A stretch of 64,000 nt of DNA, from positions 1 through 64,000 of the forward strand of contig CAWCKY010000002.1 of the NCBI GenBank assembly GCA_963796275.1. The letters run 5' to 3'. The position numbers were made by a program, and so were the translations under genes. The first letter of the stretch is position 1. Every line of letters begins with the position of its first letter. This stretch comes from an uncultured Acidobacteriota bacterium (GTDB lineage Bacteria > Acidobacteriota > Blastocatellia > RBC074). Below the pieces are notes generated by a model. It ran no database searches. It was not told where the DNA came from and saw only the letters and a list, made by a program, of their open reading frames with translations. Positions 1 to 64,000 of the stretch are shown here, piece after piece.

Positions 1-3000
1 GGCATCCGGTCGATCAACACAAAATAGGACGGCAGCATATAAGCTGGTAATCTTTCTTCGAGATACTTTCGCAATTCATTGGCTGATATGAACGGAGGGT
101 CGAGAGAAACTGGTACTTGGTCATGCTGCCACCGGGCCTTTCGTAACCCGGAAGAGAGTCGAGAGGCATAGATGTAGTAATTAGTCCTGGAAAACTCTTC
201 AAGAGACCAGTCACGCTCGATGACGATATCGAAGCCATTGATTTCCAACAAATGTGTTACCTGATCGAGGCGACCATCTATATCGTGTAGTTCAAGTACG
301 ATCTGATAAATCTTATTCCAATCTCTTTGGTCAATTCCTGCGAGCACATCGAGTTCACTCTTCTCCACGTTAATCTTCAACAAATCAATGCGCTCAATAA
401 CATTCTCCTTTATAATGTCGGAAACAGTCGCCAACCTGACCTGAAACACTTGTCTTTGAAACCTATCATCCAGAAGCTCTTCCAGAATATCTGGTTCGTT
501 TGTCGACGCCGGCTTAGCAATGCTTTGCCCATGCTGGTTGCGAATGAAAGATCTGACGACTTGCTTGTCATCATCTATATCAGTGTAGAGGCCGGACAGA
601 ATTGAAAATTTCTGGTAGAAGGTAAATGAAGCCATTCCGCTCGCGCGCGATAACCCGCAGTCGTACAGCTTAGCGTTCACATCGTACAGTAAAGTATTCA
701 GACGCAGCAGATCATAAACGTAAGGGTTCGGCTCGAAGGCATGAATTGTCACGCCCCTCCCCACTAAGTGAGCATAAAGGGCGAATAGTCCTATGTTTGC
801 CCCCACATCTAGAATACAATCGCCATCGCTAATGGATATTCCATGTTTTGTATACGCATGATTTTCGAAGACGTCTTTGAAGAGAAAGTCCGTTTCGTTT
901 TTGTTCAGATGTGTGATTGCTAGATTATTCGGCAATCTATACCGCTCTCGCCCCATGAAGGTAGGAGAGTGTTTATCATCAGGAATAACATATGCTGCAA
1001 GCTGTCTTGATCCAAACTCATCTGTCGGAGCGATGACAGCGCTTTCAACAATTGCCGGATGCTGACGTAGTAACGCCTCGATCTCACCGGTCTCGACACG
1101 ATAGCCACGAATCTTGACCTGGCCATCAATCCGACCAAGAACCTCTATCCGGCCGTCGATCAAATAACGTGCCAAGTCCCCAGTCTTATATAGACGCACT
1201 CCTTCGACGCCACTGAATGGATCCGGAATGAAATGCTCGGAAGTAAGCTCAGACTGATTGAGGTAGCCTCTCGCCAAGCCCGCACCACCGATGTGCAATT
1301 CGCCCGGCACGCCGATCGGGACATGATTCAAGTGGTGGTCTAGCAGGTATATCTGAGAGTTTGCGATCGGAGAACCTATGTTTGTTTTGACGCCTCCGTA
1401 TTGCACTCGGCTTATCGATGAGTCCACGGTGCATTCAGTGGGCCCATACATATTATGAAATGCCGGAGCGCTACTCCGTGTAAGGATATCCCAAGTCGCT
1501 TGATCGATGACTTCACCGCCGATCAAAACATCTGTCAGAGCGAGCCCGTTATAATTCAGCATTCCGGCATCGAGTAAAAGCTTAAGCTGAGATGGTGTAC
1601 AGTCGAGTACGTTCAACTGATTCCGGCGCAGAGATAATAGGAGTGCAGTCGCGTCATACCTTAAATCAGGCGGTATAACGTAAAGCATATGGCCGTTTAA
1701 CAGCTGAATGAATTGTTTCACCGAAGTGTCAAAAGAGATGGGGCCGTTCAAGCTCACCCGAAGCCTTTGTCCTTCATGCCGCGAATATATACTGCGGTTA
1801 AGCCCACATAGAAGGTTGGTAACTGAAGAGTGCCGTACCATCACGCCCTTGGGCGCGCCCGTCGTCCCCGATGTATAAATTACATATGCTCGGTTCTCAG
1901 GCTCAGATAGATTGCTGAGATCGTCAGCGCTCCCCCGTGAGATCGCATCCCAATCGGAATCAATCAGGACGGTCCGCACTTGTGTAGAGGGCAGTTTATC
2001 AATCAAGTTGAGCTGAGATATAAGAATCGATGGGCGGGCGTCTTCAAGCATGAAGCGCAAGCGCTCCGTTGGATAATCTGGATCCAGCGGTACATATGCT
2101 CCGCCCGCTTTCAAGATCGCCAACATCCCTACCACCATCTCAAGACTTCGCTCAAGGCAAATCGCCACACATACATCGGACTGAACTTCCATCTCCCTCA
2201 GATAATGCGCCAGGCGATTGGCTCGGGCATTGAGCTCTCCATAACTCAGATGATTCCCTTCACAGACCACCGCCACTGCCTGCGGCGTCCTCTCCGCCTG
2301 TCTCTCAAATAGCTCGTGGATGCACTCTTCGCTCGAATACTCTGCTTCCGTCCGGTTCCATTCCTCCACCACCTGTCGCCGTTCACATTCCGACAACAAC
2401 GGCAACTGGCCGATCATCTCTGTCTCGTCGGCCGCCATCCCTCTCAGCAACGCGCGCCAATACTCCAGATAGCGTTCCACTGTGGAGCTTTCGAACAGCG
2501 AAGTGGCATACTCCAGTCCACCAAGGACCGTCTCTTCAGCTTCCTGCAGCACCAGCGTAAAATCGAATCCCGCCGTCACGTGGGTGATGATGTCAATTGA
2601 TTTGACTTCTAGTCCGGGCAGTTTGAAGACATCTTTGGAGGCGCTCTGCCAGGCGAACATCGCCTGGAACAGTGGACTGTGAGCTAGACTGCGCACCGGC
2701 CCTACCATCTCCACCACCTGCTCAAATGGAATGTCTTGATGTTGTTGCGCCGCTACAACCTGCGCCTTTACCCTCTCCAGTACCTCACCCACACTGCGTG
2801 TACCCAAGACATCCAGCCGCAGCGCCAGCGTGTTGACGAAGAATCCAATCAGTCCTTCGATCTCTGTCCGCCCTCGATTGGCCACCGGAGTGCCGATCAC
2901 CACCTCCTCCTGACCAGCCAGCCGCCCCAGCAACGCCCCCCACCCCGCCAGCAGGGTCATAAACAGGGTCGTGCCATGGCGTTGGCTGAGGGCTTTTAGC

Positions 3001-6000
3001 CCCTCCGTCAATTCCGGCTCCAACTCGACTTTGATCAAGGATCCGGCGTAGTCCTGCTCGGCAGGACGTTCCTGATCTGGCGCCAACTCCAGCAATGCCG
3101 GGGCTCCCTCCAGAGTTTCTCTCCAGTAATCGGCTTGCCGTTTCAGAATGTCCCCGCCCATCCAGCCCCGCTGCCACGCGGCGTAATCGGCGTACTGCAC
3201 CCTCAAGCTCGGTAAGGGATCAGCTTCTCCGTTCCGATATGCATCGTAGAGCACCCCCAATTCCCCCATCAACACACCTATCGACCATCCATCCGAAACG
3301 ATGTGGTGCATGGTGATCAGTAGTGTGTATACATCTTCCTCCTGCCGGATGAGTCGCCCCCGGATCAGCGGGCCCTGTTCCAGATCGAAAGAGGCCAGCG
3401 CTTCCTGACCAATCAAATGGCAGATTTCACCCTCGGCATCGGCCTTGTGCCGCAAGTCGTGTTCGAGCAGATGAAAGCGGCTCTCCTCCTCGGTGGCGAT
3501 TCGCTGCACGGGTTGCCCATCGATCTGGCCGAAGGTGGTGCGTAAGATTTCGTGTCGGGCCACGATCCGATCCAGCGCCTTGCGGAGGGCGGTGCGATCA
3601 AGGTCTCCCACCAGTCGCAGGCCAATTGGAATGTGATAGGCTTTGCTGGCTCTTCCCAGTTGGGATATAAACCACAGGCGCTGTTGAGCGAATGAGAGGG
3701 CAAGCCGCTCCAGACCTTCGACAGGCGTGATCGAGGGCAGTTCAGTGTGTGCAGCGATCTCAAGGCCACTGGCGAAATCGGAGAGCACGGGATGGGCGAA
3801 TAGGTCGCCAAATGGGACTTCCACACTCAGGGCTTTCCTCAGGCGTGAGATGACCTGCATCGCCAACAGCGAATGGCCCCCCAGCTCGAAGAAGTTGTCG
3901 TGCCGGCTGATCCGCTCCACTTTGAGGACTTCTGACCATATACCGGCTAACACACTCTCCATCTCATTCTCCGGCGCCTGATACTCCCATACGGTATAGG
4001 CGTCGGCTTCCGGCTCAGGTAGAGCCTTCCGGTCCAGCTTCCCATTCGGCGTTAGAGGAAAGGCTTCCAGTACCATTACCATCCTCGGCACCATGTACTC
4101 AGGCAGTCTTTCGCGCAAATAATCTCGTAATACCCGGCACAGATGCCCATCCTCCACGCCCCGCAACGGCGAATTACCATACTGATAGTAGTATGCCCAT
4201 GATGCTTCTTCTGTCTTTTCTATACTTTGCCAACGCGGATTGAACACTCCTTCATACACCCCTTCCGGGCCAAATCCACGCCAGCTAAGCCTTACCCCGA
4301 GCCGCATTGCCAGCCCCATCACTCGATCGGGAAATTCCTCTTCCAATTCGGCAAGCGTCTCTCGTAGCTGTTTGGTATCCTTAATCTCAGTCGACCCATT
4401 TTCCAGTATGCGCACTGCTCCCACGGCCTGAGCCACACGGCTATCGCGAATCCCACGAACTCCAACTGAGGCAGCTGGTTGTATCTCCAGCAACTGTTCC
4501 AGCTCCTTTTGCCAATGCCCTTCTTTATCCCATTTTGTCCATCGCTCAGGCTCAACTATCGCTTCTTTGCCTCCTAACTGTAATATCACGTCATACCGGA
4601 ATCGGCTCAGCTCGTTATCATAGGCTCCAGACTTGAGCCATGTTTCAACTCGCCCAATCTTTTCCCATCGCCGTCCCAATTCCTCAAATAGCAATGGATC
4701 CAACACCAATTCCTTCTCATTCTGGACACCTTGACGAATCCGCCGTCGCAAACTTGACACTGGTTCCTCGTCCTTCGCCTTATACATCTGCACCGAGGCA
4801 TAATAGGCCTCCAATAGTGGCAGACTTCTTACGTCTCCGACGAAGACCCGACCTCCATCCCGTGTCACCCGTACCGATTCTTTCATTACTTTCAAGAAGT
4901 AATTCACATCCGGAAAGTACTGCACCACTGAGTTCAGAATCACTAGATCAACACTATTGTCACTCATAAACGAAAGATCATGCGCCTGCCCCTGCCGCAA
5001 CTCTACTTGCCCCAGATCCTCTCGAGTCGACAGATACCATTTCATCTGCTCTATAACTTCTCCGGAAAAGTCCAGCCCAATATAACTGTCGCTATCGCTC
5101 GCCAGTCGAGTTAGCAGTAAGCCGGTTCCACACCCAATCTCCAGCACCCGCTGTGCCCCCAGCGATCGTATCCTCTCGACCGTTTCTTCTACCCAGATTC
5201 TCATCTCAGAGGCCGCTATCGGCTCCCCGGTGTAGCTGTTTTTCCAGCCTGCGATGTTGAAATCACCTACGCTATTGCCACTCTGCCGGTAAGTCGATTC
5301 GAAAATCTGTTCCCAATCATCTATGTAAGACGTCCCTCCTCGAGTCTCCTCCTCCTTGCTTTGCCGGCGGGTCACATATCCCAGTAAATATGTCTCTTCA
5401 CTCTCTCCTCGTGTGATCACTGCAGCGTCACTCACTTCCGGGTGCTTACACAGCTTGGTCTCAATCTCCCCCAATTCGATCCGGAACCCTCGCACCTTCA
5501 CCTGGTAGTCGTTGCGGCCCGCGAACTCAATCGTTCCATCCGGCAGCCATCTTCCAAGATCGCCAGTCCTATACATCCGACCCCCGCCCTCTCCAGCGAA
5601 GGGATCAACCACGAATCTCTCCGCCGTCAACTCCGGCCGGTTCAGATAGCCCCGTGCTACTCCCCCTCCTCCGATATACAGCTCTCCCATCACTCCTATC
5701 GGCGCCGGCTCCCCATCGACATTCAATATGTAGACCCGAGTGTTGGAGATCGGGCGGCCGATCTTTGACTCCAACACTTCGCCTCGCCTCATCGACACCC
5801 ACGTGGAGTAGGTGGTCGTTTCAGTAGGCCCGTAGAGATTACACACCCTCTCCACTTCGCTCGTGGCAAAGATCCGCTTTACCAACGTGTCTTTCAGCAC
5901 CTCACCCGCCAGGTTCACTATCCGAACTGTCTTTGGCACTCCTCCCATCTCAATCAACGCATTTATCGCGGAAGGCACTGTATTGATCAGCGTGACATCT

Positions 6001-9000
6001 ACACCTCCACCGCCCAATTCGAGCACGTCGCGCACTATCCTGACCGTGGCTCCTATTGTCAGCGGTACCAGGCTCTCATACACGGCCAGATCAAAGTTAA
6101 GCGAGGTGGAAAACAGCGTGTGCTCTAGGTCATCACTGGTAAATGTCAGTTGGCTCCAGCGGATGAAGTTGACCGTGTTCCGATGCTCTATGGCGACTCC
6201 CTTGGGCACCCCGGTGGAGCCTGAGGTGTAGATCACATAGGCCAGATGCTCCGGCCCGAGTCTCACACTTCTGCGATCAGGGTTGGCTTCAGGCCGGTCT
6301 GCCCACGCAGAAGACTCCGCCGACAACTCAATCATCTCCATTTCCGAGTTCACTGCGGCAAACAATCCCGTCAGACTCTTTTGTGTCAGCAGAACCGATG
6401 GGGTGCTGTCTTCCAGCATGTAACTCAATCTCGCAGGCGGATAAGCAGGATCCAGCGGCACGTATGCTCCTCCAGCCTTCAAGATCCCCAGCATTCCCAC
6501 CACCATCTCCGGCCCTCGCTCAAGGCAGATGGCTACTCGCGTGTCAGGCCCGACTCCCTTCTCTCTCAGGTAGTGCGCTAGACGGTTGGCTCGGGCGTTG
6601 AGCTCTCCATAACTCAGATGATTCCCTTCACAGACCACCGCCACTGCCTGCGGCGTCCTCCCCGCCTGTCTCTCAAACAGCTCGTGGATGCACTCTTCGC
6701 TCGCATACTCCGCTTCCGTCTGGTTCCATTCCTCCACCACCTGTCGCCGCTCCCACTCCGGCAACACATCGATACTTCTTATCGCCTTACCGGGCTCTCT
6801 CTCCAGCGCTTCCACCAATCCCTCCACCGCTCTCTGCATAAAACCACAGACCCGTCCAGGATCGATCGATGCCTCCACCTGTGCCGTCAGCACGAACTCT
6901 TCTCCCAGATCGTCCACCGACAAGGTCAGCGGATAGTTCGTCCTCTCTTGGCTGTACAGCAATTCGATCCCTTCCCACACTCGCTTCCTCTCAACGGATC
7001 GGCCTTGGACCATTCCAGCGCTGTGACGGTAATTCAGCAGTGCCGAGAACAGCGGTGCCGGGGCTGTCACACCGCTGCAGCGCTGCACCAGCGCTAGTGA
7101 CGCATGTTCATGACGCAGCAGGTTGGCCAATAATGTATGTGTGCTTAGGACACTCTCCTCCGCTCCTTCCTTTCCCACACTGATCCTCACCGGCAGCGTA
7201 TTGATCAGCAGCCCCATCACTCGATCCGCCCCTTCACCTCCCTGCATCCTCCCAAACAACACCGTCCCGAAGACCACATCCTCTCGCCCAGAGACTCGCC
7301 CCAGCACCTGTGCCCACGCCACGTGAAACACACTCGCAGCGCTCACTCCAAGCTTGCGTGCACGTTCTCTCACTCGCTGCGACAATCCCTCCTCTAGTTG
7401 GAGACGAGATTCTCCGATGCGTCTTCCATCGCCCTGTACGTTGAGCAGTCCGAAGGGCGCCGTCGGCTCCTCTACATCTCCCAACAGCTGTCGGAAGAAG
7501 ACTTCGTGCTCTTCACGACTCACTCCCATCCGCGCCCGTGCCACGAAGTTGCGGAATGGTTGCGGTCTTGGAAGGTGACCGGTTTCTCCCAGCATATGCG
7601 CTTCGATTTCATGAAAAATGAACCTAAGCGTGGTATTGTCATCTATAAGATGGTGGTTCAATATCAGGAGCAACCAGCGGCCAAGAATTGAGTCATAAGC
7701 CATATACCCTCTCATCAAGGGGGCCTGTCGCACATCGATCCGGTAATGCCGCGGATCAAAGCGAGTGTACAATTGCTCAGCGGCATCACCTTTCGCTGGA
7801 TCCACCATCACCTCCTCCACTGGCAAGGCCGCTTTACGCCAGACCACCTGCACCGGCTCGCTCAGCCCTTCCCAAACCACTGCTGTACGTAGAATGTCGT
7901 GCCGATCCACTACTGCCTGTAACGCGCTCACATACCTCTCCAGCCTCTCCCGGCTCTCGAAGCTGTATAAACTGGAGAGCAGATAGGTATCTCCTTCGGA
8001 TGCCATGAGGTGATGAAAGAGAATCCCTTCCTGCAATGGCGTCAGCGGATAGATGTCCTGCACATTGGCTGCTCCTCCAGACACTAGCCCCACAATCCTC
8101 TCGATCTCCGCCATTGATAACTTCACCAGCGGCAACATCTCCGGCCTGAGCTCCTCACAATCAAGCGGGATGCCATTGGGCGGCACCTCCATCAGGCCAG
8201 CCTCACAGTTCAAGAGAGCGGCCAGCCCGGCCGGCGTCGGGCCGTTGAACAGCGCACGCACGTCAGCCTGCAGTCCTCTCCGGCGCATATGCTCGATCAG
8301 CGTCACTGCCAGCAACGAATGGCCTCCCAGTTCGAAGAAGTTGTCGTGCCGCCCGATCCTCTCCACCTTCAACACCTCCGACCAGATATCCGCCAGCGCT
8401 CGCTCGACTTCTCCCACTGGTTGTTCATAGCTTCGCGTTGCGTAGGCGCCGGCTTCTGGCGCCGGCAGTGCCCTGCGGTCCAGCTTCCCATTCGGCGTCA
8501 GCGGCAACGACTCCAGTCGCACATACGCTGCCGGCACCATATAGTCGGGCAGGTTTGCCGCCAGATACGTCCGCAAGACCTCCGCGCCTACTGCACCCTC
8601 ACTCTTTCCTCCTGTCTCGACACCGGTGTAGTAGGCCACCAGCCGCTGATCGCTTGGACTCTCCTCCCTGGCTACCACCACCGCCTCTCCTATCCCAGGG
8701 TGCCTTTCCAACTGTGCCTCGATCTCTCCCAGTTCGATCCGGAACCCTCGCACCTTCACCTGGTAGTCGTTGCGGCCCACGAACTCAATCGTTCCATCCG
8801 GTAGCCATCTTCCAAGATCGCCGGTCCTATACATCCGAGCTCCACTCTCTCCAGCGAAGGGATCAGCCACGAATCTCTCCGCCGTCAACTCCGGCCGGTT
8901 CAGATAGCCCAGCGCTACTCCCGCTCCTCCGATGTACAGCTCTCCCATCACTCCTATCGGCGCCGGCTCTCCACTGGCATCCAAAATGTAGACCAGAAGA

Positions 9001-12000
9001 ATCTTGTATGGATCGGCCAATGAGACTGCCTTCATGTCTCTCTGTATCCGCTAAATTAATCGTTCGATAGGTGACATGCACAGTGGTCTCGGTTATCCCG
9101 TACATGTTGATTAGCTGAGGACATTGAATATCATTCAATTGAAACCAAGGTTTGAGCGTAGAGAACTCAAGCATCTCCCCACCGAAGATGACTTTTCGCA
9201 GATTATGTCTGTCTTTACTGGCAGCTTGTACTGTAATTAGTTGTCGGAAAGCACTAGGTGTCTGATTGAGAATTGTCACTTGTTCGCGGCACAGTATCCG
9301 ATAAAATTCATTTGGAGAGCGTGTGGTGCTATTTGAAATAACAATAAGACGGCCGCCATGGAGAAGCGCCCCCCAGATTTCCCACACAGAGAAGTCAAAT
9401 GCAAAGGAGTGAAAAAGTGTCCAAACGTCTTTCGCGTCGAACTGAAACCAAGCAGCGGTAGCAAAGAACAGGCGCGCGATATTTGCGTGATCAACCATCA
9501 CTCCCTTGGGCATCCCGGTGGAGCCTGAAGTGTAGATCACATAGGCCAGATGCTTCGGCCCAAGCGCTACACCGTGGCGCTCCGGGTTACATTCAGGCCA
9601 ATCCGCCCATTGAGGATATTCCGCCGTCAAATCAATGATCGGCAGTCCTTCGCTTAATCTGTTGAAGAAACCTTGGAGGCTCGATTCCGTTAAAAGCGCA
9701 ATCGGGGTACTGTCCTTCAGCAGATAGCCGAGCCGCGCAGGCGGATAAGCAGGATCCAGCGGCACGTATGCTCCTCCAGCCTTCAAGATCGCCAGCATTC
9801 CCACCACCATCTCCGGCCCTCGCTCAAGGCAGATGGCTACTCGCGTGTCAGGCCCGACTCCCTTCTCTCTCAGGTAGTGCGCTAGACGGTTGGCTCGGGC
9901 GTTGAGCTCTCCATAACTCAGATGATTCCCTTCACAGACCACCGCCACTGCCTGCGGCGTCCTCCCCGCCTGTCTCTCAAACAGCTCGTGGATGCACTCT
10001 TCGCTCGGATACTCCGCTTCCGTCCGGTTCCATTCCTCCACCACCTGTCGCCGCTCCCACTCCGGCAACACATCGATGCTTCTTATCGCCTTGCCGGGGT
10101 CTCTCTCCAGCGCTTCCACCAATCCCTCCACCGCTCTCTGCATAAAACCACAGACCCGTCCAGGATCGATCGATGCCTCCACCTGTGCCGTCAGCACGAA
10201 CTCTTCTCCCAGATCGTCCACCGACAAGGTCAGTGGATAGTTCGTCCTCTCTTGGCTGTACAGCAATTCGATCCCTTCCCACACTCGCTTCCTCTCAACG
10301 GATCGGCCTTGGACCATTCCAGCGCTGTGACGGTAATTCAGCAGTGCCGAGAACAGCGGTGCCGGGGCTGTCACACCGCTGCAGCGCTGCACCAGCGCTA
10401 GTGACGCATGTTCATGACGCAGCAGGTTGGCCAATAATGTATGTGTGCTTAGGACACTCTCCTCCGCTCCTTCCTTTCCCACACTGATCCTCACCGGCAG
10501 CGTATTGATCAGCAGCCCCATCACTCGATCCGCCCCTTCTCCTCCCTGCATCCTCCCAAACAGCACCGTCCCGAAGACCACATCCTCTCGCCCAGAGGCT
10601 CGCCCAAGCACTTGTGCCCATGCCACGTGAAACACACTCGCAGCGCTCACTCCCAGCTTGCGTGCACGTTCTCTCACTCGCTGCGACAATCCCTCCTCTA
10701 GTTGGAGACGAGATTCTCCTATGCCTCCTCCATCGCCCTGTACGTTGAGCAGTCCGAAGGGCGCCGTCGGCTCCTCTACATCTCCCAACAGCTGTCGGAA
10801 GAAGACTTCGTGCTCTTCCCGACTTACTCCCATCCGCGCCCGTGCCACGAAGTTGCGGAATGGTTGCGGTCTTGGAAGGTGACCGGCTTCTCCCAGCATA
10901 TGCGCTTCGATTTCATCAAAGATAAATTGGAGAGTAACTCCATCACACGCGATGTGATGGTATGACAGCAGCAATAACCAGCGGCCAAGAATTGAGTCAT
11001 AAGCCATATACCCTCTCATCAAGGGGGCCTGTCGCACATCGATCCGGTAATGCCGCGGATCAAAGCGAGTGTACAATTGCTCAGCGGCATCACCTTTCGC
11101 TGGATCCACCATCACCTCCTCCACTGGCAAGGCCGCTTTACGCCAGACCACCTGCACCGGCTCGCTCAGCCCTTCCCAAACCACTGCTGTACGTAGAATG
11201 TCGTGCCGATCCACTACTGCCTGTAACGCGCTCACATACCTCTCCAGCCTCTCCCGGCTCTCGAAGCTGTATAAACTGGAGAGCAGATAGGTATCTCCTT
11301 CGGATGCCATGAGGTGATGAAAGAGAATCCCTTCCTGCAATGGCGTCAGCGGATAGATGTCCTGCACATTGGCTGCTCCTCCAGACACTAGCCCCACAAT
11401 CCTCTCGATCTCCGCCATTGATAACTTCACCAGCGGCAACATCTCCGGCCTGAGCTCCTCACAATCAAGCGGGATGCCATTGGGCGGCACCTCCATCAGG
11501 CCAGCCTCACAGTTCAAGAGAGCGGCCAGCCCGGCCGGCGTCGGGCCGTTGAACAGCGCACGCACGTCAGCCTGCAGCCCTCTCCGGCGCATATGCTCGA
11601 TCAGCGTCACTGCCAGCAACGAATGGCCTCCCAGTTCGAAGAAGTTGTCGTGCCGCCCGATCCTCTCCACCTTCAACACCTCCGACCAGATATCCGCCAG
11701 CGCTCGCTCGACTTCTCCCACTGGTTGTTCATAGCTTCGCGTTGCGTAGGCGCCGGCTTCTGGCGCCGGCAGTGCCCTGCGGTCCAGCTTCCCATTCGGC
11801 GTCAGCGGCAACGACTCCAGTCGCACATACGCTGCCGGCACCATATAGTCGGGCAGGTTTGCCGCCAGATACGTCCGCAAGACCTCCGCGCCTACTGCAC
11901 CCTCACTCTTTCCTCCTGTCTCGACACCGGTGTAGTAGGCCACCAGCCGCTGATCGCTTGGACTCTCCTCCCTGGCTACCACCACCGCCTCTCCTATCCC

Positions 12001-14778
12001 AGGGTGCCTTTCCAACTGTGCCTCGATCTCTCCCAGTTCGATCCGGAACCCTCGCACCTTCACCTGGTAGTCATTGCGGCCCACGAACTCAATCGTTCCA
12101 TCCGGTAGCCATCTTCCAAGATCGCCGGTCCTATACATCCGAGCTCCACTCTCTCCAGCGAAGGGATCAGCCACGAATCTCTCCGCCGTCAACTCCGGCC
12201 GGTTCAGATAGCCCAGCGCTACTCCCGCTCCTCCGATGTACAGTTCTCCCATCACTCCTATCGGCGCCGGCTCTCCACAGGCATCCAAAATGTAGATCCG
12301 TGTGTTGGCGATTGAACGACCGATTGGGATACTCCGCTCATCTTCCCTTACCTCACTGATTTCGTAGGTGGTAGCAAAGGTCGTCGTTTCGGTCGGCCCG
12401 TAACAGTGGATCAGATGTTTTGGCTCTCCATCTTTAAGCACTTGCTCGAAAGCGGCTGGATCACTTCTCTCACCACCGGTGAGCAGAAAGCGCAACCCGG
12501 CAAATATCCCTGGTTTGATCGCCGCACATTGATTAAAGACCGCTGTGGTGATGAATAGCGCCGTGACACCCTCTCGCTCAAGTGTTTCCTCAAGTAGTTC
12601 TGGATCGACCAGTACGGCCTGCTCGATGACCACAATGCGCCCCCCATTGAGCAACGGCGCCCACACCTCCAACGTCGTGGCATCAAACGCCGGATTGGCT
12701 GCGAAAGCCACCGCGTCCTCAGCATTGAATTGCGCATACCCGTTGTTGATTACCACTCGCGCCACCGCTCGATGCGGTATCACCACTCCCTTCGGCTGGC
12801 CCGTCGAACCAGATGTGTACATGATGTAGGCCATTGCCCCACTATCGAGCGGCTGGTCCAGATTTTCCGCCACACCATCAATCTGCCTCTCCTCATCCAG
12901 ATTGACTCTCTCTGTAGCAGGCATCTCGACCAGCTCCATACTCTCCATTGTGAGCACGATCCTGGCTCCGCTATCTCCGACAATGAATCGAATCCGCTCG
13001 CGGGGGAAGCTCGGATCGATCGGCACATAGGCAGCACCACACTTGAGAATGGCAAGTTCAGCGACCACCAGCTCAATCGAGCGCTCCAGTAGAATCACCG
13101 CTCGGTCCCCCGGTCCTAGACCTCTCTCTCTCAGGTGGTGTGCTAGACGGTTAGCTCGGGCGTTGAGCTCTCCATAACTCAGGTGATTCCCTTCACAGAC
13201 CACCGCCACTGCCTGCGGTGTCCTCTCCGCCTGTCTCTCAAATAGTTCGTGGATGCACTCTTCGCTCGGATACTCCGCTTCCGTCCGGTTCCATTCCTCC
13301 ACCACCTGTCGCCGTTCACATTCCGACAACAACGGCAACTGGCCGATCATCTCTGTCTCGTCGGCCACCATCCCTCTCAGCAGCGCGCGCCAATACCCCA
13401 GATAGCGTTCCACCGTGGAGCTTTCGTACAGCGAAGTGGCGTACTCAAGTCCACCAATGACCGTCTCTTCAGCTTCCTGCAGCACCAGCGTCAGATCAAA
13501 TCTTGTAGTAACGTGAGGACTGGTACCCAGAGGAGCAACTTCCAGTCCGGGCAGTTTGAAGACATCTTTGGAGGCGCTCTGCCAGGCGAACATCGCCTGG
13601 AACAGTGGACTGTGAGCTAGACTGCGCACCGGCCCTACCATCTCCACCACCTGCTCAAATGGAATGTCTTGATGTTGTTGCGCCGCTACAACCTGCGCCT
13701 TTACCCTCTCCAGTACCTCACCCACACTGCGTGTACCCAAGACATCCAGCCGCAGCGCCAGCGTGTTGACGAAGAATCCAATCAGTCCTTCGATCTCTGT
13801 CCGCCCTCGATTGGCCACCGGAGTGCCGATCACCACCTCCTCCTGACCAGCCAGCCGCCCCAGCAACGCCCCCCACCCCGCCAGCAGGGTCATAAACAGG
13901 GTCGTGCCATGGCGTTGGCTGAGGGCTTTTAGCCCCTCCGTCAATTCCGGCTCCAACTCGACTTTGATCAAGGATCCGGCGTAGTCCTGCTCGGCAGGAC
14001 GTTCCTGATCTGGCGCCAACTCCAGCAATGCCGGGGCTCCCTCCAGAGTTTCTCTCCAGTAATCAGCTTGCCGTTTCAGAATGTCCCCGCCCATCCAGCC
14101 CCGCTGCCACACGGCGTAATCGGCGTACTGCACCCTCAAGCTCGGTAAGGGATCAGCTTCTCCGTTCCGATATGCATCGTAGAGCACCCCCAATTCCCCC
14201 ATCAACACACCTATCGACCATCCATCCGAAACGATGTGGTGCATGGTGATCAGTAGTGTGTATACATCTTCCTCCTGCCGGATGAGTCGCCCCCGGATCA
14301 GCGGGCCCTGTTCCAGATCGAAAGTGGCCAGCGCTTCCTGACCAATCAAATGGCAGATTTCACCCTCGGCATCGGCCTTGTGCCGCAAGTCGTGTTCAAG
14401 CAGATGGAAGCGGCTCTCCTCCTCGGTGGCGATTCGCTGCACGGGTTGCCCATCGATCTGGCCGAAGGTGGTGCGTAAGGTCTCGTGTCGGGCCACGATC
14501 CGATCCAGCGCCTTGCGAAGGGCGGTGCAATCAAGGTCTCCCACCAGTCGCAGGCCAATTGGAATGTGATAGGCTTTGCTGGCTCTTCCCAGTTGGGATA
14601 TAAACCACAGGCGCTGTTGAGCGAATGAGAGGGCAAGCCGCTCCGGACCTTCGACAGGCGTGATCGAGGGCAGTTCAGTGTGTGCAGCGATCTCAAGGCC
14701 ACTGGCGAAATCGGGGAGTGACAGAAGCGTAAACATATTCCTACCCATGGATTCTCCCCCCATATATTTCTTTGACAT
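1..14778 (-). CDS. Multimodular non-ribosomal peptide synthetase (at least 4 modules; 3' end outside the window; +1 frameshift at ~9000)
   Basis: ORF 8863..14778 encodes C(HHIVSDGWS)-A-T(GGHSLL)-E/C-A. It loses homology at 'SIQDSSG', and removing one base at 9000-9001 restores 'IQDLLVYILDASGEPAPIG'. That frame continues to position 3 (…LPAYMLPSYFVLIDRMP) through T, E/C, A, N-MT, T, C, A and an FkbM-type MT. GGAG lies upstream of the ATG at 14778. Confidence 0.93.
130..940 (-). other. FkbM-family methyltransferase interrupting NRPS module 4 A domain
   Basis: Manual translation gives NKNETDFLFKDVFENHAYTKHGISISDGDCILDVGANIGLFA…IHAFEPNP…IDLLKINVEKSELDVLAGI, followed by the A-domain C-terminal LPAYMLP motif. 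Confidence 0.85.
2221..3781. repeat. NRPS internal duplication B, copy 1 (LCL-type C domain; near-identical to 13154-14714)
   Basis: About 1.56 kb direct repeat at offset 10933 (e.g. shadow ORFs 2736/13669 are identical). Confidence 0.95.
4100..5340 (-). other. N-methyltransferase domain embedded in NRPS module 3 (A-Ala)
   Basis: Manual translation gives DWEQIFESTY…DFNIAGWKNSYTGEPI…EMRIWVEETVERI…VLEIGCGTGLLL…VILNSVVQYFP, typical NRPS N-MT motifs, inserted before the final A subdomain. Confidence 0.88.
6432..8992. repeat. NRPS internal duplication A, copy 1 (near-identical to 9736-12296)
   Basis: About 2.56 kb direct repeat at offset 3304, covering the A C-terminus, T, E/C and the next A N-terminus. 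Shadow ORFs are duplicated as well (6618/9922, 8053/11357). Confidence 0.95.
9736..12296. repeat. NRPS internal duplication A, copy 2
   Basis: Matches 6432-8992 except scattered SNPs and one divergent patch at the catalytic motif. Confidence 0.95.
13154..14714. repeat. NRPS internal duplication B, copy 2
   Basis: Matches 2221-3781; identity stops abruptly at ~14714, just inside the gene start. Confidence 0.95.
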
Positions 14779-15193
14779 TCCAATCTCCAGCTGAACAAAA
14801 AGTTATTGCGAAAATAGGGTGCCCCTGCTACTTCATCTAGAACTAGTACAAAGGAGAGCCTTGAATAACACTAGGCCGTGTTTGGTTGGTCTACTGAAGT
14901 GCTTTTGGAGTGACGCGAATGATGGTGGCATCTTTGATAAAGCCCTCTGAGGCCGGGAATACGTCAAAATTAGACTTATGGTGCTGTGACGGTTCAATGG
15001 CGGTCAGTAAGCCACCACTAGATACTAGATATGAGCAACAGGCAGTCGACGGCCATCTGTTCAGTACATGCCTCAATATTGCTGTTAAGAGAAGCATCGC
15101 AACCCTTTAATAAGCAAATATTGGACGAGTGTACCAGACACTTTACTCGACATTCGGTAACGAAGTTAATAAGCGAGTTAATGTCTATTACTC

Positions 15194-15796
15194 TTATACT
15201 GGTACTAGGTACCCTTCGCCAGTGAGTGTTTTTAGGTCAATATCTGCAATACATCTTACTTTGACATAGTCCAGTGTAAGCTCTCCCTCCAGGTGAACTG
15301 TACCTTCCTGTTTCTCAAAATCAGCCTTACGCAGATCTAGCATATCCCGATCGAGTCTTACTCCGAGTTCGGTGCCCCCCTGAGTCTCAGTAAATTTGAT
15401 ATGAACATAACCAAAATCGATTCGCTCTTTGAGGGCTTGTGCCGTCTTTTCTGGCCGCAAGCTACTCTCTACAGGGTGCTTTCCCTTAGACAAAAGACCC
15501 ACCAAATTATCTCTTTTCGGTTTACGTCCCCCTTTCCCTTTCCCCTTCGGAGGCTGAGAATTCTCGGCCTTCCTATGAGTCGCCTCTTCCATCTGCTGCC
15601 TTAGGCTAAGTGGTCTCATATCAGTCCAGACTTCTTTGATATAGGATAGACACTCCGATTTCAGGCCACTTTTTCCCACTGCCTTCCAGCCGAGTGGCAT
15701 TTCCTTATAATCCGGCCAGATGGAATATTGCTCCTCGTGGTTTACAAGTACTTTATAGACTGTGGATTCCTCTCTATTAGGGTCACGTAAGCTCAT
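15194..15796 (-). CDS. MbtH-like protein with C-terminal extra domain
   Basis: N-terminal [15 protein letters not shown]…P.GW…[18 protein letters not shown] is the MbtH signature, followed by a basic linker and a ~100-aa domain ([17 protein letters not shown]). AAGGAG RBS; lies next to the NRPS. Confidence 0.92.
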
Positions 15797-16489
15797 TATT
15801 AACTCCTTAAATATAGATTATGTATAAATTGGAAGATTTACCCATCTTCAACGACCAGTAGGAAAGTCGTTTCTTCATCGCCCGTCAGGCAAGGTTACGA
15901 ACCGCGAAAGTTCCGTGAGATGCCGTTGATATGCGGAGTCCGGATGATCTGTGCGCCCACGATCATTCCAGTTGAAAGTAGCCGACTGCTCGGAGATACG
16001 ATGGTAGGATGTATTTTAGTTCTAACCTCAGCTTTCTGATTCTGGCCATGCAGGATTTCTTCCACATTGTTTTTGGTGGATCGTTTCACAGCCTTAGAGT
16101 ATTATCTCTTTGACCATTGAGTAACGAGAAAAGGCCGAAGAAATTACGAATTAGCGGCTAAAGTTTCAACGAACGACCTGTGAACGCCAATTTCCACAAC
16201 AATCACGTAGAAGCCAGTGAGATTCACCGGCGAGCGCAAACAGACGACTGGGGGTGTTCCATTCACCGTTCGGATATTGCAGATAGGTTACTCCCAGCCG
16301 CCCTGCGTGAGGCCCACAGTCAGAATCTGGAGCTACGGCTCGAAGATATGTTGGATACAGGCCGTTTGATAAATATCGAAGGTCGATGTGTTGCCTTTAC
16401 TGCTGCGCCACGATGGGATCGACTTTGCTTGCGTGGCGAGCAGGAAAAATGCAGGCTAGCAATGCCGCGAGCAGGAGCACGAAATTGAA

Positions 16490-16762
16490 CTAGACCTGGC
16501 GGATTAGCTCAAGTATCCGCCGTTCTTCTTCGGCTTTGGCCAGACCTTCAGCAATTATTGTCCGCCAGTTGGTCAACGCCTTACCGACTTTGGATGGATA
16601 TTGACGAAACGCCCTGGCCTTCTCAGCTGCCTGTCGTAGCTGGCTGATCTTATTGCGCGCCGTGTCGGATTGTTGAGCGGCATCGGTCATCTGGCTGATT
16701 TCTTTCAGTAACAGCAACGAAGTTTTGATCATGTCCGGCAGTGGCACTTCACTGTTGCCCAC
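16490..16762 (-). CDS. Hypothetical helical protein or gene remnant
   Basis: 90-aa ORF with protein-like composition but a weak start and no recognised motif. Confidence 0.3.
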   Translation of the reverse strand: MGNSEVPLPDMIKTSLLLLKEISQMTDAAQQSDTARNKISQLRQAAEKARAFRQYPSKVGKALTNWRTIIAEGLAKAEEERRILELIRQV

Positions 16763-17211
16763 TCCAACCCACGCTCATAGCTGGCCAGCTCGCAACAATA
16801 TTTCATAATTTTTGAATTATTTCTTATTTTCCCTATTGACTCTTCTTTTTTATTCGTTTAAAGATTACTTATCATACTAATCGCGTTCGTAAGCTTGTTC
16901 AGAAATAATCAAAATGAATATTGAATTTTAAATCGCACTCCACAAATATCGGTACGTGTTTTTCGATCTGCGAAAAACCTGCATATTTGAAAATTAGCAA
17001 CTGTTAGACTATTAAACGACATGGTTTCAGAAGTTGGTACAAGTATGCACCTCAGATGCACTACAGTATCTCGATGCACCATGTTTAAAGTCAATTTGTT
17101 GCTTCTCTCACTTTGATTTATCGTCGATAAAATTGATTAGACGCCCAGGAGAAGGAAGTTAGTATCAGTACTTGTAACTTCATTACTTCAAACAGGGAGG
17201 ACTATCGCCTA

Positions 17212-20200
17212 ATGTATGAGATTATCTATAAAATTCAAATTAGGGCAGCTTGTCTACTCATTGTTTTTGCGGTAGGTATTGCCGCCCAGTCTACTCTGGG
17301 CACAATAACCGGTCTCGTGGTTGATAGTACAGGCGCCGTGATTCCAAATACAGTTGTGGTTGCCACGAATACTGCCACAGGCATTAAAGCACAAACGGTT
17401 AGTTCTGCCACCGGCAATTATGTAATTCCCAGCCTTCAGGTAGGCACTTACGAAATAAATGTAGCCGTGACAGGGTTCAAAAGCTTTGTCAGGTCCGGCA
17501 TTGTTCTTTCGAGTAACGACAATGTACGGGTAGACGTTACCCTGGAAGTCGGCCAGACGAGCGAGCTCGTCGTCGTGACCGCCGAAGCGCCTCCGCTGAA
17601 GACGGAATCCTCCGAAGTCTCGACGACGATGGAGAACAAGCTCGTCAACGACATGCCCCTTGCGGTCGCCGGCATTGGCGGCGGAATGCGCAACGCGTTC
17701 AGCATCATGATGATGATGCCTCAAGTGAAAAGCGGCAACGGCGAAGGTGCCTGGGACGATCTTCAAATTGGCGGCGGCCAGCAGCATGATTGGAACGTAA
17801 ACGTGGACGGCATGTCGGTCGAGATGGGCTGGCGCAATCACGTCGGATACATGAACCGCCTGACCCCGGCCGTGGATGCCGTGGAAGAATTCCGTATCGA
17901 CACCGCTGCCTTCAAGGCCGAGGACAGCCGCGCCAGCGGCGGAAACATCACAATTACGACAAAATCGGGCACAAATGAGCTCCATGGACTGCTTTTTGAC
18001 TACTTCCAGAGCCAGCATCTGAACGCTAACTCGTGGTTCAACAACAAAATCGGCCGTAAAAAGTCGGTGTTTCACCGCAACGACTTCGGCGCCAACCTCG
18101 GCGGCCCGGTTTATATTCCGAAGCTCTACGACGGGCGAAACAAAACCTATTTCTTCTTATCCTACGAAGGGTATCGCTGGCCGCAGACGAATGACCCTGG
18201 GCAGCAGACCATTCCCCTTGCCGAGATGGTCAACGGTGACTTTTCGGGCTGGAAAGACTCGGCGGGGAACATGATTCCAGATCTACGATCCCAAGACGCG
18301 CAACGACGGGAAAGGCGGGTTTATTCGGGATCCCTTCCCCGGCAACATAATCCCGCTGGACCGTTTGAGCCCTCTATCGCGCCGTATCGCTGCTTTTTAT
18401 CCGCGTCCGAATCGGCCCGGTCTGGTGAATAACTTCATTTCGCCCGGAACGGAACCCAACAAGCGCATTGAAAATGCCTTTTTGACCAAATTTGACCAAC
18501 ATTTTGGCACTAAGAATCGCCTTTCGTTCACTTATAGCCAGAACGGCACGGGGTTCAACAACGCTTACGACACAGATCCGGAGAACACGAACAATTGGGC
18601 TGGTCTGCCTTACCCTCTTTCCGGCCGTAAGTACTATCAGGGAGATCAGTACTACGGGAAGGTGGCGCGCATCAGCAATACGCACGTGTTCAGCCCCACG
18701 GTGGTGAATACGTTGACGATAGGTGCACACCGCCTCACGCATCCCGAACACGATATTACGATCGAGCCGTTCGGGCAGAACTGGGGAGACAAGCTCGGGG
18801 GCGGCGTAGGAAACAATCCGTACTACAACACCGGATTCCCCGCGGTTTCGTTCCGCAATGACAACTACACAGGTTGGGATAGCACGAAGCTCTGGGACGA
18901 GTACCACACGGTGTTCGGCATCGACGAGACTCTCTCCTGGACCAAGAACAATCACAGCTTCAAGTTCGGCTATGCCTACCAGAAAATGTTTCTGAATACG
19001 AACAACAGGAACAATGCCGCAGGGACTTACAACTTTGACAGGCTCAGTACCTCCCTTCCCGAGGACAATAGTGGGCTCTCCGGTAGCGCTTTTGCCAGCT
19101 TCATGCTCGGCGAAGTTTATAACGCCGGCTTCACGGTGCCGAATACCCAGATGTTGAGATTTCCTTATCACGCGTTCTTTGTACAGGACGATTGGAAGGT
19201 CACGCCGCGTCTGACAATGAATCTAGGGTTGCGCTACGAGCTGAGCATGGGCGCCTACGAAAAGTATGACCGCATGTCTTACTTCGATCCAACGCTCCCT
19301 AATCCAGCAGCCAGCGGACATCCGGGTGCGCTGCGCTTCCTTGGCGATGGTGAGGGACGGGAAGGCCGGCGCACGCTTTTCAATAATGCAGGAGGCTGGG
19401 GTCCGCGTCTGGGTCTGGCCTATCAACTTAACGAGAAGACCGTAATACGCGCCGGAGCCGGGATTTTCTACGCCACCATTAAGGCACCGGGCCTGAATGG
19501 TGCCAATAACGGATTCACCAACAATCCTAATTGGACTTCAGCGGACCAAGGGGTTTCCTCAGCGTTTAACTGGGATCGCGGTCTTCCCCGGTGGGAAGCG
19601 CCGCCGTTAATCAATCCCGGTTTCAACGCGGGATTCAGCGTGCCCTGGTGGGAAGCCGAGGAGACGGGCAGATTGCCCCAGACCTTGAGTTGGAACCTTG
19701 CCATCGCCCGAACGCTACCCGCCAACTTCGTCCTTGATCTGACGTACACGGGCAGCAAGGGTACATATCTTGCTTCAGATCGCGTCAACATCATGCAGAT
19801 CGATCCCAAGTATGCCTCGCTCGGCACTCTGCTGAACAAGCAAATCGACGATCCCGACGTGGTTGCTCTTGGGTTCCGGCCTCCATTTGCGAACTTCAAG
19901 GAGTTACTCGGCAACAACGCAACTCTGGGCCAGTCGCTCCGCGCGTTCCCGCAGTATCAGGGAGTGACGACTGGCGGCATGATGAATCACAGCGGCAACT
20001 CGACCTATCATGCTTTGATCGTGAAGACGACCAAGCGTTTTTCCGGCGGGCTGTCACTGCTTGCGAGCTATACCTGGTCCAAGTTGCTGACCGACGCCGA
20101 TTCGGCGGAACCCTGGATTGCCGGAGTCGTAGGTTCCGGTAATGGCGCAGGCGCGGCCCAGAACAATGGGGACCGTTCTTTAGAAAAATCCTACGGCGTG

Positions 20201-20773
20201 CTGGATCTGCCCCACATGTTCAAACTTACCGGTAGTTACGACCTTCCATTTGGCCCTGGAAAATCGCTGCTGTCGACCGGTGTGTGGAGTCATATTCTGG
20301 GCAGTTGGAACATCAGCTCGTTTATGTTTGCACAAAGCGGGTATCCGATCGGCGTTACAGACACCGGCTATCAGAACAACTTGCGCGCCGGGGCTCCGAG
20401 ACCGAACATTCTGACGCATGACTGGCGGGCGCCGCTCACCGGTGACAAATTCGATCCGGACAAGGATATCTTCCTGAACCCCTCGGCGTTCCAGCGTCGA
20501 ACTGATCCGTTTGCAGATCCATTCGGCAACGCACCGCGCTTCAACGGAAAAACCCGAATGTTCGGCGTATATCGCACGAACATTGCGGTGACAAAGGGCA
20601 TGAAGTTTTCTGAAAACGCGCGCGCTGACTTGCGGTTAGAAGTCTTCAACCTTCTAAATCAAAAAACATGGAACCGGCCGCAGTCTTTGGACCTGGCTAA
20701 CCCGCTATTCGGCGTAATCAATGGTGCTAGCGGGAATCGAACCATGCAACTCGGTGTGAAGCTAGTGTTTTAG
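17212..20773 (+). CDS. TonB-dependent receptor with carboxypeptidase-regulatory-like domain (Acidobacteria/Oar type), +1 frameshift at ~18279
   Basis: Signal peptide, GTITGLVVDSTGAVIP, 'TTKSGTNELHG', 'FVQDDWKVTPRLTMNLGLRYE', C-terminal 'RTMQLGVKLVF'. ORFs 17212..18432 and 18365..20773 join if one base is removed from ATTCCAGATCTAC, giving the conserved IPIYDP. Confidence 0.9.
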
Positions 20774-21362
20774 CAGGCAGCAGGTAGTCCTCCTTATCCC
20801 GCTTCATTATCGCGGAGAATAGGGAGGAATGCCCCTTCAACCGCATCGCGAAATACCTATGCGTTGAGTGAAATCAGAACCGACCGTTCCCATACCTGGA
20901 CGTGTCGTTGTTGACCATCTATAGGAGGATGAGATAGGCTCCTGTTGTTTCTCACAGGAGTTATAAAGAACAGAACAAGCGCGAACGTCTTCCCGGGTCA
21001 TCTTTTATAACCACAAATCGTGAAACATCGTAGAAACGGATAAGACCTATGAATCAAATCCTACATATGCTCCTGATAAAACATTATGATGTTACTTACG
21101 GATAACATTCAATTTTCAGTGTTTGCGCAAATATCCAATATTTCACGTTCACCTATGATGTCAGGAACAGATAATGGGAGGCATGCTTTTTTTACAGCAG
21201 ACTGTTACCCATGTCTCCCCACAGATTTGTTACCGATGTCACCTCACTCTGACGATAACGCTTAGCCGGCGGAAATTCCACCAGACTGCCGGCTCAGACG
21301 CAGTCGCGAGTACTTTGGCGAGTTGCATCAACATGGCGCGCAAACCTACGGAGACGACACCG

Positions 21363-22799
21363 ATGTCTGTTCCCGCCGCCTCCAGTAATCTCTGCTTCAT
21401 GAGCGCGAGCGAGTTGGCGACGCTGATCCGCAGTCGTAAGGTCTCGGCACGCGAGGTGATGGCAGCACACCTGGAGCAGATCAACCGGGTGAATCCTACG
21501 ATTAATGCCATCGTGGCAAAGCTGGATGATGACAAGTGCTTGGCCTTGGCTGATGACGCCGACCGCCGCATGGCGAGGGGTGAGAGAGTCGGGCCACTGC
21601 ATGGTCTGCCCATCGCCTTTAAGGATTTGGAACCGGCCGTCGGGTTTCCGTGGACCATGGGCTCCCCTATCTACAAGGACCAGTTGCCGACGGAGGATTC
21701 GGTTCTCATCGAGCGACTGCGGGGGGCCGGGGTGATCCCGATCGGCAAGACAAATGTGCCTGAGTTCGGGATGGGGTCGCAAACCTATAACGAGGTATAT
21801 GGGACGACCGTTAATCCGTACGACGTGACCAAGACGTCCGGAGGTTCGAGTGGTGGCGCCGGGGCGGCACTTACCACCGGTCTCCTACCGCTTGCTGATG
21901 GTAGTGACCTCGGCGGTTCGCTGCGCAACCCTGCCAACTTCAACAACATCGTCGCCCTCCGTCCCACCGTTGGGCTAGTGCCGACGGCACCAAACGCAAT
22001 GCCGTTTCTCGGATTCGCCGTCAAGGGGCCGATGGCTCGCTCGGTCGCCGACGCGGCCTTTTTGCTGAGCGTGATGGCCGGGTCTGACTCCCGCGATCCA
22101 GGCTGCTATACCTCGGATCCCTCTATCTTTACCAGCCCCTTGGATCGCGACCTCAAGGGTGTGTGGGTTGCCTGGTGCCCCGACCTTGGCGGCCTCCCGC
22201 TCGACCGGCGAGTGCGTGCGGTCCTCGAGGCTCAACGGAAATCATTCGAGGCACTTGGTTGCCTTGTGGAGGACGCCTGCCCGGACTTGGCGGGCGCTGA
22301 CAAGGTCTTTCTCGTGATCCGTGCGTGGAGGAGCTGGAGCATCCTCGGTCCCCTGCTCGAAAGATATCGTAGTCAGATGAAACCCGAGGTGATCTGGGAG
22401 ATCGAATTCGGGGCTCGACTGACTGCCGCGGAGATATCAGACGCGATGGTGCAACACGGCTTAATCATGGAGCGCATGCGGCGGTTCCAGGAGAAATACG
22501 AGTTCATGCTCCGTGCTGTCAATCAGGTGCCGCCATTCGACGCCACGCTCCGCTGGCCGACAGAGATAGAAGGAATGAGGATGGAGAATTACATCGATTG
22601 GATGAGATCGGCCTACCGCATCACCGTGACCTTCTGCCCGGCCATTTCCGTACCAGCTGGATTCACGACGGAAGGGCTACCGGTCGGCATCCAGATCGTT
22701 GGTCGATATCGCGACGATCTCGGAGTCCTTCAAGTCGCCCATGCGTTCGAGCAGGCTACTGGCTTCGGCCAAGAGCGACCGGCGATAGCGCTCGGCTGA
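21363..22799 (+). CDS. Amidase (amidase-signature family)
   Basis: GPLHGLPIAFKD, GGSSGG, GSDLGGSLRNPA (Ser-cisSer-Lys triad), GLPVGIQIVG. The start at 21363 is chosen for its upstream GGAG; the ORF is open to 21174. Confidence 0.92.
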   Translation: MSVPAASSNLCFMSASELATLIRSRKVSAREVMAAHLEQINRVNPTINAIVAKLDDDKCLALADDADRRMARGERVGPLHGLPIAFKDLEPAVGFPWTMGSPIYKDQLPTEDSVLIERLRGAGVIPIGKTNVPEFGMGSQTYNEVYGTTVNPYDVTKTSGGSSGGAGAALTTGLLPLADGSDLGGSLRNPANFNNIVALRPTVGLVPTAPNAMPFLGFAVKGPMARSVADAAFLLSVMAGSDSRDPGCYTSDPSIFTSPLDRDLKGVWVAWCPDLGGLPLDRRVRAVLEAQRKSFEALGCLVEDACPDLAGADKVFLVIRAWRSWSILGPLLERYRSQMKPEVIWEIEFGARLTAAEISDAMVQHGLIMERMRRFQEKYEFMLRAVNQVPPFDATLRWPTEIEGMRMENYIDWMRSAYRITVTFCPAISVPAGFTTEGLPVGIQIVGRYRDDLGVLQVAHAFEQATGFGQERPAIALG

Positions 22800-22809
22800 G
22801 AGGCTGGGA

Positions 22810-23062
22810 CCATCGTCGTTGCATTACGTCGAAAATCATCAACTCTATTGCCGACGCCGTAGCGGACAACGCCAATGGACGATGCGCGGGGATGTCCTAC
22901 AGCTGTTTCGACTACTACTACCTAAACTGGGTTCTTCCTCGCGGCACTACGACTATGGGGCAACCACTTCACATCAAGGATGGTGGAACCGTCGCTAGTG
23001 AATGGCTTAGGGACTACATCTGGTCACACCAGATAGATAGCCATCTTGCCAACGGTGAATAA
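22810..23062 (+). pseudogene. Fragment resembling a papain-like cysteine-peptidase domain
   Basis: 'ANGRCAGMSYSCFDYYY…LRDYIWSHQIDS' resembles the G-x-C-G-G-M…DY motif. No proper start; it ends next to the IscB element. Confidence 0.3.
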
Positions 23063-23078
23063 GAGCGCAATAGGATAG

Positions 23079-23369
23079 GTCACCCACCCGCCACTAAGTT
23101 GCTTTGCAACTATAGTGGGGGCTTGTCGGGTAACTGATGAGCCTGGTTGACCAGACTAAGCTGGGGCAAAAGGCTTGCAGCTACGATGTTTGAGTTAGGT
23201 TTAAACCGAGACACCCACGGATGCGATAGCCAGTCCGTGGCCACTGTCGTTTAGCGTTAAACAGCGGTTACGGGTAATCGCCAGTGCGTTGAACTAAGAA
23301 GCTCAGACATCATTGTCGAGGCTAACTTAACGGCAACAATGCCAGCGGCCCGAAAGGGCCATTCTCACA
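23079..23369 (+). ncRNA. IscB omegaRNA (HEARO-like) scaffold
   Basis: It begins GTCACCCACCCGCCACTA…TAGTGGGGGCTTG and carries typical blocks GTTGACCAGACTAAG, CTACG, GGATGC…GCCAGTCC, TTAAACAG, CATTGTCGAGG, directly upstream of the iscB ATG. Confidence 0.85.
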
Positions 23370-24476
23370 ATGCAAGTAGCAGTCATCGATCAAAACAGAA
23401 GACCTCTGGCGCCGACTTCGGCGGTACGGGCCAGACTCCTGCTGAAGGAGGGCAAGGCCGCAGTCTTCAGGAGAGCGCCATTGGCGATCATCCTCAATCG
23501 CGTGGTTGAGGAGGAACAAGTACCGGATCTTCGGCTCAAGCTGGATCCAGGATCCAGAAAGACCGGAGTGGCGATAGTCAATCAGGGATCCGGACAGGTC
23601 GTCTTTGCAGCCGAGATTGAGCACCGAGGAGAGGCAATCAAGCAGGCTTTAGCTGCACGGAGAGCGATCCGGTGCAGTCGGCGCTCAAGAAAGACCAGAT
23701 ACCGGAAGGCGCGATTTCTCAACCGGAGGCGGCCAGAAGGGTGGCTGCCACCCTCACTCAAGAGCCGGATCAGCAATATTGAGACGTGGGTGAATCGGCT
23801 GGCTCGGCTCTATCCGATCTCAGGCCTCTCGATGGAGTTGGTAAAGTTCGACACTCAGTTGCTGGAGAATCCGGAGATCTCCGGAATCGAGTATCAGCAG
23901 GGTGAGTTGGCCGGATACGAGGTGAGAGAGTATCTGCTTGAGAAGTGGGGCCGGAAGTGCGCCTACTGTTCAAGGACAGATTTTCCTCTTCAGATCGAAC
24001 ACATCATTCCGGAATCACGAGGAGGCAGTGATCGAGTCTCGAATCTGACGTTGGCCTGTGCTGGCTGTAATCAACGGAAGGGTCCTAGAACCGCAGCCGA
24101 GTTTGGATTTCCTGAGATCGAGCAGCAGGTCAAAGAACCATTGAAGGATGCGGCGGCGTTGAATGCAACGCGGTGGGCGCTCTTGGAGCGGTTAAAGGGC
24201 TTCGGACTGCCGGTAGAGACGGGATCAGGCGGACTGACCAAATACAACCGGACGAAGCGAGACCTGCCCAAGGCACACTGGATCGACGCGGCCTGCGTCG
24301 GAAAGTCAACGCCCGCACAGGTCATTACGGATGTGGTTATCCTATTGGAGATCAAGGCGACAGGGCATAACACCCGACAGATGTGCCGGATGGACAAGTA
24401 CGGATTTCCACGCACATCAGCCAAAGGCCCACGTACGATCAAAGGCTTCAGAACCGGAGATATGTCTGATGAGTAG
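23370..24476 (+). CDS. iscB: IscB RNA-guided endonuclease (IS200/IS605 OMEGA), C-terminally truncated
   Basis: PLAP (PLMP) N-terminus, RuvC-I LDPGS, Arg-rich bridge helix, RuvC-II ELVKFD, CAYC…EHIIPESRGGSDRVSNLTLACAGCN (HNH), RuvC-III HWIDAAC. It stops 4 residues after GFRTGD. Confidence 0.92.
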   Translation: MQVAVIDQNRRPLAPTSAVRARLLLKEGKAAVFRRAPLAIILNRVVEEEQVPDLRLKLDPGSRKTGVAIVNQGSGQVVFAAEIEHRGEAIKQALAARRAIRCSRRSRKTRYRKARFLNRRRPEGWLPPSLKSRISNIETWVNRLARLYPISGLSMELVKFDTQLLENPEISGIEYQQGELAGYEVREYLLEKWGRKCAYCSRTDFPLQIEHIIPESRGGSDRVSNLTLACAGCNQRKGPRTAAEFGFPEIEQQVKEPLKDAAALNATRWALLERLKGFGLPVETGSGGLTKYNRTKRDLPKAHWIDAACVGKSTPAQVITDVVILLEIKATGHNTRQMCRMDKYGFPRTSAKGPRTIKGFRTGDMSDE

Positions 24477-25022
24477 GGAGATTTGAGACGTCGAATTAAG
24501 GAAAGATGTGACGATGTTCGGTGAACGATGTAGCGATTTACACCCGCACCACTGATTATTTTCAAATGTGTTCAATATTGAACAAAACCCCGACCCAAAG
24601 TTGATCTATCATTTATTCGTTCCGTTGTCATCTAGCAAATTGTTTACTCTAAAGCCATACAATTCTGTCGTCCCTATAGATAACATTATCCTAAGGCCTT
24701 TCAGCCGAGTATTTGGGTCGACCCTATCGCATCGAGTGATGTCTCGTTGGCTTGACGACATTTTCCGATGCTCAAAAGACGTTTCATCAGGTACTTTAAC
24801 CGGACAAAATGCTTATCCGATATTTTAATTACCCTTAGCGTAAAATTTTTCGTGAATGGCAAAGCAATGCCATCAACTCTTACTCAGCAGCGCGGTCTTT
24901 AGTCTCTTTCGAATAATTTCTTTCACGTATTGTTCTCGGGTCTGAGGCGGCCCAGCTACAGTGGGACATTCTTTAACCCGAATATTGGTTAAATTCGCAC
25001 AAAAGTAACAATTTAACCCTTT

Positions 25023-26405
25023 ATGAAAATCTGGCACCGCTTTATCGGTCAAAGACCTGAAGCGACGATTCTCGATGCACTAAACCGGGAGAATCTCGCT
25101 TTTTATTCCTGCGAATCGCTCGCGCCGCAGGGCGCCGGTGTCGTCTTTTTCGATGAGATCACGCCACAGCTTTTTGACCTGTTGCGTGAGGTGAGTCGGC
25201 GCGGGCTGGGGAGGGTGCTGGTCGTCGCACCGAGATGCTCGAGTTTAAAAATCGATTGTGTTTGGGAAATGCTGAAAGCCGGGGCTTCGGACGTTTTGGC
25301 CTGGGATCATTCCGACAGTCCGGCGCGCGAGGTGGCGGCGAGGTTCGAGCGGTGGGAGAAGGTCGACGAGATTGTCGAGTCGCCGCTGGTGAGAGGGAAC
25401 CTCGCGGGTCGTAGTTCGGCTTGGGTTCGTGCGCTCAGGCAGATCGTCGAGGTCGCGCGGTTCACCGATGCCTCAGTGTTGATCACGGGGGAGAGTGGGA
25501 CGGGAAAGGAGCTTGTCGCTCGGTTGATCCACACGCTTGATCCGCGGCCGGGTAAGCGCAGTCTGGTCGTTTCCGACTGCACCACAATCGTGCCGGAGCT
25601 TTCGGGCAGCGAATTTTTCGGCCACGAGCGTGGCGCTTTCACCGGCGCGGTCACTGCACGTGATGGGGCTTTCACACTGGCCGACGGCGGGACGCTCTTT
25701 CTCGATGAAGTCGGCGAATTGCCGCTCAACCTGCAGGCCGAGCTACTGCGCGTAGTGCAGGAGCGCACGTATAAACGCGTCGGCAGCAATACGTGGCAGA
25801 AGACCGACTTCCGTCTGGTGTGCGCGACCAACCGCGATCTGATCAAGGAACAGTCGCGCGGCCGTTTCCGGAGCGATCTCTATTACCGCATCGCCAGTTG
25901 GATTTATCAACTTCCGCCGTTGCGGGAACGTCGCGAAGACATCCTCCTGCTGGCGAAACATTTCATCTCTCAGCTTCGCTCCGACGATTCCGCCCAACTA
26001 CCGGAATTCGATGACGCCGTGCGCGAATACCTGCTCACGCGCGACTATCCCGGCAACGTGCGCGACCTCAGGCACCTTGTCATGCGCATCGTTCAGCATC
26101 ACGTGGGCCCGGGTCCGATCACGGCCGGAGACATTCCAGAAAATGAAAGACCGAGCGGAGACAGCGAATTGAAAGATTGGCGGTGTGAAAATTTGGAGAA
26201 CGCCATCCGCTTGGCGGTCGTATCGGGAGTGAATCTCAAGGAGATCGAACGCAATGCTGGGGAGATAGCCGAACGAATCGCGCTCGAAGAAGAACAGGGC
26301 AATCTGCAACGCGCAGCTTCCAGGCTCGGCGTGACGGATCGCGCGCTGCAGAAGCGCCGCGCGGCCCGCAGGCAAAACGGCAACAGTGTGGATACAGGTG
26401 CGTAG
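25023..26405 (+). CDS. Sigma54-dependent enhancer-binding protein (degenerate receiver-like N-terminus, AAA+, Fis-type HTH)
   Basis: GESGTGKE, GAFTGA loop, LFLDEVGEL, RFRSDLYYRI, YPGNVRDL, C-terminal NLQRAASRLGVT. Confidence 0.93.
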   Translation: MKIWHRFIGQRPEATILDALNRENLAFYSCESLAPQGAGVVFFDEITPQLFDLLREVSRRGLGRVLVVAPRCSSLKIDCVWEMLKAGASDVLAWDHSDSPAREVAARFERWEKVDEIVESPLVRGNLAGRSSAWVRALRQIVEVARFTDASVLITGESGTGKELVARLIHTLDPRPGKRSLVVSDCTTIVPELSGSEFFGHERGAFTGAVTARDGAFTLADGGTLFLDEVGELPLNLQAELLRVVQERTYKRVGSNTWQKTDFRLVCATNRDLIKEQSRGRFRSDLYYRIASWIYQLPPLRERREDILLLAKHFISQLRSDDSAQLPEFDDAVREYLLTRDYPGNVRDLRHLVMRIVQHHVGPGPITAGDIPENERPSGDSELKDWRCENLENAIRLAVVSGVNLKEIERNAGEIAERIALEEEQGNLQRAASRLGVTDRALQKRRAARRQNGNSVDTGA

Positions 26406-26417
26406 TTCGGTCTGTAA

Positions 26418-27251
26418 TCAATACGATTGGCCTGCCGGAAAATGAGCGCCCAGCCGCGGATCGCTGCCTTCAATCTGTCCCATTGCCGCTCCGATCTTCC
26501 AAATCGCCGGCGACCTCGGCGCTTTGACGCGCGAGATCAGTCGCAAAAAATTTCCGCCGAGGATTAGCCGCTCAGCCTCCGTGGGTAAACCCAGCGCTTT
26601 TACTTTTGCCAGTTCAACCGCCGGGTGCAGCCATGGTCCGTCGGAGCCGAAAAGAATTTTTCTTGCCCCTGCCCTGCGCACCGCCTGCTGGAGCAGATCG
26701 AAGCGCCGCACGCCCGATGTGTCAGTGTAAACATTTGAATGGCGAACCAGGTGATCAATCATAGCCAGTTGCGCACGCCAGTCGTCAGAAAAACTCCCGA
26801 GATGTGGGATAATGAAGCAAACGTCCGGGTATTCTTCGGCCAGCAACTCGACTACCGAAACTTCACCCATCACATCGTACATCACCGGCAGAGAGAGCGC
26901 GCGCGCAACTTCACAGACCTCGCGCGTGATCGTAGCGTCGTGCCGGTGCGCCTTGATCCCGACGAAGCCGTAGCCTGTCACCGCTTCTTCAATCATTACC
27001 GCAATGCGCCCGCGATCACGTTGTGGATTCACAAAAGCGAAGCCGTAAAAACGCCCCGGACGCGCGGCCACGATGCGCGCGACTTCGCGATTAGCCACCG
27101 CATAGTCCGAGTGAAAAGCGGCGAGAAGCACCGTGCGCTCAATGCCCGCGCGAATCGCGCGCGGCAGATATTTAGCGAGCGACGCGTTGGTGTCCCACGG
27201 GCCGGTCAATCCGTCGCCTGTGCCCGCGTGGCAGTGGCAATCAATAATCAT
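26418..27251 (-). CDS. Amidohydrolase_2-family metal-dependent hydrolase
   Basis: IDCHCH, IIPHLG, YTDTSG, ILFGSDGP motifs. Confidence 0.9.
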   Translation of the reverse strand: MIIDCHCHAGTGDGLTGPWDTNASLAKYLPRAIRAGIERTVLLAAFHSDYAVANREVARIVAARPGRFYGFAFVNPQRDRGRIAVMIEEAVTGYGFVGIKAHRHDATITREVCEVARALSLPVMYDVMGEVSVVELLAEEYPDVCFIIPHLGSFSDDWRAQLAMIDHLVRHSNVYTDTSGVRRFDLLQQAVRRAGARKILFGSDGPWLHPAVELAKVKALGLPTEAERLILGGNFLRLISRVKAPRSPAIWKIGAAMGQIEGSDPRLGAHFPAGQSY

Positions 27252-27264
27252 AATTCGATCCTCT

Positions 27265-28704
27265 TCACGTCGCGCTCGTAATAGCGGCGTGTTCTATCTT
27301 TTGTCGGCGCAATCCAATTGGCTTCTCCTGCCACGTACTAACTTCAGCCAGAAAATGAATAGATGTCGTAATGCCTTTGAAGAAATTGGGCAGATAAAAT
27401 TTCTCGTTTGGCGCGTGCATGCGGTCACCAGGCAGCGCAAAGCCCATCAAGATAGTGGGAATACCCAATATTTCCTGTAGGACGCTGACTACCGGAATTG
27501 TGCCGCCTGATCGTAAGTACACGGGCCTTGCGCCGAAGCTCTTTTGATATGCAACCGCTGCCGCTCGTATTGCCGGGTGACGGCGATTCACCAGAGCAGG
27601 CCGTGCCGCGAGGCTTGTCCGGATAACTGAGCGCACCGTAGCGGGTGTGACCCGGGCGATATGCTGACGAACCAGTTGGTCAATCTCACGCGGGTCTTGG
27701 TCGGGCACGAGCCGGAAATTGAGTTTCGCTGTCGCGCGGGCAGGGATGACTGCTTTGACGCCCGCTCCTTGATAGCCGCCGCTAATGCCGTTGACCGTGA
27801 GCGCCGGGCGAATGGTTGTCCGTTCGTAGAGAGTGTAACTGTGCTCGCCCCAGCTCTGCTTTGCGTGAGCATCGCGCAGTATTTGCCCGTCCGTAGGCCC
27901 AACGCTCGCCATGTAAGCCCGCTCCTCGTCATCCCACCAACGCACGCGGTTGTAAAAGTCAGGGATCGTCACGCGTCCGTGAGTGTCGTGCAAATTGGCG
28001 AGGATTTCGCATAGGGCTTGAAGCGGATTGTGTACCGCACCGCCGAAGTTGCCGGAGTGCAAATCCTGTTCCGGGCCATTCACTTCCAGCTCTAAGCTCA
28101 GCGCCCCGCGCAACGCGTAAGTGATCGCTGGGCGATGCGGCCCCAGGATTCGTGTGTCCGATAGCACAGCGACATCAGCTGCTAACATTGTTTGATGGCG
28201 TGCGAGGAAGGTGATGAGGTGCGGACTGCCAATCTCCTCTTCACCCTCAAATAGACATTTGACATTGACCGGCAGATTGCCGCTCGTGCGCAGATAAGAC
28301 TCCAGGGCTTTGACATGAACGAACAGTTGCCCTTTGTCATCGGATACGCCCCGGCCATAAAGAGAATCACGGCGTATGATTGGCTCAAACGGCGGCGAAC
28401 GCCATTCATGGAGCGGATCAGGGGGTTGTACATCATAATGACCATAGATCAGCACCGTAGGGCGCCCAGACAAATGATGCGACTCGGCATAAATAATCGG
28501 ATGGCACGGAGTAGGGATGATTTGGACATGCTCCAAGCCAATCTGTCGTAGATGATCGGCCAGCCAGGCCGCACATCTCTGTAGTTCGCTCGCAAACCGC
28601 GGCTGTGCGCTGATGGTAGGGAATCGCACGAATTCTTTCAGCTCTGTTATGAACCGTGAGCTGTTAGTTCGAGCATGGCGGATAGCTTTATTACTGATCT
28701 CCAT
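27265..28704 (-). CDS. M20-family dipeptidase
   Basis: YGHYDVQP, GRGVSDDKGQ, FEGEEEIGS, DLHSG, GGTIP, HAPNE. Confidence 0.93.
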   Translation of the reverse strand: MEISNKAIRHARTNSSRFITELKEFVRFPTISAQPRFASELQRCAAWLADHLRQIGLEHVQIIPTPCHPIIYAESHHLSGRPTVLIYGHYDVQPPDPLHEWRSPPFEPIIRRDSLYGRGVSDDKGQLFVHVKALESYLRTSGNLPVNVKCLFEGEEEIGSPHLITFLARHQTMLAADVAVLSDTRILGPHRPAITYALRGALSLELEVNGPEQDLHSGNFGGAVHNPLQALCEILANLHDTHGRVTIPDFYNRVRWWDDEERAYMASVGPTDGQILRDAHAKQSWGEHSYTLYERTTIRPALTVNGISGGYQGAGVKAVIPARATAKLNFRLVPDQDPREIDQLVRQHIARVTPATVRSVIRTSLAARPALVNRRHPAIRAAAVAYQKSFGARPVYLRSGGTIPVVSVLQEILGIPTILMGFALPGDRMHAPNEKFYLPNFFKGITTSIHFLAEVSTWQEKPIGLRRQKIEHAAITSAT

Positions 28705-28839
28705 AACAATCAGCGAATCATCTTTGTTCAGATCGTGTTCTCAATGATTTCAGCGACCAGCTTGAAGCCGCGGCTCGAAGCGGTACGCTTGAATCCAGTG
28801 TTACATCATTTGTCCACGCCGCCAGGCACAACCGACCCA

Positions 28840-28976
28840 TCGCCCTGGCCCGCGTGGCAGTGGCAATCAATCATCACAACTTGACTCTCTCCACGTCGCG
28901 CTCGCATTAGCAGCCTGTTCTATCTTTTATCGGCGCAATCCAAATGAGGTGGGACTGCCAATCTCCTCTTTACCTA
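28840..28976 (-). pseudogene. Decayed, internally deleted second copy of the M20/amidohydrolase junction
   Basis: 28847-28943 matches 27219-27318 (M20 end plus the IDCHCHAG start), and 28944-28974 matches ~28214-28246 (EEEIGSPHL). Confidence 0.75.
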
Positions 28977-29069
28977 CAATAATCACAGCAGGAAATCGCT
29001 TTGCCATACGAGCACTGCCTGCTTGGCCTTAATGAAAGACAACTCCGGGCTCGCTTTTACGATGGAAAC

Positions 29070-29400
29070 TTACGACGCGCATGCTGGCTTCGTTAGCGAG
29101 GCATCGGACGCTGGGGCTGACCGATTTAATAGTCCGCACAATACCAGGGGTAGGGCGGCCGCTGCCTGTATAATTTCTACCTGCTGCGCGATTAGCTCGG
29201 CGGCATAATTGCCAAAAGCCTTACCCGGAAGGTAGGCGTAAGTGCTGACGCCCTCATCAGCGGCGGCCGCGGCGGCCTTTTTAGCAATTCCTGCCATAGC
29301 CAGCGGGTCGCTTATGCCACCAGCGATCGCGGCTGCGGTCGTAGCGGCCGCAGCTGCGGTCTTGGCCGCCGGTAGATGCCAGGGCGAGGAATTGACATCG
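29070..29400 (-). pseudogene. Ala-rich ORF remnant
   Basis: The 75-aa ORF frame stays open upstream (…AAKTAAAAATTAAAIAGG…) without a clear start. Confidence 0.3.
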
Positions 29401-29671
29401 GATCGAGTTCTTCATGAAAGATTGCGTGTCGGACCCAGTGTGCTGCCCTTGCCAGGCGTGCGCCAATTCGTGGATGAGCGAATTGGAGCGGAGGCGCGTC
29501 TCTCAGACGCGCGAATCAAGGTTCATCACCACATAAGAACCGGCGGGGAGCGGGACGGCGACAGTAAATGGTCGACCCTGCGCGCCCAGCCCGTCAGAGA
29601 TCAGTATTTTGGTGATACATCTACGGCTAATCTCCCCTGTCCCTCCAGACGAAGAACGTTGCCTCAAGCGC

Positions 29672-31354
29672 TTACCGCCCGTCAACTGACCAGTGCCACG
29701 CCTCGCTGGGGAGGTTTTTCAACCCGAACCTGGCGGCGTTCGCGGCCAGCCACTGAAAGCCGGGGTTGTTGTGCGTCTCGATCAAAGCGCCGTTGTACGT
29801 GAAGTCGATGGCCAGACCGCGCTCGTGATTCGAGCGCCCGGGATTTGCCGTGGGCGGCTTGCATTCTTTAGCAGGCTTGTCGTAAATGTCGTAGTGAGTG
29901 GGGCCGCAGTGTTGCCGTCGCAATTCGATCTGCTCTTCGGGTGTGCGGAAACCTCCGCCGGAGAGCCTGACGCCGTCGGCATCCGCCGCTGCGAGCAACT
30001 TCGTGATCTGTGGCGCGATCTGGCGCGCGACCGTGATCTCTCGCACTTTGACTACATCGGGCCTGCCGGTAGGCGTTGTCGGGCTCGGCGTCGGCACAGG
30101 CGATGCGGCGGGATGGGAACCGACCGAGCGCAGAGCCGGCCGAACGATGGTAGCGCGTATCTTCACCCATTCGCTGGCCAGACTGGCATAGCCGGATTCA
30201 CTCCTGCTGAGCGCACGCCCGGATCGTTCGGGGTGACGCGTATTGAAGACCAGGTCGGTCAACTGAACCTCGTTGCGATTACCGTACACGACGGCCAGCT
30301 TCACCGCCGTGGATTCCAGACCCAGATTCAACATCTTCAACACGGGATAAGGGAACTGGTAAAGGTTGAACTCCGCCTCTTCGAAGTAGGTCTCGAGATC
30401 AGAGATCAGTTCCATCTCCGGCTCGGCTTTGTATAGCTTGCAGTTTTGAGTGGAGGTGCGATCGATGATCGGCGTTGTGCTCAGAGGGGGAAAGATGGAA
30501 GAGGGCCACGAGGTTTCCGGTTGAATCGCGGGCGCGCCGCCCGTTACTCGGATCGATCCTGGGGCGAGATTCACCGCGCGCTGATCGATGAAGAACGCAT
30601 TGCTCATCTGGTTCAACCCTGAGAGCGGGCCGACCCATCTCCACTTTTTGCTGCGGGCGTAAGCTTCCGTGAATCCTCGCCATTCGTCGAAATCGCGGGG
30701 AAATCTCTTGTGCCGGTCCTTGAAATAGACCTTGGTGGAGGCGAATTCGCTAGCATTGCCGATGGGATTCGGAACCAGCCCTTTCATTGCGCGCTCCGCC
30801 AATGACCTAGCGCTGGCGGGCAGCCGGCTCCACGGAGTCCGCTGTAGTTCCAGAAAGCGGGCCAATTGGCCTTTCGGAATGTCCGTCCCTTCGTACGTTC
30901 CGCCAGTTTTTACAAACTCTGGTTTGTGTGCGTGACGCTTTGCGGCCCCCTTGCTTTTCAGCACCGGCTGCAGAGGCGTCGAGTAGGCGCGGATGAACTG
31001 GTGGAACGTCCGGTAGACCCGATGGGTGAAAAGCGCATAGCGATTGAACATCGCCCAGATCACCGCCTGATTGCCCGGGTCGTCGCGTCCCCCCGCTTCG
31101 CCCACCAGGAAACGCGCCGTCCACAAGACATCTTCGGCGGTGAACTGATAGGTGAACGGCTGGCGTCCCGGAATCGTCGTGGCGAGACTGCCGAACGGTC
31201 CGGCGGGCATTGTGGCGGCGGTTCGCCTAGTCGCGGTGCTCGCCGTCGAACCCGTTTCTCCCCACCACTCTTCCTCCCCCATTTCGCCTGGCCGGAAATC
31301 GAGCTCCGGGTGGAACTCGTTTGGTACGCTCTCAAAATATAATTGTCTGTTCAT
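29672..31354 (-). CDS. Multidomain peptidoglycan hydrolase: acidic leader + SleB/Hydrolase_2-like domain + unknown domain + M15 (VanY-like) peptidase
   Basis: DVLWTARFLVGEAGG…AVIWAMFNR (cell-wall-hydrolase-like); C-terminal SGGGFR…PGRSNHERGLAIDF…WLAANAARFG…EAWHWS. No signal peptide. Confidence 0.8.
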   Translation of the reverse strand: MNRQLYFESVPNEFHPELDFRPGEMGEEEWWGETGSTASTATRRTAATMPAGPFGSLATTIPGRQPFTYQFTAEDVLWTARFLVGEAGGRDDPGNQAVIWAMFNRYALFTHRVYRTFHQFIRAYSTPLQPVLKSKGAAKRHAHKPEFVKTGGTYEGTDIPKGQLARFLELQRTPWSRLPASARSLAERAMKGLVPNPIGNASEFASTKVYFKDRHKRFPRDFDEWRGFTEAYARSKKWRWVGPLSGLNQMSNAFFIDQRAVNLAPGSIRVTGGAPAIQPETSWPSSIFPPLSTTPIIDRTSTQNCKLYKAEPEMELISDLETYFEEAEFNLYQFPYPVLKMLNLGLESTAVKLAVVYGNRNEVQLTDLVFNTRHPERSGRALSRSESGYASLASEWVKIRATIVRPALRSVGSHPAASPVPTPSPTTPTGRPDVVKVREITVARQIAPQITKLLAAADADGVRLSGGGFRTPEEQIELRRQHCGPTHYDIYDKPAKECKPPTANPGRSNHERGLAIDFTYNGALIETHNNPGFQWLAANAARFGLKNLPSEAWHWSVDGR

Positions 31355-31365
31355 ACTTTGACCTC

Positions 31366-31941
31366 ATTCACCCACGCGAGGGCGCTTAATTCCATACCAC
31401 TTTCTTATTCTCGACGGGCGAACTGCCCCGAAGCCGTACATGCCTGAAAGGATGAGCATGAACTTCAGGTAGTAATTGTCCGCCGGTCAGGGATTATTGA
31501 CCATGAATTTCACCGGGATGCGCAACACTGAGTACTCCCGGATGCCGACACGCCGCCAAGCCTCCGAAGCCGCACGGGTCTCCAAAGAGAGTGGGTTGTT
31601 AATGACCACGTAATTGTCTCGCGGCAAACGGGGCCTCTTCCCGCCGGCGTAGAAGCCGAAAGTCGCTTGCACATCCAGGATGTTATATTGCACGTGGCGG
31701 CTCTGTTGACATTGACCAGTTCGATGCCGGAATTGGGGTTTTTCTTGATATATCGATGATCCGCCAGCATACGCACGATGCCCGATGAACCCTGCGCGGC
31801 CATTGTCTGCCCGGCGGCCGCGGCGGGAGTCCTCCCGCGCACCGCAGTAGTGACAGCATCACCTTCTAATTCGCCCAGCCACTCGCTCTCGGGTTGCCAA
31901 GCCTCCTGCTGTTCCACTGCCAATTCAAACGAGTCTCTCAT
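31366..31941 (-). pseudogene. Disrupted small protein with acidic leader
   Basis: It starts MRDSFELAVEQQEAWQPESEWLGELEG after AGGAG. Protein-like sequence appears to shift frame near 31700 (QYNILDVQATFGFY…) and continues past a TGA at 31487 to a stop just before the next gene. Confidence 0.5.
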
Positions 31942-32122
31942 CGGTGCTCCTTTTCTTATGCGCTAGTAGCGCTGTCGTACCTTGCGATTTTCTTTGGGGC
32001 GAATGCCGTCGGTCTTCGATCGCCGTGGCAGTCAGTCCGGTGAAGACCGAGTACAGTCACTGAATCTCCTGATCGGCGTTGCCATTCTTCTGAAGAATGC
32101 GTCAAGACTGAAAGCGCAATTC

Positions 32123-35100
32123 CTATTCGTGAACAAAGAAAGGGACTTTTCCTTGAACCATCGCTCCGCGCATATTGAGCATCAATTGATTCGCCCAATT
32201 CTTTGCGCCCGCCTGCGCCGTTCGTGGAACGAATTTTCCGTCTTTCCAGACCTTTCCAACCAAGTCCCCGCGTTCGGGACGGATCATTGCGACGTGCCCG
32301 ATCCCGCCTGGATTTTTCAACACTGCAACCGCCGGCAAGCCGAAGTTGGCAAACTGTTGGGCGACGTAACTCGGTTGCAAGAGCAACGGGGGAGAGGAAT
32401 GTACGCTTCCGGCGATTCGCTCAGCAGCCTGGCGTAAATTGGCGGTGATTGCTGGGGCGTTAAGCTGCTGTCCGCCGCCCGCTTGGGATCGGGCGTGGAT
32501 CCAATTGCAGAGAGCATTATCGATCGGAATCCATCCTCGGATACGACCGTTACTGCGCAGCCAGTCCACTGTTGCGTTAGCATTTAGCTCAGTCCACTGT
32601 TTAGAATCGCGCTGATCGCAGTTGGGAAACCGTGATCGGCAAACCCAGTGAGGAATGCTTGCCCACATCGCACGCGTGACATCGTGAACATAGATGTTGC
32701 AATAAGTAGGGCCTTTGGGAACGCGTCGGTAGCGAGCATTTTCGGGAACAGACCTATCGCTCTCGCCGACGTTGAAGTAATCGAGAACAGCTTCGTAATT
32801 CGCCTTGCCACGATTCGATGGATTGTTCCACGGCGCGTCCTTGTCAATGATGTCACGACTCTTTCCTCGCTCAGGCCAGCATCTACCAGTGCCGGATGAG
32901 CAGATGGTTCCTGTGATCCCTTTCAGCGGGCCTTCTACAGGCGGAACAGTAGCCGACGATTGAGCAGGTTTTGTGGTGGGGGTTGAGGGCGATCCCCAGC
33001 GCCCGAACCTGTCTGTGATCCCTCCCCATTCCAATTCCTGACTTGGCTGTGCGGGAGCCGCCGGCAACCGCGTTTGCAAGGTCGTTCCCAACCGTTCCTG
33101 CCAGTGATGAATCGGGACCCAATTGTGCCCCTTCGCTGCGGAACGCGAGACGAAGATGTTGGGAACCTTTTTCTGTTTGAGCTTCTCGGACCGCACGCGC
33201 GTGCTGCTTTGATAATGAATGAAGAGCCGCGCGTCGGGGCGCGACTTGGCCCATTGCGCCCAGAGGTTTTCGTCGCCGGTGAAGTAGAGGCAATCGAAAC
33301 CCCAACACTCTTTGATGTGACTGGCGTAGCGGCTCTTGCCCATCGCCAATTGACGCATTGGCAGCCCGCCGCCTGAATGGCAGGCGAGGATGAGGTTGCC
33401 GAGTTGCGGACGCTGACCCTGATACGGACCGTGCGTCGCCAGCGCGGCCAGCGCCTGGTCAACGTATTTGTCTAGCCCGCCCGGTTGCGCCAGCCATCCG
33501 GTCTGCGTTTGCGAGCGCGGGCCGAGCGTCGGCGCGACGAGAAGGAAATTCTTCCCGCTTCGATTCAGTCCCTCGCGCAGAGGCCAGGTTGGGAAGTGGC
33601 TCCGGTTCCAGTAGCTGTTGACTGTCAGGTCGGCTTTAGGCTTAACGCCATGCAGGTAGATGATCAAGTCCACTTTCGGCTCCGGTCGGAAGTTCTGCGG
33701 GATGAAGATGCCCGTCATGGGCTTAGCGGGCCGTTCGGCGCCGAGGGGAATGCTGACGTAGAGCGTCTGGCCCGGCGGCGTCTGCTCCTGACCGATCAGG
33801 CTTGGTGCGGCAGCTGGCGCCGTGAATTCGTCGTGGATCGGACCGATCCCTTCATCCTCGAATTCCTCTTCAAACTCCTGGAATTCTTGGAAGATTTCAG
33901 ACTGTGGCGAAGCTTGAGGGTTGTATTCCCAATGCCACGGCTCACGTTCGTAGGGGTAGAAGCCGAAGCGGCGCGCATTCGCAACCAACCAGCGGTAGGC
34001 AGGCAAAGTCCGCAAATTGGCGACGTCGCCGCTGGAATTTTTTCCGCCCAGATAGATGTCAATGGCGCGGCCGCTCTGATGTGCACTCCCGCCGGGCGGC
34101 GCCACCCATTTGCGCGCCTCTTCCGGAGAGCCGTATTTTTGGAGGGCAGTTGCCCAGAGCCGAGCCTGGTGGGCTGGATCGCGGAAGCCGCTGGTCAGTT
34201 GCAGCAAGGGCGCTTTGATCCCGTCCGCCCTAGCCGCGCATTGCATCGCGTCGAGCGCCTTTGCCGTCAGCCTATGCAGTGGAACAGTGCCGCCGAAGGC
34301 GCGTTTGACGAGAACTATATTGCTAGCATGCGGAGCGGTCTTATTCTTCACGCGACCGCCGCCCGGATTTTCTAGCACCACCGGCGTGAATGATGCACAG
34401 ACACCGGCTGATTCAAACTCCACGGTAGGGTCTGCTGCCTCAAATTCGAACTCCGTCAGACCGGGAAAGAGCGAAGACAGCCACGGAATCTCCTTATCGG
34501 CATCGCCATCCTTCGCTGCATCGGCAGAGCTGTTACTTGTCGCCGCATCATTCGACGCTGCGCCTGGGGGACCGTTACTCGTGGCGGCATCACCGGGAGC
34601 GCCATCAGGCGGAGCGCCGGCCGCGGCGCCGTTTGTCTTTGCACTGGCGCCGCCGCGCGTCGCGGCCACGAGCGCCTGTTCGGTATCGGGGCCGACTATG
34701 CCCGTCACCGGGAGATTTTCCCGGCCTTGAAAGCTGCGAACGGCTGCGCGCGTGGGCGCACCCATTACGCCGTCGATGGGTAGGTTTAATTTAAGAAGAT
34801 TATTCAATGAGACTTGTACCCATCGGACGCGCTCGTTGCCTCTGCGTGCCTGATCGTCGCCTACTCTTTCTGGCCTCTCCGGAGGCGGCTGCGGACCGCC
34901 CGAAGGCGCGGAATCCTGCCGAGGCTCCTGAGGAGTGGGTTCAAGCCGAATGCCCGGCCACGCCGGAAAAGGAATAAGGCCAGCCGGGCGTTTGATCCGG
35001 CGTCGAGGCCGTTTGCCCGCCTGCTGTTTGCGTCCGCCGGCGAATTTGCGCTCGGTAATGGATTTGCGCCTGGCAATGGATTTGCGCGCGGCAATAGATT

Positions 35101-35263
35101 TTTGCCTGGCAGTGGGCTTGCGCGCGGAAGAAGCTGTGCGCCTCGATCTTCTGAGCTCGTCCTCATCTTCTTGTTCGTAATTGGAGTGCTGCGAGCCGAA
35201 TTCCTCTTCTTCGTAATTAAAGGGCTGCGAGCCGAAAGCTTTAAGTTCAAATCTGTTGTTCAT
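32123..35263 (-). CDS. Multidomain protein: acidic leader, basic repeats, PG-binding domain, M15B D,D-carboxypeptidase, alpha/beta-hydrolase, CHAP/NlpC-like domain
   Basis: VRWVQVSLN…DGVMGAPTRAAVRSFQ…TGIVGPDT (PG_binding_1); SGFR…PGGSAHQSGRAID…EPWHWEY (M15B); YLHG…HSGGG…FD…H (hydrolase); TYCNIYV…GHVAM (papain-like Cys/His). Confidence 0.85.
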   Translation of the reverse strand: MNNRFELKAFGSQPFNYEEEEFGSQHSNYEQEDEDELRRSRRTASSARKPTARQKSIAARKSIARRKSITERKFAGGRKQQAGKRPRRRIKRPAGLIPFPAWPGIRLEPTPQEPRQDSAPSGGPQPPPERPERVGDDQARRGNERVRWVQVSLNNLLKLNLPIDGVMGAPTRAAVRSFQGRENLPVTGIVGPDTEQALVAATRGGASAKTNGAAAGAPPDGAPGDAATSNGPPGAASNDAATSNSSADAAKDGDADKEIPWLSSLFPGLTEFEFEAADPTVEFESAGVCASFTPVVLENPGGGRVKNKTAPHASNIVLVKRAFGGTVPLHRLTAKALDAMQCAARADGIKAPLLQLTSGFRDPAHQARLWATALQKYGSPEEARKWVAPPGGSAHQSGRAIDIYLGGKNSSGDVANLRTLPAYRWLVANARRFGFYPYEREPWHWEYNPQASPQSEIFQEFQEFEEEFEDEGIGPIHDEFTAPAAAPSLIGQEQTPPGQTLYVSIPLGAERPAKPMTGIFIPQNFRPEPKVDLIIYLHGVKPKADLTVNSYWNRSHFPTWPLREGLNRSGKNFLLVAPTLGPRSQTQTGWLAQPGGLDKYVDQALAALATHGPYQGQRPQLGNLILACHSGGGLPMRQLAMGKSRYASHIKECWGFDCLYFTGDENLWAQWAKSRPDARLFIHYQSSTRVRSEKLKQKKVPNIFVSRSAAKGHNWVPIHHWQERLGTTLQTRLPAAPAQPSQELEWGGITDRFGRWGSPSTPTTKPAQSSATVPPVEGPLKGITGTICSSGTGRCWPERGKSRDIIDKDAPWNNPSNRGKANYEAVLDYFNVGESDRSVPENARYRRVPKGPTYCNIYVHDVTRAMWASIPHWVCRSRFPNCDQRDSKQWTELNANATVDWLRSNGRIRGWIPIDNALCNWIHARSQAGGGQQLNAPAITANLRQAAERIAGSVHSSPPLLLQPSYVAQQFANFGLPAVAVLKNPGGIGHVAMIRPERGDLVGKVWKDGKFVPRTAQAGAKNWANQLMLNMRGAMVQGKVPFFVHE

Positions 35264-35443
35264 CTTTGCCTCTCATTCCTCGCCTTCGCCGCTCCGTGGG
35301 AGCAGGAGGCGCCGATCTATGTGGGTATACCTGTGAGTGCGACCACAGGAACCGTGGCGCACATGCACCGGGAGCCGCGAAGAGGCGATACAGAACTCGG
35401 TTTGTCGCCCCTTCGGGGCCGGGGATTTGGTGATCAATCGTCG

Positions 35444-37147
35444 TCACTTTTTCCCGGACGACTTGGCCGGGATGAGCGCCCGGCGGCGCGACGCGGGCAG
35501 CGCGGAGGAACCGGCCTCTCCGGCTGGCAGCGCTTCGCGCACCGGAGCTGGAAGGCTGCCGCGTGTGCTTTGCCTGGCCAGCCGCTCGCGCAACAGCGTC
35601 GACGGTTGAACGTAACGAGTCGCGGCCCCTCTGGTATCCACAATGTCTTCCGACAGGTCGACGCCGGTGGCCGTTTGGTAGGCGTGGATGTAGTTCTGGA
35701 TTTCGGGCCTCCAGTAGCGCGCCCAGTTCTTGGCGGCCTCCTGGTCGTTGATGACGCTCCAGTCGCCGTAGCGGACCGACAGGATGACCTGCTCGCCGTA
35801 AACCGACAGATTGCGGAAGTGTGTGATCGTAGTGTCGGTCCAGCCCTGCAGCTTCTTCATCGAATCGACCTGCCCCATCCAGCGTTCGTGGTATGGGACC
35901 ATCGCGCGGCCACGCAGGAATTCGCGCATCTCGGGCCTGGCCAGCATCCACTGCATTGTCAGCATCTCGGCGCGTGCCGTCCACGGCAGGTCGCCGAACT
36001 GGTTGTGCGCGCCTTCAGCCAGCAGCAGGTGAACTTCGCGCAGCGAGTTGAGCAGCGGGAAGCCGTCCGCGATGACCGTCGTGTGGGAGTCTTCGTGGTA
36101 GAACCACGACGCGCGGTGAAGCAGGCCATGAAAGGCCTCGATGAATTTCGAACGGCTGTCGGCGGAGCGCAGTTCTGGCACGGCCTTTCCCTCAAGCCGT
36201 AGCCCGTAAAGGTGGTCATACTCGTAGGCGCGACGCGGTACAGTCAGGCGGTTGTACTCGTCCTGGATAAACCCCCAGAGCAGGTTGTTGAGTGGCCGCA
36301 GCGCGTCCAGCTCAAGGTTGGCCAGAGGGTCGTTCTCCACCGGGCCGCGCTTATTCTGGAAGCGTAGGCAGATGGCGTTCATTGTTTGGACCAGCATGCC
36401 CTCTTCATTCCAGTACGACCAGATCAATTCGAGCAGGCTTGGGCTACTGAACCGGTTGAGCAGCAGTTGCTCGCAGTAGTGTAGCTGCTGCGCGTTCGTG
36501 CTGACTAGCGCGTCGACGATGCGCCGGAGGTAGGGCAGGCGCGCGCCGCCCGGCAAGGTCGAGCCGAGGTAGTCGTTGAGCCGGCAGCGGATCTCGTTGA
36601 AATTGACATTTTCGCCGAGTCTCCCCTCTTCGCCTGGAACGGTGCCGTTCGGGTCAATGTCGGGTTCGCCGGTCGATGGATTTCTGGGGGGTTTGACGGC
36701 GACGCCCGCCTCGCAGAGCAGGAAGGCCTGCGTCGCCGCCTTGAGCATATTGTAGGCGTCTACCCCGTAGACGCTCGGGGCGGCCAGCAGATCACCCTTT
36801 CGATCATAAATCGAGGGGGCGCTGATCTCGCCCAGTGAAGGACCATCCACGCTGGGAGCTGTGTCAGCCGCTTCTGCCGGTTCAAGCGAGCCTCCCGGGG
36901 TATCCTCGACGCCCAGGACGCGGTCGATGAAGAACCGGTAATTGTCGAAGCCGATGGCCTCGGTGCGATTGCGGATCGCGGCCCAGAGCACCTGGTCGGG
37001 CGTCTGTGCGACATCGGGCCGCGTGAGGCTGACCCGGAGCGGTGGCCGTGGCGGTCCACCCCTGACGACGATGCAGTCTGCTAGTTGATTTTTCTGGGTA
37101 TCGATCGGGAGATCGCCCCCGGTTTGAATATCGATGTTGTTTGCCAT
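35444..37147 (-). CDS. Hypothetical protein (567 aa), probable core component of the sigma54 operon
   Basis: Long GC-biased ORF with AAGGAGG RBS, 9 bp after the previous stop. Rich in Trp/Tyr motifs (LELIWSYWNEEGML, YEYDHLYGL, NWARYWRPEIQNY); no family recognised. Confidence 0.88.
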   Translation of the reverse strand: MANNIDIQTGGDLPIDTQKNQLADCIVVRGGPPRPPLRVSLTRPDVAQTPDQVLWAAIRNRTEAIGFDNYRFFIDRVLGVEDTPGGSLEPAEAADTAPSVDGPSLGEISAPSIYDRKGDLLAAPSVYGVDAYNMLKAATQAFLLCEAGVAVKPPRNPSTGEPDIDPNGTVPGEEGRLGENVNFNEIRCRLNDYLGSTLPGGARLPYLRRIVDALVSTNAQQLHYCEQLLLNRFSSPSLLELIWSYWNEEGMLVQTMNAICLRFQNKRGPVENDPLANLELDALRPLNNLLWGFIQDEYNRLTVPRRAYEYDHLYGLRLEGKAVPELRSADSRSKFIEAFHGLLHRASWFYHEDSHTTVIADGFPLLNSLREVHLLLAEGAHNQFGDLPWTARAEMLTMQWMLARPEMREFLRGRAMVPYHERWMGQVDSMKKLQGWTDTTITHFRNLSVYGEQVILSVRYGDWSVINDQEAAKNWARYWRPEIQNYIHAYQTATGVDLSEDIVDTRGAATRYVQPSTLLRERLARQSTRGSLPAPVREALPAGEAGSSALPASRRRALIPAKSSGKK

Positions 37148-37156
37148 ATTGCCTCC

Positions 37157-38509
37157 TTAAATTTTGGCGAATGAAAATGATGGCGCGGCCAGCCGGCTCC
37201 GCGATGGTTTAGCGCAATTGATTTTGTGATTGAGCGAGTCGCGCAAAGCCCAGTAAGTGAGCATCTTTGACAAGACCCGGCTCACTTCTTCCGGGCCGAT
37301 CAGGCCTTCGAAGAGGGCCTGACCGATCACCGCGAACACCATTGCCGGCGAGGCCCGGTACATCTGAGCAGGCTGTGCCCGCCAGGATTGAAAATGTTCC
37401 CCTAAACGCGTGGGCTGTCGCTCGTCCGTTTGCAGGACTTCTTCGAGCGAAGCGCCGCGAAGAGCCTTTGGCCGGTGGTGGGCGAAGATCGTCGCCAGAG
37501 CCGGCATAGTCTTTTCGAGCAGCGCGAGAGTGCGGCGCTTCTCGCGATCTCGATCGTCCGGCGGGTAATAAGCGAGCCAGGTCTGTTCCAGCCTGTCCCA
37601 TTGCGGGTGCGGGAAGAGCGCCCGCCCGATGGCGATGCTCAAACGCACCCGGATCCAGGGAACCGGGTGCGGGTCGTCCAGATTCAGCCGGAAGACGAAG
37701 TACCGCGGCAGAGTCACGACTCCCATCAGCCCCAGCGTCGAGGTGATCCCAACTCTGGCAACCGACCAGAAATCGGCGAGGATCTCCGAGATGCAACGAT
37801 CCCAATATGCCCAAGCCTCGCTCTCCTCGCCGCCGTTGCGCTGCAACCCGCGCAGCACTTGCCTGATCGAATCGATCAGGCCGAGCAGCGCCGCGGCCTG
37901 ATGTCCGACTTCATGGATCAGCGACGACGCGATTCCGCTCCCCACCATTCGCTCACGCGGCACCCGGATGATGGCTACGGGGTTTTCGCCCCCGCCCGGC
38001 AGCCGCGTCCTTGCCCTACGGATCGCCGCGCCGTGCCCGCGATCCAGGTAACAGACCAAGCCGGGCGCCCGGTAGTAATCGCCCGACACCGAAAGGGCGT
38101 CCGCCGCGACGGCGTCCAGTCCCGACAGCCAAACCCCGGTTTCGTGCTCGCTGCGCTGCGTCAGCGCGTCAGCGAAGATGTCGAATTGGGACAACGTGAC
38201 GTTGAACTGAAGTCGCAGCATTCTGAAACGCTGGTGCGCCACTTCGATCGAAGCCGATTGCCCTGCTGGACCGCGCAGCCAGTCGAGGTAGCGGAGCACC
38301 AGCCGGTGGAGTTTGCCCCGGCCATCGATCAGGTAACGGTCGATGGCGCTCAGCAAACCCGGGGACAGTGCCGCCGCCGGGACCATCGTTTCGTGTAGGG
38401 CGAACGGCTTGACCTGACCCAGTCGTGACAGTAAGGCCTGTGCCTCCTGATCGAGCAGACCGAGGGCTGGTGAACGGGCCAGGAATGATTTGGCGAGTGT
38501 GGCGGTCAT
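37157..38509 (-). CDS. Soluble HEXXH zinc metallopeptidase-like protein (M48/gluzincin-like motif order)
   Basis: LIHEVGHQ…SEILADFW…DPHPVPWIR; no signal peptide and no clear multi-TM region; starts 3 bp after the upstream stop. Confidence 0.8.
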   Translation of the reverse strand: MTATLAKSFLARSPALGLLDQEAQALLSRLGQVKPFALHETMVPAAALSPGLLSAIDRYLIDGRGKLHRLVLRYLDWLRGPAGQSASIEVAHQRFRMLRLQFNVTLSQFDIFADALTQRSEHETGVWLSGLDAVAADALSVSGDYYRAPGLVCYLDRGHGAAIRRARTRLPGGGENPVAIIRVPRERMVGSGIASSLIHEVGHQAAALLGLIDSIRQVLRGLQRNGGEESEAWAYWDRCISEILADFWSVARVGITSTLGLMGVVTLPRYFVFRLNLDDPHPVPWIRVRLSIAIGRALFPHPQWDRLEQTWLAYYPPDDRDREKRRTLALLEKTMPALATIFAHHRPKALRGASLEEVLQTDERQPTRLGEHFQSWRAQPAQMYRASPAMVFAVIGQALFEGLIGPEEVSRVLSKMLTYWALRDSLNHKINCAKPSRSRLAAPSFSFAKI

Positions 38510-38512
38510 GGC

Positions 38513-39283
38513 TCAGGCCCCCATAATGACAATGGATTTACCGCGACGGATCCAACGCCCGGTGGCTTTATGCGAACACCTCTTGCCGTTGGTGTGACCT
38601 TCGGGCCTGCCGGCGGTTTGGCTCGCGGCTGGGCGGAGCAATCCGGGGGCGTGCTCTTGGGCGGCGGACGTCAGCGCGGCTTGCGCGGCCTGCAGCGGCG
38701 GCATCGATCCAGGGGCCTGAGCGGCGTTCTGTGCGGCGGCGCCTGACAGGCGAACCACCTGCTTGGCGACCTCGAACTCCTGGTCTTCGTAGCTCAACCC
38801 TTCAAGCTCCAGCCCTAACATTTGGCCCCCGGCCGAGGCTAACTGGCCCCCAATGGCGCCCCCGACGCCCGGCAAAAGGAAGTTGCCTGCGGCGCTGCCC
38901 AGCATCGGCATAGCCGTCTTGGCGACGCCCTTTAACGCCCCACCTAAAGCGCGACCGACCGGCGACTCGATAGCTTTACCAAACTTGCGGCCGATCTTTT
39001 TGAAGAGTTTACCGATGAACTGATCCAGCTCGGCCTCGTTCGAGATGGTCAGCAACTCAGCCGCCAGCTCCATCTCTTCTGCCTCGCTGAACGGGCTTTC
39101 CATCGCGTATTCGCCCATGTACTCGCCATCGGTTTCAGACTCCTCGTACTCCTCGCCTATGTATTCGCCGTCGGTTTCAGACTCGTGGTCGCCTTCAAGC
39201 TCGTATCCGAATTCGTCGGTCTCAAATTCACCGTCATACTCGCCGTAGTTCGACTCCAGGTTTGTGCGGTCAATGTTGTGCAT
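38513..39283 (-). CDS. Acidic-leader protein with central cationic/Gly-rich amphipathic segment (first gene of the operon)
   Basis: AAGGAG RBS; Glu/Tyr-rich N-terminus, then FIGKLFKKIGRKFGK…GGQMLG, then LELEGLSYEDQEFEVAK, ending GRWIRRGKSIVIMGA. Confidence 0.9.
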   Translation of the reverse strand: MHNIDRTNLESNYGEYDGEFETDEFGYELEGDHESETDGEYIGEEYEESETDGEYMGEYAMESPFSEAEEMELAAELLTISNEAELDQFIGKLFKKIGRKFGKAIESPVGRALGGALKGVAKTAMPMLGSAAGNFLLPGVGGAIGGQLASAGGQMLGLELEGLSYEDQEFEVAKQVVRLSGAAAQNAAQAPGSMPPLQAAQAALTSAAQEHAPGLLRPAASQTAGRPEGHTNGKRCSHKATGRWIRRGKSIVIMGA

Positions 39284-39369
39284 AAATTTCTCCTTGTTGA
39301 CTTCGTTGACTTCATAGACTTCGGTTTATGGTGCGGGCTGCCCGGATACCGAGCGGCGATCGTTGCTTC

Positions 39370-39386
39370 TGCATCGGGCGTGCCAG
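39370..39386 (-). promoter_or_regulatory. Sigma54 (-24/-12) promoter
   Basis: Minus strand CTGGCACGCCCGATGCA is GG-N10-GC, matching TGGCACG-N4-(T)TGCW, ~87 bp upstream of the ATG at 39283. Confidence 0.85.
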
Positions 39387-39389
39387 TGG

Positions 39390-39402
39390 TAAGTTATTGA
39401 TT
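39390..39402 (-). promoter_or_regulatory. IHF-binding site
   Basis: Minus strand AATCAATAACTTA is an exact match to WATCAANNNNTTR, just upstream of the -24 element. Confidence 0.7.
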
Positions 39403-39409
39403 TTTCGTG

Positions 39410-39519
39410 CGGTGAGGACGAAAAGTGCCTCGATGAGGCGAAAAGTGCTTCGGTGAGGCGAGAAAAGTGCTTCGGTGAGACGAAAAGTGCTTTGGTGCAA
39501 CGTATGGTGCTTCGGTGAA
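39410..39519. repeat. Tandem 20-22-bp repeat array (GAAAAGTGCTTCGGTGAGGC-like, ~5 copies), candidate enhancer sites
   Basis: CGGTGAGGACGAAAAGTGCCT CGATGAGGCGAAAAGTGCTT CGGTGAGGCGAGAAAAGTGCTT CGGTGAGACGAAAAGTGCTT TGGTGCAACGTATGGTGCTT CGGTGAAG. Confidence 0.85.
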
Positions 39520-39699
39520 GATGGAACTCGAGGAATCTGGCGAAGTTATCTTCGGAAGACCCTAACCCCCTGTTGCAGACCGTTCCATAAAATATGGTCG
39601 AATATGACTCATACTTTACGCCGGCGCTTTTGTTTATTTGCCGCCGGCAGTTTCGCTCTCTGATTGACGCGCGATTTGATCTCAGGCGCTCCGGCGCGT

Positions 39700-40046
39700 T
39701 CTAGAGTCGGCCCCGGAACGGTCACCGTCCTGATCTTCCCATCCTGAGATGAGGCATTCCGGTGTTCCAAGCGGGACTAGTACCTTTCGACAAGAATCAT
39801 CCTGACGGTCTCTTTAGGCGTATAAAGAGTGATCCTCGGATCATTGACTCTTGCCTTCTGGTTGATTGCCGCGATCACATCCGCATGGCCCGCGTGCCAG
39901 CATTTGACGCACTGAAACCTATCTCCCTTGCGATTCGCCTTACTCAAATAACCGCAAGCGGGACAGGTTTGCGAGCTGTATGCCGGATTGACCTGCTCTC
40001 GACGGCATCCTGCCGCCGACGCCTTGAAGCCGATCCTTTCCCTCAA
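39700..40046 (-). mobile_element. TnpB 3' remnant (Zn ribbon + RuvC-III) with probable downstream element end
   Basis: VNPAYSSQTCPACG…RFQCVKCWHAGHADVIAAIN; the N-terminal part is missing. Confidence 0.8.
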
Positions 40047-40194
40047 CGCGTGTCGATGCCAATAACTCTCATCGTCGGCGCCGTGATAACCTATATCAGA
40101 GATATGATCCTTAATGATCGTCCGAGTAAATCGTGAGTAACGTGAAACCGGGCCAGTGGTTTCGGGTAAGGAGAGAGTAATGCGCCTGCCGGCG

Positions 40195-40527
40195 TCAGAG
40201 CGGAAGTCGAGTTATTTGGCCAACCAGACTCTCCAGGTCGGTAGGCCACAGCGCGGCGAATGCGGCGGCATAATCCCGCCCACGTTGTTGTGGGATCGCC
40301 AAAAGAAGGATTCCGAATTGGGGCGTCACGTAACGGCCAAGCTACGCCGCGTCGAAGTCTTTGTCGCGTGTGATGAAAAGATCGAAGTCCGTGCGCGCTC
40401 GCGTCAAGAGGTCGCCGTTTTTAATGCCTTTCCAACCGATGAAGTTTACGGATTCGGCCGTGTGCCCGGCTGAGCGCAAGAACGGCTACACATCAACAGG
40501 GACGTTTTCGTCAAGCAGGATTCTCAT
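40195..40527 (-). pseudogene. DUF5615/PIN-like (VapC45-type) toxin with two in-frame TAG stops
   Basis: Manual translation gives MRILLDENVPVDV*PFLRSAGH…GWKGIKNGDLL…FITRDKDF…* with TAG at codons 14 and 62; ATGA overlap with the upstream DUF433 gene. Confidence 0.85.
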
Positions 40528-40760
40528 CGCACTACCGCAAGCGCGCAATGCGCGGCGAGTCGCTCAACTGCGGAGACGGCATTCAACGTGACCGACGGAA
40601 ATGACTGAACGATCTCCTCGGGTGTGACTCCCGTCTCGAGCAGTTCGAGGATCTGCTCAATTGAAACCCGCGTGCCGCGCAGACGGAGTTTGCCGCTGAG
40701 CACATAGGGAGTCTGCTCGAAGTAATCACGCAACGAAGCTGGAATATCGATCAAGTTCAT
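40524..40760 (-). CDS. DUF433-family antitoxin
   Basis: PYVLSGKLRLRGTRVSIEQILELLETGVTPEEIVQSFPSVT. Confidence 0.88.
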   Translation of the reverse strand: MNLIDIPASLRDYFEQTPYVLSGKLRLRGTRVSIEQILELLETGVTPEEIVQSFPSVTLNAVSAVERLAAHCALAVVR

Positions 40761-40789
40761 ACCAACATTTTATCGCAGCCTCGGTTGAG

Positions 40790-41330
40790 CCGCCAGTAGG
40801 CATAATAGTGGGGGCTTGCGATTCGACTCTTAGAGTCGTCCGCGATTGGCTGATTGACAGCAGCCCTGCTCCGAATGTTGAGAGCAGCGTTGATGTCGGC
40901 GTTACGGCAGTGACCGCATTGCCGACATTTGAAAACATTTTGAGATTGCCGGTTAACTTCGGCAGCGATCCGGGCAATCCCGAGATCAATACCGAGATAG
41001 TCATCCGGGTTACACGGCGACTCTTCGACTACGTTGACCGTCGCAAACAAGTACCATCGGCCTTTACGGTAGACCAGATCAGATTCACCCTGGCGGGATG
41101 CGAGCAGAATCTTTTCTCGCTCTCCACCAACAAACGGAATCTTCTGTCTGCCTGTGACAGTCCAGATAGAAACGTAGTTTTCGCCGTAACGAAGAATTCG
41201 ATCATCGAAAGCAATCGAACCGTGCTGGTGGAAGGTTCGTTGACGTTCGTGGTCGAGCTTATACGTATCAGCCACTTTAGCGATTACGCGAACGGCAACC
41301 TGAGCGGAAATATCGAATTGTTCACGCAGA
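40790..41330 (-). mobile_element. Internally deleted TnpB (IS200/IS605) with right end (family A)
   Basis: SAQVAVRVIAKVADTYK…RQGESDLVYRKGRWYL…YLGIDLGIARIA is fused directly to NRQSQNVFKCRQCGHCRNADINAALNI, followed by a GCAAGCCCCCACTA end hairpin. Confidence 0.85.
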
Positions 41331-41645
41331 GCTCGCCCGCAGGTAATCGAGCAGCGCCTCCCGCACCGACGGGTCGCCGACTTCCCTCCCCTAATTATCT
41401 CCACCCTTGACCCCGCCACCAATGATCATCGTCTCGCCCTCGATCTCGACGTCGCGTCCCCGCATCGAGATCACCTCGCTGCGTCGCATCCCGGTTGTGA
41501 GGTAGAAAAGCAGCAGCGCGTAGTCGCGTTTGCCGGTCAGGCCGCCGTTTTCGGCCTTCGCCTTGACTACCCCGAGCAACGCCCGCAGCTCGTCGTCGGT
41601 GCGCGATTTGACGCTGCGTGTTTGGTAGGTGACGGGGCCTTGGTC
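41330..41645 (-). pseudogene. Tyrosine recombinase/integrase fragment
   Basis: KRDYALLLFYLTTGMRRSEVISMR…VKGGDN*GREVGDPSVREALLDYL contains the box-I Arg and an internal stop; both ends are missing. Confidence 0.8.
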
Positions 41646-42060
41646 AAGATTCTTGTTTCCCAACGTGCGCCTTTGTAGATGCCAATCCTGCCGACTCCGC
41701 CGGTGGTAGTATCGCCTGTTGGTGGAGAGGAGTGCGAAGTGATACCTTCATCCGCCACCGAGGCGAAAGCGCTCCATAAGCCGCAGTCAGCATTCCGGCT
41801 AGTAATAACAGAACGCCGACCGCGCCAATCCAGCCACTCTGTTTATCTGCGACCAGCAAGGTCAGACCGATGATGCAGTAGACAATCCCCAAGAACATCA
41901 GGTTAGTCGTTCGGTGCGGCTTACTGGCGTCGCTCTCCGCCTGCAGCAGTGCGGGATCAGTCGAGGAGAGATGCATCGAAATGACCCATAACTCCGTGCC
42001 ACAGGATCGGCAGAATTTTTGATCCGTTGAAACTTTTGTTCCACAAGTAGGGCATTGCAT
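41644..42060 (-). CDS. Zinc-ribbon + two-TM membrane protein (possibly 3' truncated)
   Basis: MQCPTCG…QKFCRSCG, two hydrophobic helices; GGAG before the ATG at 42060. Confidence 0.7.
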   Translation of the reverse strand: MQCPTCGTKVSTDQKFCRSCGTELWVISMHLSSTDPALLQAESDASKPHRTTNLMFLGIVYCIIGLTLLVADKQSGWIGAVGVLLLLAGMLTAAYGALSPRWRMKVSLRTPLHQQAILPPAESAGLASTKAHVGKQES

Positions 42061-42243
42061 GATGATCTCCCAAACCCATGACCTTTTCGAAATGGTGCTG
42101 GCGCTCAGAGTTTTTCGGCAGCCTGTTTCGGCGCATCGTAAAAATACGACGGCTTGTTCGGCCACATCATAAGGAGCGCGAAAAGCATGATGAGGCCCGT
42201 AAAGATCAGGCTGAGCTGAAAAGTTCCGATGCGTGTTTTCATA

Positions 42244-42831
42244 TTAGTAACTATCGTCCCCAATTCCCTGGATATCGGAAAGAGCGGGCTCTTTTTGAAT
42301 ATGCCCTATGTGAGCGGAAACGCTCACATAGGGCAAGCCCATGGATCGTTTCGCGGCCAAATTCGTAATTTCCAGGCAATTAAAGTTCTTCGATTTCAGG
42401 TTCGCGATGACCTGCTTGATCGCCTTACGTGTGGTCTTCTTCTCATCAGAACCGAAGACGTTAGCTTCAATCACACCGGCGATGTATAAAAAGTTCCATC
42501 CTGCATTGCTGACGATTTGATCCAAGCCTTTACTATCGAGGTTTCTGACCAGTCTCCATCCATAAACATAAGGCTCGCTTTCGAACAGTAAGGACTTCAA
42601 TAAAAGGGCCCCTTCCGCGATTAGAATGGTCCCCGTTTTGATTGTGTTTGCCAATAATTCCTCCTCGCTAAGGATCGGCCAGCCTGGGATATATTGCTGT
42701 CCAGTATTGGACAATTTTCGGAAAGAAAAGTGGCGGAGTGGTGCCGGCTGTTTTTTACGCCCGCTCCAACAGTTGCACAGGGCACCGGCGAGATGCCGTA
42801 ACCAAGGCGAGATGGCTTTCATCTCATTCAA
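42244..42831 (-). CDS. Hypothetical protein (start uncertain)
   Basis: The C-terminal ~130 aa are protein-like (GWRLV…AGWNFLYIAG…FNCLEIT); the N-terminal part overlaps a palindromic site and may be non-coding. Confidence 0.55.
   Translation of the reverse strand: MNEMKAISPWLRHLAGALCNCWSGRKKQPAPLRHFSFRKLSNTGQQYIPGWPILSEEELLANTIKTGTILIAEGALLLKSLLFESEPYVYGWRLVRNLDSKGLDQIVSNAGWNFLYIAGVIEANVFGSDEKKTTRKAIKQVIANLKSKNFNCLEITNLAAKRSMGLPYVSVSAHIGHIQKEPALSDIQGIGDDSY
42698..42713. promoter_or_regulatory. Palindromic operator-like site, copy 1
   Basis: TGTCCAGTATTGGACA in the context ATTGC…AT, shared with 45470 and 46747. Confidence 0.6.
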
Positions 42832-43097
42832 GAACTCTGTGCGCGCGGACGATAAATCTTTCGCTGCTCCTCCCTTCTTACTTCTATCTCTTCTGGATAT
42901 CAGCTTGGGGATGTTTGAGGAGTCCGCTCAAACAGCAGTCCCAGGCTGTGAAACAGCGATATATACCTATATTCAGGATCGTTGGCAGGATGTTATCCCG
43001 CTGAAGAATTACCGTAGGAAAGAAATATGCAAGCATCTACGGGCTGAATTTCATGGCTGATCTGATGGATGGCAAAAGATGTGTATATACTAGCGTC

Positions 43098-43280
43098 ATG
43101 GAAATCGAGTATGAATTTGCTTGTCCAGGTTGCTGGCAACCAATCACGATGCTATTGGATTTGAGTGTATCGCGGCAACAATACATTGAAGACTGCGAAA
43201 TATGCTGTCGCCCAATTCTCATTTCATATGAGTCAAATGGAGAAGATATTCTCTCATTTGAAGCTCAGCTAAACATCTGA
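43098..43280 (+). CDS. CPXCG-motif cysteine-rich protein
   Basis: FACPGCWQ…QQYIEDCEICCRPI. Confidence 0.85.
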   Translation: MEIEYEFACPGCWQPITMLLDLSVSRQQYIEDCEICCRPILISYESNGEDILSFEAQLNI

Positions 43281-43370
43281 AGCCTTTTTCGGATTGTCCG
43301 GCGCGAACGCCCTTCTCATAGCCGTAGTTCACAGCTTGCCAGAACATATCCACACCATTGCGGCAGGCCA

Positions 43371-44501
43371 TCACATTTTCAGCTCGGCGCGTGTGAGCAG
43401 GTAACGCAGAATCTGATCGCGTGAAATCATTCCTTCCAGCCGTCCATTTGCTAATGCCGGCAACTGGTTGACGTTATCGCGTCCGATGATCTCCAACGCT
43501 TCGCTGACAGGTGTTTCCGGCGTCACGGTCTTCAGCCGTTCAAGAGGGCGCATCACATCATAGACAGTGGTGTAAGGCCAGCGCTCCTTTGCGATGCCTT
43601 TGACCTCATTCGGAGTAACCAGCCCAGTCACCTCACCCTGCTCGGCGACCAGGAAACAGCTCCGTCCTGTGGGAAGCAAGTAGTCGTGAACGAACGTATG
43701 CAGATTGGAATTGCCGTCCACCACGGTGCAGTCACGCGTCATCAAATCGCCGACGCGCACGCCGCGCAGGCGCTCGGTCAGTTCCTGCTGCGCATAGGCG
43801 GCCTTCGCCGCACCGAGCAGAAACCAGCCAATGAAGGCCATCCACAATCCGCTGAAGCCTGCGCCCCCGATGAAGCGGATCATACCGAAGATGATGAACG
43901 CAAAGGCGACAATCTGCCCGGTCAGTGAAGCGGCGCGCGTTGCCCGCTGCACGCTGCCGGTATGCCACCAGACGATGGCGCGGAGTACACGTCCGCCATC
44001 CATCGGAAAGCCGGGCAGCAGATTGAAAACCGCCAGCCCGATGTTGATGTATCCCAGCCACACCAACATCGCCATCAGGGGCGTGATCGGCTCTGCCGTT
44101 ATCGTCCAGCCGAGCAGCCCCGCCAACATCAGGCACACGAAACCAATTGCTGCGCTGGCGATGGGGCCGACGACGCTAACCAGGAACTCGGTCTTGGCAT
44201 CCTCAGGATCTTTTTCGAGTTGCGCCACGCCGCCGAGCGCAAACAGCGTGATCGAACGGACAGGCAGTCCACGCCATCTGGCAACCATCGCATGCGACAG
44301 TTCGTGCGCGACGATGGCAGCAAAAAAGAGTATGGCTGTAATAATCGCCATGCCCCAGATCACGCCCCGGACCCAGTCCGGATGCGCCGCCCCGAAATGC
44401 CCCGCGAGCGAGAACGCAATCAGCAGAGCGATGATCAGCCAACTGTAGTGCAATCCGATTTCGATGCCGAAGATTCGGCCCAGTTTAATTTGTGCTTCCA
44501 T
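43371..44501 (-). CDS. Site-2 protease (M50) with tandem CBS domains
   Basis: [22 protein letters not shown] helices, C-terminal CBS pair. Confidence 0.93.
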
Positions 44502-44593
44502 ATTTTCTTCCTTCAGCTTGTTCGAACCCCAAGGCTCGAAAGCGTGCCGCCGTCACGCTTTGTTTTAATCCTCTGCGTGTACTATGAAGAGGA

Positions 44594-45339
44594 TTAGCAA
44601 TCCCTACCTTCTTCGTCATCACAGTTTGACCTCTCAGCCATACGCGAAGAGTATTGTCCGAGTGCAATCGGGAACGCGCGCACCGCGACAGGCGCAGTGA
44701 CTTTGTTCTCCTTCAAAACTTCCTTGGCAGTTATGCCTTCGCCGTACACATCGCGCATATCATCCTTATCCGGCTTGATGACCACGCCTTTGAGTTCGAG
44801 TCCGGCAAACAGACCCTTGCTGCGTGAGTAGGAGAGAATCTGCGCATTGAGCTTCAGATCGGTCGAAGCCCCCGCCTGCCTACCGACCGGCCCGGCGGCA
44901 ACCGAAGCATCGCCGCTCAGCATGAACTCGTCTGACAGCAGACTGTTCAGCCCATCCTTATTCATGAACAGCATCACGAAGTCTGTAGATTGCGCGCCGA
45001 TCTGCAAGCCGAAGCTCTCGCCTCCCAAATTGAAGAAGGCCGGAGCGCTCCAACCCTTTGCCGTGCGGCAACTGGCCACGCCGCGCCCGCCACGTCCACC
45101 AAAAATGAACCCAGCTTTGATTACTGACGGGAATACCACGACACATTCGGCGTTCTCCAGCAATTCCTGGGGAACCCCCTTGTCTGGCGTACTCATAATC
45201 TCGCGAAAAACGCGCGCCGCCTTTCTGATTGTTGAACCTCATCCTGGAGGTCCTTCTTAGCTTGCGCTTGCGCTACCGTGCCGACCGCCAGTGCCAGGCA
45301 GAAAGCTGCTACTATCCTGGTCAATGATCTACTTTTCAT
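44594..45339 (-). CDS. Lipid-binding SYLF (Ysc84) domain protein, -1 frameshift at ~45223
   Basis: Signal peptide MKSRSLTRIVAAFCLALA…; KAGFIFGGRGGRG…GLQIGAQ…YSRSKGLFAG. Adding one A to GAAA joins the two ORFs (SEKAARVFREIM). Confidence 0.88.
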
Positions 45340-45469
45340 ATTTTCCTTTCTAAAAACTCGTCTCCCAGCTAGCTCGCTTTCGATGCGTGGCGACACATCG
45401 CCACATCGGTGTAATTCTTGCCGCAGCGAAGGGAATGTCATTATCTTCGGTTAAGTTGGAAGACATTGC

Positions 45470-45485
45470 CGTCCAGTATTGGACA
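45470..45485. promoter_or_regulatory. Palindromic operator-like site, copy 2
   Basis: CGTCCAGTATTGGACA, upstream of the SYLF gene. Confidence 0.6.
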
Positions 45486-45581
45486 ATTTAGGAAAGAAAG
45501 GTGACGGGTAAGTTGCGACTGCCAGGATTCTTGAGGTAGGCAAAGCTTGGAATGATCGCGCCAAACGTACACGATCGCATC

Positions 45582-45940
45582 TTAAACTCCCGCACCACCT
45601 GCATCGGCATATTCTTTCAGGCCTCGATGTCTGATCACCCCGATGGCATCCCGAATTTTGCTCACTTCATCGAGCGAGCCGTGAGCGATGAGGATGAACC
45701 TACCGGCTTTGATCTGCGTCTCATATTCGATGATGCTGTCTTTTGGAATTCCTAGGATGTACAGGCCCACACCCAGCGTGCCCCCCCAACCACTACTGTG
45801 CCTTCCAACCCACGCCATTTCGATGAATGAGAAAGAGATTTTCCAACTACTTGAGCCACTATTGCACCTTCCAGCGCACTAACAATCGGTCCTGCGGCTA
45901 ATAACGGCCCGATACCGGGAATCAGGAAAAACGATGACAT
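45582..45940 (-). pseudogene. General-stress/DUF1269-like membrane protein remnant
   Basis: FLIPGIGPLLAAGP…LEGAIV and LGIPKDSIIEYETQIKAGRFILIAHG lie in different frames; the N-terminus is missing. Confidence 0.7.
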
Positions 45941-45949
45941 GACCAGTGA

Positions 45950-46414
45950 TCAAAACATGAGTTTTCGGAGAATCTCATCATTACTGCGTTTTCCCTCGTC
46001 ACTGCGTTTTCCCTCGTCTGTTGCCCGAAGCTGTTCCCGGTACAGCTGATTAGTTGTGACCGCCTCTCGCTTGAGGTCTTCCAAATGACCTTGGAGCTGG
46101 TCGTCTAGAGGGCAGATGATTTGAATATGGCTATCTTTCACAATTGGCAATTGTAATGAGTGAGTCTGCTCGCCGTGTTTTTTCCACACCCAATTGAAGG
46201 TCTCGATCCAGAGTCTGCTAGGACTGCTTGAGAGACTAAACGTAATAATGAATTGGTCTTTACCTTCTTTGTTTTTACCTTCTCTGCGCGGTAATCTAGA
46301 AATGCTATTGCCAACGATGGTGATGTCAGTGAAATGGGTTTTGGCCATTTTTTTGTCTTTCAAGAGATTGCGGGTGGTGCTGTATTTAAGATGGGAGCTC
46401 AGGGACTGTATCAC
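45950..46414 (-). CDS. Hypothetical protein
   Basis: 154-aa ORF (start may be later, at MAKTHF); an 18-bp tandem duplication (DEGKRS x2) near the end. Confidence 0.55.
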   Translation of the reverse strand: MIQSLSSHLKYSTTRNLLKDKKMAKTHFTDITIVGNSISRLPRREGKNKEGKDQFIITFSLSSSPSRLWIETFNWVWKKHGEQTHSLQLPIVKDSHIQIICPLDDQLQGHLEDLKREAVTTNQLYREQLRATDEGKRSDEGKRSNDEILRKLMF

Positions 46415-46682
46415 AGTGCTCAGATGCTACTTTCAGCATCTCAGGCTGAGCCTCGAAGCAACCCAATTTTTCTCGCTTGAAATTGAGATTGAATCGAGCC
46501 CACTCTAGCTTCCCAGCAGCTCCAAAACCGAAGAACTCACCTAGCTTCCGAATAATATCGGAAGAACGGAGATTCCTTTGCTCTAACTCGGCAAGTTGAG
46601 TTTCTAGAACTGCACTCCCTTTTCGTTCTTCGCCCATGCGGTGGAACCAGAGAGGGTCTTGCTCAAACTTTATACCAGGCAC
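46386..46682 (-). CDS. Hypothetical protein
   Basis: GTG start with AGGAG upstream; no recognised motif. Confidence 0.35.
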   Translation of the reverse strand: MPGIKFEQDPLWFHRMGEERKGSAVLETQLAELEQRNLRSSDIIRKLGEFFGFGAAGKLEWARFNLNFKREKLGCFEAQPEMLKVASEHCDTVPELPS

Positions 46683-46746
46683 CTATCACGCTCCTTTTAA
46701 ATTCTTGAATTCCACACTGATGATCGGTTAGCTCGGTATAAATTGC

Positions 46747-46762
46747 TGTCCAATATTGGACG
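46747..46762. promoter_or_regulatory. Palindromic operator-like site, copy 3
   Basis: TGTCCAATATTGGACG, ~65 bp upstream of the ORF start at 46682. Confidence 0.6.
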
Positions 46763-46829
46763 ATCTTGGAGCGAGGGTCGTGCTCGCAGGTTTGCCAGAA
46801 GCGAATAACACATTTGTTATTTGAACTGA

Positions 46830-47324
46830 TCAGCTTGAGGAGTTGGATGATTCATGATCGTGCGACTTATTCACCTCGGCCGAATAAAGTGAGAGTCTAC
46901 CTAGTGAGAATCCGTCCACAGCTTCTAATCGCCCGCGCCACAAAACGCCTTTTTCGGAAAGCAGAGGGGGACCGCCGGCGTGATGCATTTGCACATTTCT
47001 AAGATGAACGAGGTGAGGTTTTGTGATGTAAGCATTTCCTCGCGATTCTTTCTGAGTCGGATCATACACATCACCCAGTCTCTTGAAAGCCTCTTCGATC
47101 GTTGCGGCTGTTTTACTACTGATATCCCCGAAACCATCTTTGAATTGGCGAGCGAATTCATTGAAATAGGCTTTCCCGCCGATCATTTCGCCGGAAATGA
47201 GAAGGCCGCCGACGCTCAGAGTAATCGGAATGCCAGCAGATTCGTCGTTTACGATCGAGACCAGAGCCTGAAGAAACCAATCCACAGTTCTTGATTTTGT
47301 ATTTTGCGATTGAGCATCATCCAT
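46830..47324 (-). CDS. GvpU-like protein
   Basis: DWFLQALV…ITLSVGGLLISG…YF…LVHLRNV…WRGRLEAVDGFSLG resembles the GvpU family. Confidence 0.65.
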   Translation of the reverse strand: MDDAQSQNTKSRTVDWFLQALVSIVNDESAGIPITLSVGGLLISGEMIGGKAYFNEFARQFKDGFGDISSKTAATIEEAFKRLGDVYDPTQKESRGNAYITKPHLVHLRNVQMHHAGGPPLLSEKGVLWRGRLEAVDGFSLGRLSLYSAEVNKSHDHESSNSSS

Positions 47325-47450
47325 TTCATACCCTCAGTTCAGACGGTTGCCAGTGGCAACGAGATGAGCATGGCCGTTTTTCGCTCTTCGAGAGCCTGAT
47401 CAACCTGTACCTCCGCCGCGCTCTTTGTTCTTTGAAACTCAAATTTGGCG

Positions 47451-47706
47451 GTTACGGCAGGAAGTCTGCCGTGTAAAAGTTTGAACGCCGAAGAAATGAG
47501 TTGCAGTCAGTAACGCGTGAACCAAGCAAGCTGACAATTGCAACCATATGTAACAGCGACGGCGCTGTGAAAAAACTGAGATTCGCTTGAATCTCCTACC
47601 TTGGGACACAGGGGAAGTTACGCTTTTGGAGATATGCATCGGACACCGGTGCAGCCTAAGAATCCCCCACTATAACGCGTCAGCGTTTAGTGGCGGGAGT
47701 TGTCAA
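47451..47706 (+). mobile_element. Non-autonomous IS200/IS605 right-end / reRNA remnant (family B)
   Basis: TnpB-tail-like CCTTGGGACACAGGGGAAGTTACGCTTTTGGAGAT…AAGAATCCCCCACTA…TAGTGGCGGGAGTTGTCAA; near-identical to 57076-57330. Confidence 0.8.
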
Positions 47707-48480
47707 CAATAAGACAAGGGCTTTGACACCTATAAACAACTTTATTCCCGATGCTAAATACCACTCGAATCTACTTCTCCGGCCAGATACCATAGTCATC
47801 CAATCTAACCCGGACTGCTAACTGCACCTTGCCGATTATGGGTGAATTCGCGATCGTAATGGCGCGCGAATTGAGGGTCTCGTTCACCAACGAATCGTGC
47901 AATCGTTGTTTGAACCGGTCAGCTTGAGGGGTCTCTTGAATCATGATCTTGTCTCTTTTCGATGTCCACAGTAATGATGGCGTCGGCCTAATATCTAGGA
48001 GAGGAAGTTTCATCGATTCTCCTTGGCCGATGCCACACGAATGCTCGCGCAAGCGGTTCATCCAAACCTCAAAAGGATACTCCATCCATAGCGAGCATCT
48101 TGGCGAGCTTGGATGGAGTATTCTTTCGCGGATTTTGATAAATACCAATCACTTTTCAACTTCGAGCCCGGCGAGAATTTAAACTTGAGAATGACTAAGC
48201 GTTGGTTGGAGGCACAAGGCAACATAACAATCTCACGGGGTATTTGTCGAAATAAACTTCATCGTAGATATCCTGCTTCTTTCGTATGAGTCTGCGGCAG
48301 CACAGACGGCGCAGACCAAGTACAAGTTGTCTGTTCAGGAAGGAGCGTTCCGCGCCGCTCGGAAACCATAGACAGATTGAATTCCTCACGCTAATCTGCC
48401 CTTGTGCTGATGCACGACCAAATCGGGAGTGGAGATAGCTGAGGAACAGCCTCAGGCCGGTCGACGGAAGTCAACCCAAT

Positions 48481-48645
48481 ACGATTAACGAGGTCAGGAG
48501 ATTCTATCGGCTGACGCCCGATCTGCGCAGCAACGACTACGATGGCTTCCTGGTCAGGCTCGATCACAAGTTCACTAACAACAACAATCTTTTCGCCCGC
48601 TACAACCTTCTGGATTCGACCACGAGAGGGTTTCTGGGCGGGGGG
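48481..48645 (+). pseudogene. TonB-dependent receptor fragment
   Basis: …NDYDGFLVRLDHKFTNNNNLFARYNLLD…, with no start or end. Confidence 0.55.
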
Positions 48646-48750
48646 TGCTTCGCCAGCTTCTACGATGGCGAGAAATAGCTTCGCCGCCTAGGCGACCTTA
48701 GTGTCCGAAGAGGCCTAGTCGGATTTGATGCGTCGCTATAGCCGCCGGCT

Positions 48751-48890
48751 ATGCGCAATTACTTGACCGACCTTATTGGCAGCCTCGGCCACTGGGGTTA
48801 TCTCATTTTATCTTTCTCGGCTCGACCCTTGGAGCGGCGGCTTTTCCGCGCATGGTCGCGCCGGGCCGCTGGCCCCCGTGCTCAACTTAA
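48751..48890 (+). pseudogene. DedA-family N-terminal fragment
   Basis: MRNYLTDLIGSLGHWGYL / FLGSTLGAAAF…VAPG, frameshifted. Confidence 0.45.
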
Positions 48891-48905
48891 GGAGAAGAAA
48901 CGACT

Positions 48906-50495
48906 ATGAAAATCCTGCTCTACAACCCTGATAATGGCGTCACCCGAAACTTTATGCCGCACCTCTGGATGTTCCTGCTCCAGTCCCTGACCCCGCCCGG
49001 CCATGAGGTGTTGCTGATCGACGGCAATGCGCAGCCGATGGATGAAGCCGGCATCGCGCGCTTCGTGCGCGAACAGAACATCGGACTCGTCGGCATCGGC
49101 GCCATGACCCGGATGGTCGCCAAGGCATACCGGATGGCTGATGCGATTCGCGCCGCCGGAGTGCCGGTCGTCATGGGCGGACCTCACGTGACAGAAGTAC
49201 CCGACGAGGCGCTCGGTCGGGACGGCGGACCGCGCCACGCCGATGCGGTGGCCCTCGGTGAAGCCGACGAGACCTGGCCGAAGATCGTCGAGGACGCCGC
49301 GCGCGGCGAACTCAAGGAGGTCTATGCTCCCGTCGATGAAACCGGCAAGGAGCGCAAGCCCACTCTCCAGCCGTATCCGGCGATCCCATGGGAATCGATC
49401 GACCTCAACCAGTTCAATCTGGTTCCAAAGGCCATCGCCCCTCTGCTCAGGCGCGTCGGGGGAGGATGGGGGACGTTTCGCTTGATCCCGGTTGAGTCAG
49501 GACGCGGGTGTCCTTACGGGTGCGAGTTCTGCTCGGTGACCGGCTTCTTCGGCGATGTGATCCGGTTTCGCACCAACGAGAGCGTCGTCGATGAATTGCT
49601 GCGACTGAAAGCGCGTGCCCGGAGCGATGGCGGCCAGATCGCCGTCTTCTTCATCGACGATAACTTCGCCATTAACCTCAAACGAACGAAATCACTACTG
49701 CGCGCGATCATCGCTGCCGAGGCGCAGGTGCACTGGGTGGCGCAGATCAGCGCCAACCTGTTGCGCGATGAGGAATTCGTAGACCTCATCGCGGCCTCAG
49801 GAGGCAAGTGGATATTCATCGGTATGGAGTCGGTCGATCCGGCGAACCTCGCCAGCGTCAATAAGGGGTTCAACAAGCCGGAGGAGTACGCCGCCGTGCT
49901 CGAGAGGCTCGCTCAGCGCAATGTCTACGCGATCACCTCCTTCATCTTCGGCATGGACAACGACACGCCGGGGGTGGCGGAGCGAACCCTCCAGCAGATT
50001 CGGAGCTGGCCCCCGGGGCTGCCGATCTTCGGCCTGCTCACCCCGCTGCCTGCGACTCCGCTTTACAAAAGGCTCGAGGCGGCGGGGCGGCTGACGCGAC
50101 CGAAGCACTGGGAAGAGTTCATCCCGTTCGCGATGGCTCATACCCCACTGAAGATGACCATCCCGGAGGCTCATGCCGAGGTCGATTACGGGTGGGCTGG
50201 TTCCTACAACCCGGAGGCAATCGCCGGGGCTGTCGACGCACTCGACGACAAGCCACTGGGTTATCGCATCGGGATACTCATCGCGCGTCTGTGCTTTCGC
50301 GGGATATACTTCCCACAGATGGGCCGGTTGGCCTGGGTGAAAGTGATCGCGAACAACCGGCGGACAATCTTCAAGCTGGTAGCGGAAGGGTTCGGCGCGT
50401 GGCGCAGGGCGCGGAAGGAGAGGTCGAGCATTGAAGATCGCCCCGCGTACCGCGATCAAGAGAGAGAGAAGCCGATCGATCTGGCGGGCGACTAA
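48906..50495 (+). CDS. B12-binding radical SAM protein
   Basis: N-terminal cobalamin-binding domain (VVMGGPHVT…GEAD), GRGCPYGCEFCSV (CxxxCxxC), FIDDNF, FIGMES; AAGGAG RBS. Confidence 0.93.
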   Translation: MKILLYNPDNGVTRNFMPHLWMFLLQSLTPPGHEVLLIDGNAQPMDEAGIARFVREQNIGLVGIGAMTRMVAKAYRMADAIRAAGVPVVMGGPHVTEVPDEALGRDGGPRHADAVALGEADETWPKIVEDAARGELKEVYAPVDETGKERKPTLQPYPAIPWESIDLNQFNLVPKAIAPLLRRVGGGWGTFRLIPVESGRGCPYGCEFCSVTGFFGDVIRFRTNESVVDELLRLKARARSDGGQIAVFFIDDNFAINLKRTKSLLRAIIAAEAQVHWVAQISANLLRDEEFVDLIAASGGKWIFIGMESVDPANLASVNKGFNKPEEYAAVLERLAQRNVYAITSFIFGMDNDTPGVAERTLQQIRSWPPGLPIFGLLTPLPATPLYKRLEAAGRLTRPKHWEEFIPFAMAHTPLKMTIPEAHAEVDYGWAGSYNPEAIAGAVDALDDKPLGYRIGILIARLCFRGIYFPQMGRLAWVKVIANNRRTIFKLVAEGFGAWRRARKERSSIEDRPAYRDQEREKPIDLAGD

Positions 50496-50505
50496 CCAAA
50501 ACGGG

Positions 50506-50687
50506 GTCAATACCCTCCACTAAGCTCGAAGTCTCACTATAGTGGGGGCTTGCGATTCGACTCTTAGAGTCGTCCGCGATTAGCTGATTGACAGCAGCCC
50601 TGCTCCGAATGTTGAGAGCAGCGTTGGTGTCACGGCAGTGACCGCATTGCCGACATTTGAAAACTTTTTGAGTTTGCCGGTTAACTT
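50506..50687 (-). mobile_element. Non-autonomous IS200/IS605 right-end / reRNA remnant (family A)
   Basis: Near-identical to 40806-40958. It ends on the minus strand with GCCCCCACTA…TAGTGGAGGGTATTGAC and lies between convergent genes. Confidence 0.85.
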
Positions 50688-50721
50688 TAGAGATATGGCC
50701 ACAACTGGAACATTGCCTCCA

Positions 50722-53700
50722 TTATCGACCTAGCTTGTGTAACCATTCTGGGAGACGCCACCACCACAACGAACTACGACGCATGTAAAGTCGCACGGAG
50801 TGATCATGTTCGCCGGAAAGAATCTGTTTGCCGTCGGGTGAGAAATCGACTGAAAGTACAGGCGATGTGTGAGTGCCGATGCTTGTAATCAGTTTGCGAC
50901 TGCCCGCGTCCCACAAACGTATGGTCTTGTCGTCGCTCGCCGAAACCACCTCGCGACCATCGGGCGAGAAGGCAACCGATTTGATACGCGCCGTGTGACG
51001 ACCCAATTCCGCCACCTCGTGCAACGGCCTGGTTGCCCACAAGCGCACGATCCCCTGGTCTTCGCCGGTCGCAAGCCATTGGCCGTCGGGTGAGAAATCA
51101 ACGCTGATCAGTTGCACAGGAGCAATGTCGGCTTGATCTGCAACTTGCCATGTCGCGGTATCCCATAAGACCAAACGACCGTGTGCTTCAGCCAAGGCCA
51201 ACCATCGCCCATCAACTGAAAAAGTGAGATCGTATATGTAGTTTGCGGCGATCTGCCAACCTCGGGCATCGTAGCGATGGAACCCGACTACCTGACGGCC
51301 CGTGGCGCTTTCATAAACGCCATGCGAAACCGCCACCCAACGCCCGTCCGGCGAGACATCCAGGCAATGAGCTTCCGCCCCTTCCCGCGGGATGTTGAAC
51401 TTCAACCGCGGCTTGCGTTCCGCCAAATCCCAGATGATTATTTCTCCATCTCGATCAACGGTTGCAATCCAATTTCCGCTGGGCGCGAAGGCCAGCCCCG
51501 TCACGCGGCTGTGATGGCCGAACAGCGTAGTCTCTTTGCGCCCGGTCGCGGCGTCCCAGATGATCACCGACCTATCTTCGCCCGCCGAAGCGATGCGCTT
51601 GCCTTCGACAGCGAAGGTCACGGCACGCACTGCACCGCTGTGCTCGTTGAAGCCGACTGCTCGCCGGCGCTCAAGTAGATCCCAGACCAACACCGCCCCG
51701 TCTCCATGGGTCGAGACGAGCCACTGACCGTCGGGTGAAAAAGCCAGTCCCCAGACTACCGATGGATATTCCAGCGGCGCGATCTTCCGCATCGTCTCGG
51801 CATCCCACAAGATCGCGTTCTCCGCTCCTGTCGCAACCAATCGCCCGTCCGGAGACCAGGCGGCGGCTCGCGCGTTGTCTTGATGAGCGGGGTAACGGTT
51901 GAGAATCGAGCGGCGTCCCCGATCCACGAAGATGACGGCACCCGCAGAGTTCACACTGACCAGACGTTTGCCGTCGGGAGAGAAGACGACGTTAACTCTT
52001 TCCCAGATGGGATCGAACTCATCGGCTGTCGGTTGCCCGGTCGTCAAATCCCAGGAGTTGGGGCGCCGGTCGTGATGAAAGATCAATCGCCGTCCGTCAG
52101 GAGAAAAGATCAGGTTAGCCGTATCATTGGCACTCCAGGGTATTCCGCCGACCTTCTCCCAACTTCCCACCCGCCACAGAGCCGTATCGTCTCCCGGCGG
52201 TTCGCTTCGGTAGCTGGAAGATACCAGCAATCGCCCATCAGGCGAGAACGCGACGGCGCAGGCCTTCTCGCGATGCCCGCGCAGCACCGCGGCTTTCTCC
52301 AATCGCAAGGCATCCCAGACGATCACCGTCCGGTCGAAGCTCGCGGTCGCAAACCATTTCCCATCGGGCGAAAACGCGACTGCCGCGATCCAGTCCGTGT
52401 GGTCGTTGAGTTTCTTCAACCATACGCGTCTTTCGAAATCCCAGACGATCACCTGTTTGTCTTCGCCGACCGTGACCAGCAACTTGCCGTCCGGCGAGAA
52501 GGCCACGCGCCGCACTGCTGCCGTGTGCCCGTCGCGCAAGATTCGCTCGTCCCACGTCTTGGTTACCGAGATCCACGCCGCAACGAACATCGTGAGCATC
52601 GCAATTGCCAACACCTTCCATCCGGCGCTCGCCAGCCTGCCGACCAGACTCTTCTTGATCAACTCCCGCTCCAGTTTCCCGCGCTTTAGCTCAGCGAAGC
52701 GCCGGATTGTCCACAATACACCAAGCGGAATGCGCGTCTTCCGATCAGCGTCGTGAAAGACCACAAATTGGGTCAGCAATTGATCGGCGTTCTGCGCGCG
52801 GAGCAGCCGCTCCTCTTTCTCTTCGCTTCTGACTTCGATCAACGATTTCAGTCGCTCCAGATCGGCCTGCATCTCGCCACCCGACGAATACCGCTCCTCG
52901 CGTTTCTTCCTGAGCGCCCTGGTCACGATGCGATCCAGCGCGGCCGGAATATCGGCATTCACCTCAGCGACCGGTGGGATTTCCGCTTCACTCTTCAGAA
53001 ACTCAATGATCTCTTCGTCGCTCAGGCCGCCATACGGATGCCGCCCGGCGATCATTTCATGGAGAACCAAGCCGAGCGAGAAAACGTCGGTCCGCACATC
53101 GAGCGGCGGTTCGCCACGTGCCTGCTCGGGCGACATATATTTCAATGTTCCTGGCGTGGCACCCAACCTGGTCAGAAGTTCGGCGGCGGGCCGAGCTCCG
53201 GCGCCGGCGGTCGCCGGAACGCCGGCCGACTTGGCGATGCCGAAATCCAGCACCTTCACTTGGCCGTTCTTCAACACCATGATGTTTTCGGGCTTGATGT
53301 CACGGTGAATAATTTTCACGGAGTGCGTGACGTTGAGTGCGCCGGTTATTTGGGCGGCGATGAGCACCGAGTCGCGCCACCCGGGACGCGATCGGTTGAG
53401 CAACGCGCGCAGCGTTTCCCCCTCGATCAATTCAGTGACGATGAAGTGCAGGTCGCCAAGTTCGCTCTCGACGCATCCGATATCGTGAATGGTAACGATG
53501 TTGGAATGGACGAGCCGTGAAACGGTGTGGGCTTCCTGCTTGAAGCGGCTTACGCGCTCAGGATCTGCGGCGAATTCCGCCGGCAGAATCTTGATCGCCA
53601 CTTCGCGGTCAAGCTTTTCATCCCTGGCCCGCCACACTTCACCCATCCCACCTGCGCCGATTCGCTCCTTGATCTGATAATCGCTGATCTGCCGGTCCTG

Positions 53701-53928
53701 CACCGACACATACGACTCTTCGGCTATCTGCCCGGCTAGCTCGACGATGGCCGAAGAATCCAGAAACTTTTCAACTTGCGCTTCCCGACTGAGTAACTCC
53801 TCCACGCTTCGCCGTAGATCGTCATCTCCCGCACACATTCGCGCGAGAGCGGCTGCGCGACTGCTCGGCTGGGTTTCGAGCATCTGCTCAAACACAACAT
53901 CAATCTCTTTCCATCGCTGCTGATCCAT
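50722..53928 (-). CDS. Ser/Thr protein kinase with WD40 repeats
   Basis: IGAGGMGEV, VAIK, HRDIKPEN, DFG, YMSPEQ; one hydrophobic segment; many GH…AFSPDG…WD repeats. Confidence 0.95.
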   Translation of the reverse strand: MDQQRWKEIDVVFEQMLETQPSSRAAALARMCAGDDDLRRSVEELLSREAQVEKFLDSSAIVELAGQIAEESYVSVQDRQISDYQIKERIGAGGMGEVWRARDEKLDREVAIKILPAEFAADPERVSRFKQEAHTVSRLVHSNIVTIHDIGCVESELGDLHFIVTELIEGETLRALLNRSRPGWRDSVLIAAQITGALNVTHSVKIIHRDIKPENIMVLKNGQVKVLDFGIAKSAGVPATAGAGARPAAELLTRLGATPGTLKYMSPEQARGEPPLDVRTDVFSLGLVLHEMIAGRHPYGGLSDEEIIEFLKSEAEIPPVAEVNADIPAALDRIVTRALRKKREERYSSGGEMQADLERLKSLIEVRSEEKEERLLRAQNADQLLTQFVVFHDADRKTRIPLGVLWTIRRFAELKRGKLERELIKKSLVGRLASAGWKVLAIAMLTMFVAAWISVTKTWDERILRDGHTAAVRRVAFSPDGKLLVTVGEDKQVIVWDFERRVWLKKLNDHTDWIAAVAFSPDGKWFATASFDRTVIVWDALRLEKAAVLRGHREKACAVAFSPDGRLLVSSSYRSEPPGDDTALWRVGSWEKVGGIPWSANDTANLIFSPDGRRLIFHHDRRPNSWDLTTGQPTADEFDPIWERVNVVFSPDGKRLVSVNSAGAVIFVDRGRRSILNRYPAHQDNARAAAWSPDGRLVATGAENAILWDAETMRKIAPLEYPSVVWGLAFSPDGQWLVSTHGDGAVLVWDLLERRRAVGFNEHSGAVRAVTFAVEGKRIASAGEDRSVIIWDAATGRKETTLFGHHSRVTGLAFAPSGNWIATVDRDGEIIIWDLAERKPRLKFNIPREGAEAHCLDVSPDGRWVAVSHGVYESATGRQVVGFHRYDARGWQIAANYIYDLTFSVDGRWLALAEAHGRLVLWDTATWQVADQADIAPVQLISVDFSPDGQWLATGEDQGIVRLWATRPLHEVAELGRHTARIKSVAFSPDGREVVSASDDKTIRLWDAGSRKLITSIGTHTSPVLSVDFSPDGKQILSGEHDHSVRLYMRRSSLWWWRLPEWLHKLGR

Positions 53929-54547
53929 TGCTCGCTCCTTCCGCCTCAGTCAATGCTTTGTACAAATAGATTCTGGCTCTCTTCCATCGTTGCTTCACTG
54001 TATCTAGCGATACGTCCAGGATTTCCGCCGTCTCCTTGATGGTGTAACCGCCGAAGAAGCGCAGCTCGACCACCAGGCTCAATGTCTCGTCATGCTGTGC
54101 CAGGGCGTCGAGCGACTCGTCGAGATTGACTAAATCCGCCGTGCGCGCAGGGATGGCTGTCGCCTCGTTTCCAAATGTGACCTGAATTCGATTTTCGCCG
54201 TGTTTCTTGGCGCGGCGGTTGCGGGCGACATCCACCAATATCTGCCGCATCAACCGCGCGGCGATGCCGAAGAACTCTCTATTATCACGGCAGGGCAGGC
54301 CGTTGGAATTAAACAACTTCAGATAGACTTCGTGCACAAGTGTTCCCGTCTGCATCGTATGCCCGAGGCGTTCGTGCTGTAGACGTTGATGAGCCATCTG
54401 CTGCAATCGATCGTAGACCAGCGCCCAGAACCGATCCCGTGCCGCCTCATCGCCGTTTTTCAGCCCTTCAAGCAATTGCGTCACATCATCTGGCTGCTGC
54501 GGTTTCTCTGCATCGTTGAGGGTATCTTTGTGGATATTTTCAGACAC
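53900..54547 (-). CDS. ECF-type sigma factor (kinase-associated, Planctomycete/Acidobacteria type)
   Basis: DVTQLL…HTMQTGTLVHEVYLKL…MRQILVDVAR…VVELRFFGG…ETAEIL; overlaps the kinase start. Confidence 0.92.
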   Translation of the reverse strand: MSENIHKDTLNDAEKPQQPDDVTQLLEGLKNGDEAARDRFWALVYDRLQQMAHQRLQHERLGHTMQTGTLVHEVYLKLFNSNGLPCRDNREFFGIAARLMRQILVDVARNRRAKKHGENRIQVTFGNEATAIPARTADLVNLDESLDALAQHDETLSLVVELRFFGGYTIKETAEILDVSLDTVKQRWKRARIYLYKALTEAEGASNGSAAMERD

Positions 54548-54988
54548 ACTTTCACCATGCCTTTTTTAATACTCTCTGGAGAATATTGGTCTATCGGGGG
54601 AAGGCCCTCCCTTTTTTTAGCAAATGATTCATCGCGGCAAAAAAGGACTCTGCCGCCTGGCCAGGAGCTATAGGCGTAACCAAGGCTGGGAAAATATTTT
54701 TTTCGCGACCATCCATTTCCGCCTCAATTTCCGCATGTAGTCCATGAACGGAAAAGCCGGCGGCGGTGTGGTGAATTGTCGGCCCATATGGAACAGGGCC
54801 GTAATTTATCACTCGCCGCCGGTCACCGGCAATGAAATTTGAAATCTGAGTCGTCTCCTTAGCCCGCATTTCTCATTGGGGCATTAATGCTGCCGACGGC
54901 CAATGTCAACTGCAGATTTCGTCATATTCTACGGAGCCCGGCCAAAGAATTAATAAGTTGGCCATCACAAGAAAGAGGTATCCAGCCT

Positions 54989-55486
54989 ATGAAGCGGATT
55001 AATTCACGTGTCGTCGCAATGATAGCACTTGCCATCGTTCCGTCGGTTTACGCACAGGACCCAACCAATCCGGCGGCCGCAGTGTTGAAGGAGCACATCA
55101 TGGTCATGCCCTCCGAGGTCCAGTGGGCCGACTGTCCGCCGAACATTCCACCCGGTGCTCAGTGCGCAAGTATCGAGGGTGACCGAAGTGCCCCGAACGT
55201 TCTCTTCACCTATCGCCTGAAGATGCCGGACAACTATCGGATCGCACCCCACTTTCATCCAGCCGATGAGCATCTCACGGTCATCTCAGGCACGTTCAAG
55301 ATGGGCCTCGGTGAAAAGTTCGATGAGAAATCCATGAGTCCCATGGTCGCCGGAAGTTTCATGGTCATGCCTAAGGGTGCTCCGCACTATGCCATGACTC
55401 AGGGCGAGACAGTGCTCCAGGTACACGCAATTGGTCCTTGGGGCCTGACCTATGTCAACCCCGCAGATGACCCGAGAAAGAAGTGA
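54989..55486 (+). CDS. Secreted cupin-domain protein
   Basis: Signal peptide (…PSVYA-Q), PHFHPADEHLTVISG…PHYA cupin motifs; GAGG RBS. Confidence 0.88.
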   Translation: MKRINSRVVAMIALAIVPSVYAQDPTNPAAAVLKEHIMVMPSEVQWADCPPNIPPGAQCASIEGDRSAPNVLFTYRLKMPDNYRIAPHFHPADEHLTVISGTFKMGLGEKFDEKSMSPMVAGSFMVMPKGAPHYAMTQGETVLQVHAIGPWGLTYVNPADDPRKK

Positions 55487-56020
55487 GTGTGATGCCCAAC
55501 ATCATAAGAATTTGTGTGGCGCGGAGCCACCACACCATTCTTTGTCGGTGCGACACAAAGTCGCGACTACGAATGTGATCCACGAACTTTGTGAGATCAC
55601 CTTGCGTCCTGCCACAAGTACCCTACCGAGACATGCGTCGCTTGTAAAGGCGGGGTATGAAGCTCTCGGAATAACGTAACTCCAGGAGGTAACGGCAGGT
55701 AAGTCGTGAGATGAGGCTGTGACCGCCAGCCGGAAGGCGGGGCTCTTCCGGCTGAAGTCGATCGCGAACCTGGCGCGTGATGGAGGTGAATGGGAACTGG
55801 CCGAATACACCGCAAAGCAGATGCTCTAACACGACTCTTAATACGACGCCACACATTACTGGCTGGCACTGGTAGCAGAGCATAAAGGAGACCTGGAGGC
55901 CGATCGCCCCGAATTCACCGCCGCCGAAAGGCCTTGGGAGAAAGCTGACCTGGATCTGGCCGAGTTAGTGAAGACGCGCCAGAAACTGGCTTCAATCAAC
56001 CAGAAATAGAGGACCAGCAC

Positions 56021-56851
56021 GTGTCGGAAAACGCACCACAACCAGGATCGATCGACGAAAAGCAGCTTCAAGCACCTGCAGCGGCTAAACTATATAGAAA
56101 AGTAGCCGATTTTATCCGGATCACTTTCAGCGTCTTGATGGGTCCCCGGACTTTCTTTACGAAATACTTTCAGTCGATCAATCAATCGAGACAGCCCTCT
56201 CCAAATTCTCTTTCGACATTTAAATACCTGAGCCTAGCGATTGGTATCACCGCCGTAATTGCGCCCGTCCATCGCGCCCTACTCCGGGCCGGCGGCTTCC
56301 CCGAATTCTTCCTGGGTCTGGCTGAACGGGGCTCGAAAGGGCTCATGGAGAACTACGAAAGGGTGACCGGGCGGGATATGGTTCTCATCGACTTGACCCA
56401 GCTCACCGGTGTTTCATTGATCGACGAGCCGATCGAGGACGTAGCAAGGATGGTCATCTATGCTCTATTTGCGGGCCTCTTCTGGGGATTCAGCGGCGGA
56501 TTGCTGCCGTTAAAGCGCATGATGGGCTACTTCGCTTATTCGATCGGCGCATGCCTGGTCATTGAAACGGCATTTTTACTTATCGGTGATGTAATCTTCG
56601 CGCTTTTATCGCTCGGCGATTCTCAAACAAATTTGTTCACCATGAGCGCAATTCATGAGGTCGGGCAGATTCCACGTTTAATCTACCTTTTTATCATGCC
56701 GACGGTGATTTTTCCGGCAATCCTCGGGATCCGCTGGGGCACTGTGCTGGTGGCGACCCTGCTTTCTGTCATCACCTGGGGGCTGACCGGCTTGCTGATC
56801 GCTCAGATCATGATGGGTGCCGGTATAGTAATCATGGCTCCAGGTCTGTGA
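56021..56851 (+). CDS. Hypothetical multi-pass membrane protein
   Basis: 276-aa ORF with about 5 hydrophobic helices; GAGG before the GTG start. Confidence 0.75.
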   Translation: MSENAPQPGSIDEKQLQAPAAAKLYRKVADFIRITFSVLMGPRTFFTKYFQSINQSRQPSPNSLSTFKYLSLAIGITAVIAPVHRALLRAGGFPEFFLGLAERGSKGLMENYERVTGRDMVLIDLTQLTGVSLIDEPIEDVARMVIYALFAGLFWGFSGGLLPLKRMMGYFAYSIGACLVIETAFLLIGDVIFALLSLGDSQTNLFTMSAIHEVGQIPRLIYLFIMPTVIFPAILGIRWGTVLVATLLSVITWGLTGLLIAQIMMGAGIVIMAPGL

Positions 56852-56877
56852 TAGATCAGCAAAGAGTCCAGGAGAAG

Positions 56878-57330
56878 ATCAATTACCCGCCACAGCTCGA
56901 ATTACTCTCTATAGTGGGGGCTTGCGATTCGACTCTTAGAGTCGTCCGCGATTGGCTGATTGACACCAGCCTAGCTCCGAATGTTGAGAGCAGCGTTGAT
57001 GGCGGCGTTACGGCAGTGACCGCATTGCCGACATTTGCTGTGATCGCGATTTGGTTTTTTGCGAATGCCCCTTCTGTAACGGTAGGAAGTCTGCCGTGTA
57101 AAGTTTGAACGCCGAAGAAATGAGTTGCAGTCAGTAACGCGTGAACCAAGCAAGCTGACAATTGCAAACATATGTAACAGCGACGGCGCTGTGAAAAAAC
57201 TGAGATTCGCTTGAATCTCCTACCTTGGGACACAGGGGAAGTTACGCTTTTGGAGATATGCATCGGACACCGGTGCAGCCTAAGAATCCCCTTTTATAAC
57301 GCGTCAGCGTTTAGTGGCGGGAGTTGTCAA
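56878..57330. mobile_element. Composite element: family A right end (minus) back-to-back with family B right end (plus)
   Basis: 56905-57037 matches family A (40806, 50537) and 57076-57330 matches family B (47451-47706); the outer termini are TTGAT (minus) and TGTCAA (plus). Confidence 0.82.
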
Positions 57331-58113
57331 TTCGACCAGACTAGCCACCACCTGGAGATAGGTTAGGAGTGATGCGTGAAGGGAGATTGGGGCGAACGAT
57401 CACAGATCATTCGAAGATAAATGCCGATCCTATATATCTGCCCTTTGGTGAGTTTAAAAATTCGACCACAAGACAGCGACTGCTAAGTAGAGCAGATCGT
57501 ATTCACATCAGCGGATCAATGTTCCGAGCTGAGATCGGCGTTAGAGGATTCTGGCAATGCTGGGGGCACGGGAGATTGCAAAAGTTTACTTATCTGGCTC
57601 TGGTTTCAGTATGCACAGAAGCTGCACGGGGTCGAACTCGACCAGACATGTTCTTGGACTGCCACCTCAGCGAGCTAAGGGTCAGGTGTTGCGCCGAAGA
57701 TAAGAAAGCCATATTCTATAATTTCAAGGGAGGAGGCATCGATCGCAAGCTGGTCTTGGTGAAAGGCGTGCTGCAAGCGCGTGGTAGCTATGGAGAATCC
57801 TTCTCTTTGTGCAGCGGGGGTGTGGCGTCGCGGGCATAAGATATAAACCCTCTATCCCGCCGACTTAGCTCGTGGGACGACTCTCATACCTGCCCCAGTC
57901 TGTTGCTTCCGCTTTTCCGATAACAGGCGTCCATACCAGGCGCACAGCACCAACGCCACCTTTCGTTCCAACTCACTCCGCCCGCCACGACCGGATGCAG
58001 GCGCGCGACTCCACACAAGCAGCCGTATCCGGCACTCCCAGTCCATATCACGGCACGCCCGGTGGCCGGTGCGTTCTCGTCGTCCCAATATGGCGAGCGA
58101 AAAGGGATGATCC

Positions 58114-60810
58114 ATGGTGGCTTCTACTGCACTCTGGTCTGTTGTTGATGTCGAATCCTTTATCAATGCGTATTACGTCGCTTGGTCAGGAACGGACGAG
58201 GATCGCATTATGTCTTACTACGCGGAAGATGTGACGCTTCATATTCCGGGCACGCTCATGGAGGGAAAGGAAGCCGTCCGCAATCAGTTCGTTAGGCCGT
58301 TTATCACTGCCTTTCCGGAAAACCACCACCGTGTCAAGAACATGCTTGTTGGACCAGGTGTAGTCACTGTTGAATGGAATTTTGAGGCCCTCCACAAGGG
58401 GCCATTCGCTGGTCATGCGGCGACCGGTGCTCGAGTTAAAGTGCCTGGTTGTGGGGTTTATGAGTACGATTCAGCAAAACGCCAGATCACTTCGGCTCGC
58501 ATTTACTTTGATGTGGGGACGCTACTGCAGACTATCACTGATTTGCCGGTGAGTGATCCCCAAAAGGCTGCAGAGGCTCTGCACTTGAACGAGCGCAATT
58601 TGAGCCTAATTATCAACACGATTCCTACGACGGCATGGACTACTCGCCCGGATGGCTACTGCGACTTCCTCAATCAGCGCTGGCTGGATTACGCGGGCAT
58701 GACCGCAGAACAGGCTGCGGGTTGGGGGTGGGCCGAGGCGATTCATCCGGACGACCGTAAGGGACTTGTCGAATATTGGCTATCGTGTCTGGCTTCTGGC
58801 GTGCCGGTTGAGACTGAAGCGCGTATTCGTCGTTTCGATAGTGTATATCGCTGGTTCCTCTTTCGTGCCAACCCAGTGCGAAACGAAACGGGGAAAATAG
58901 TCAAATGGTACGGAACCAATATAGATATCGATGATCGCAAGCATGGAGAGGAAGCCCTTCGTGCGAGCGAACTCTCCTGGCGCCAGATCGTTGATAGTAT
59001 TCCGGGGTTGGTGGCTACGATGAGCGCGACGGGCGAGGTGGAGTTTCTCAACCGCCAAACCCTGGAGTATTTCGGCAAAACAAGTGAGGAGTTGAGGAAC
59101 TGGTCCTTCATCGGCTCCGTCCACCCTGATGACCTTCCTCGCGTGATCGAGACACGCAAAAAGTCAATCGAAGACGGACAGATCTATGACATTGAGCACC
59201 GATGCCGTCGCGTTGATGGCGTTTACCGATGGTTCCAAGTTCGCGGCCTCCCAGTGCGTAAAGCGGAAGGTACGATAACCGCCTGGTATCTCCTACTCAC
59301 AGACATCGATGATCGCAAAAAGACGGAAGAGGCTCTGCGTTCGAATGAGCGCAATTTGAGCCTGATGATTAACGCCATCCCCACCATCATCCAGGTGTTG
59401 CGCACCGATGGATCAGTGCTTTATGTGAATCAAGCGCTGTTGGATTACCACGGGGTTACTTTGGAAGATGTTCGGAAAGAGGACTTTCACGCTCGTGTTT
59501 TCCATCCGGAGGATGTGGAAAGGCTGTGCGAGGAGCGCCAGGAGGCGCTCACACGCGCCATACCGTACGAAAATGAGCAACGTGTGCTAGGTAAGGATGG
59601 CAGATATCGCTGGTTCCTGATCCGCTACCAACCTCTGCTCGATGAGCAAGGAAGAATCGATCGATGGTATGTGGCCAGGTTCGACATCGAGGACCGAAAA
59701 CTTGCTGAGGAAGACTTGCGTCGCAGCGAGGCGTTCCTCGCTGAAACCCAACACCTCAGTTCAATCGGCAGCTTTTCCTGGCTTGTTCGAACAGATGAGA
59801 TTACCTGGTCGGATGAAACCTATCGCATTTTTGAGTTAGATCAGGGTATGCACGTGACACGTGAGCTGATCATGTCCCGAGTCCACCCTGACGACCTCCC
59901 GTTGTTGTTTGAGATGATCGAGCGGGCGCGGAACGAGACCAGTGACTTTGAAGCCGAATGCCGGTTGCTGCTGCCAGACCAATCGGTCAAGCACTTGCAC
60001 GTTGTTGCTAACGGTACCCGAGACCGGGATGGTCAACTTGAGTACATCGGCGCGGTTCAGGACGTCACCGAAAGCAAGATCGCCGAGGAGGCACTGACCA
60101 GGGCTCGCTCCGAGCTCGCCCATATGGCGCGTGTTACGACACTGAGTGCGTTGACCGCCTCGATCGCCCACGAGATCAACCAGCCCATCGCCGCCGCCAT
60201 CACCAGCGCCGGTGCCTGCTTGCGCTGGCTGAACCGCGATCAACCGGAGGTGCAGAGAGCGCGAGAGGCGGTCCTGCGAATCGAGGAGGATGGGAAGCGA
60301 GCCGCCGAGATCATCACTCACTTGAAGTCCTTCTACAAGAAAGACGTTTCGCCACAGCGAGAGTTGGTCTCGGTCAACGAAGTTGTTGGCGAGATGCTGG
60401 TGTTGCTGCGCAGCGAGGCCGACCTCCACTCGGTGGCCATGCGTACGGAGCTGGCGGCCGATCTTCCCTCGGTGAACGCCGACCGGGTGCAGTTGCAACA
60501 GGTGTTAATGAACCTTATGCTGAACGGGATGGAAGCGATGAGCAAGCAGGGAGGCGAGCTTAAGATAAGCACGCGATGCGAGGGCGGAGAGATGATGGTG
60601 TCGGTGAGTGACACAGGAGTGGGAATACCCGCTGACGAGATCGAAGAAATCTTTAATGCGTTCTTCACGAAAAAGGCCGGGGGGACGGGTATGGGGCTGG
60701 CGATCAGCCGCACGATTATCGAGTCGCACGGCGGCCGACTTTGGGCGACTATGAACCTGGGACGTGGCGCAACATTTCACTTCACTTTACCGACTGAACC
60801 TGAAGCATAA
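58114..60810 (+). CDS. Cytoplasmic sensor histidine kinase: SnoaL-like domain + 4 PAS/PAC + HisKA + HATPase
   Basis: N-terminal SnoaL/ester-cyclase-like region (HKGPFAGHAATGARV…G…YFD), repeated IHPDD…YRWF PAS units, AHEINQP, QQVLMNL, DTGVG, GTGMGL. Confidence 0.93.
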   Translation: MVASTALWSVVDVESFINAYYVAWSGTDEDRIMSYYAEDVTLHIPGTLMEGKEAVRNQFVRPFITAFPENHHRVKNMLVGPGVVTVEWNFEALHKGPFAGHAATGARVKVPGCGVYEYDSAKRQITSARIYFDVGTLLQTITDLPVSDPQKAAEALHLNERNLSLIINTIPTTAWTTRPDGYCDFLNQRWLDYAGMTAEQAAGWGWAEAIHPDDRKGLVEYWLSCLASGVPVETEARIRRFDSVYRWFLFRANPVRNETGKIVKWYGTNIDIDDRKHGEEALRASELSWRQIVDSIPGLVATMSATGEVEFLNRQTLEYFGKTSEELRNWSFIGSVHPDDLPRVIETRKKSIEDGQIYDIEHRCRRVDGVYRWFQVRGLPVRKAEGTITAWYLLLTDIDDRKKTEEALRSNERNLSLMINAIPTIIQVLRTDGSVLYVNQALLDYHGVTLEDVRKEDFHARVFHPEDVERLCEERQEALTRAIPYENEQRVLGKDGRYRWFLIRYQPLLDEQGRIDRWYVARFDIEDRKLAEEDLRRSEAFLAETQHLSSIGSFSWLVRTDEITWSDETYRIFELDQGMHVTRELIMSRVHPDDLPLLFEMIERARNETSDFEAECRLLLPDQSVKHLHVVANGTRDRDGQLEYIGAVQDVTESKIAEEALTRARSELAHMARVTTLSALTASIAHEINQPIAAAITSAGACLRWLNRDQPEVQRAREAVLRIEEDGKRAAEIITHLKSFYKKDVSPQRELVSVNEVVGEMLVLLRSEADLHSVAMRTELAADLPSVNADRVQLQQVLMNLMLNGMEAMSKQGGELKISTRCEGGEMMVSVSDTGVGIPADEIEEIFNAFFTKKAGGTGMGLAISRTIIESHGGRLWATMNLGRGATFHFTLPTEPEA

Positions 60811-61428
60811 GTGATCACTGAAGACTTACCAGTCGTGTTCATTGTCGACGACGACGCGAATGTTCGCCGATCGATCCAGGATCTTTTGTCGTCGGTGGCG
60901 TTGCGGTCTGAGGAGTTCGCGACGCCGCAGGAGTTTCTCGATAGCAAACACATAGACTGCCCGGGTTGCCTGGTTCTCGACGTCAGACTTCCGGGCATGA
61001 GCGGTTTAGATTGTCAACGTAGACTGACCGAAGCCGGAGTGACCATTCCAATCATCTTCATCACCGGACACGGTGATGTCCCAATGACAGTTCAGGCAAT
61101 GAAATCGGGCGCCGTTGAATTCCTGACGAAGCCTTTTAGGCCTCAGGAACTGCTCGACGCAGTTCAGCAGGCGCTCGAGCGGGACAGAAATTTGCGCGAA
61201 AAACGTCAGGAGACAGCGGAGGTGCGAACCCGCTACGAGACGCTGACCGCCCGCGAACGCGAGGTGATGGAACTGGTGGTTTCGGGCCTGCTCAATAAAC
61301 AGATAGCCGCGAAGCTCGGGACCGGCGAACATACAGTGAAAATTCATCGCGGCCACATGATGGAAAAAATGAAGGCCGACTCGCTCCCCACTCTAATCAG
61401 AATGGCGGACACGTTGAAATCTAGCTAG
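60811..61428 (+). CDS. FixJ/NodW-type response regulator (receiver + LuxR HTH)
   Basis: IVDDD, LVLDVRLPGMSG, ITGHGD, FLTKP, LTAREREV…NKQIA…TVKIHR. Confidence 0.95.
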   Translation: MITEDLPVVFIVDDDANVRRSIQDLLSSVALRSEEFATPQEFLDSKHIDCPGCLVLDVRLPGMSGLDCQRRLTEAGVTIPIIFITGHGDVPMTVQAMKSGAVEFLTKPFRPQELLDAVQQALERDRNLREKRQETAEVRTRYETLTAREREVMELVVSGLLNKQIAAKLGTGEHTVKIHRGHMMEKMKADSLPTLIRMADTLKSS

Positions 61429-61612
61429 CAAACCCATCGCGTACCCGACAACCGAACCGGCTTTCGCGCAGCGATTTCCTCATTCAGACCAAGATACACT
61501 CCCAACGTTTCATTAACTACCCACCAGCGGTCGGATGCCATGTAACCAAAGTTCAATTCGGCGCAACCAACGTGTAATAGTTTCAGCTCGCCGCGCCAAG
61601 TAAACTCGTACC

Positions 61613-62014
61613 GTGATCAGCAAGAGTAGCTCGCAATTAGTTGCTATCGTCGATGATGATCGATCGGTCCAGCGTGCGCTAAAGGATCTGATGGAATCTG
61701 CCGGGCTTTCGGCGCGGTGCTTCGGATCAGCGGAAGAATTCCTTGAGTCGGACCAGCGGAACCCGACCGCCTGCCTAGTCGCGGACATTCGCATGCCGGG
61801 GATGTCAGGCCTCGAACTGCAAGCGCAGCTAAAGGCTGAGGGATATCACATTCCAATGATCTTCATCACGGCGCACGATGACCCAAAGACGAAGATGCAG
61901 GCGATGAAAGCAGGCGCGATAGAGTTCCTGTCCAAGCCCTTCGATGATGAAGATTTGCTTGAGAAGGTCCGCGCCTTCGCCTGTTGGGAAGTGGCTGAAT
62001 GCCCCGACCGATAA
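61613..62014 (+). CDS. Single-domain response regulator (C-terminus reads into the ndh fragment)
   Basis: IVDDD…VADIRMPGMSG…ITAH…FLSKPF. Confidence 0.88.
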   Translation: MISKSSSQLVAIVDDDRSVQRALKDLMESAGLSARCFGSAEEFLESDQRNPTACLVADIRMPGMSGLELQAQLKAEGYHIPMIFITAHDDPKTKMQAMKAGAIEFLSKPFDDEDLLEKVRAFACWEVAECPDR

Positions 62015-62495
62015 GGCCGGGCGCGTGCGCGTCGAACGGGATTGCAGCATCCCAGGCTATCCGGAGGTCTTCGTGATCGGGGACACAGCCTCGCTCGATC
62101 AGGACAGCAAGCCCTTGCCAGGCGTCGCGCAAGTGGCCATGCAGCAGGGGCGTTATGTCGGCCAAGTAATTGCCAATCGTGTAAGCAAGCTTCCTGGGCC
62201 GCCTCCATTTCGTTATTCCGACAAAGGCAACTTGGCAGTCATCGGTCGCGGCTTCGCCGTCCTGGACTCGGGATTCGTAAAAATGAGCGGGCATTTGGCG
62301 TGGCTGGCTTGGGCCTTCATTCATCTTCTATTTCTGCCTGCGGAAGGCAACCGAATGCGAGTATGGACACAATGGCTCTGGTCGTATTTAACCCATCAGC
62401 GCAGCTCTCAACTCATCGTCGAGCCGGCGGCCAGACAGGCGCCTGAGTTCGGCCTGGATCGGCCCGATATCACCGACTGGAAGTGGCCAGTTTAG
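61975..62495 (+). pseudogene. Type II NADH dehydrogenase (Ndh-like) C-terminal fragment
   Basis: PSPVGKWL…GRVRV…VFVIGD…PLPGVAQVAMQQG…FRYSDKGNLAVIGR…AWLAWAFIHL; the N-terminal FAD/NADH-binding part is absent. Confidence 0.85.
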
Positions 62496-62547
62496 ATCTA
62501 TTCGCGTGATCAGGTCTTTAACATTTTTAGCAAGGGAGAACGCAAAA

Positions 62548-64000
62548 ATGACTAAAGTAATGAAAGCAGAGAGACAAAACAAGTCTGGTCCCGCCACCTC
62601 AAAGGAATACGACATGACGAAGCTCCTCGAGCAATACGGACGCGGGCCGATTCAATTTACCGGAGAGGAGGATTCGCTTTACAAACGGCACCTCGTTTTT
62701 GACAACGTTATGGAAATAACGACGATCGGCGCACGCGAGCGTTTTGAGGCCATTGCCCGCTCTGTGCGCGACGTTCTCTCTCAGAGATGGGTGGCCACCG
62801 AGAAGACTTACGAGCGCGAGAATACGAAGCGCGTTTATTATCTCTCGATGGAGTTTCTCATCGGCCGTTCGTTGGCGAACAACATAACCAACCTTCTGCT
62901 CGATCCGATCGTGAACGAGGTAGTCAGGCGGGACAATATCGATTGGTACGAACTGCTGGAGCAGGAACCCGATGCGGGCCTGGGCAACGGCGGGCTGGGG
63001 CGCCTGGCGGCCTGCTTCCTCGATTCAATGGCGACGATGCAAATACCGGCTATGGGGTATGGCCTACGCTACGAATACGGTATCTTCAAACAGGCCATCC
63101 AAGAAGGCTGGCAGCATGAACTTCCAGACAACTGGCTTCGTCGCCCGGACCCCTGGGAGGTGTGTCGCCCGTACGAGACGGTGGAGGTGACGCTCAACTG
63201 CTCGTTCGAGGTACGGGGTGGCACCTTGCGCGCCGTGGTCGGCTGGCCATCCGTTATGATCGGCGTCCCGTTCGATCGCCCCGTGGTAGGCTACGGCGGC
63301 AAGACCATCAATACACTTCGCCTCTGGGCTGCGGCGGCGCACGATTATTTCAACTTTCAAGAATTCAGCAGCGGCGATTTCGTCGGGGCGCTGGCGGAGA
63401 CGCTTGAGGCCGAGTCGCTGACTCGGGTTTTGTATCCCGACGACCACACAAGCATGGGGCAAGGATTGCGCTTTGTGCAGGAGTATTTTCTCGTCGCCTG
63501 CTCGCTCGCTGATCTCGTGCGGCGCTTCCGGGCGAACAATCGCGACTGGAGTGCGCTTCCTGAAAAAGTCGCCATCCAGCTCAATGATACACATCCGACG
63601 ATGGCGGTCCCCGAGTTGATGCGGATTCTGCTCGACGATGCGCATCTCGGTTGGGACGAGGCCTGGGACCTCACACAAAAGACTCTGGCGTACACCAATC
63701 ACACACTACTCCCCGAAGCTCTTGAGAAATGGCCGCTCGCATGGTTCGAGGTCATGCTGCCGCGCCACTTGGAGATCATCCTCGAGATCAATCGCCGTCT
63801 ACTCGATGAGGTTAGGAGCCGGTATCCGGGCGATGAGGGGCGCGTCCAGCGCGCGAGCCTCATTGAGGAAGGTCCAACCAAGCATGTCCGAATGGCAAAC
63901 CTGGCGATCGTTGGCTCGCACAGCACCAACGGCGTCGCTGCGATTCATTCCCATCTTCTCCGCACAGTAACGGTCAAGGACCTGGCCGAATTGTTTCCCA
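62548..64000 (+). CDS. glgP: Glycogen/starch phosphorylase (5' part; runs off the window)
   Basis: KRVYYLSMEFLIGR, EPDAGLGNGGLGRLAACFLDS, GYGLRYEYGIF, VLYPDD, IQLNDTHP, YTNHTLLPEALE, RMANLA…NGVAAIH. Confidence 0.95.
   Translation, partial: MTKVMKAERQNKSGPATSKEYDMTKLLEQYGRGPIQFTGEEDSLYKRHLVFDNVMEITTIGARERFEAIARSVRDVLSQRWVATEKTYERENTKRVYYLSMEFLIGRSLANNITNLLLDPIVNEVVRRDNIDWYELLEQEPDAGLGNGGLGRLAACFLDSMATMQIPAMGYGLRYEYGIFKQAIQEGWQHELPDNWLRRPDPWEVCRPYETVEVTLNCSFEVRGGTLRAVVGWPSVMIGVPFDRPVVGYGGKTINTLRLWAAAAHDYFNFQEFSSGDFVGALAETLEAESLTRVLYPDDHTSMGQGLRFVQEYFLVACSLADLVRRFRANNRDWSALPEKVAIQLNDTHPTMAVPELMRILLDDAHLGWDEAWDLTQKTLAYTNHTLLPEALEKWPLAWFEVMLPRHLEIILEINRRLLDEVRSRYPGDEGRVQRASLIEEGPTKHVRMANLAIVGSHSTNGVAAIHSHLLRTVTVKDLAELFP

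Follow-up and report, generated by a model that had tools for sequence, protein, structure and literature searches.

What kind of system is formed by three adjacent genes of no recognised family, followed by wall hydrolases that lack export signals? This question was raised by one locus in a 64,000-nt stretch of DNA from an uncultured Acidobacteriota bacterium (the whole stretch is called the window below). In the preliminary description, the three core proteins (A, B and C) were proposed to process, package or deliver the hydrolases. The ORFs were re-derived, searched against Pfam and compared by coordinates, and all ORFs, gaps and motifs lay where that description had placed them, with 3 bp between A and B and 9 bp between B and C. 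ORF E, a gap of 967 bp between F and the M20 gene, and a fivefold tandem repeat with a unit of about 20 bp had gone unmentioned in it. Pfam gave nothing for A, B or C, and matched D (PG_binding_1 and VanY), F (VanY) and the tail genes (Peptidase_M20 with M20_dimer, Amidohydro_2 and Sigma54_activat). No T6SS, eCIS, encapsulin or T7SS component was matched in searches including Pfam and PADLOC, as had been claimed, and no PADLOC system was found either. No paper describing the cassette was found in the literature searched.

The cassette is undescribed, widespread and horizontally spreading, and the window holds one copy of it. Comparison across genomes showed that the A-B-C order was kept in 55/58 loci (B in 55/58 and A in 55/58) from at least eight phyla, the hosts comprising diderm phyla and an actinobacterium. 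A convergent bEBP gene was located downstream in 38/44 loci and the amidohydrolase gene was present in 34/44, while cargo domains were shuffled among loci, in line with the synteny and the variable cargo block envisaged at first. The identity of C between phyla was 45-65%, and C was present in 5/41 related genomes, the window's own included. A mobile, patchy and self-contained cassette with a lytic payload, flanked in the window by remnants of IS200/605-type elements, could serve as an abortive-infection type defence, in which phage triggers the bEBP and the infected cell is lysed ahead of phage release. We consider this very unlikely, given that no component had a PADLOC match at E<0.009 and no C homologue was found in phages (0 in 50,697 phage records). 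Moreover, a sigma-54 transcriptional route would be slow for such a defence, and suicide needs no variable, tagged, polycationic wall enzymes.

The control of the putative operon was analyzed from its upstream region. A sigma-54 type -24/-12 promoter element, TGGCACGCCCGATGC (TGGCAC-N5-ATGC), is located at 39371..39385 on the minus strand, 88 nt upstream of the A start codon (ATG), with one mismatch to TTGC at -12. On their own, such matches did not exceed chance in the window, where 7 were counted against 4.7 expected. When elements with a score of at least 9 of 11 were counted across loci, they were found upstream of A in 26/57 other loci, compared with 11/335 control windows. Further upstream, at 35-130 bp from the -24 element, lie five tandem repeats with a unit of about 20 bp (CACCGAAGCACTTTTC core; 39420..39517, minus strand), for which Tandem Repeats Finder (TRF) reported a period of 20 and 4.2 copies. 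The repeat core matched six times in the window versus 0.59 expected, five of the six within 39420..39517. These repeats are a putative enhancer (UAS) to which the bEBP may bind. In the bEBP itself, encoded convergently at 25023..26405 on the plus strand, a GAFTGA-containing AAA+ domain is preceded by an N-terminal domain assigned to no family (about 125 aa) and followed by HTH_8 at the C-terminus; the best NCBIfam matches of the protein, RtcR, NorR and NifA, were all far under their cut-offs. Furthermore, rpoN was found in the window's own genome, the cassette of Cellulomonas sp. Root930 has its own rpoN immediately before A, and, of 31 related genomes in the Cellulomonas lineage, two contain sigma-54 and these two alone contain C. 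The cassette is thus strongly linked to sigma-54. A second cassette copy in the same genome as the window has no bEBP gene, no repeats and no recognisable -24/-12 element, which counts against the explanation favoured below.

B (450 aa; 37157..38509, minus strand) carries an HEVGH motif, and its conserved motifs are H199-E200-x-x-H203, E242-x-x-x-D246 and H281-P-x-P-x-x-R287. In the alignment, H199, G202, H203, E242 and D246 are invariant and E200 is present in at least 90% of sequences. B therefore keeps the full gluzincin signature HExxH...ExxxD and is predicted to be a cytoplasmic zinc protease of a new, unnamed family, with 917 cluster representatives as homologues. The AF2 model of B (pLDDT 92.1, pTM 0.89) showed no match at E<=0.001 when compared with the PDB by Foldseek. 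C (567 aa; 35444..37147, minus strand) is predicted to be all-alpha, belongs to no family and is invariably paired with B. More than 5000 homologues were found, and 45 sequences from many phyla share 53 invariant columns, many of them polar and aromatic residues. For C (AF2 model with pLDDT 71.5 and pTM 0.76), no sequence or fold match was found in Pfam, PDB, BFVD or ESM Atlas, and by sequence neither B nor C had a match in Pfam, NCBIfam, PADLOC or PDB; for B, no Pfam hit was obtained at E<=10. Fused A-B and B-C ORFs were present among metagenome clusters, which is weak evidence for the explanation favoured below because they are possible gene-calling artefacts.

A (256 aa; 38513..39283, minus strand) belongs to a family without Pfam or NCBIfam entry, comprising 2083 proteins at E<=0.001. 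Its charge is distributed unevenly: the N-region (1-87) is acidic/aromatic with a net charge of -31, the middle (88-158) is Gly/Ala-rich (27/71 residues) and cationic (net +8), and the tail has a net charge of +7 and ends with a conserved GRWIRRGxxIV motif, found in 50/55 family ORFs. The conserved glycines of the middle region show GxxxG-like spacing, so that A resembles a glycine-zipper protein masked by charge. The maximum hydrophobicity of A is 1.15, without transmembrane helix, indicating that A is not a canonical holin.

The cargo genes were compared among loci. D (1046 aa; 32123..35263, minus strand) starts with an acidic/aromatic tag (1-37, net -9), followed by a polybasic Arg/Lys/Pro stretch (38-142, net +22), a PG_binding_1 domain (143-198), a VanY peptidase domain (329-449) and two more domains without family (about 470-745 and 760-1046). 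F (560 aa; 29672..31354, minus strand) begins with an acidic/aromatic tag (1-35, net -7) and carries a VanY peptidase domain at its C-terminal end (441-546); the two domains between them (40-300 and 300-435) have no family, and each is found again in other cassettes. E, a 143-aa ORF at 31510..31941 on the minus strand with an acidic/aromatic N-terminus (1-30, net -8), had no family and no homologue among 73 loci, and is doubtful as a gene or may be decayed cargo. Of the 73 loci, 34 had cargo matching PG_binding_1, 10 had the middle domain of D, 9 had that of F and 5 had VanY; other cassettes also contained M23, OmpA-like and M10-like domains, and the cargo sets varied even between close cassettes. 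An acidic/aromatic N-terminus, scored as a net charge of -4 or below plus at least three aromatic-acid pairs, was present in 18/95 cargo ORFs versus 0/223 control ORFs. No cleavage site common to A and the cargo was found, and no immunity gene was recognisable in the cassette; both results count against the explanation favoured below. Small HEAT-repeat proteins are encoded after some cargo genes.

None of the proteins A to F has a transmembrane segment or a signal peptide, and no hydrophobic 19-mer above 1.3 (Kyte-Doolittle) was detected in any of them. The first 40 residues are strongly negative in A (-14), D (-7), E (-6) and F (-7), which is not a Sec or Tat type N-terminus, so the hydrolases do lack signal peptides as first described. 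The cassette might be an antibacterial weapon with non-lytic export or packaging, as the preliminary description proposed: B and C, perhaps with A, would form a new carrier or conduit specific for the acidic/aromatic tag, so that the hydrolases reach competitors and the producer survives. The tag common to unrelated cargo, the modular and polymorphic cargo resembling that of toxin systems, and the invariant B and C without known fold are consistent with such a weapon. The polybasic stretch would suit passage through the outer membrane of the target, and the HEAT-repeat proteins could be immunity proteins. However, transmembrane segments are lacking from all cassette proteins, the sole ATPase is the transcription activator, and searches including Pfam and PADLOC detected no part of a known secretion or injection apparatus. 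The very different envelopes of the hosts also argue against an envelope-spanning machine, and we regard this explanation as unlikely.

The downstream enzymes are not equally tied to the cassette. The M20 dipeptidase (27265..28704, minus strand; NCBIfam PRK08201 equivalog, 533 bits vs a cut-off of 441) was found in just 4/44 loci and is a local addition outside the cassette core; therefore the proposal that tail enzymes handle released peptides does not describe a feature of the system. A sigma-70-like site (28744-28717, minus strand) lies just before the M20 gene, from a scan that gave no more sites than chance; this site and the 967-bp gap count against the explanation favoured below. The gap between F and M20 contains a relic of the junction between the M20 end and the amidohydrolase start (28824..28944, minus strand). 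Amidohydrolase residues 1-18 match 28877-28824 with 67% identity (E 0.002), and M20 residues 463-479 match 28944-28894 with an E of 0.73, which alone is not significant. The relic is probably a recombination scar. The Amidohydro_2 metal-dependent hydrolase (26418..27251, minus strand) is the most conserved cassette protein (median identity 72% across loci); the medians were 53% for C, 51% for a BioF-like PLP enzyme (alpha-oxoamine-synthase-like) and 46% for A. The BioF-like gene, which the preliminary description had not foreseen, lies downstream in 38/44 other loci and is absent from both copies in the window's genome, where the query used found none (94.7% complete genome).

That C, Amidohydro_2 and the BioF-like enzyme are more conserved than A is consistent with enzymes that have a fixed substrate. 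In keeping with this, the cassette could be a RiPP-like or small-molecule pathway: the A paralogues would act as precursors, their leader (MHDIDRT..., EEMELAAELLEV) and C-terminal core (GRWxRRGxxIVL) being conserved, and would be tailored by C, Amidohydro_2 and the BioF-like enzyme, with B as leader peptidase and the hydrolases as helpers. Most loci have two or three tandem A paralogues with strictly conserved ends, the peptidase gene adjoins them, conservation is highest in the three enzymes or enzyme-like proteins, and C is rich in invariant polar and aromatic residues in the fashion of an enzyme. Nevertheless, A is 220-270 aa long in the family and conserved along its full length, not just in leader and core, and none of the known RiPP enzymes or recognition domains was detected by Pfam among the cassette proteins. 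The cargo has no core peptide, sharing only the acidic tag, and the window's genome does without the BioF-like gene, making such a pathway quite improbable.

Wall turnover in the producer was also considered. Sigma-54 regulons frequently have roles in nitrogen and stress responses, and wall peptidases with an amidohydrolase and, here, a dipeptidase would make a plausible catabolic chain. The hydrolases could thus reshape the producer's own wall during starvation, in resting cells or in nitrogen-limited wall recycling, with the enzymes processing the products and no conflict involved. However, genes with housekeeping or developmental functions do not usually show such patchy and horizontal spread. 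The cargo has no export signal and differs between close cassettes, and the dipeptidase is sporadic. We find this programmed remodelling rather unlikely.

Our tentative preference is for a sigma-54-gated cassette in which B unmasks a glycine-zipper A and signal-less wall hydrolases, leading to lysis and/or attack on neighbours. We read the cassette as a self-contained, horizontally mobile unit that makes masked pro-forms of wall-attacking proteins. Some signal would activate the dedicated bEBP, which would bind the repeat array lying ahead of the -24/-12 promoter and turn on the operon. A would be made as a cytoplasmic pro-form whose cationic, glycine-zipper-like activity is masked by its long acidic/aromatic N-region, and the variable peptidoglycan hydrolases as cytoplasmic pro-forms with a short acidic/aromatic tag before a polybasic stretch. 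The gluzincin B, working with or controlled by C, would remove the acidic regions. Unmasked A may then permeabilise the cytoplasmic membrane in a holin-like manner, and the hydrolases would reach the wall, lysing the producer and freeing polycationic hydrolases against neighbours. Cleavage by B, membrane action of A, lysis or release, and the target, self or neighbour, are inferred; any role of C, the amidohydrolase or, in other copies, the BioF-like enzyme is likewise conjectural. The strong conservation of C, Amidohydro_2 and, elsewhere, the BioF-like enzyme is left unaccounted for by this explanation and hints at chemistry outside it.

The components were compared with known systems. Gluzincins of MEROPS clan MA(E) have HExxH and then Glu as the third zinc ligand. 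B shares this arrangement with thermolysin-type gluzincins, its invariant Glu-x-x-x-Asp following HExxH 38 residues later; unlike them, it has no Foldseek PDB match at the above threshold, no Pfam peptidase family was matched consistently by members of its alignment at E<=10, and it is a predicted cytoplasmic protein of about 450 aa with a long helical N-domain, always with C. Tse4 and CdzC/CdzD are glycine-zipper membrane-permeabilising toxins exported by T6SS or T1SS. The Gly/Ala-rich, cationic middle of A with its GxxxG spacing is similar, whereas A has a long acidic pro-region, the GRWxRRGxxIVL tail and no dedicated exporter, and gave no sequence match in searches including Pfam.

For lysostaphin-type bacteriolysins, PMC13490525 states that the pro-region can be inhibitory and that lysostaphin has a signal peptide, which the cargo here does not have. 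Both combine a pro-region with catalytic and wall-binding domains, and the cargo includes M23 and LAS-type peptidases; in the cassette, however, the acidic tag is succeeded by a polybasic stretch, the protease gene belongs to the same putative operon and an immunity gene was not recognised. TcdE and autolysis in C. difficile exemplify the holin-like release of proteins without signal, according to PMC6016235. As in holin-endolysin cassettes, signal-less PG-binding wall hydrolases are encoded here beside a small, possibly membrane-active protein (A), and release would need membrane damage because the hydrolases have no signal. In contrast to these cassettes, A has no transmembrane helix and there is no phage context; to our knowledge, no lysis cassette has such a protease, a 567-aa protein, an amidohydrolase or a sigma-54 activator of its own. 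PspF and the psp operon are a dedicated bEBP/sigma-54 module. Although the N-terminal domain of the bEBP here has no family and the operon content is unrelated, the cassette resembles this module in that a single activator gene adjoins a single sigma-54 operon with enhancer-like repeats upstream.

The ORF coordinates bore out exactly the gene layout in the preliminary description, which had proposed a sigma-54-driven operon of three core genes followed by acidic-tagged cell-wall hydrolases; the observation was confirmed and the feature is real. The core genes A (38513-39283), B (37157-38509) and C (35444-37147) lie on the minus strand, encode proteins of 256, 450 and 567 aa without Pfam match, and are separated by gaps of 3 bp (A/B) and 9 bp (B/C). 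On the same strand follow the cargo gene D (32123-35263; 1046 aa, PG_binding_1 and VanY in Pfam), a doubtful tagged ORF, E (31510-31941; 143 aa), the cargo gene F (29672-31354; 560 aa, VanY in Pfam), and two further genes whose products Pfam assigns to M20 peptidases (27265-28704) and to Amidohydro_2 (26418-27251). The intergenic gaps among C, D, E and F measure 155-181 bp, and that from F to the M20 gene 967 bp. A convergent gene on the plus strand (25023-26405) encodes the sigma-54 activator (bEBP), with Sigma54_activat (5.6e-57), AAA_lid and HTH_8 domains in Pfam and a GAFTGA motif. NCBIfam and PADLOC added no families for A, B and C, neither E nor the N-domain of the bEBP matched Pfam at E ≤ 10, and Rfam gave no match at E ≤ 0.1 across 24000-41500.

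The distribution of the three core proteins was then measured. At E ≤ 0.001, 5086 of the 8000 candidates scored were relatives of C; the best 120 showed 61-83% identity, and all named ones were labelled 'hypothetical protein'. B returned 917 cluster representatives at E ≤ 0.001, and A returned 2083 relatives, named 'hypothetical' or, from one source, 'DUF697 family'. A scan with one genome per species yielded 73 cassette loci in Acidobacteriota, Alpha-, Beta- and Gammaproteobacteria, Desulfobacterota, anammox Planctomycetota, Nitrospirota, Verrucomicrobiota, Bacteroidota/Rhodothermota and one Cellulomonas, whose best aligned segments are 41-72% identical to the window's C. A tblastn match counted towards gene order when its best segment covered at least 40% of the query; 58 loci had the 3.5 kb or more 5′ of C required for the upstream count, and 44 had the 9 kb or more required for the downstream count. 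B and A were each found upstream of C on the same strand in 55/58 loci; downstream, the convergent bEBP was present in 38/44 and the amidohydrolase in 34/44. Median identity to the window's proteins fell from 72% (amidohydrolase) through 58% (B), 56% (bEBP) and 53% (C) to 46% (A).

Directly 3′ of C, 38/44 loci carry a gene for a BioF/Kbl-like PLP enzyme of about 360 aa, which matched Pfam Aminotran_1_2 at 5e-15 and stayed under every NCBIfam cut-off. Its median identity was 51%, with the protein of locus L005 as the reference, and the same query found no match in the window or in its own genome (GCA_963796275.1). Because it is without this gene and has gained a dipeptidase, the window's cassette is a variant. 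The preliminary interpretation held in part: a conserved sigma-54-linked module with variable cargo stood, and the M20 peptidase, present in only 4/44 loci, is not a core gene.

Several irregular forms of the core genes were seen. In loci L022, L036, L037, L043, L045 and L048, the tblastn alignment of C continued beyond the TGA stop codon into a conserved '(A/L)DFTSALYLG'; this is not read-through, because the adjacent BioF-like gene begins there in frame. In L030 (10001-11404), a TAG interrupts C where other sequences show Tyr, a sign of decay. Another such sign is the reduced cassette on the pBPHY01 megaplasmid of Paraburkholderia phymatum (L078), which has neither cargo nor BioF-like gene and in which only C residues 225-545 match. 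Single ORFs joining A to B were found in the independent metagenome protein clusters P0188, P0196, P0215, P0249 and P0263, and one joining B to part of C in P0194; these are either real fusions or gene-calling artefacts. The longer relatives of B are such A-B or B-C read-through forms and bring no new domains.

A sigma-54 type -24 GG/-12 GC element, TGGCACGCCCGATGC, was found at 39371-39385 on the minus strand, 88 nt 5′ of the ATG of A. Taken alone, such elements were no more frequent in the window than chance predicts (7 found against 4.7 expected). Immediately 5′ of this one is an array of five roughly 20-bp tandem repeats, whose core, CACCGAAGCACTTTTC, matched six times in the window against 0.59 expected, five of the six in the array. 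Across the loci, an element scoring at least 9 of 11 stood within 400 bp 5′ of A in 26/57, compared with 11/335 control windows. A wider 940-bp search listed 43 loci; in six of them the best repeated 12-mer pair was 41-42 bp apart, just 5′ of the element, and in four of these six the repeats contained CGAAG, like those of the window. In this uncontrolled comparison, the spacing and CGAAG are suggestive only. In the own genome, rpoN was matched once (198 bits). With the promoter element, the GAFTGA bEBP and rpoN all present, the operon is predicted to be sigma-54-dependent. Scans for terminators and sigma-70 sites gave numbers not above those in shuffled sequence. Three tandem copies of a 9-bp unit (GAAGTCAAC, coding strand) occupy 39296-39323 in the leader of A, immediately 5′ of the ribosome-binding site.

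The strongest evidence of the sigma-54 link is the rpoN gene next to A in Cellulomonas. In Cellulomonas sp. Root930, a 419-aa sigma-54 gene (locus L068, 4997-6256; Sigma54_DBD 94.9 bits, Sigma54_CBD 37.5 bits) lies directly 5′ of A. Among 31 Root930-related genomes, sigma-54 was found in two and a C homologue in the same two, with the genes 4-5 kb apart. Because both are confined to the same 2/31 genomes, the sigma factor is cassette-borne in a lineage whose searched genomes otherwise gave no sigma-54.

Protein B carries the signature of a zinc protease. Gluzincins (clan MA(E)) combine an HExxH motif with a downstream Glu as the third zinc ligand in an ExxxD context. Across 34 diverse B-family proteins, the invariant residues include H199, G202, H203, E242, D246, H281, P282, P284 and R287, and E200 is kept in at least 90%; the HExxH is followed 38 residues on by an ExxxD, whose E242 and D246 are invariant within SEILAD. 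B thus shows both the HExxH motif and the putative third ligand Glu in its ExxxD context. The AlphaFold model was confident (pLDDT 92.1, pTM 0.89), and a global Foldseek search of it against PDB gave 0 chains at E ≤ 0.001, with M3 and M1 peptidases appearing only at E 0.5-0.6. No consistent Pfam family was found for the 34 members at E ≤ 10. Assignment to peptidase M48 (PF01435) was not supported by Pfam; its profile matched 0/34 members even at E ≤ 10. B is predicted to be gluzincin-like by motif, outside any described family.

Protein C was modeled as all-alpha (pLDDT 71.5, pTM 0.76), and its 45-sequence alignment has 53 invariant columns, a large share of which hold Trp, Arg, Glu, Gln, Asn or His. 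Its profile had no significant match among PDB sequences (best E 1.3), Foldseek returned 0 matches at E ≤ 0.001 in PDB and BFVD, the ESM Atlas gave no usable match, and all 45 aligned members gave scattered chance matches only against Pfam at E ≤ 10. Complex prediction of B (14-435) with C (39-530), run with alignments, scored 0.00 against a mark of 0.32 and is neutral on binding.

The A family follows a fixed plan in its alignment (A3). After an N-terminal MH(D/N)IDRT come an acidic/aromatic stretch whose length varies, the helix-like block EEMELAAELLEV..EAELDQFLG, a cationic block rich in Gly and Ala in which glycines are conserved, another acidic block (LELEG.S.ED.EFE), and HAPGLL. The motif GRWxRRGxxIVLxG, present in 50/55 family ORFs, is strictly C-terminal in A. 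Most loci hold two or three tandem A paralogues. In the window's A, the net charge is -31 over residues 1-87, +8 over 88-158 and +7 over 226-256. As a precursor-like protein encoded beside a protease, A could also belong to a RiPP-like pathway. This would be quite unlikely, since in the window cassette and the sampled loci Pfam shows no known tailoring enzyme or leader-recognition domain.

The cargo block extends from C, or from the BioF-like gene, to the amidohydrolase, and its content varies by locus. PG_binding_1 recurred in 34 of the 73 loci, the middle domain of D in 10, the middle domain of F in 9, VanY in 5, the N-domain of F in 3 and the C-terminal domain of D in none. M23 peptidases, OmpA-like wall binders, an M10-like peptidase and small HEAT-repeat proteins occur in other loci. 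In many cargo proteins the N-terminus is an acidic/aromatic tag of the F.FEAEPFEF type, and a polybasic stretch rich in Arg and Pro comes next; in D, residues 1-37 carry a net charge of -9 and residues 38-142 one of +22. Defined as a net charge of -4 or lower with at least three aromatic-acid pairs in the first 40 residues, the tag was found in 18/95 cargo ORFs and in 0/223 control ORFs taken from the regions flanking these cassettes. Because ORF starts were set mechanically, the 18/95 count is a lower bound. The GRWxRRG motif occurs in 6/172 ORFs called in cargo regions: near the N-terminus in L005, L025 and L043, internally in L032, and C-terminally in L047 and L066, where the two ends resemble A-family proteins. 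The extra domains of D and F did not match Pfam at E ≤ 10. Two by-eye likenesses in D, of residues 470-745 to an alpha/beta hydrolase and of residues 760-1046 to a Cys-His amidase, are not claimed, their sole support being a chlorophyllase match at E 0.34. The cassette is a conserved sigma-54-linked module with a zinc-protease signature in B and interchangeable cargo directed at the wall. Such cargo might serve to remodel the producer's own wall, which we consider distinctly unlikely.

A and the cargo share the acidic tag and a charge-masked design. The net charge of the first 40 residues is -14 in A, -7 in D, -6 in E and -7 in F. There is no export signal and no membrane protein; throughout A-F no hydrophobic stretch was fit for a signal peptide or membrane helix (19-residue Kyte-Doolittle mean never above 1.3; maximum within A itself, 1.15). 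Non-lytic delivery of the hydrolases through a new carrier would be unlikely. Among the nine cassette proteins, Pfam and NCBIfam detected no T6SS, eCIS, T7SS or encapsulin component.

We tentatively prefer a lytic reading, at appreciably less than an even chance. The bEBP would bind the repeats and the promoter would fire; B would strip the acidic regions, and the freed cationic, glycine-rich part of A would harm the cytoplasmic membrane. The hydrolases would then get to the wall, and the cell would lyse and free its polycationic enzymes, perhaps also against neighbours. However, A is not a canonical holin and no immunity gene was recognised. Moreover, C, the amidohydrolase and the BioF-like enzyme outrank the supposed effectors in conservation, yet the lytic reading gives them no role.

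The cassette also bears marks of mobility. C was present in 5/41 genomes of the window's relatives, its own genome counted, and in 4/72,556 plasmid records, all of them rhizobial or Paraburkholderia megaplasmids and one holding a reduced copy. No C homologue was found in 50,697 phage records, and no phage genes in the cassette flanks. The G+C content is 0.594 in the cassette and 0.544 in the rest of the window, where the highest of 17 outside 5-kb windows reached 0.576. On its two sides lie an RRXRR+HNH (IscB-like) gene (23370-24476, plus strand) and a TnpB-like TNB-domain fragment (40757-41422, minus strand), both remnants of IS200/605-type elements. Farther out, two overlapping plus-strand ORFs (17212-18432 and 18365-20773) match the N-part and C-part of one outer-membrane beta-barrel family, OMP_b-brl_4, and probably represent a single TonB-dependent-receptor-like gene that a frameshift or sequencing error has broken in two. 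A minus-strand non-ribosomal peptide synthetase ORF (8863-15796) has two Condensation and two AMP-binding stretches and one PP-binding domain, and beside it an MbtH-like protein is fused to an unrelated C-terminal part. The cassette might act in abortive infection; this is very improbable, the best match to PADLOC being at E 0.0096 over a short stretch of A and nothing else falling below 0.07.

A second copy was found in the own genome (locus L076, contig C4:984000-1003900, cassette 6166-13037). It encodes an A of 225 aa, a B of 453 aa, a C of 584 aa (62% identity to the window's C), the amidohydrolase and, as its cargo, a single 694-aa protein with two PG_binding_1 domains. L076 lacks an adjacent bEBP, enhancer repeats and any recognisable -24/-12 element, and the window's repeat motif is absent from it. 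Divergently upstream of it lie a 200-aa ORF without Pfam family, a CHAT/TPR protein and a 315-aa ORF with a weak match to zf-HC2, a kind found in anti-sigma factors (21.2 bits, cut-off 22.2). In the window, the gap between F and the M20 gene holds a short relic (28824-28944, minus strand) of a junction joining the end of M20 to the start of the amidohydrolase. This relic suggests that recombination where the amidohydrolase gene begins exchanges the cargo block. Within the cargo block of L034 (13680-13946) lies a comparable fragment of the amidohydrolase N-terminus.

The cassette may represent a new class, a portable release or attack module licensed by sigma-54, in which B and C would act on the tag and so arm A, as a membrane-active glycine-zipper protein, and the interchangeable polycationic hydrolases. 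It would be self-sufficient across widely differing envelopes and would bring its own sigma factor into a lineage otherwise without sigma-54; we hold this possible, on balance doubtful. No paper describing the gene set was found in the full-text literature, subscription journals and supplementary files lying outside coverage, and as far as this coverage extends the cassette is undescribed. New here are the synteny counts, the exclusion of M20 from the core genes, the cargo tag statistics, the BioF-less variant, the activator-less second copy, the recombination relic and the cassette-borne rpoN of Cellulomonas. If the proposal is true, thousands of soil, freshwater and wastewater bacteria, among Acidobacteriota, Proteobacteria, Desulfobacterota, anammox Planctomycetota, Nitrospirota, Verrucomicrobiota, Bacteroidota and some Actinomycetota, would release or deploy wall-degrading enzymes without any known secretion system. 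Two large protein families without known fold relatives (B and C) would be added, and polycation-fused wall hydrolases would have a natural source. In Cellulomonas a mobile module brings sigma-54 along, a rare case that offers a direct handle on sigma-54 dependence.

Two known systems come close. With the phage holin-endolysin cassette it shares wall hydrolases without signal peptides, here D (PG_binding_1 and VanY) and F (VanY) with their acidic N-termini; it differs from it in having no transmembrane holin and no phage or prophage context. The other is the lysostaphin-type pro-bacteriolysin, whose architecture and inhibitory pro-region are described in passages of PMC13490525. The cassette resembles this architecture, with the acidic tag as its putative pro-region, and differs in having no N-terminal signal peptide.
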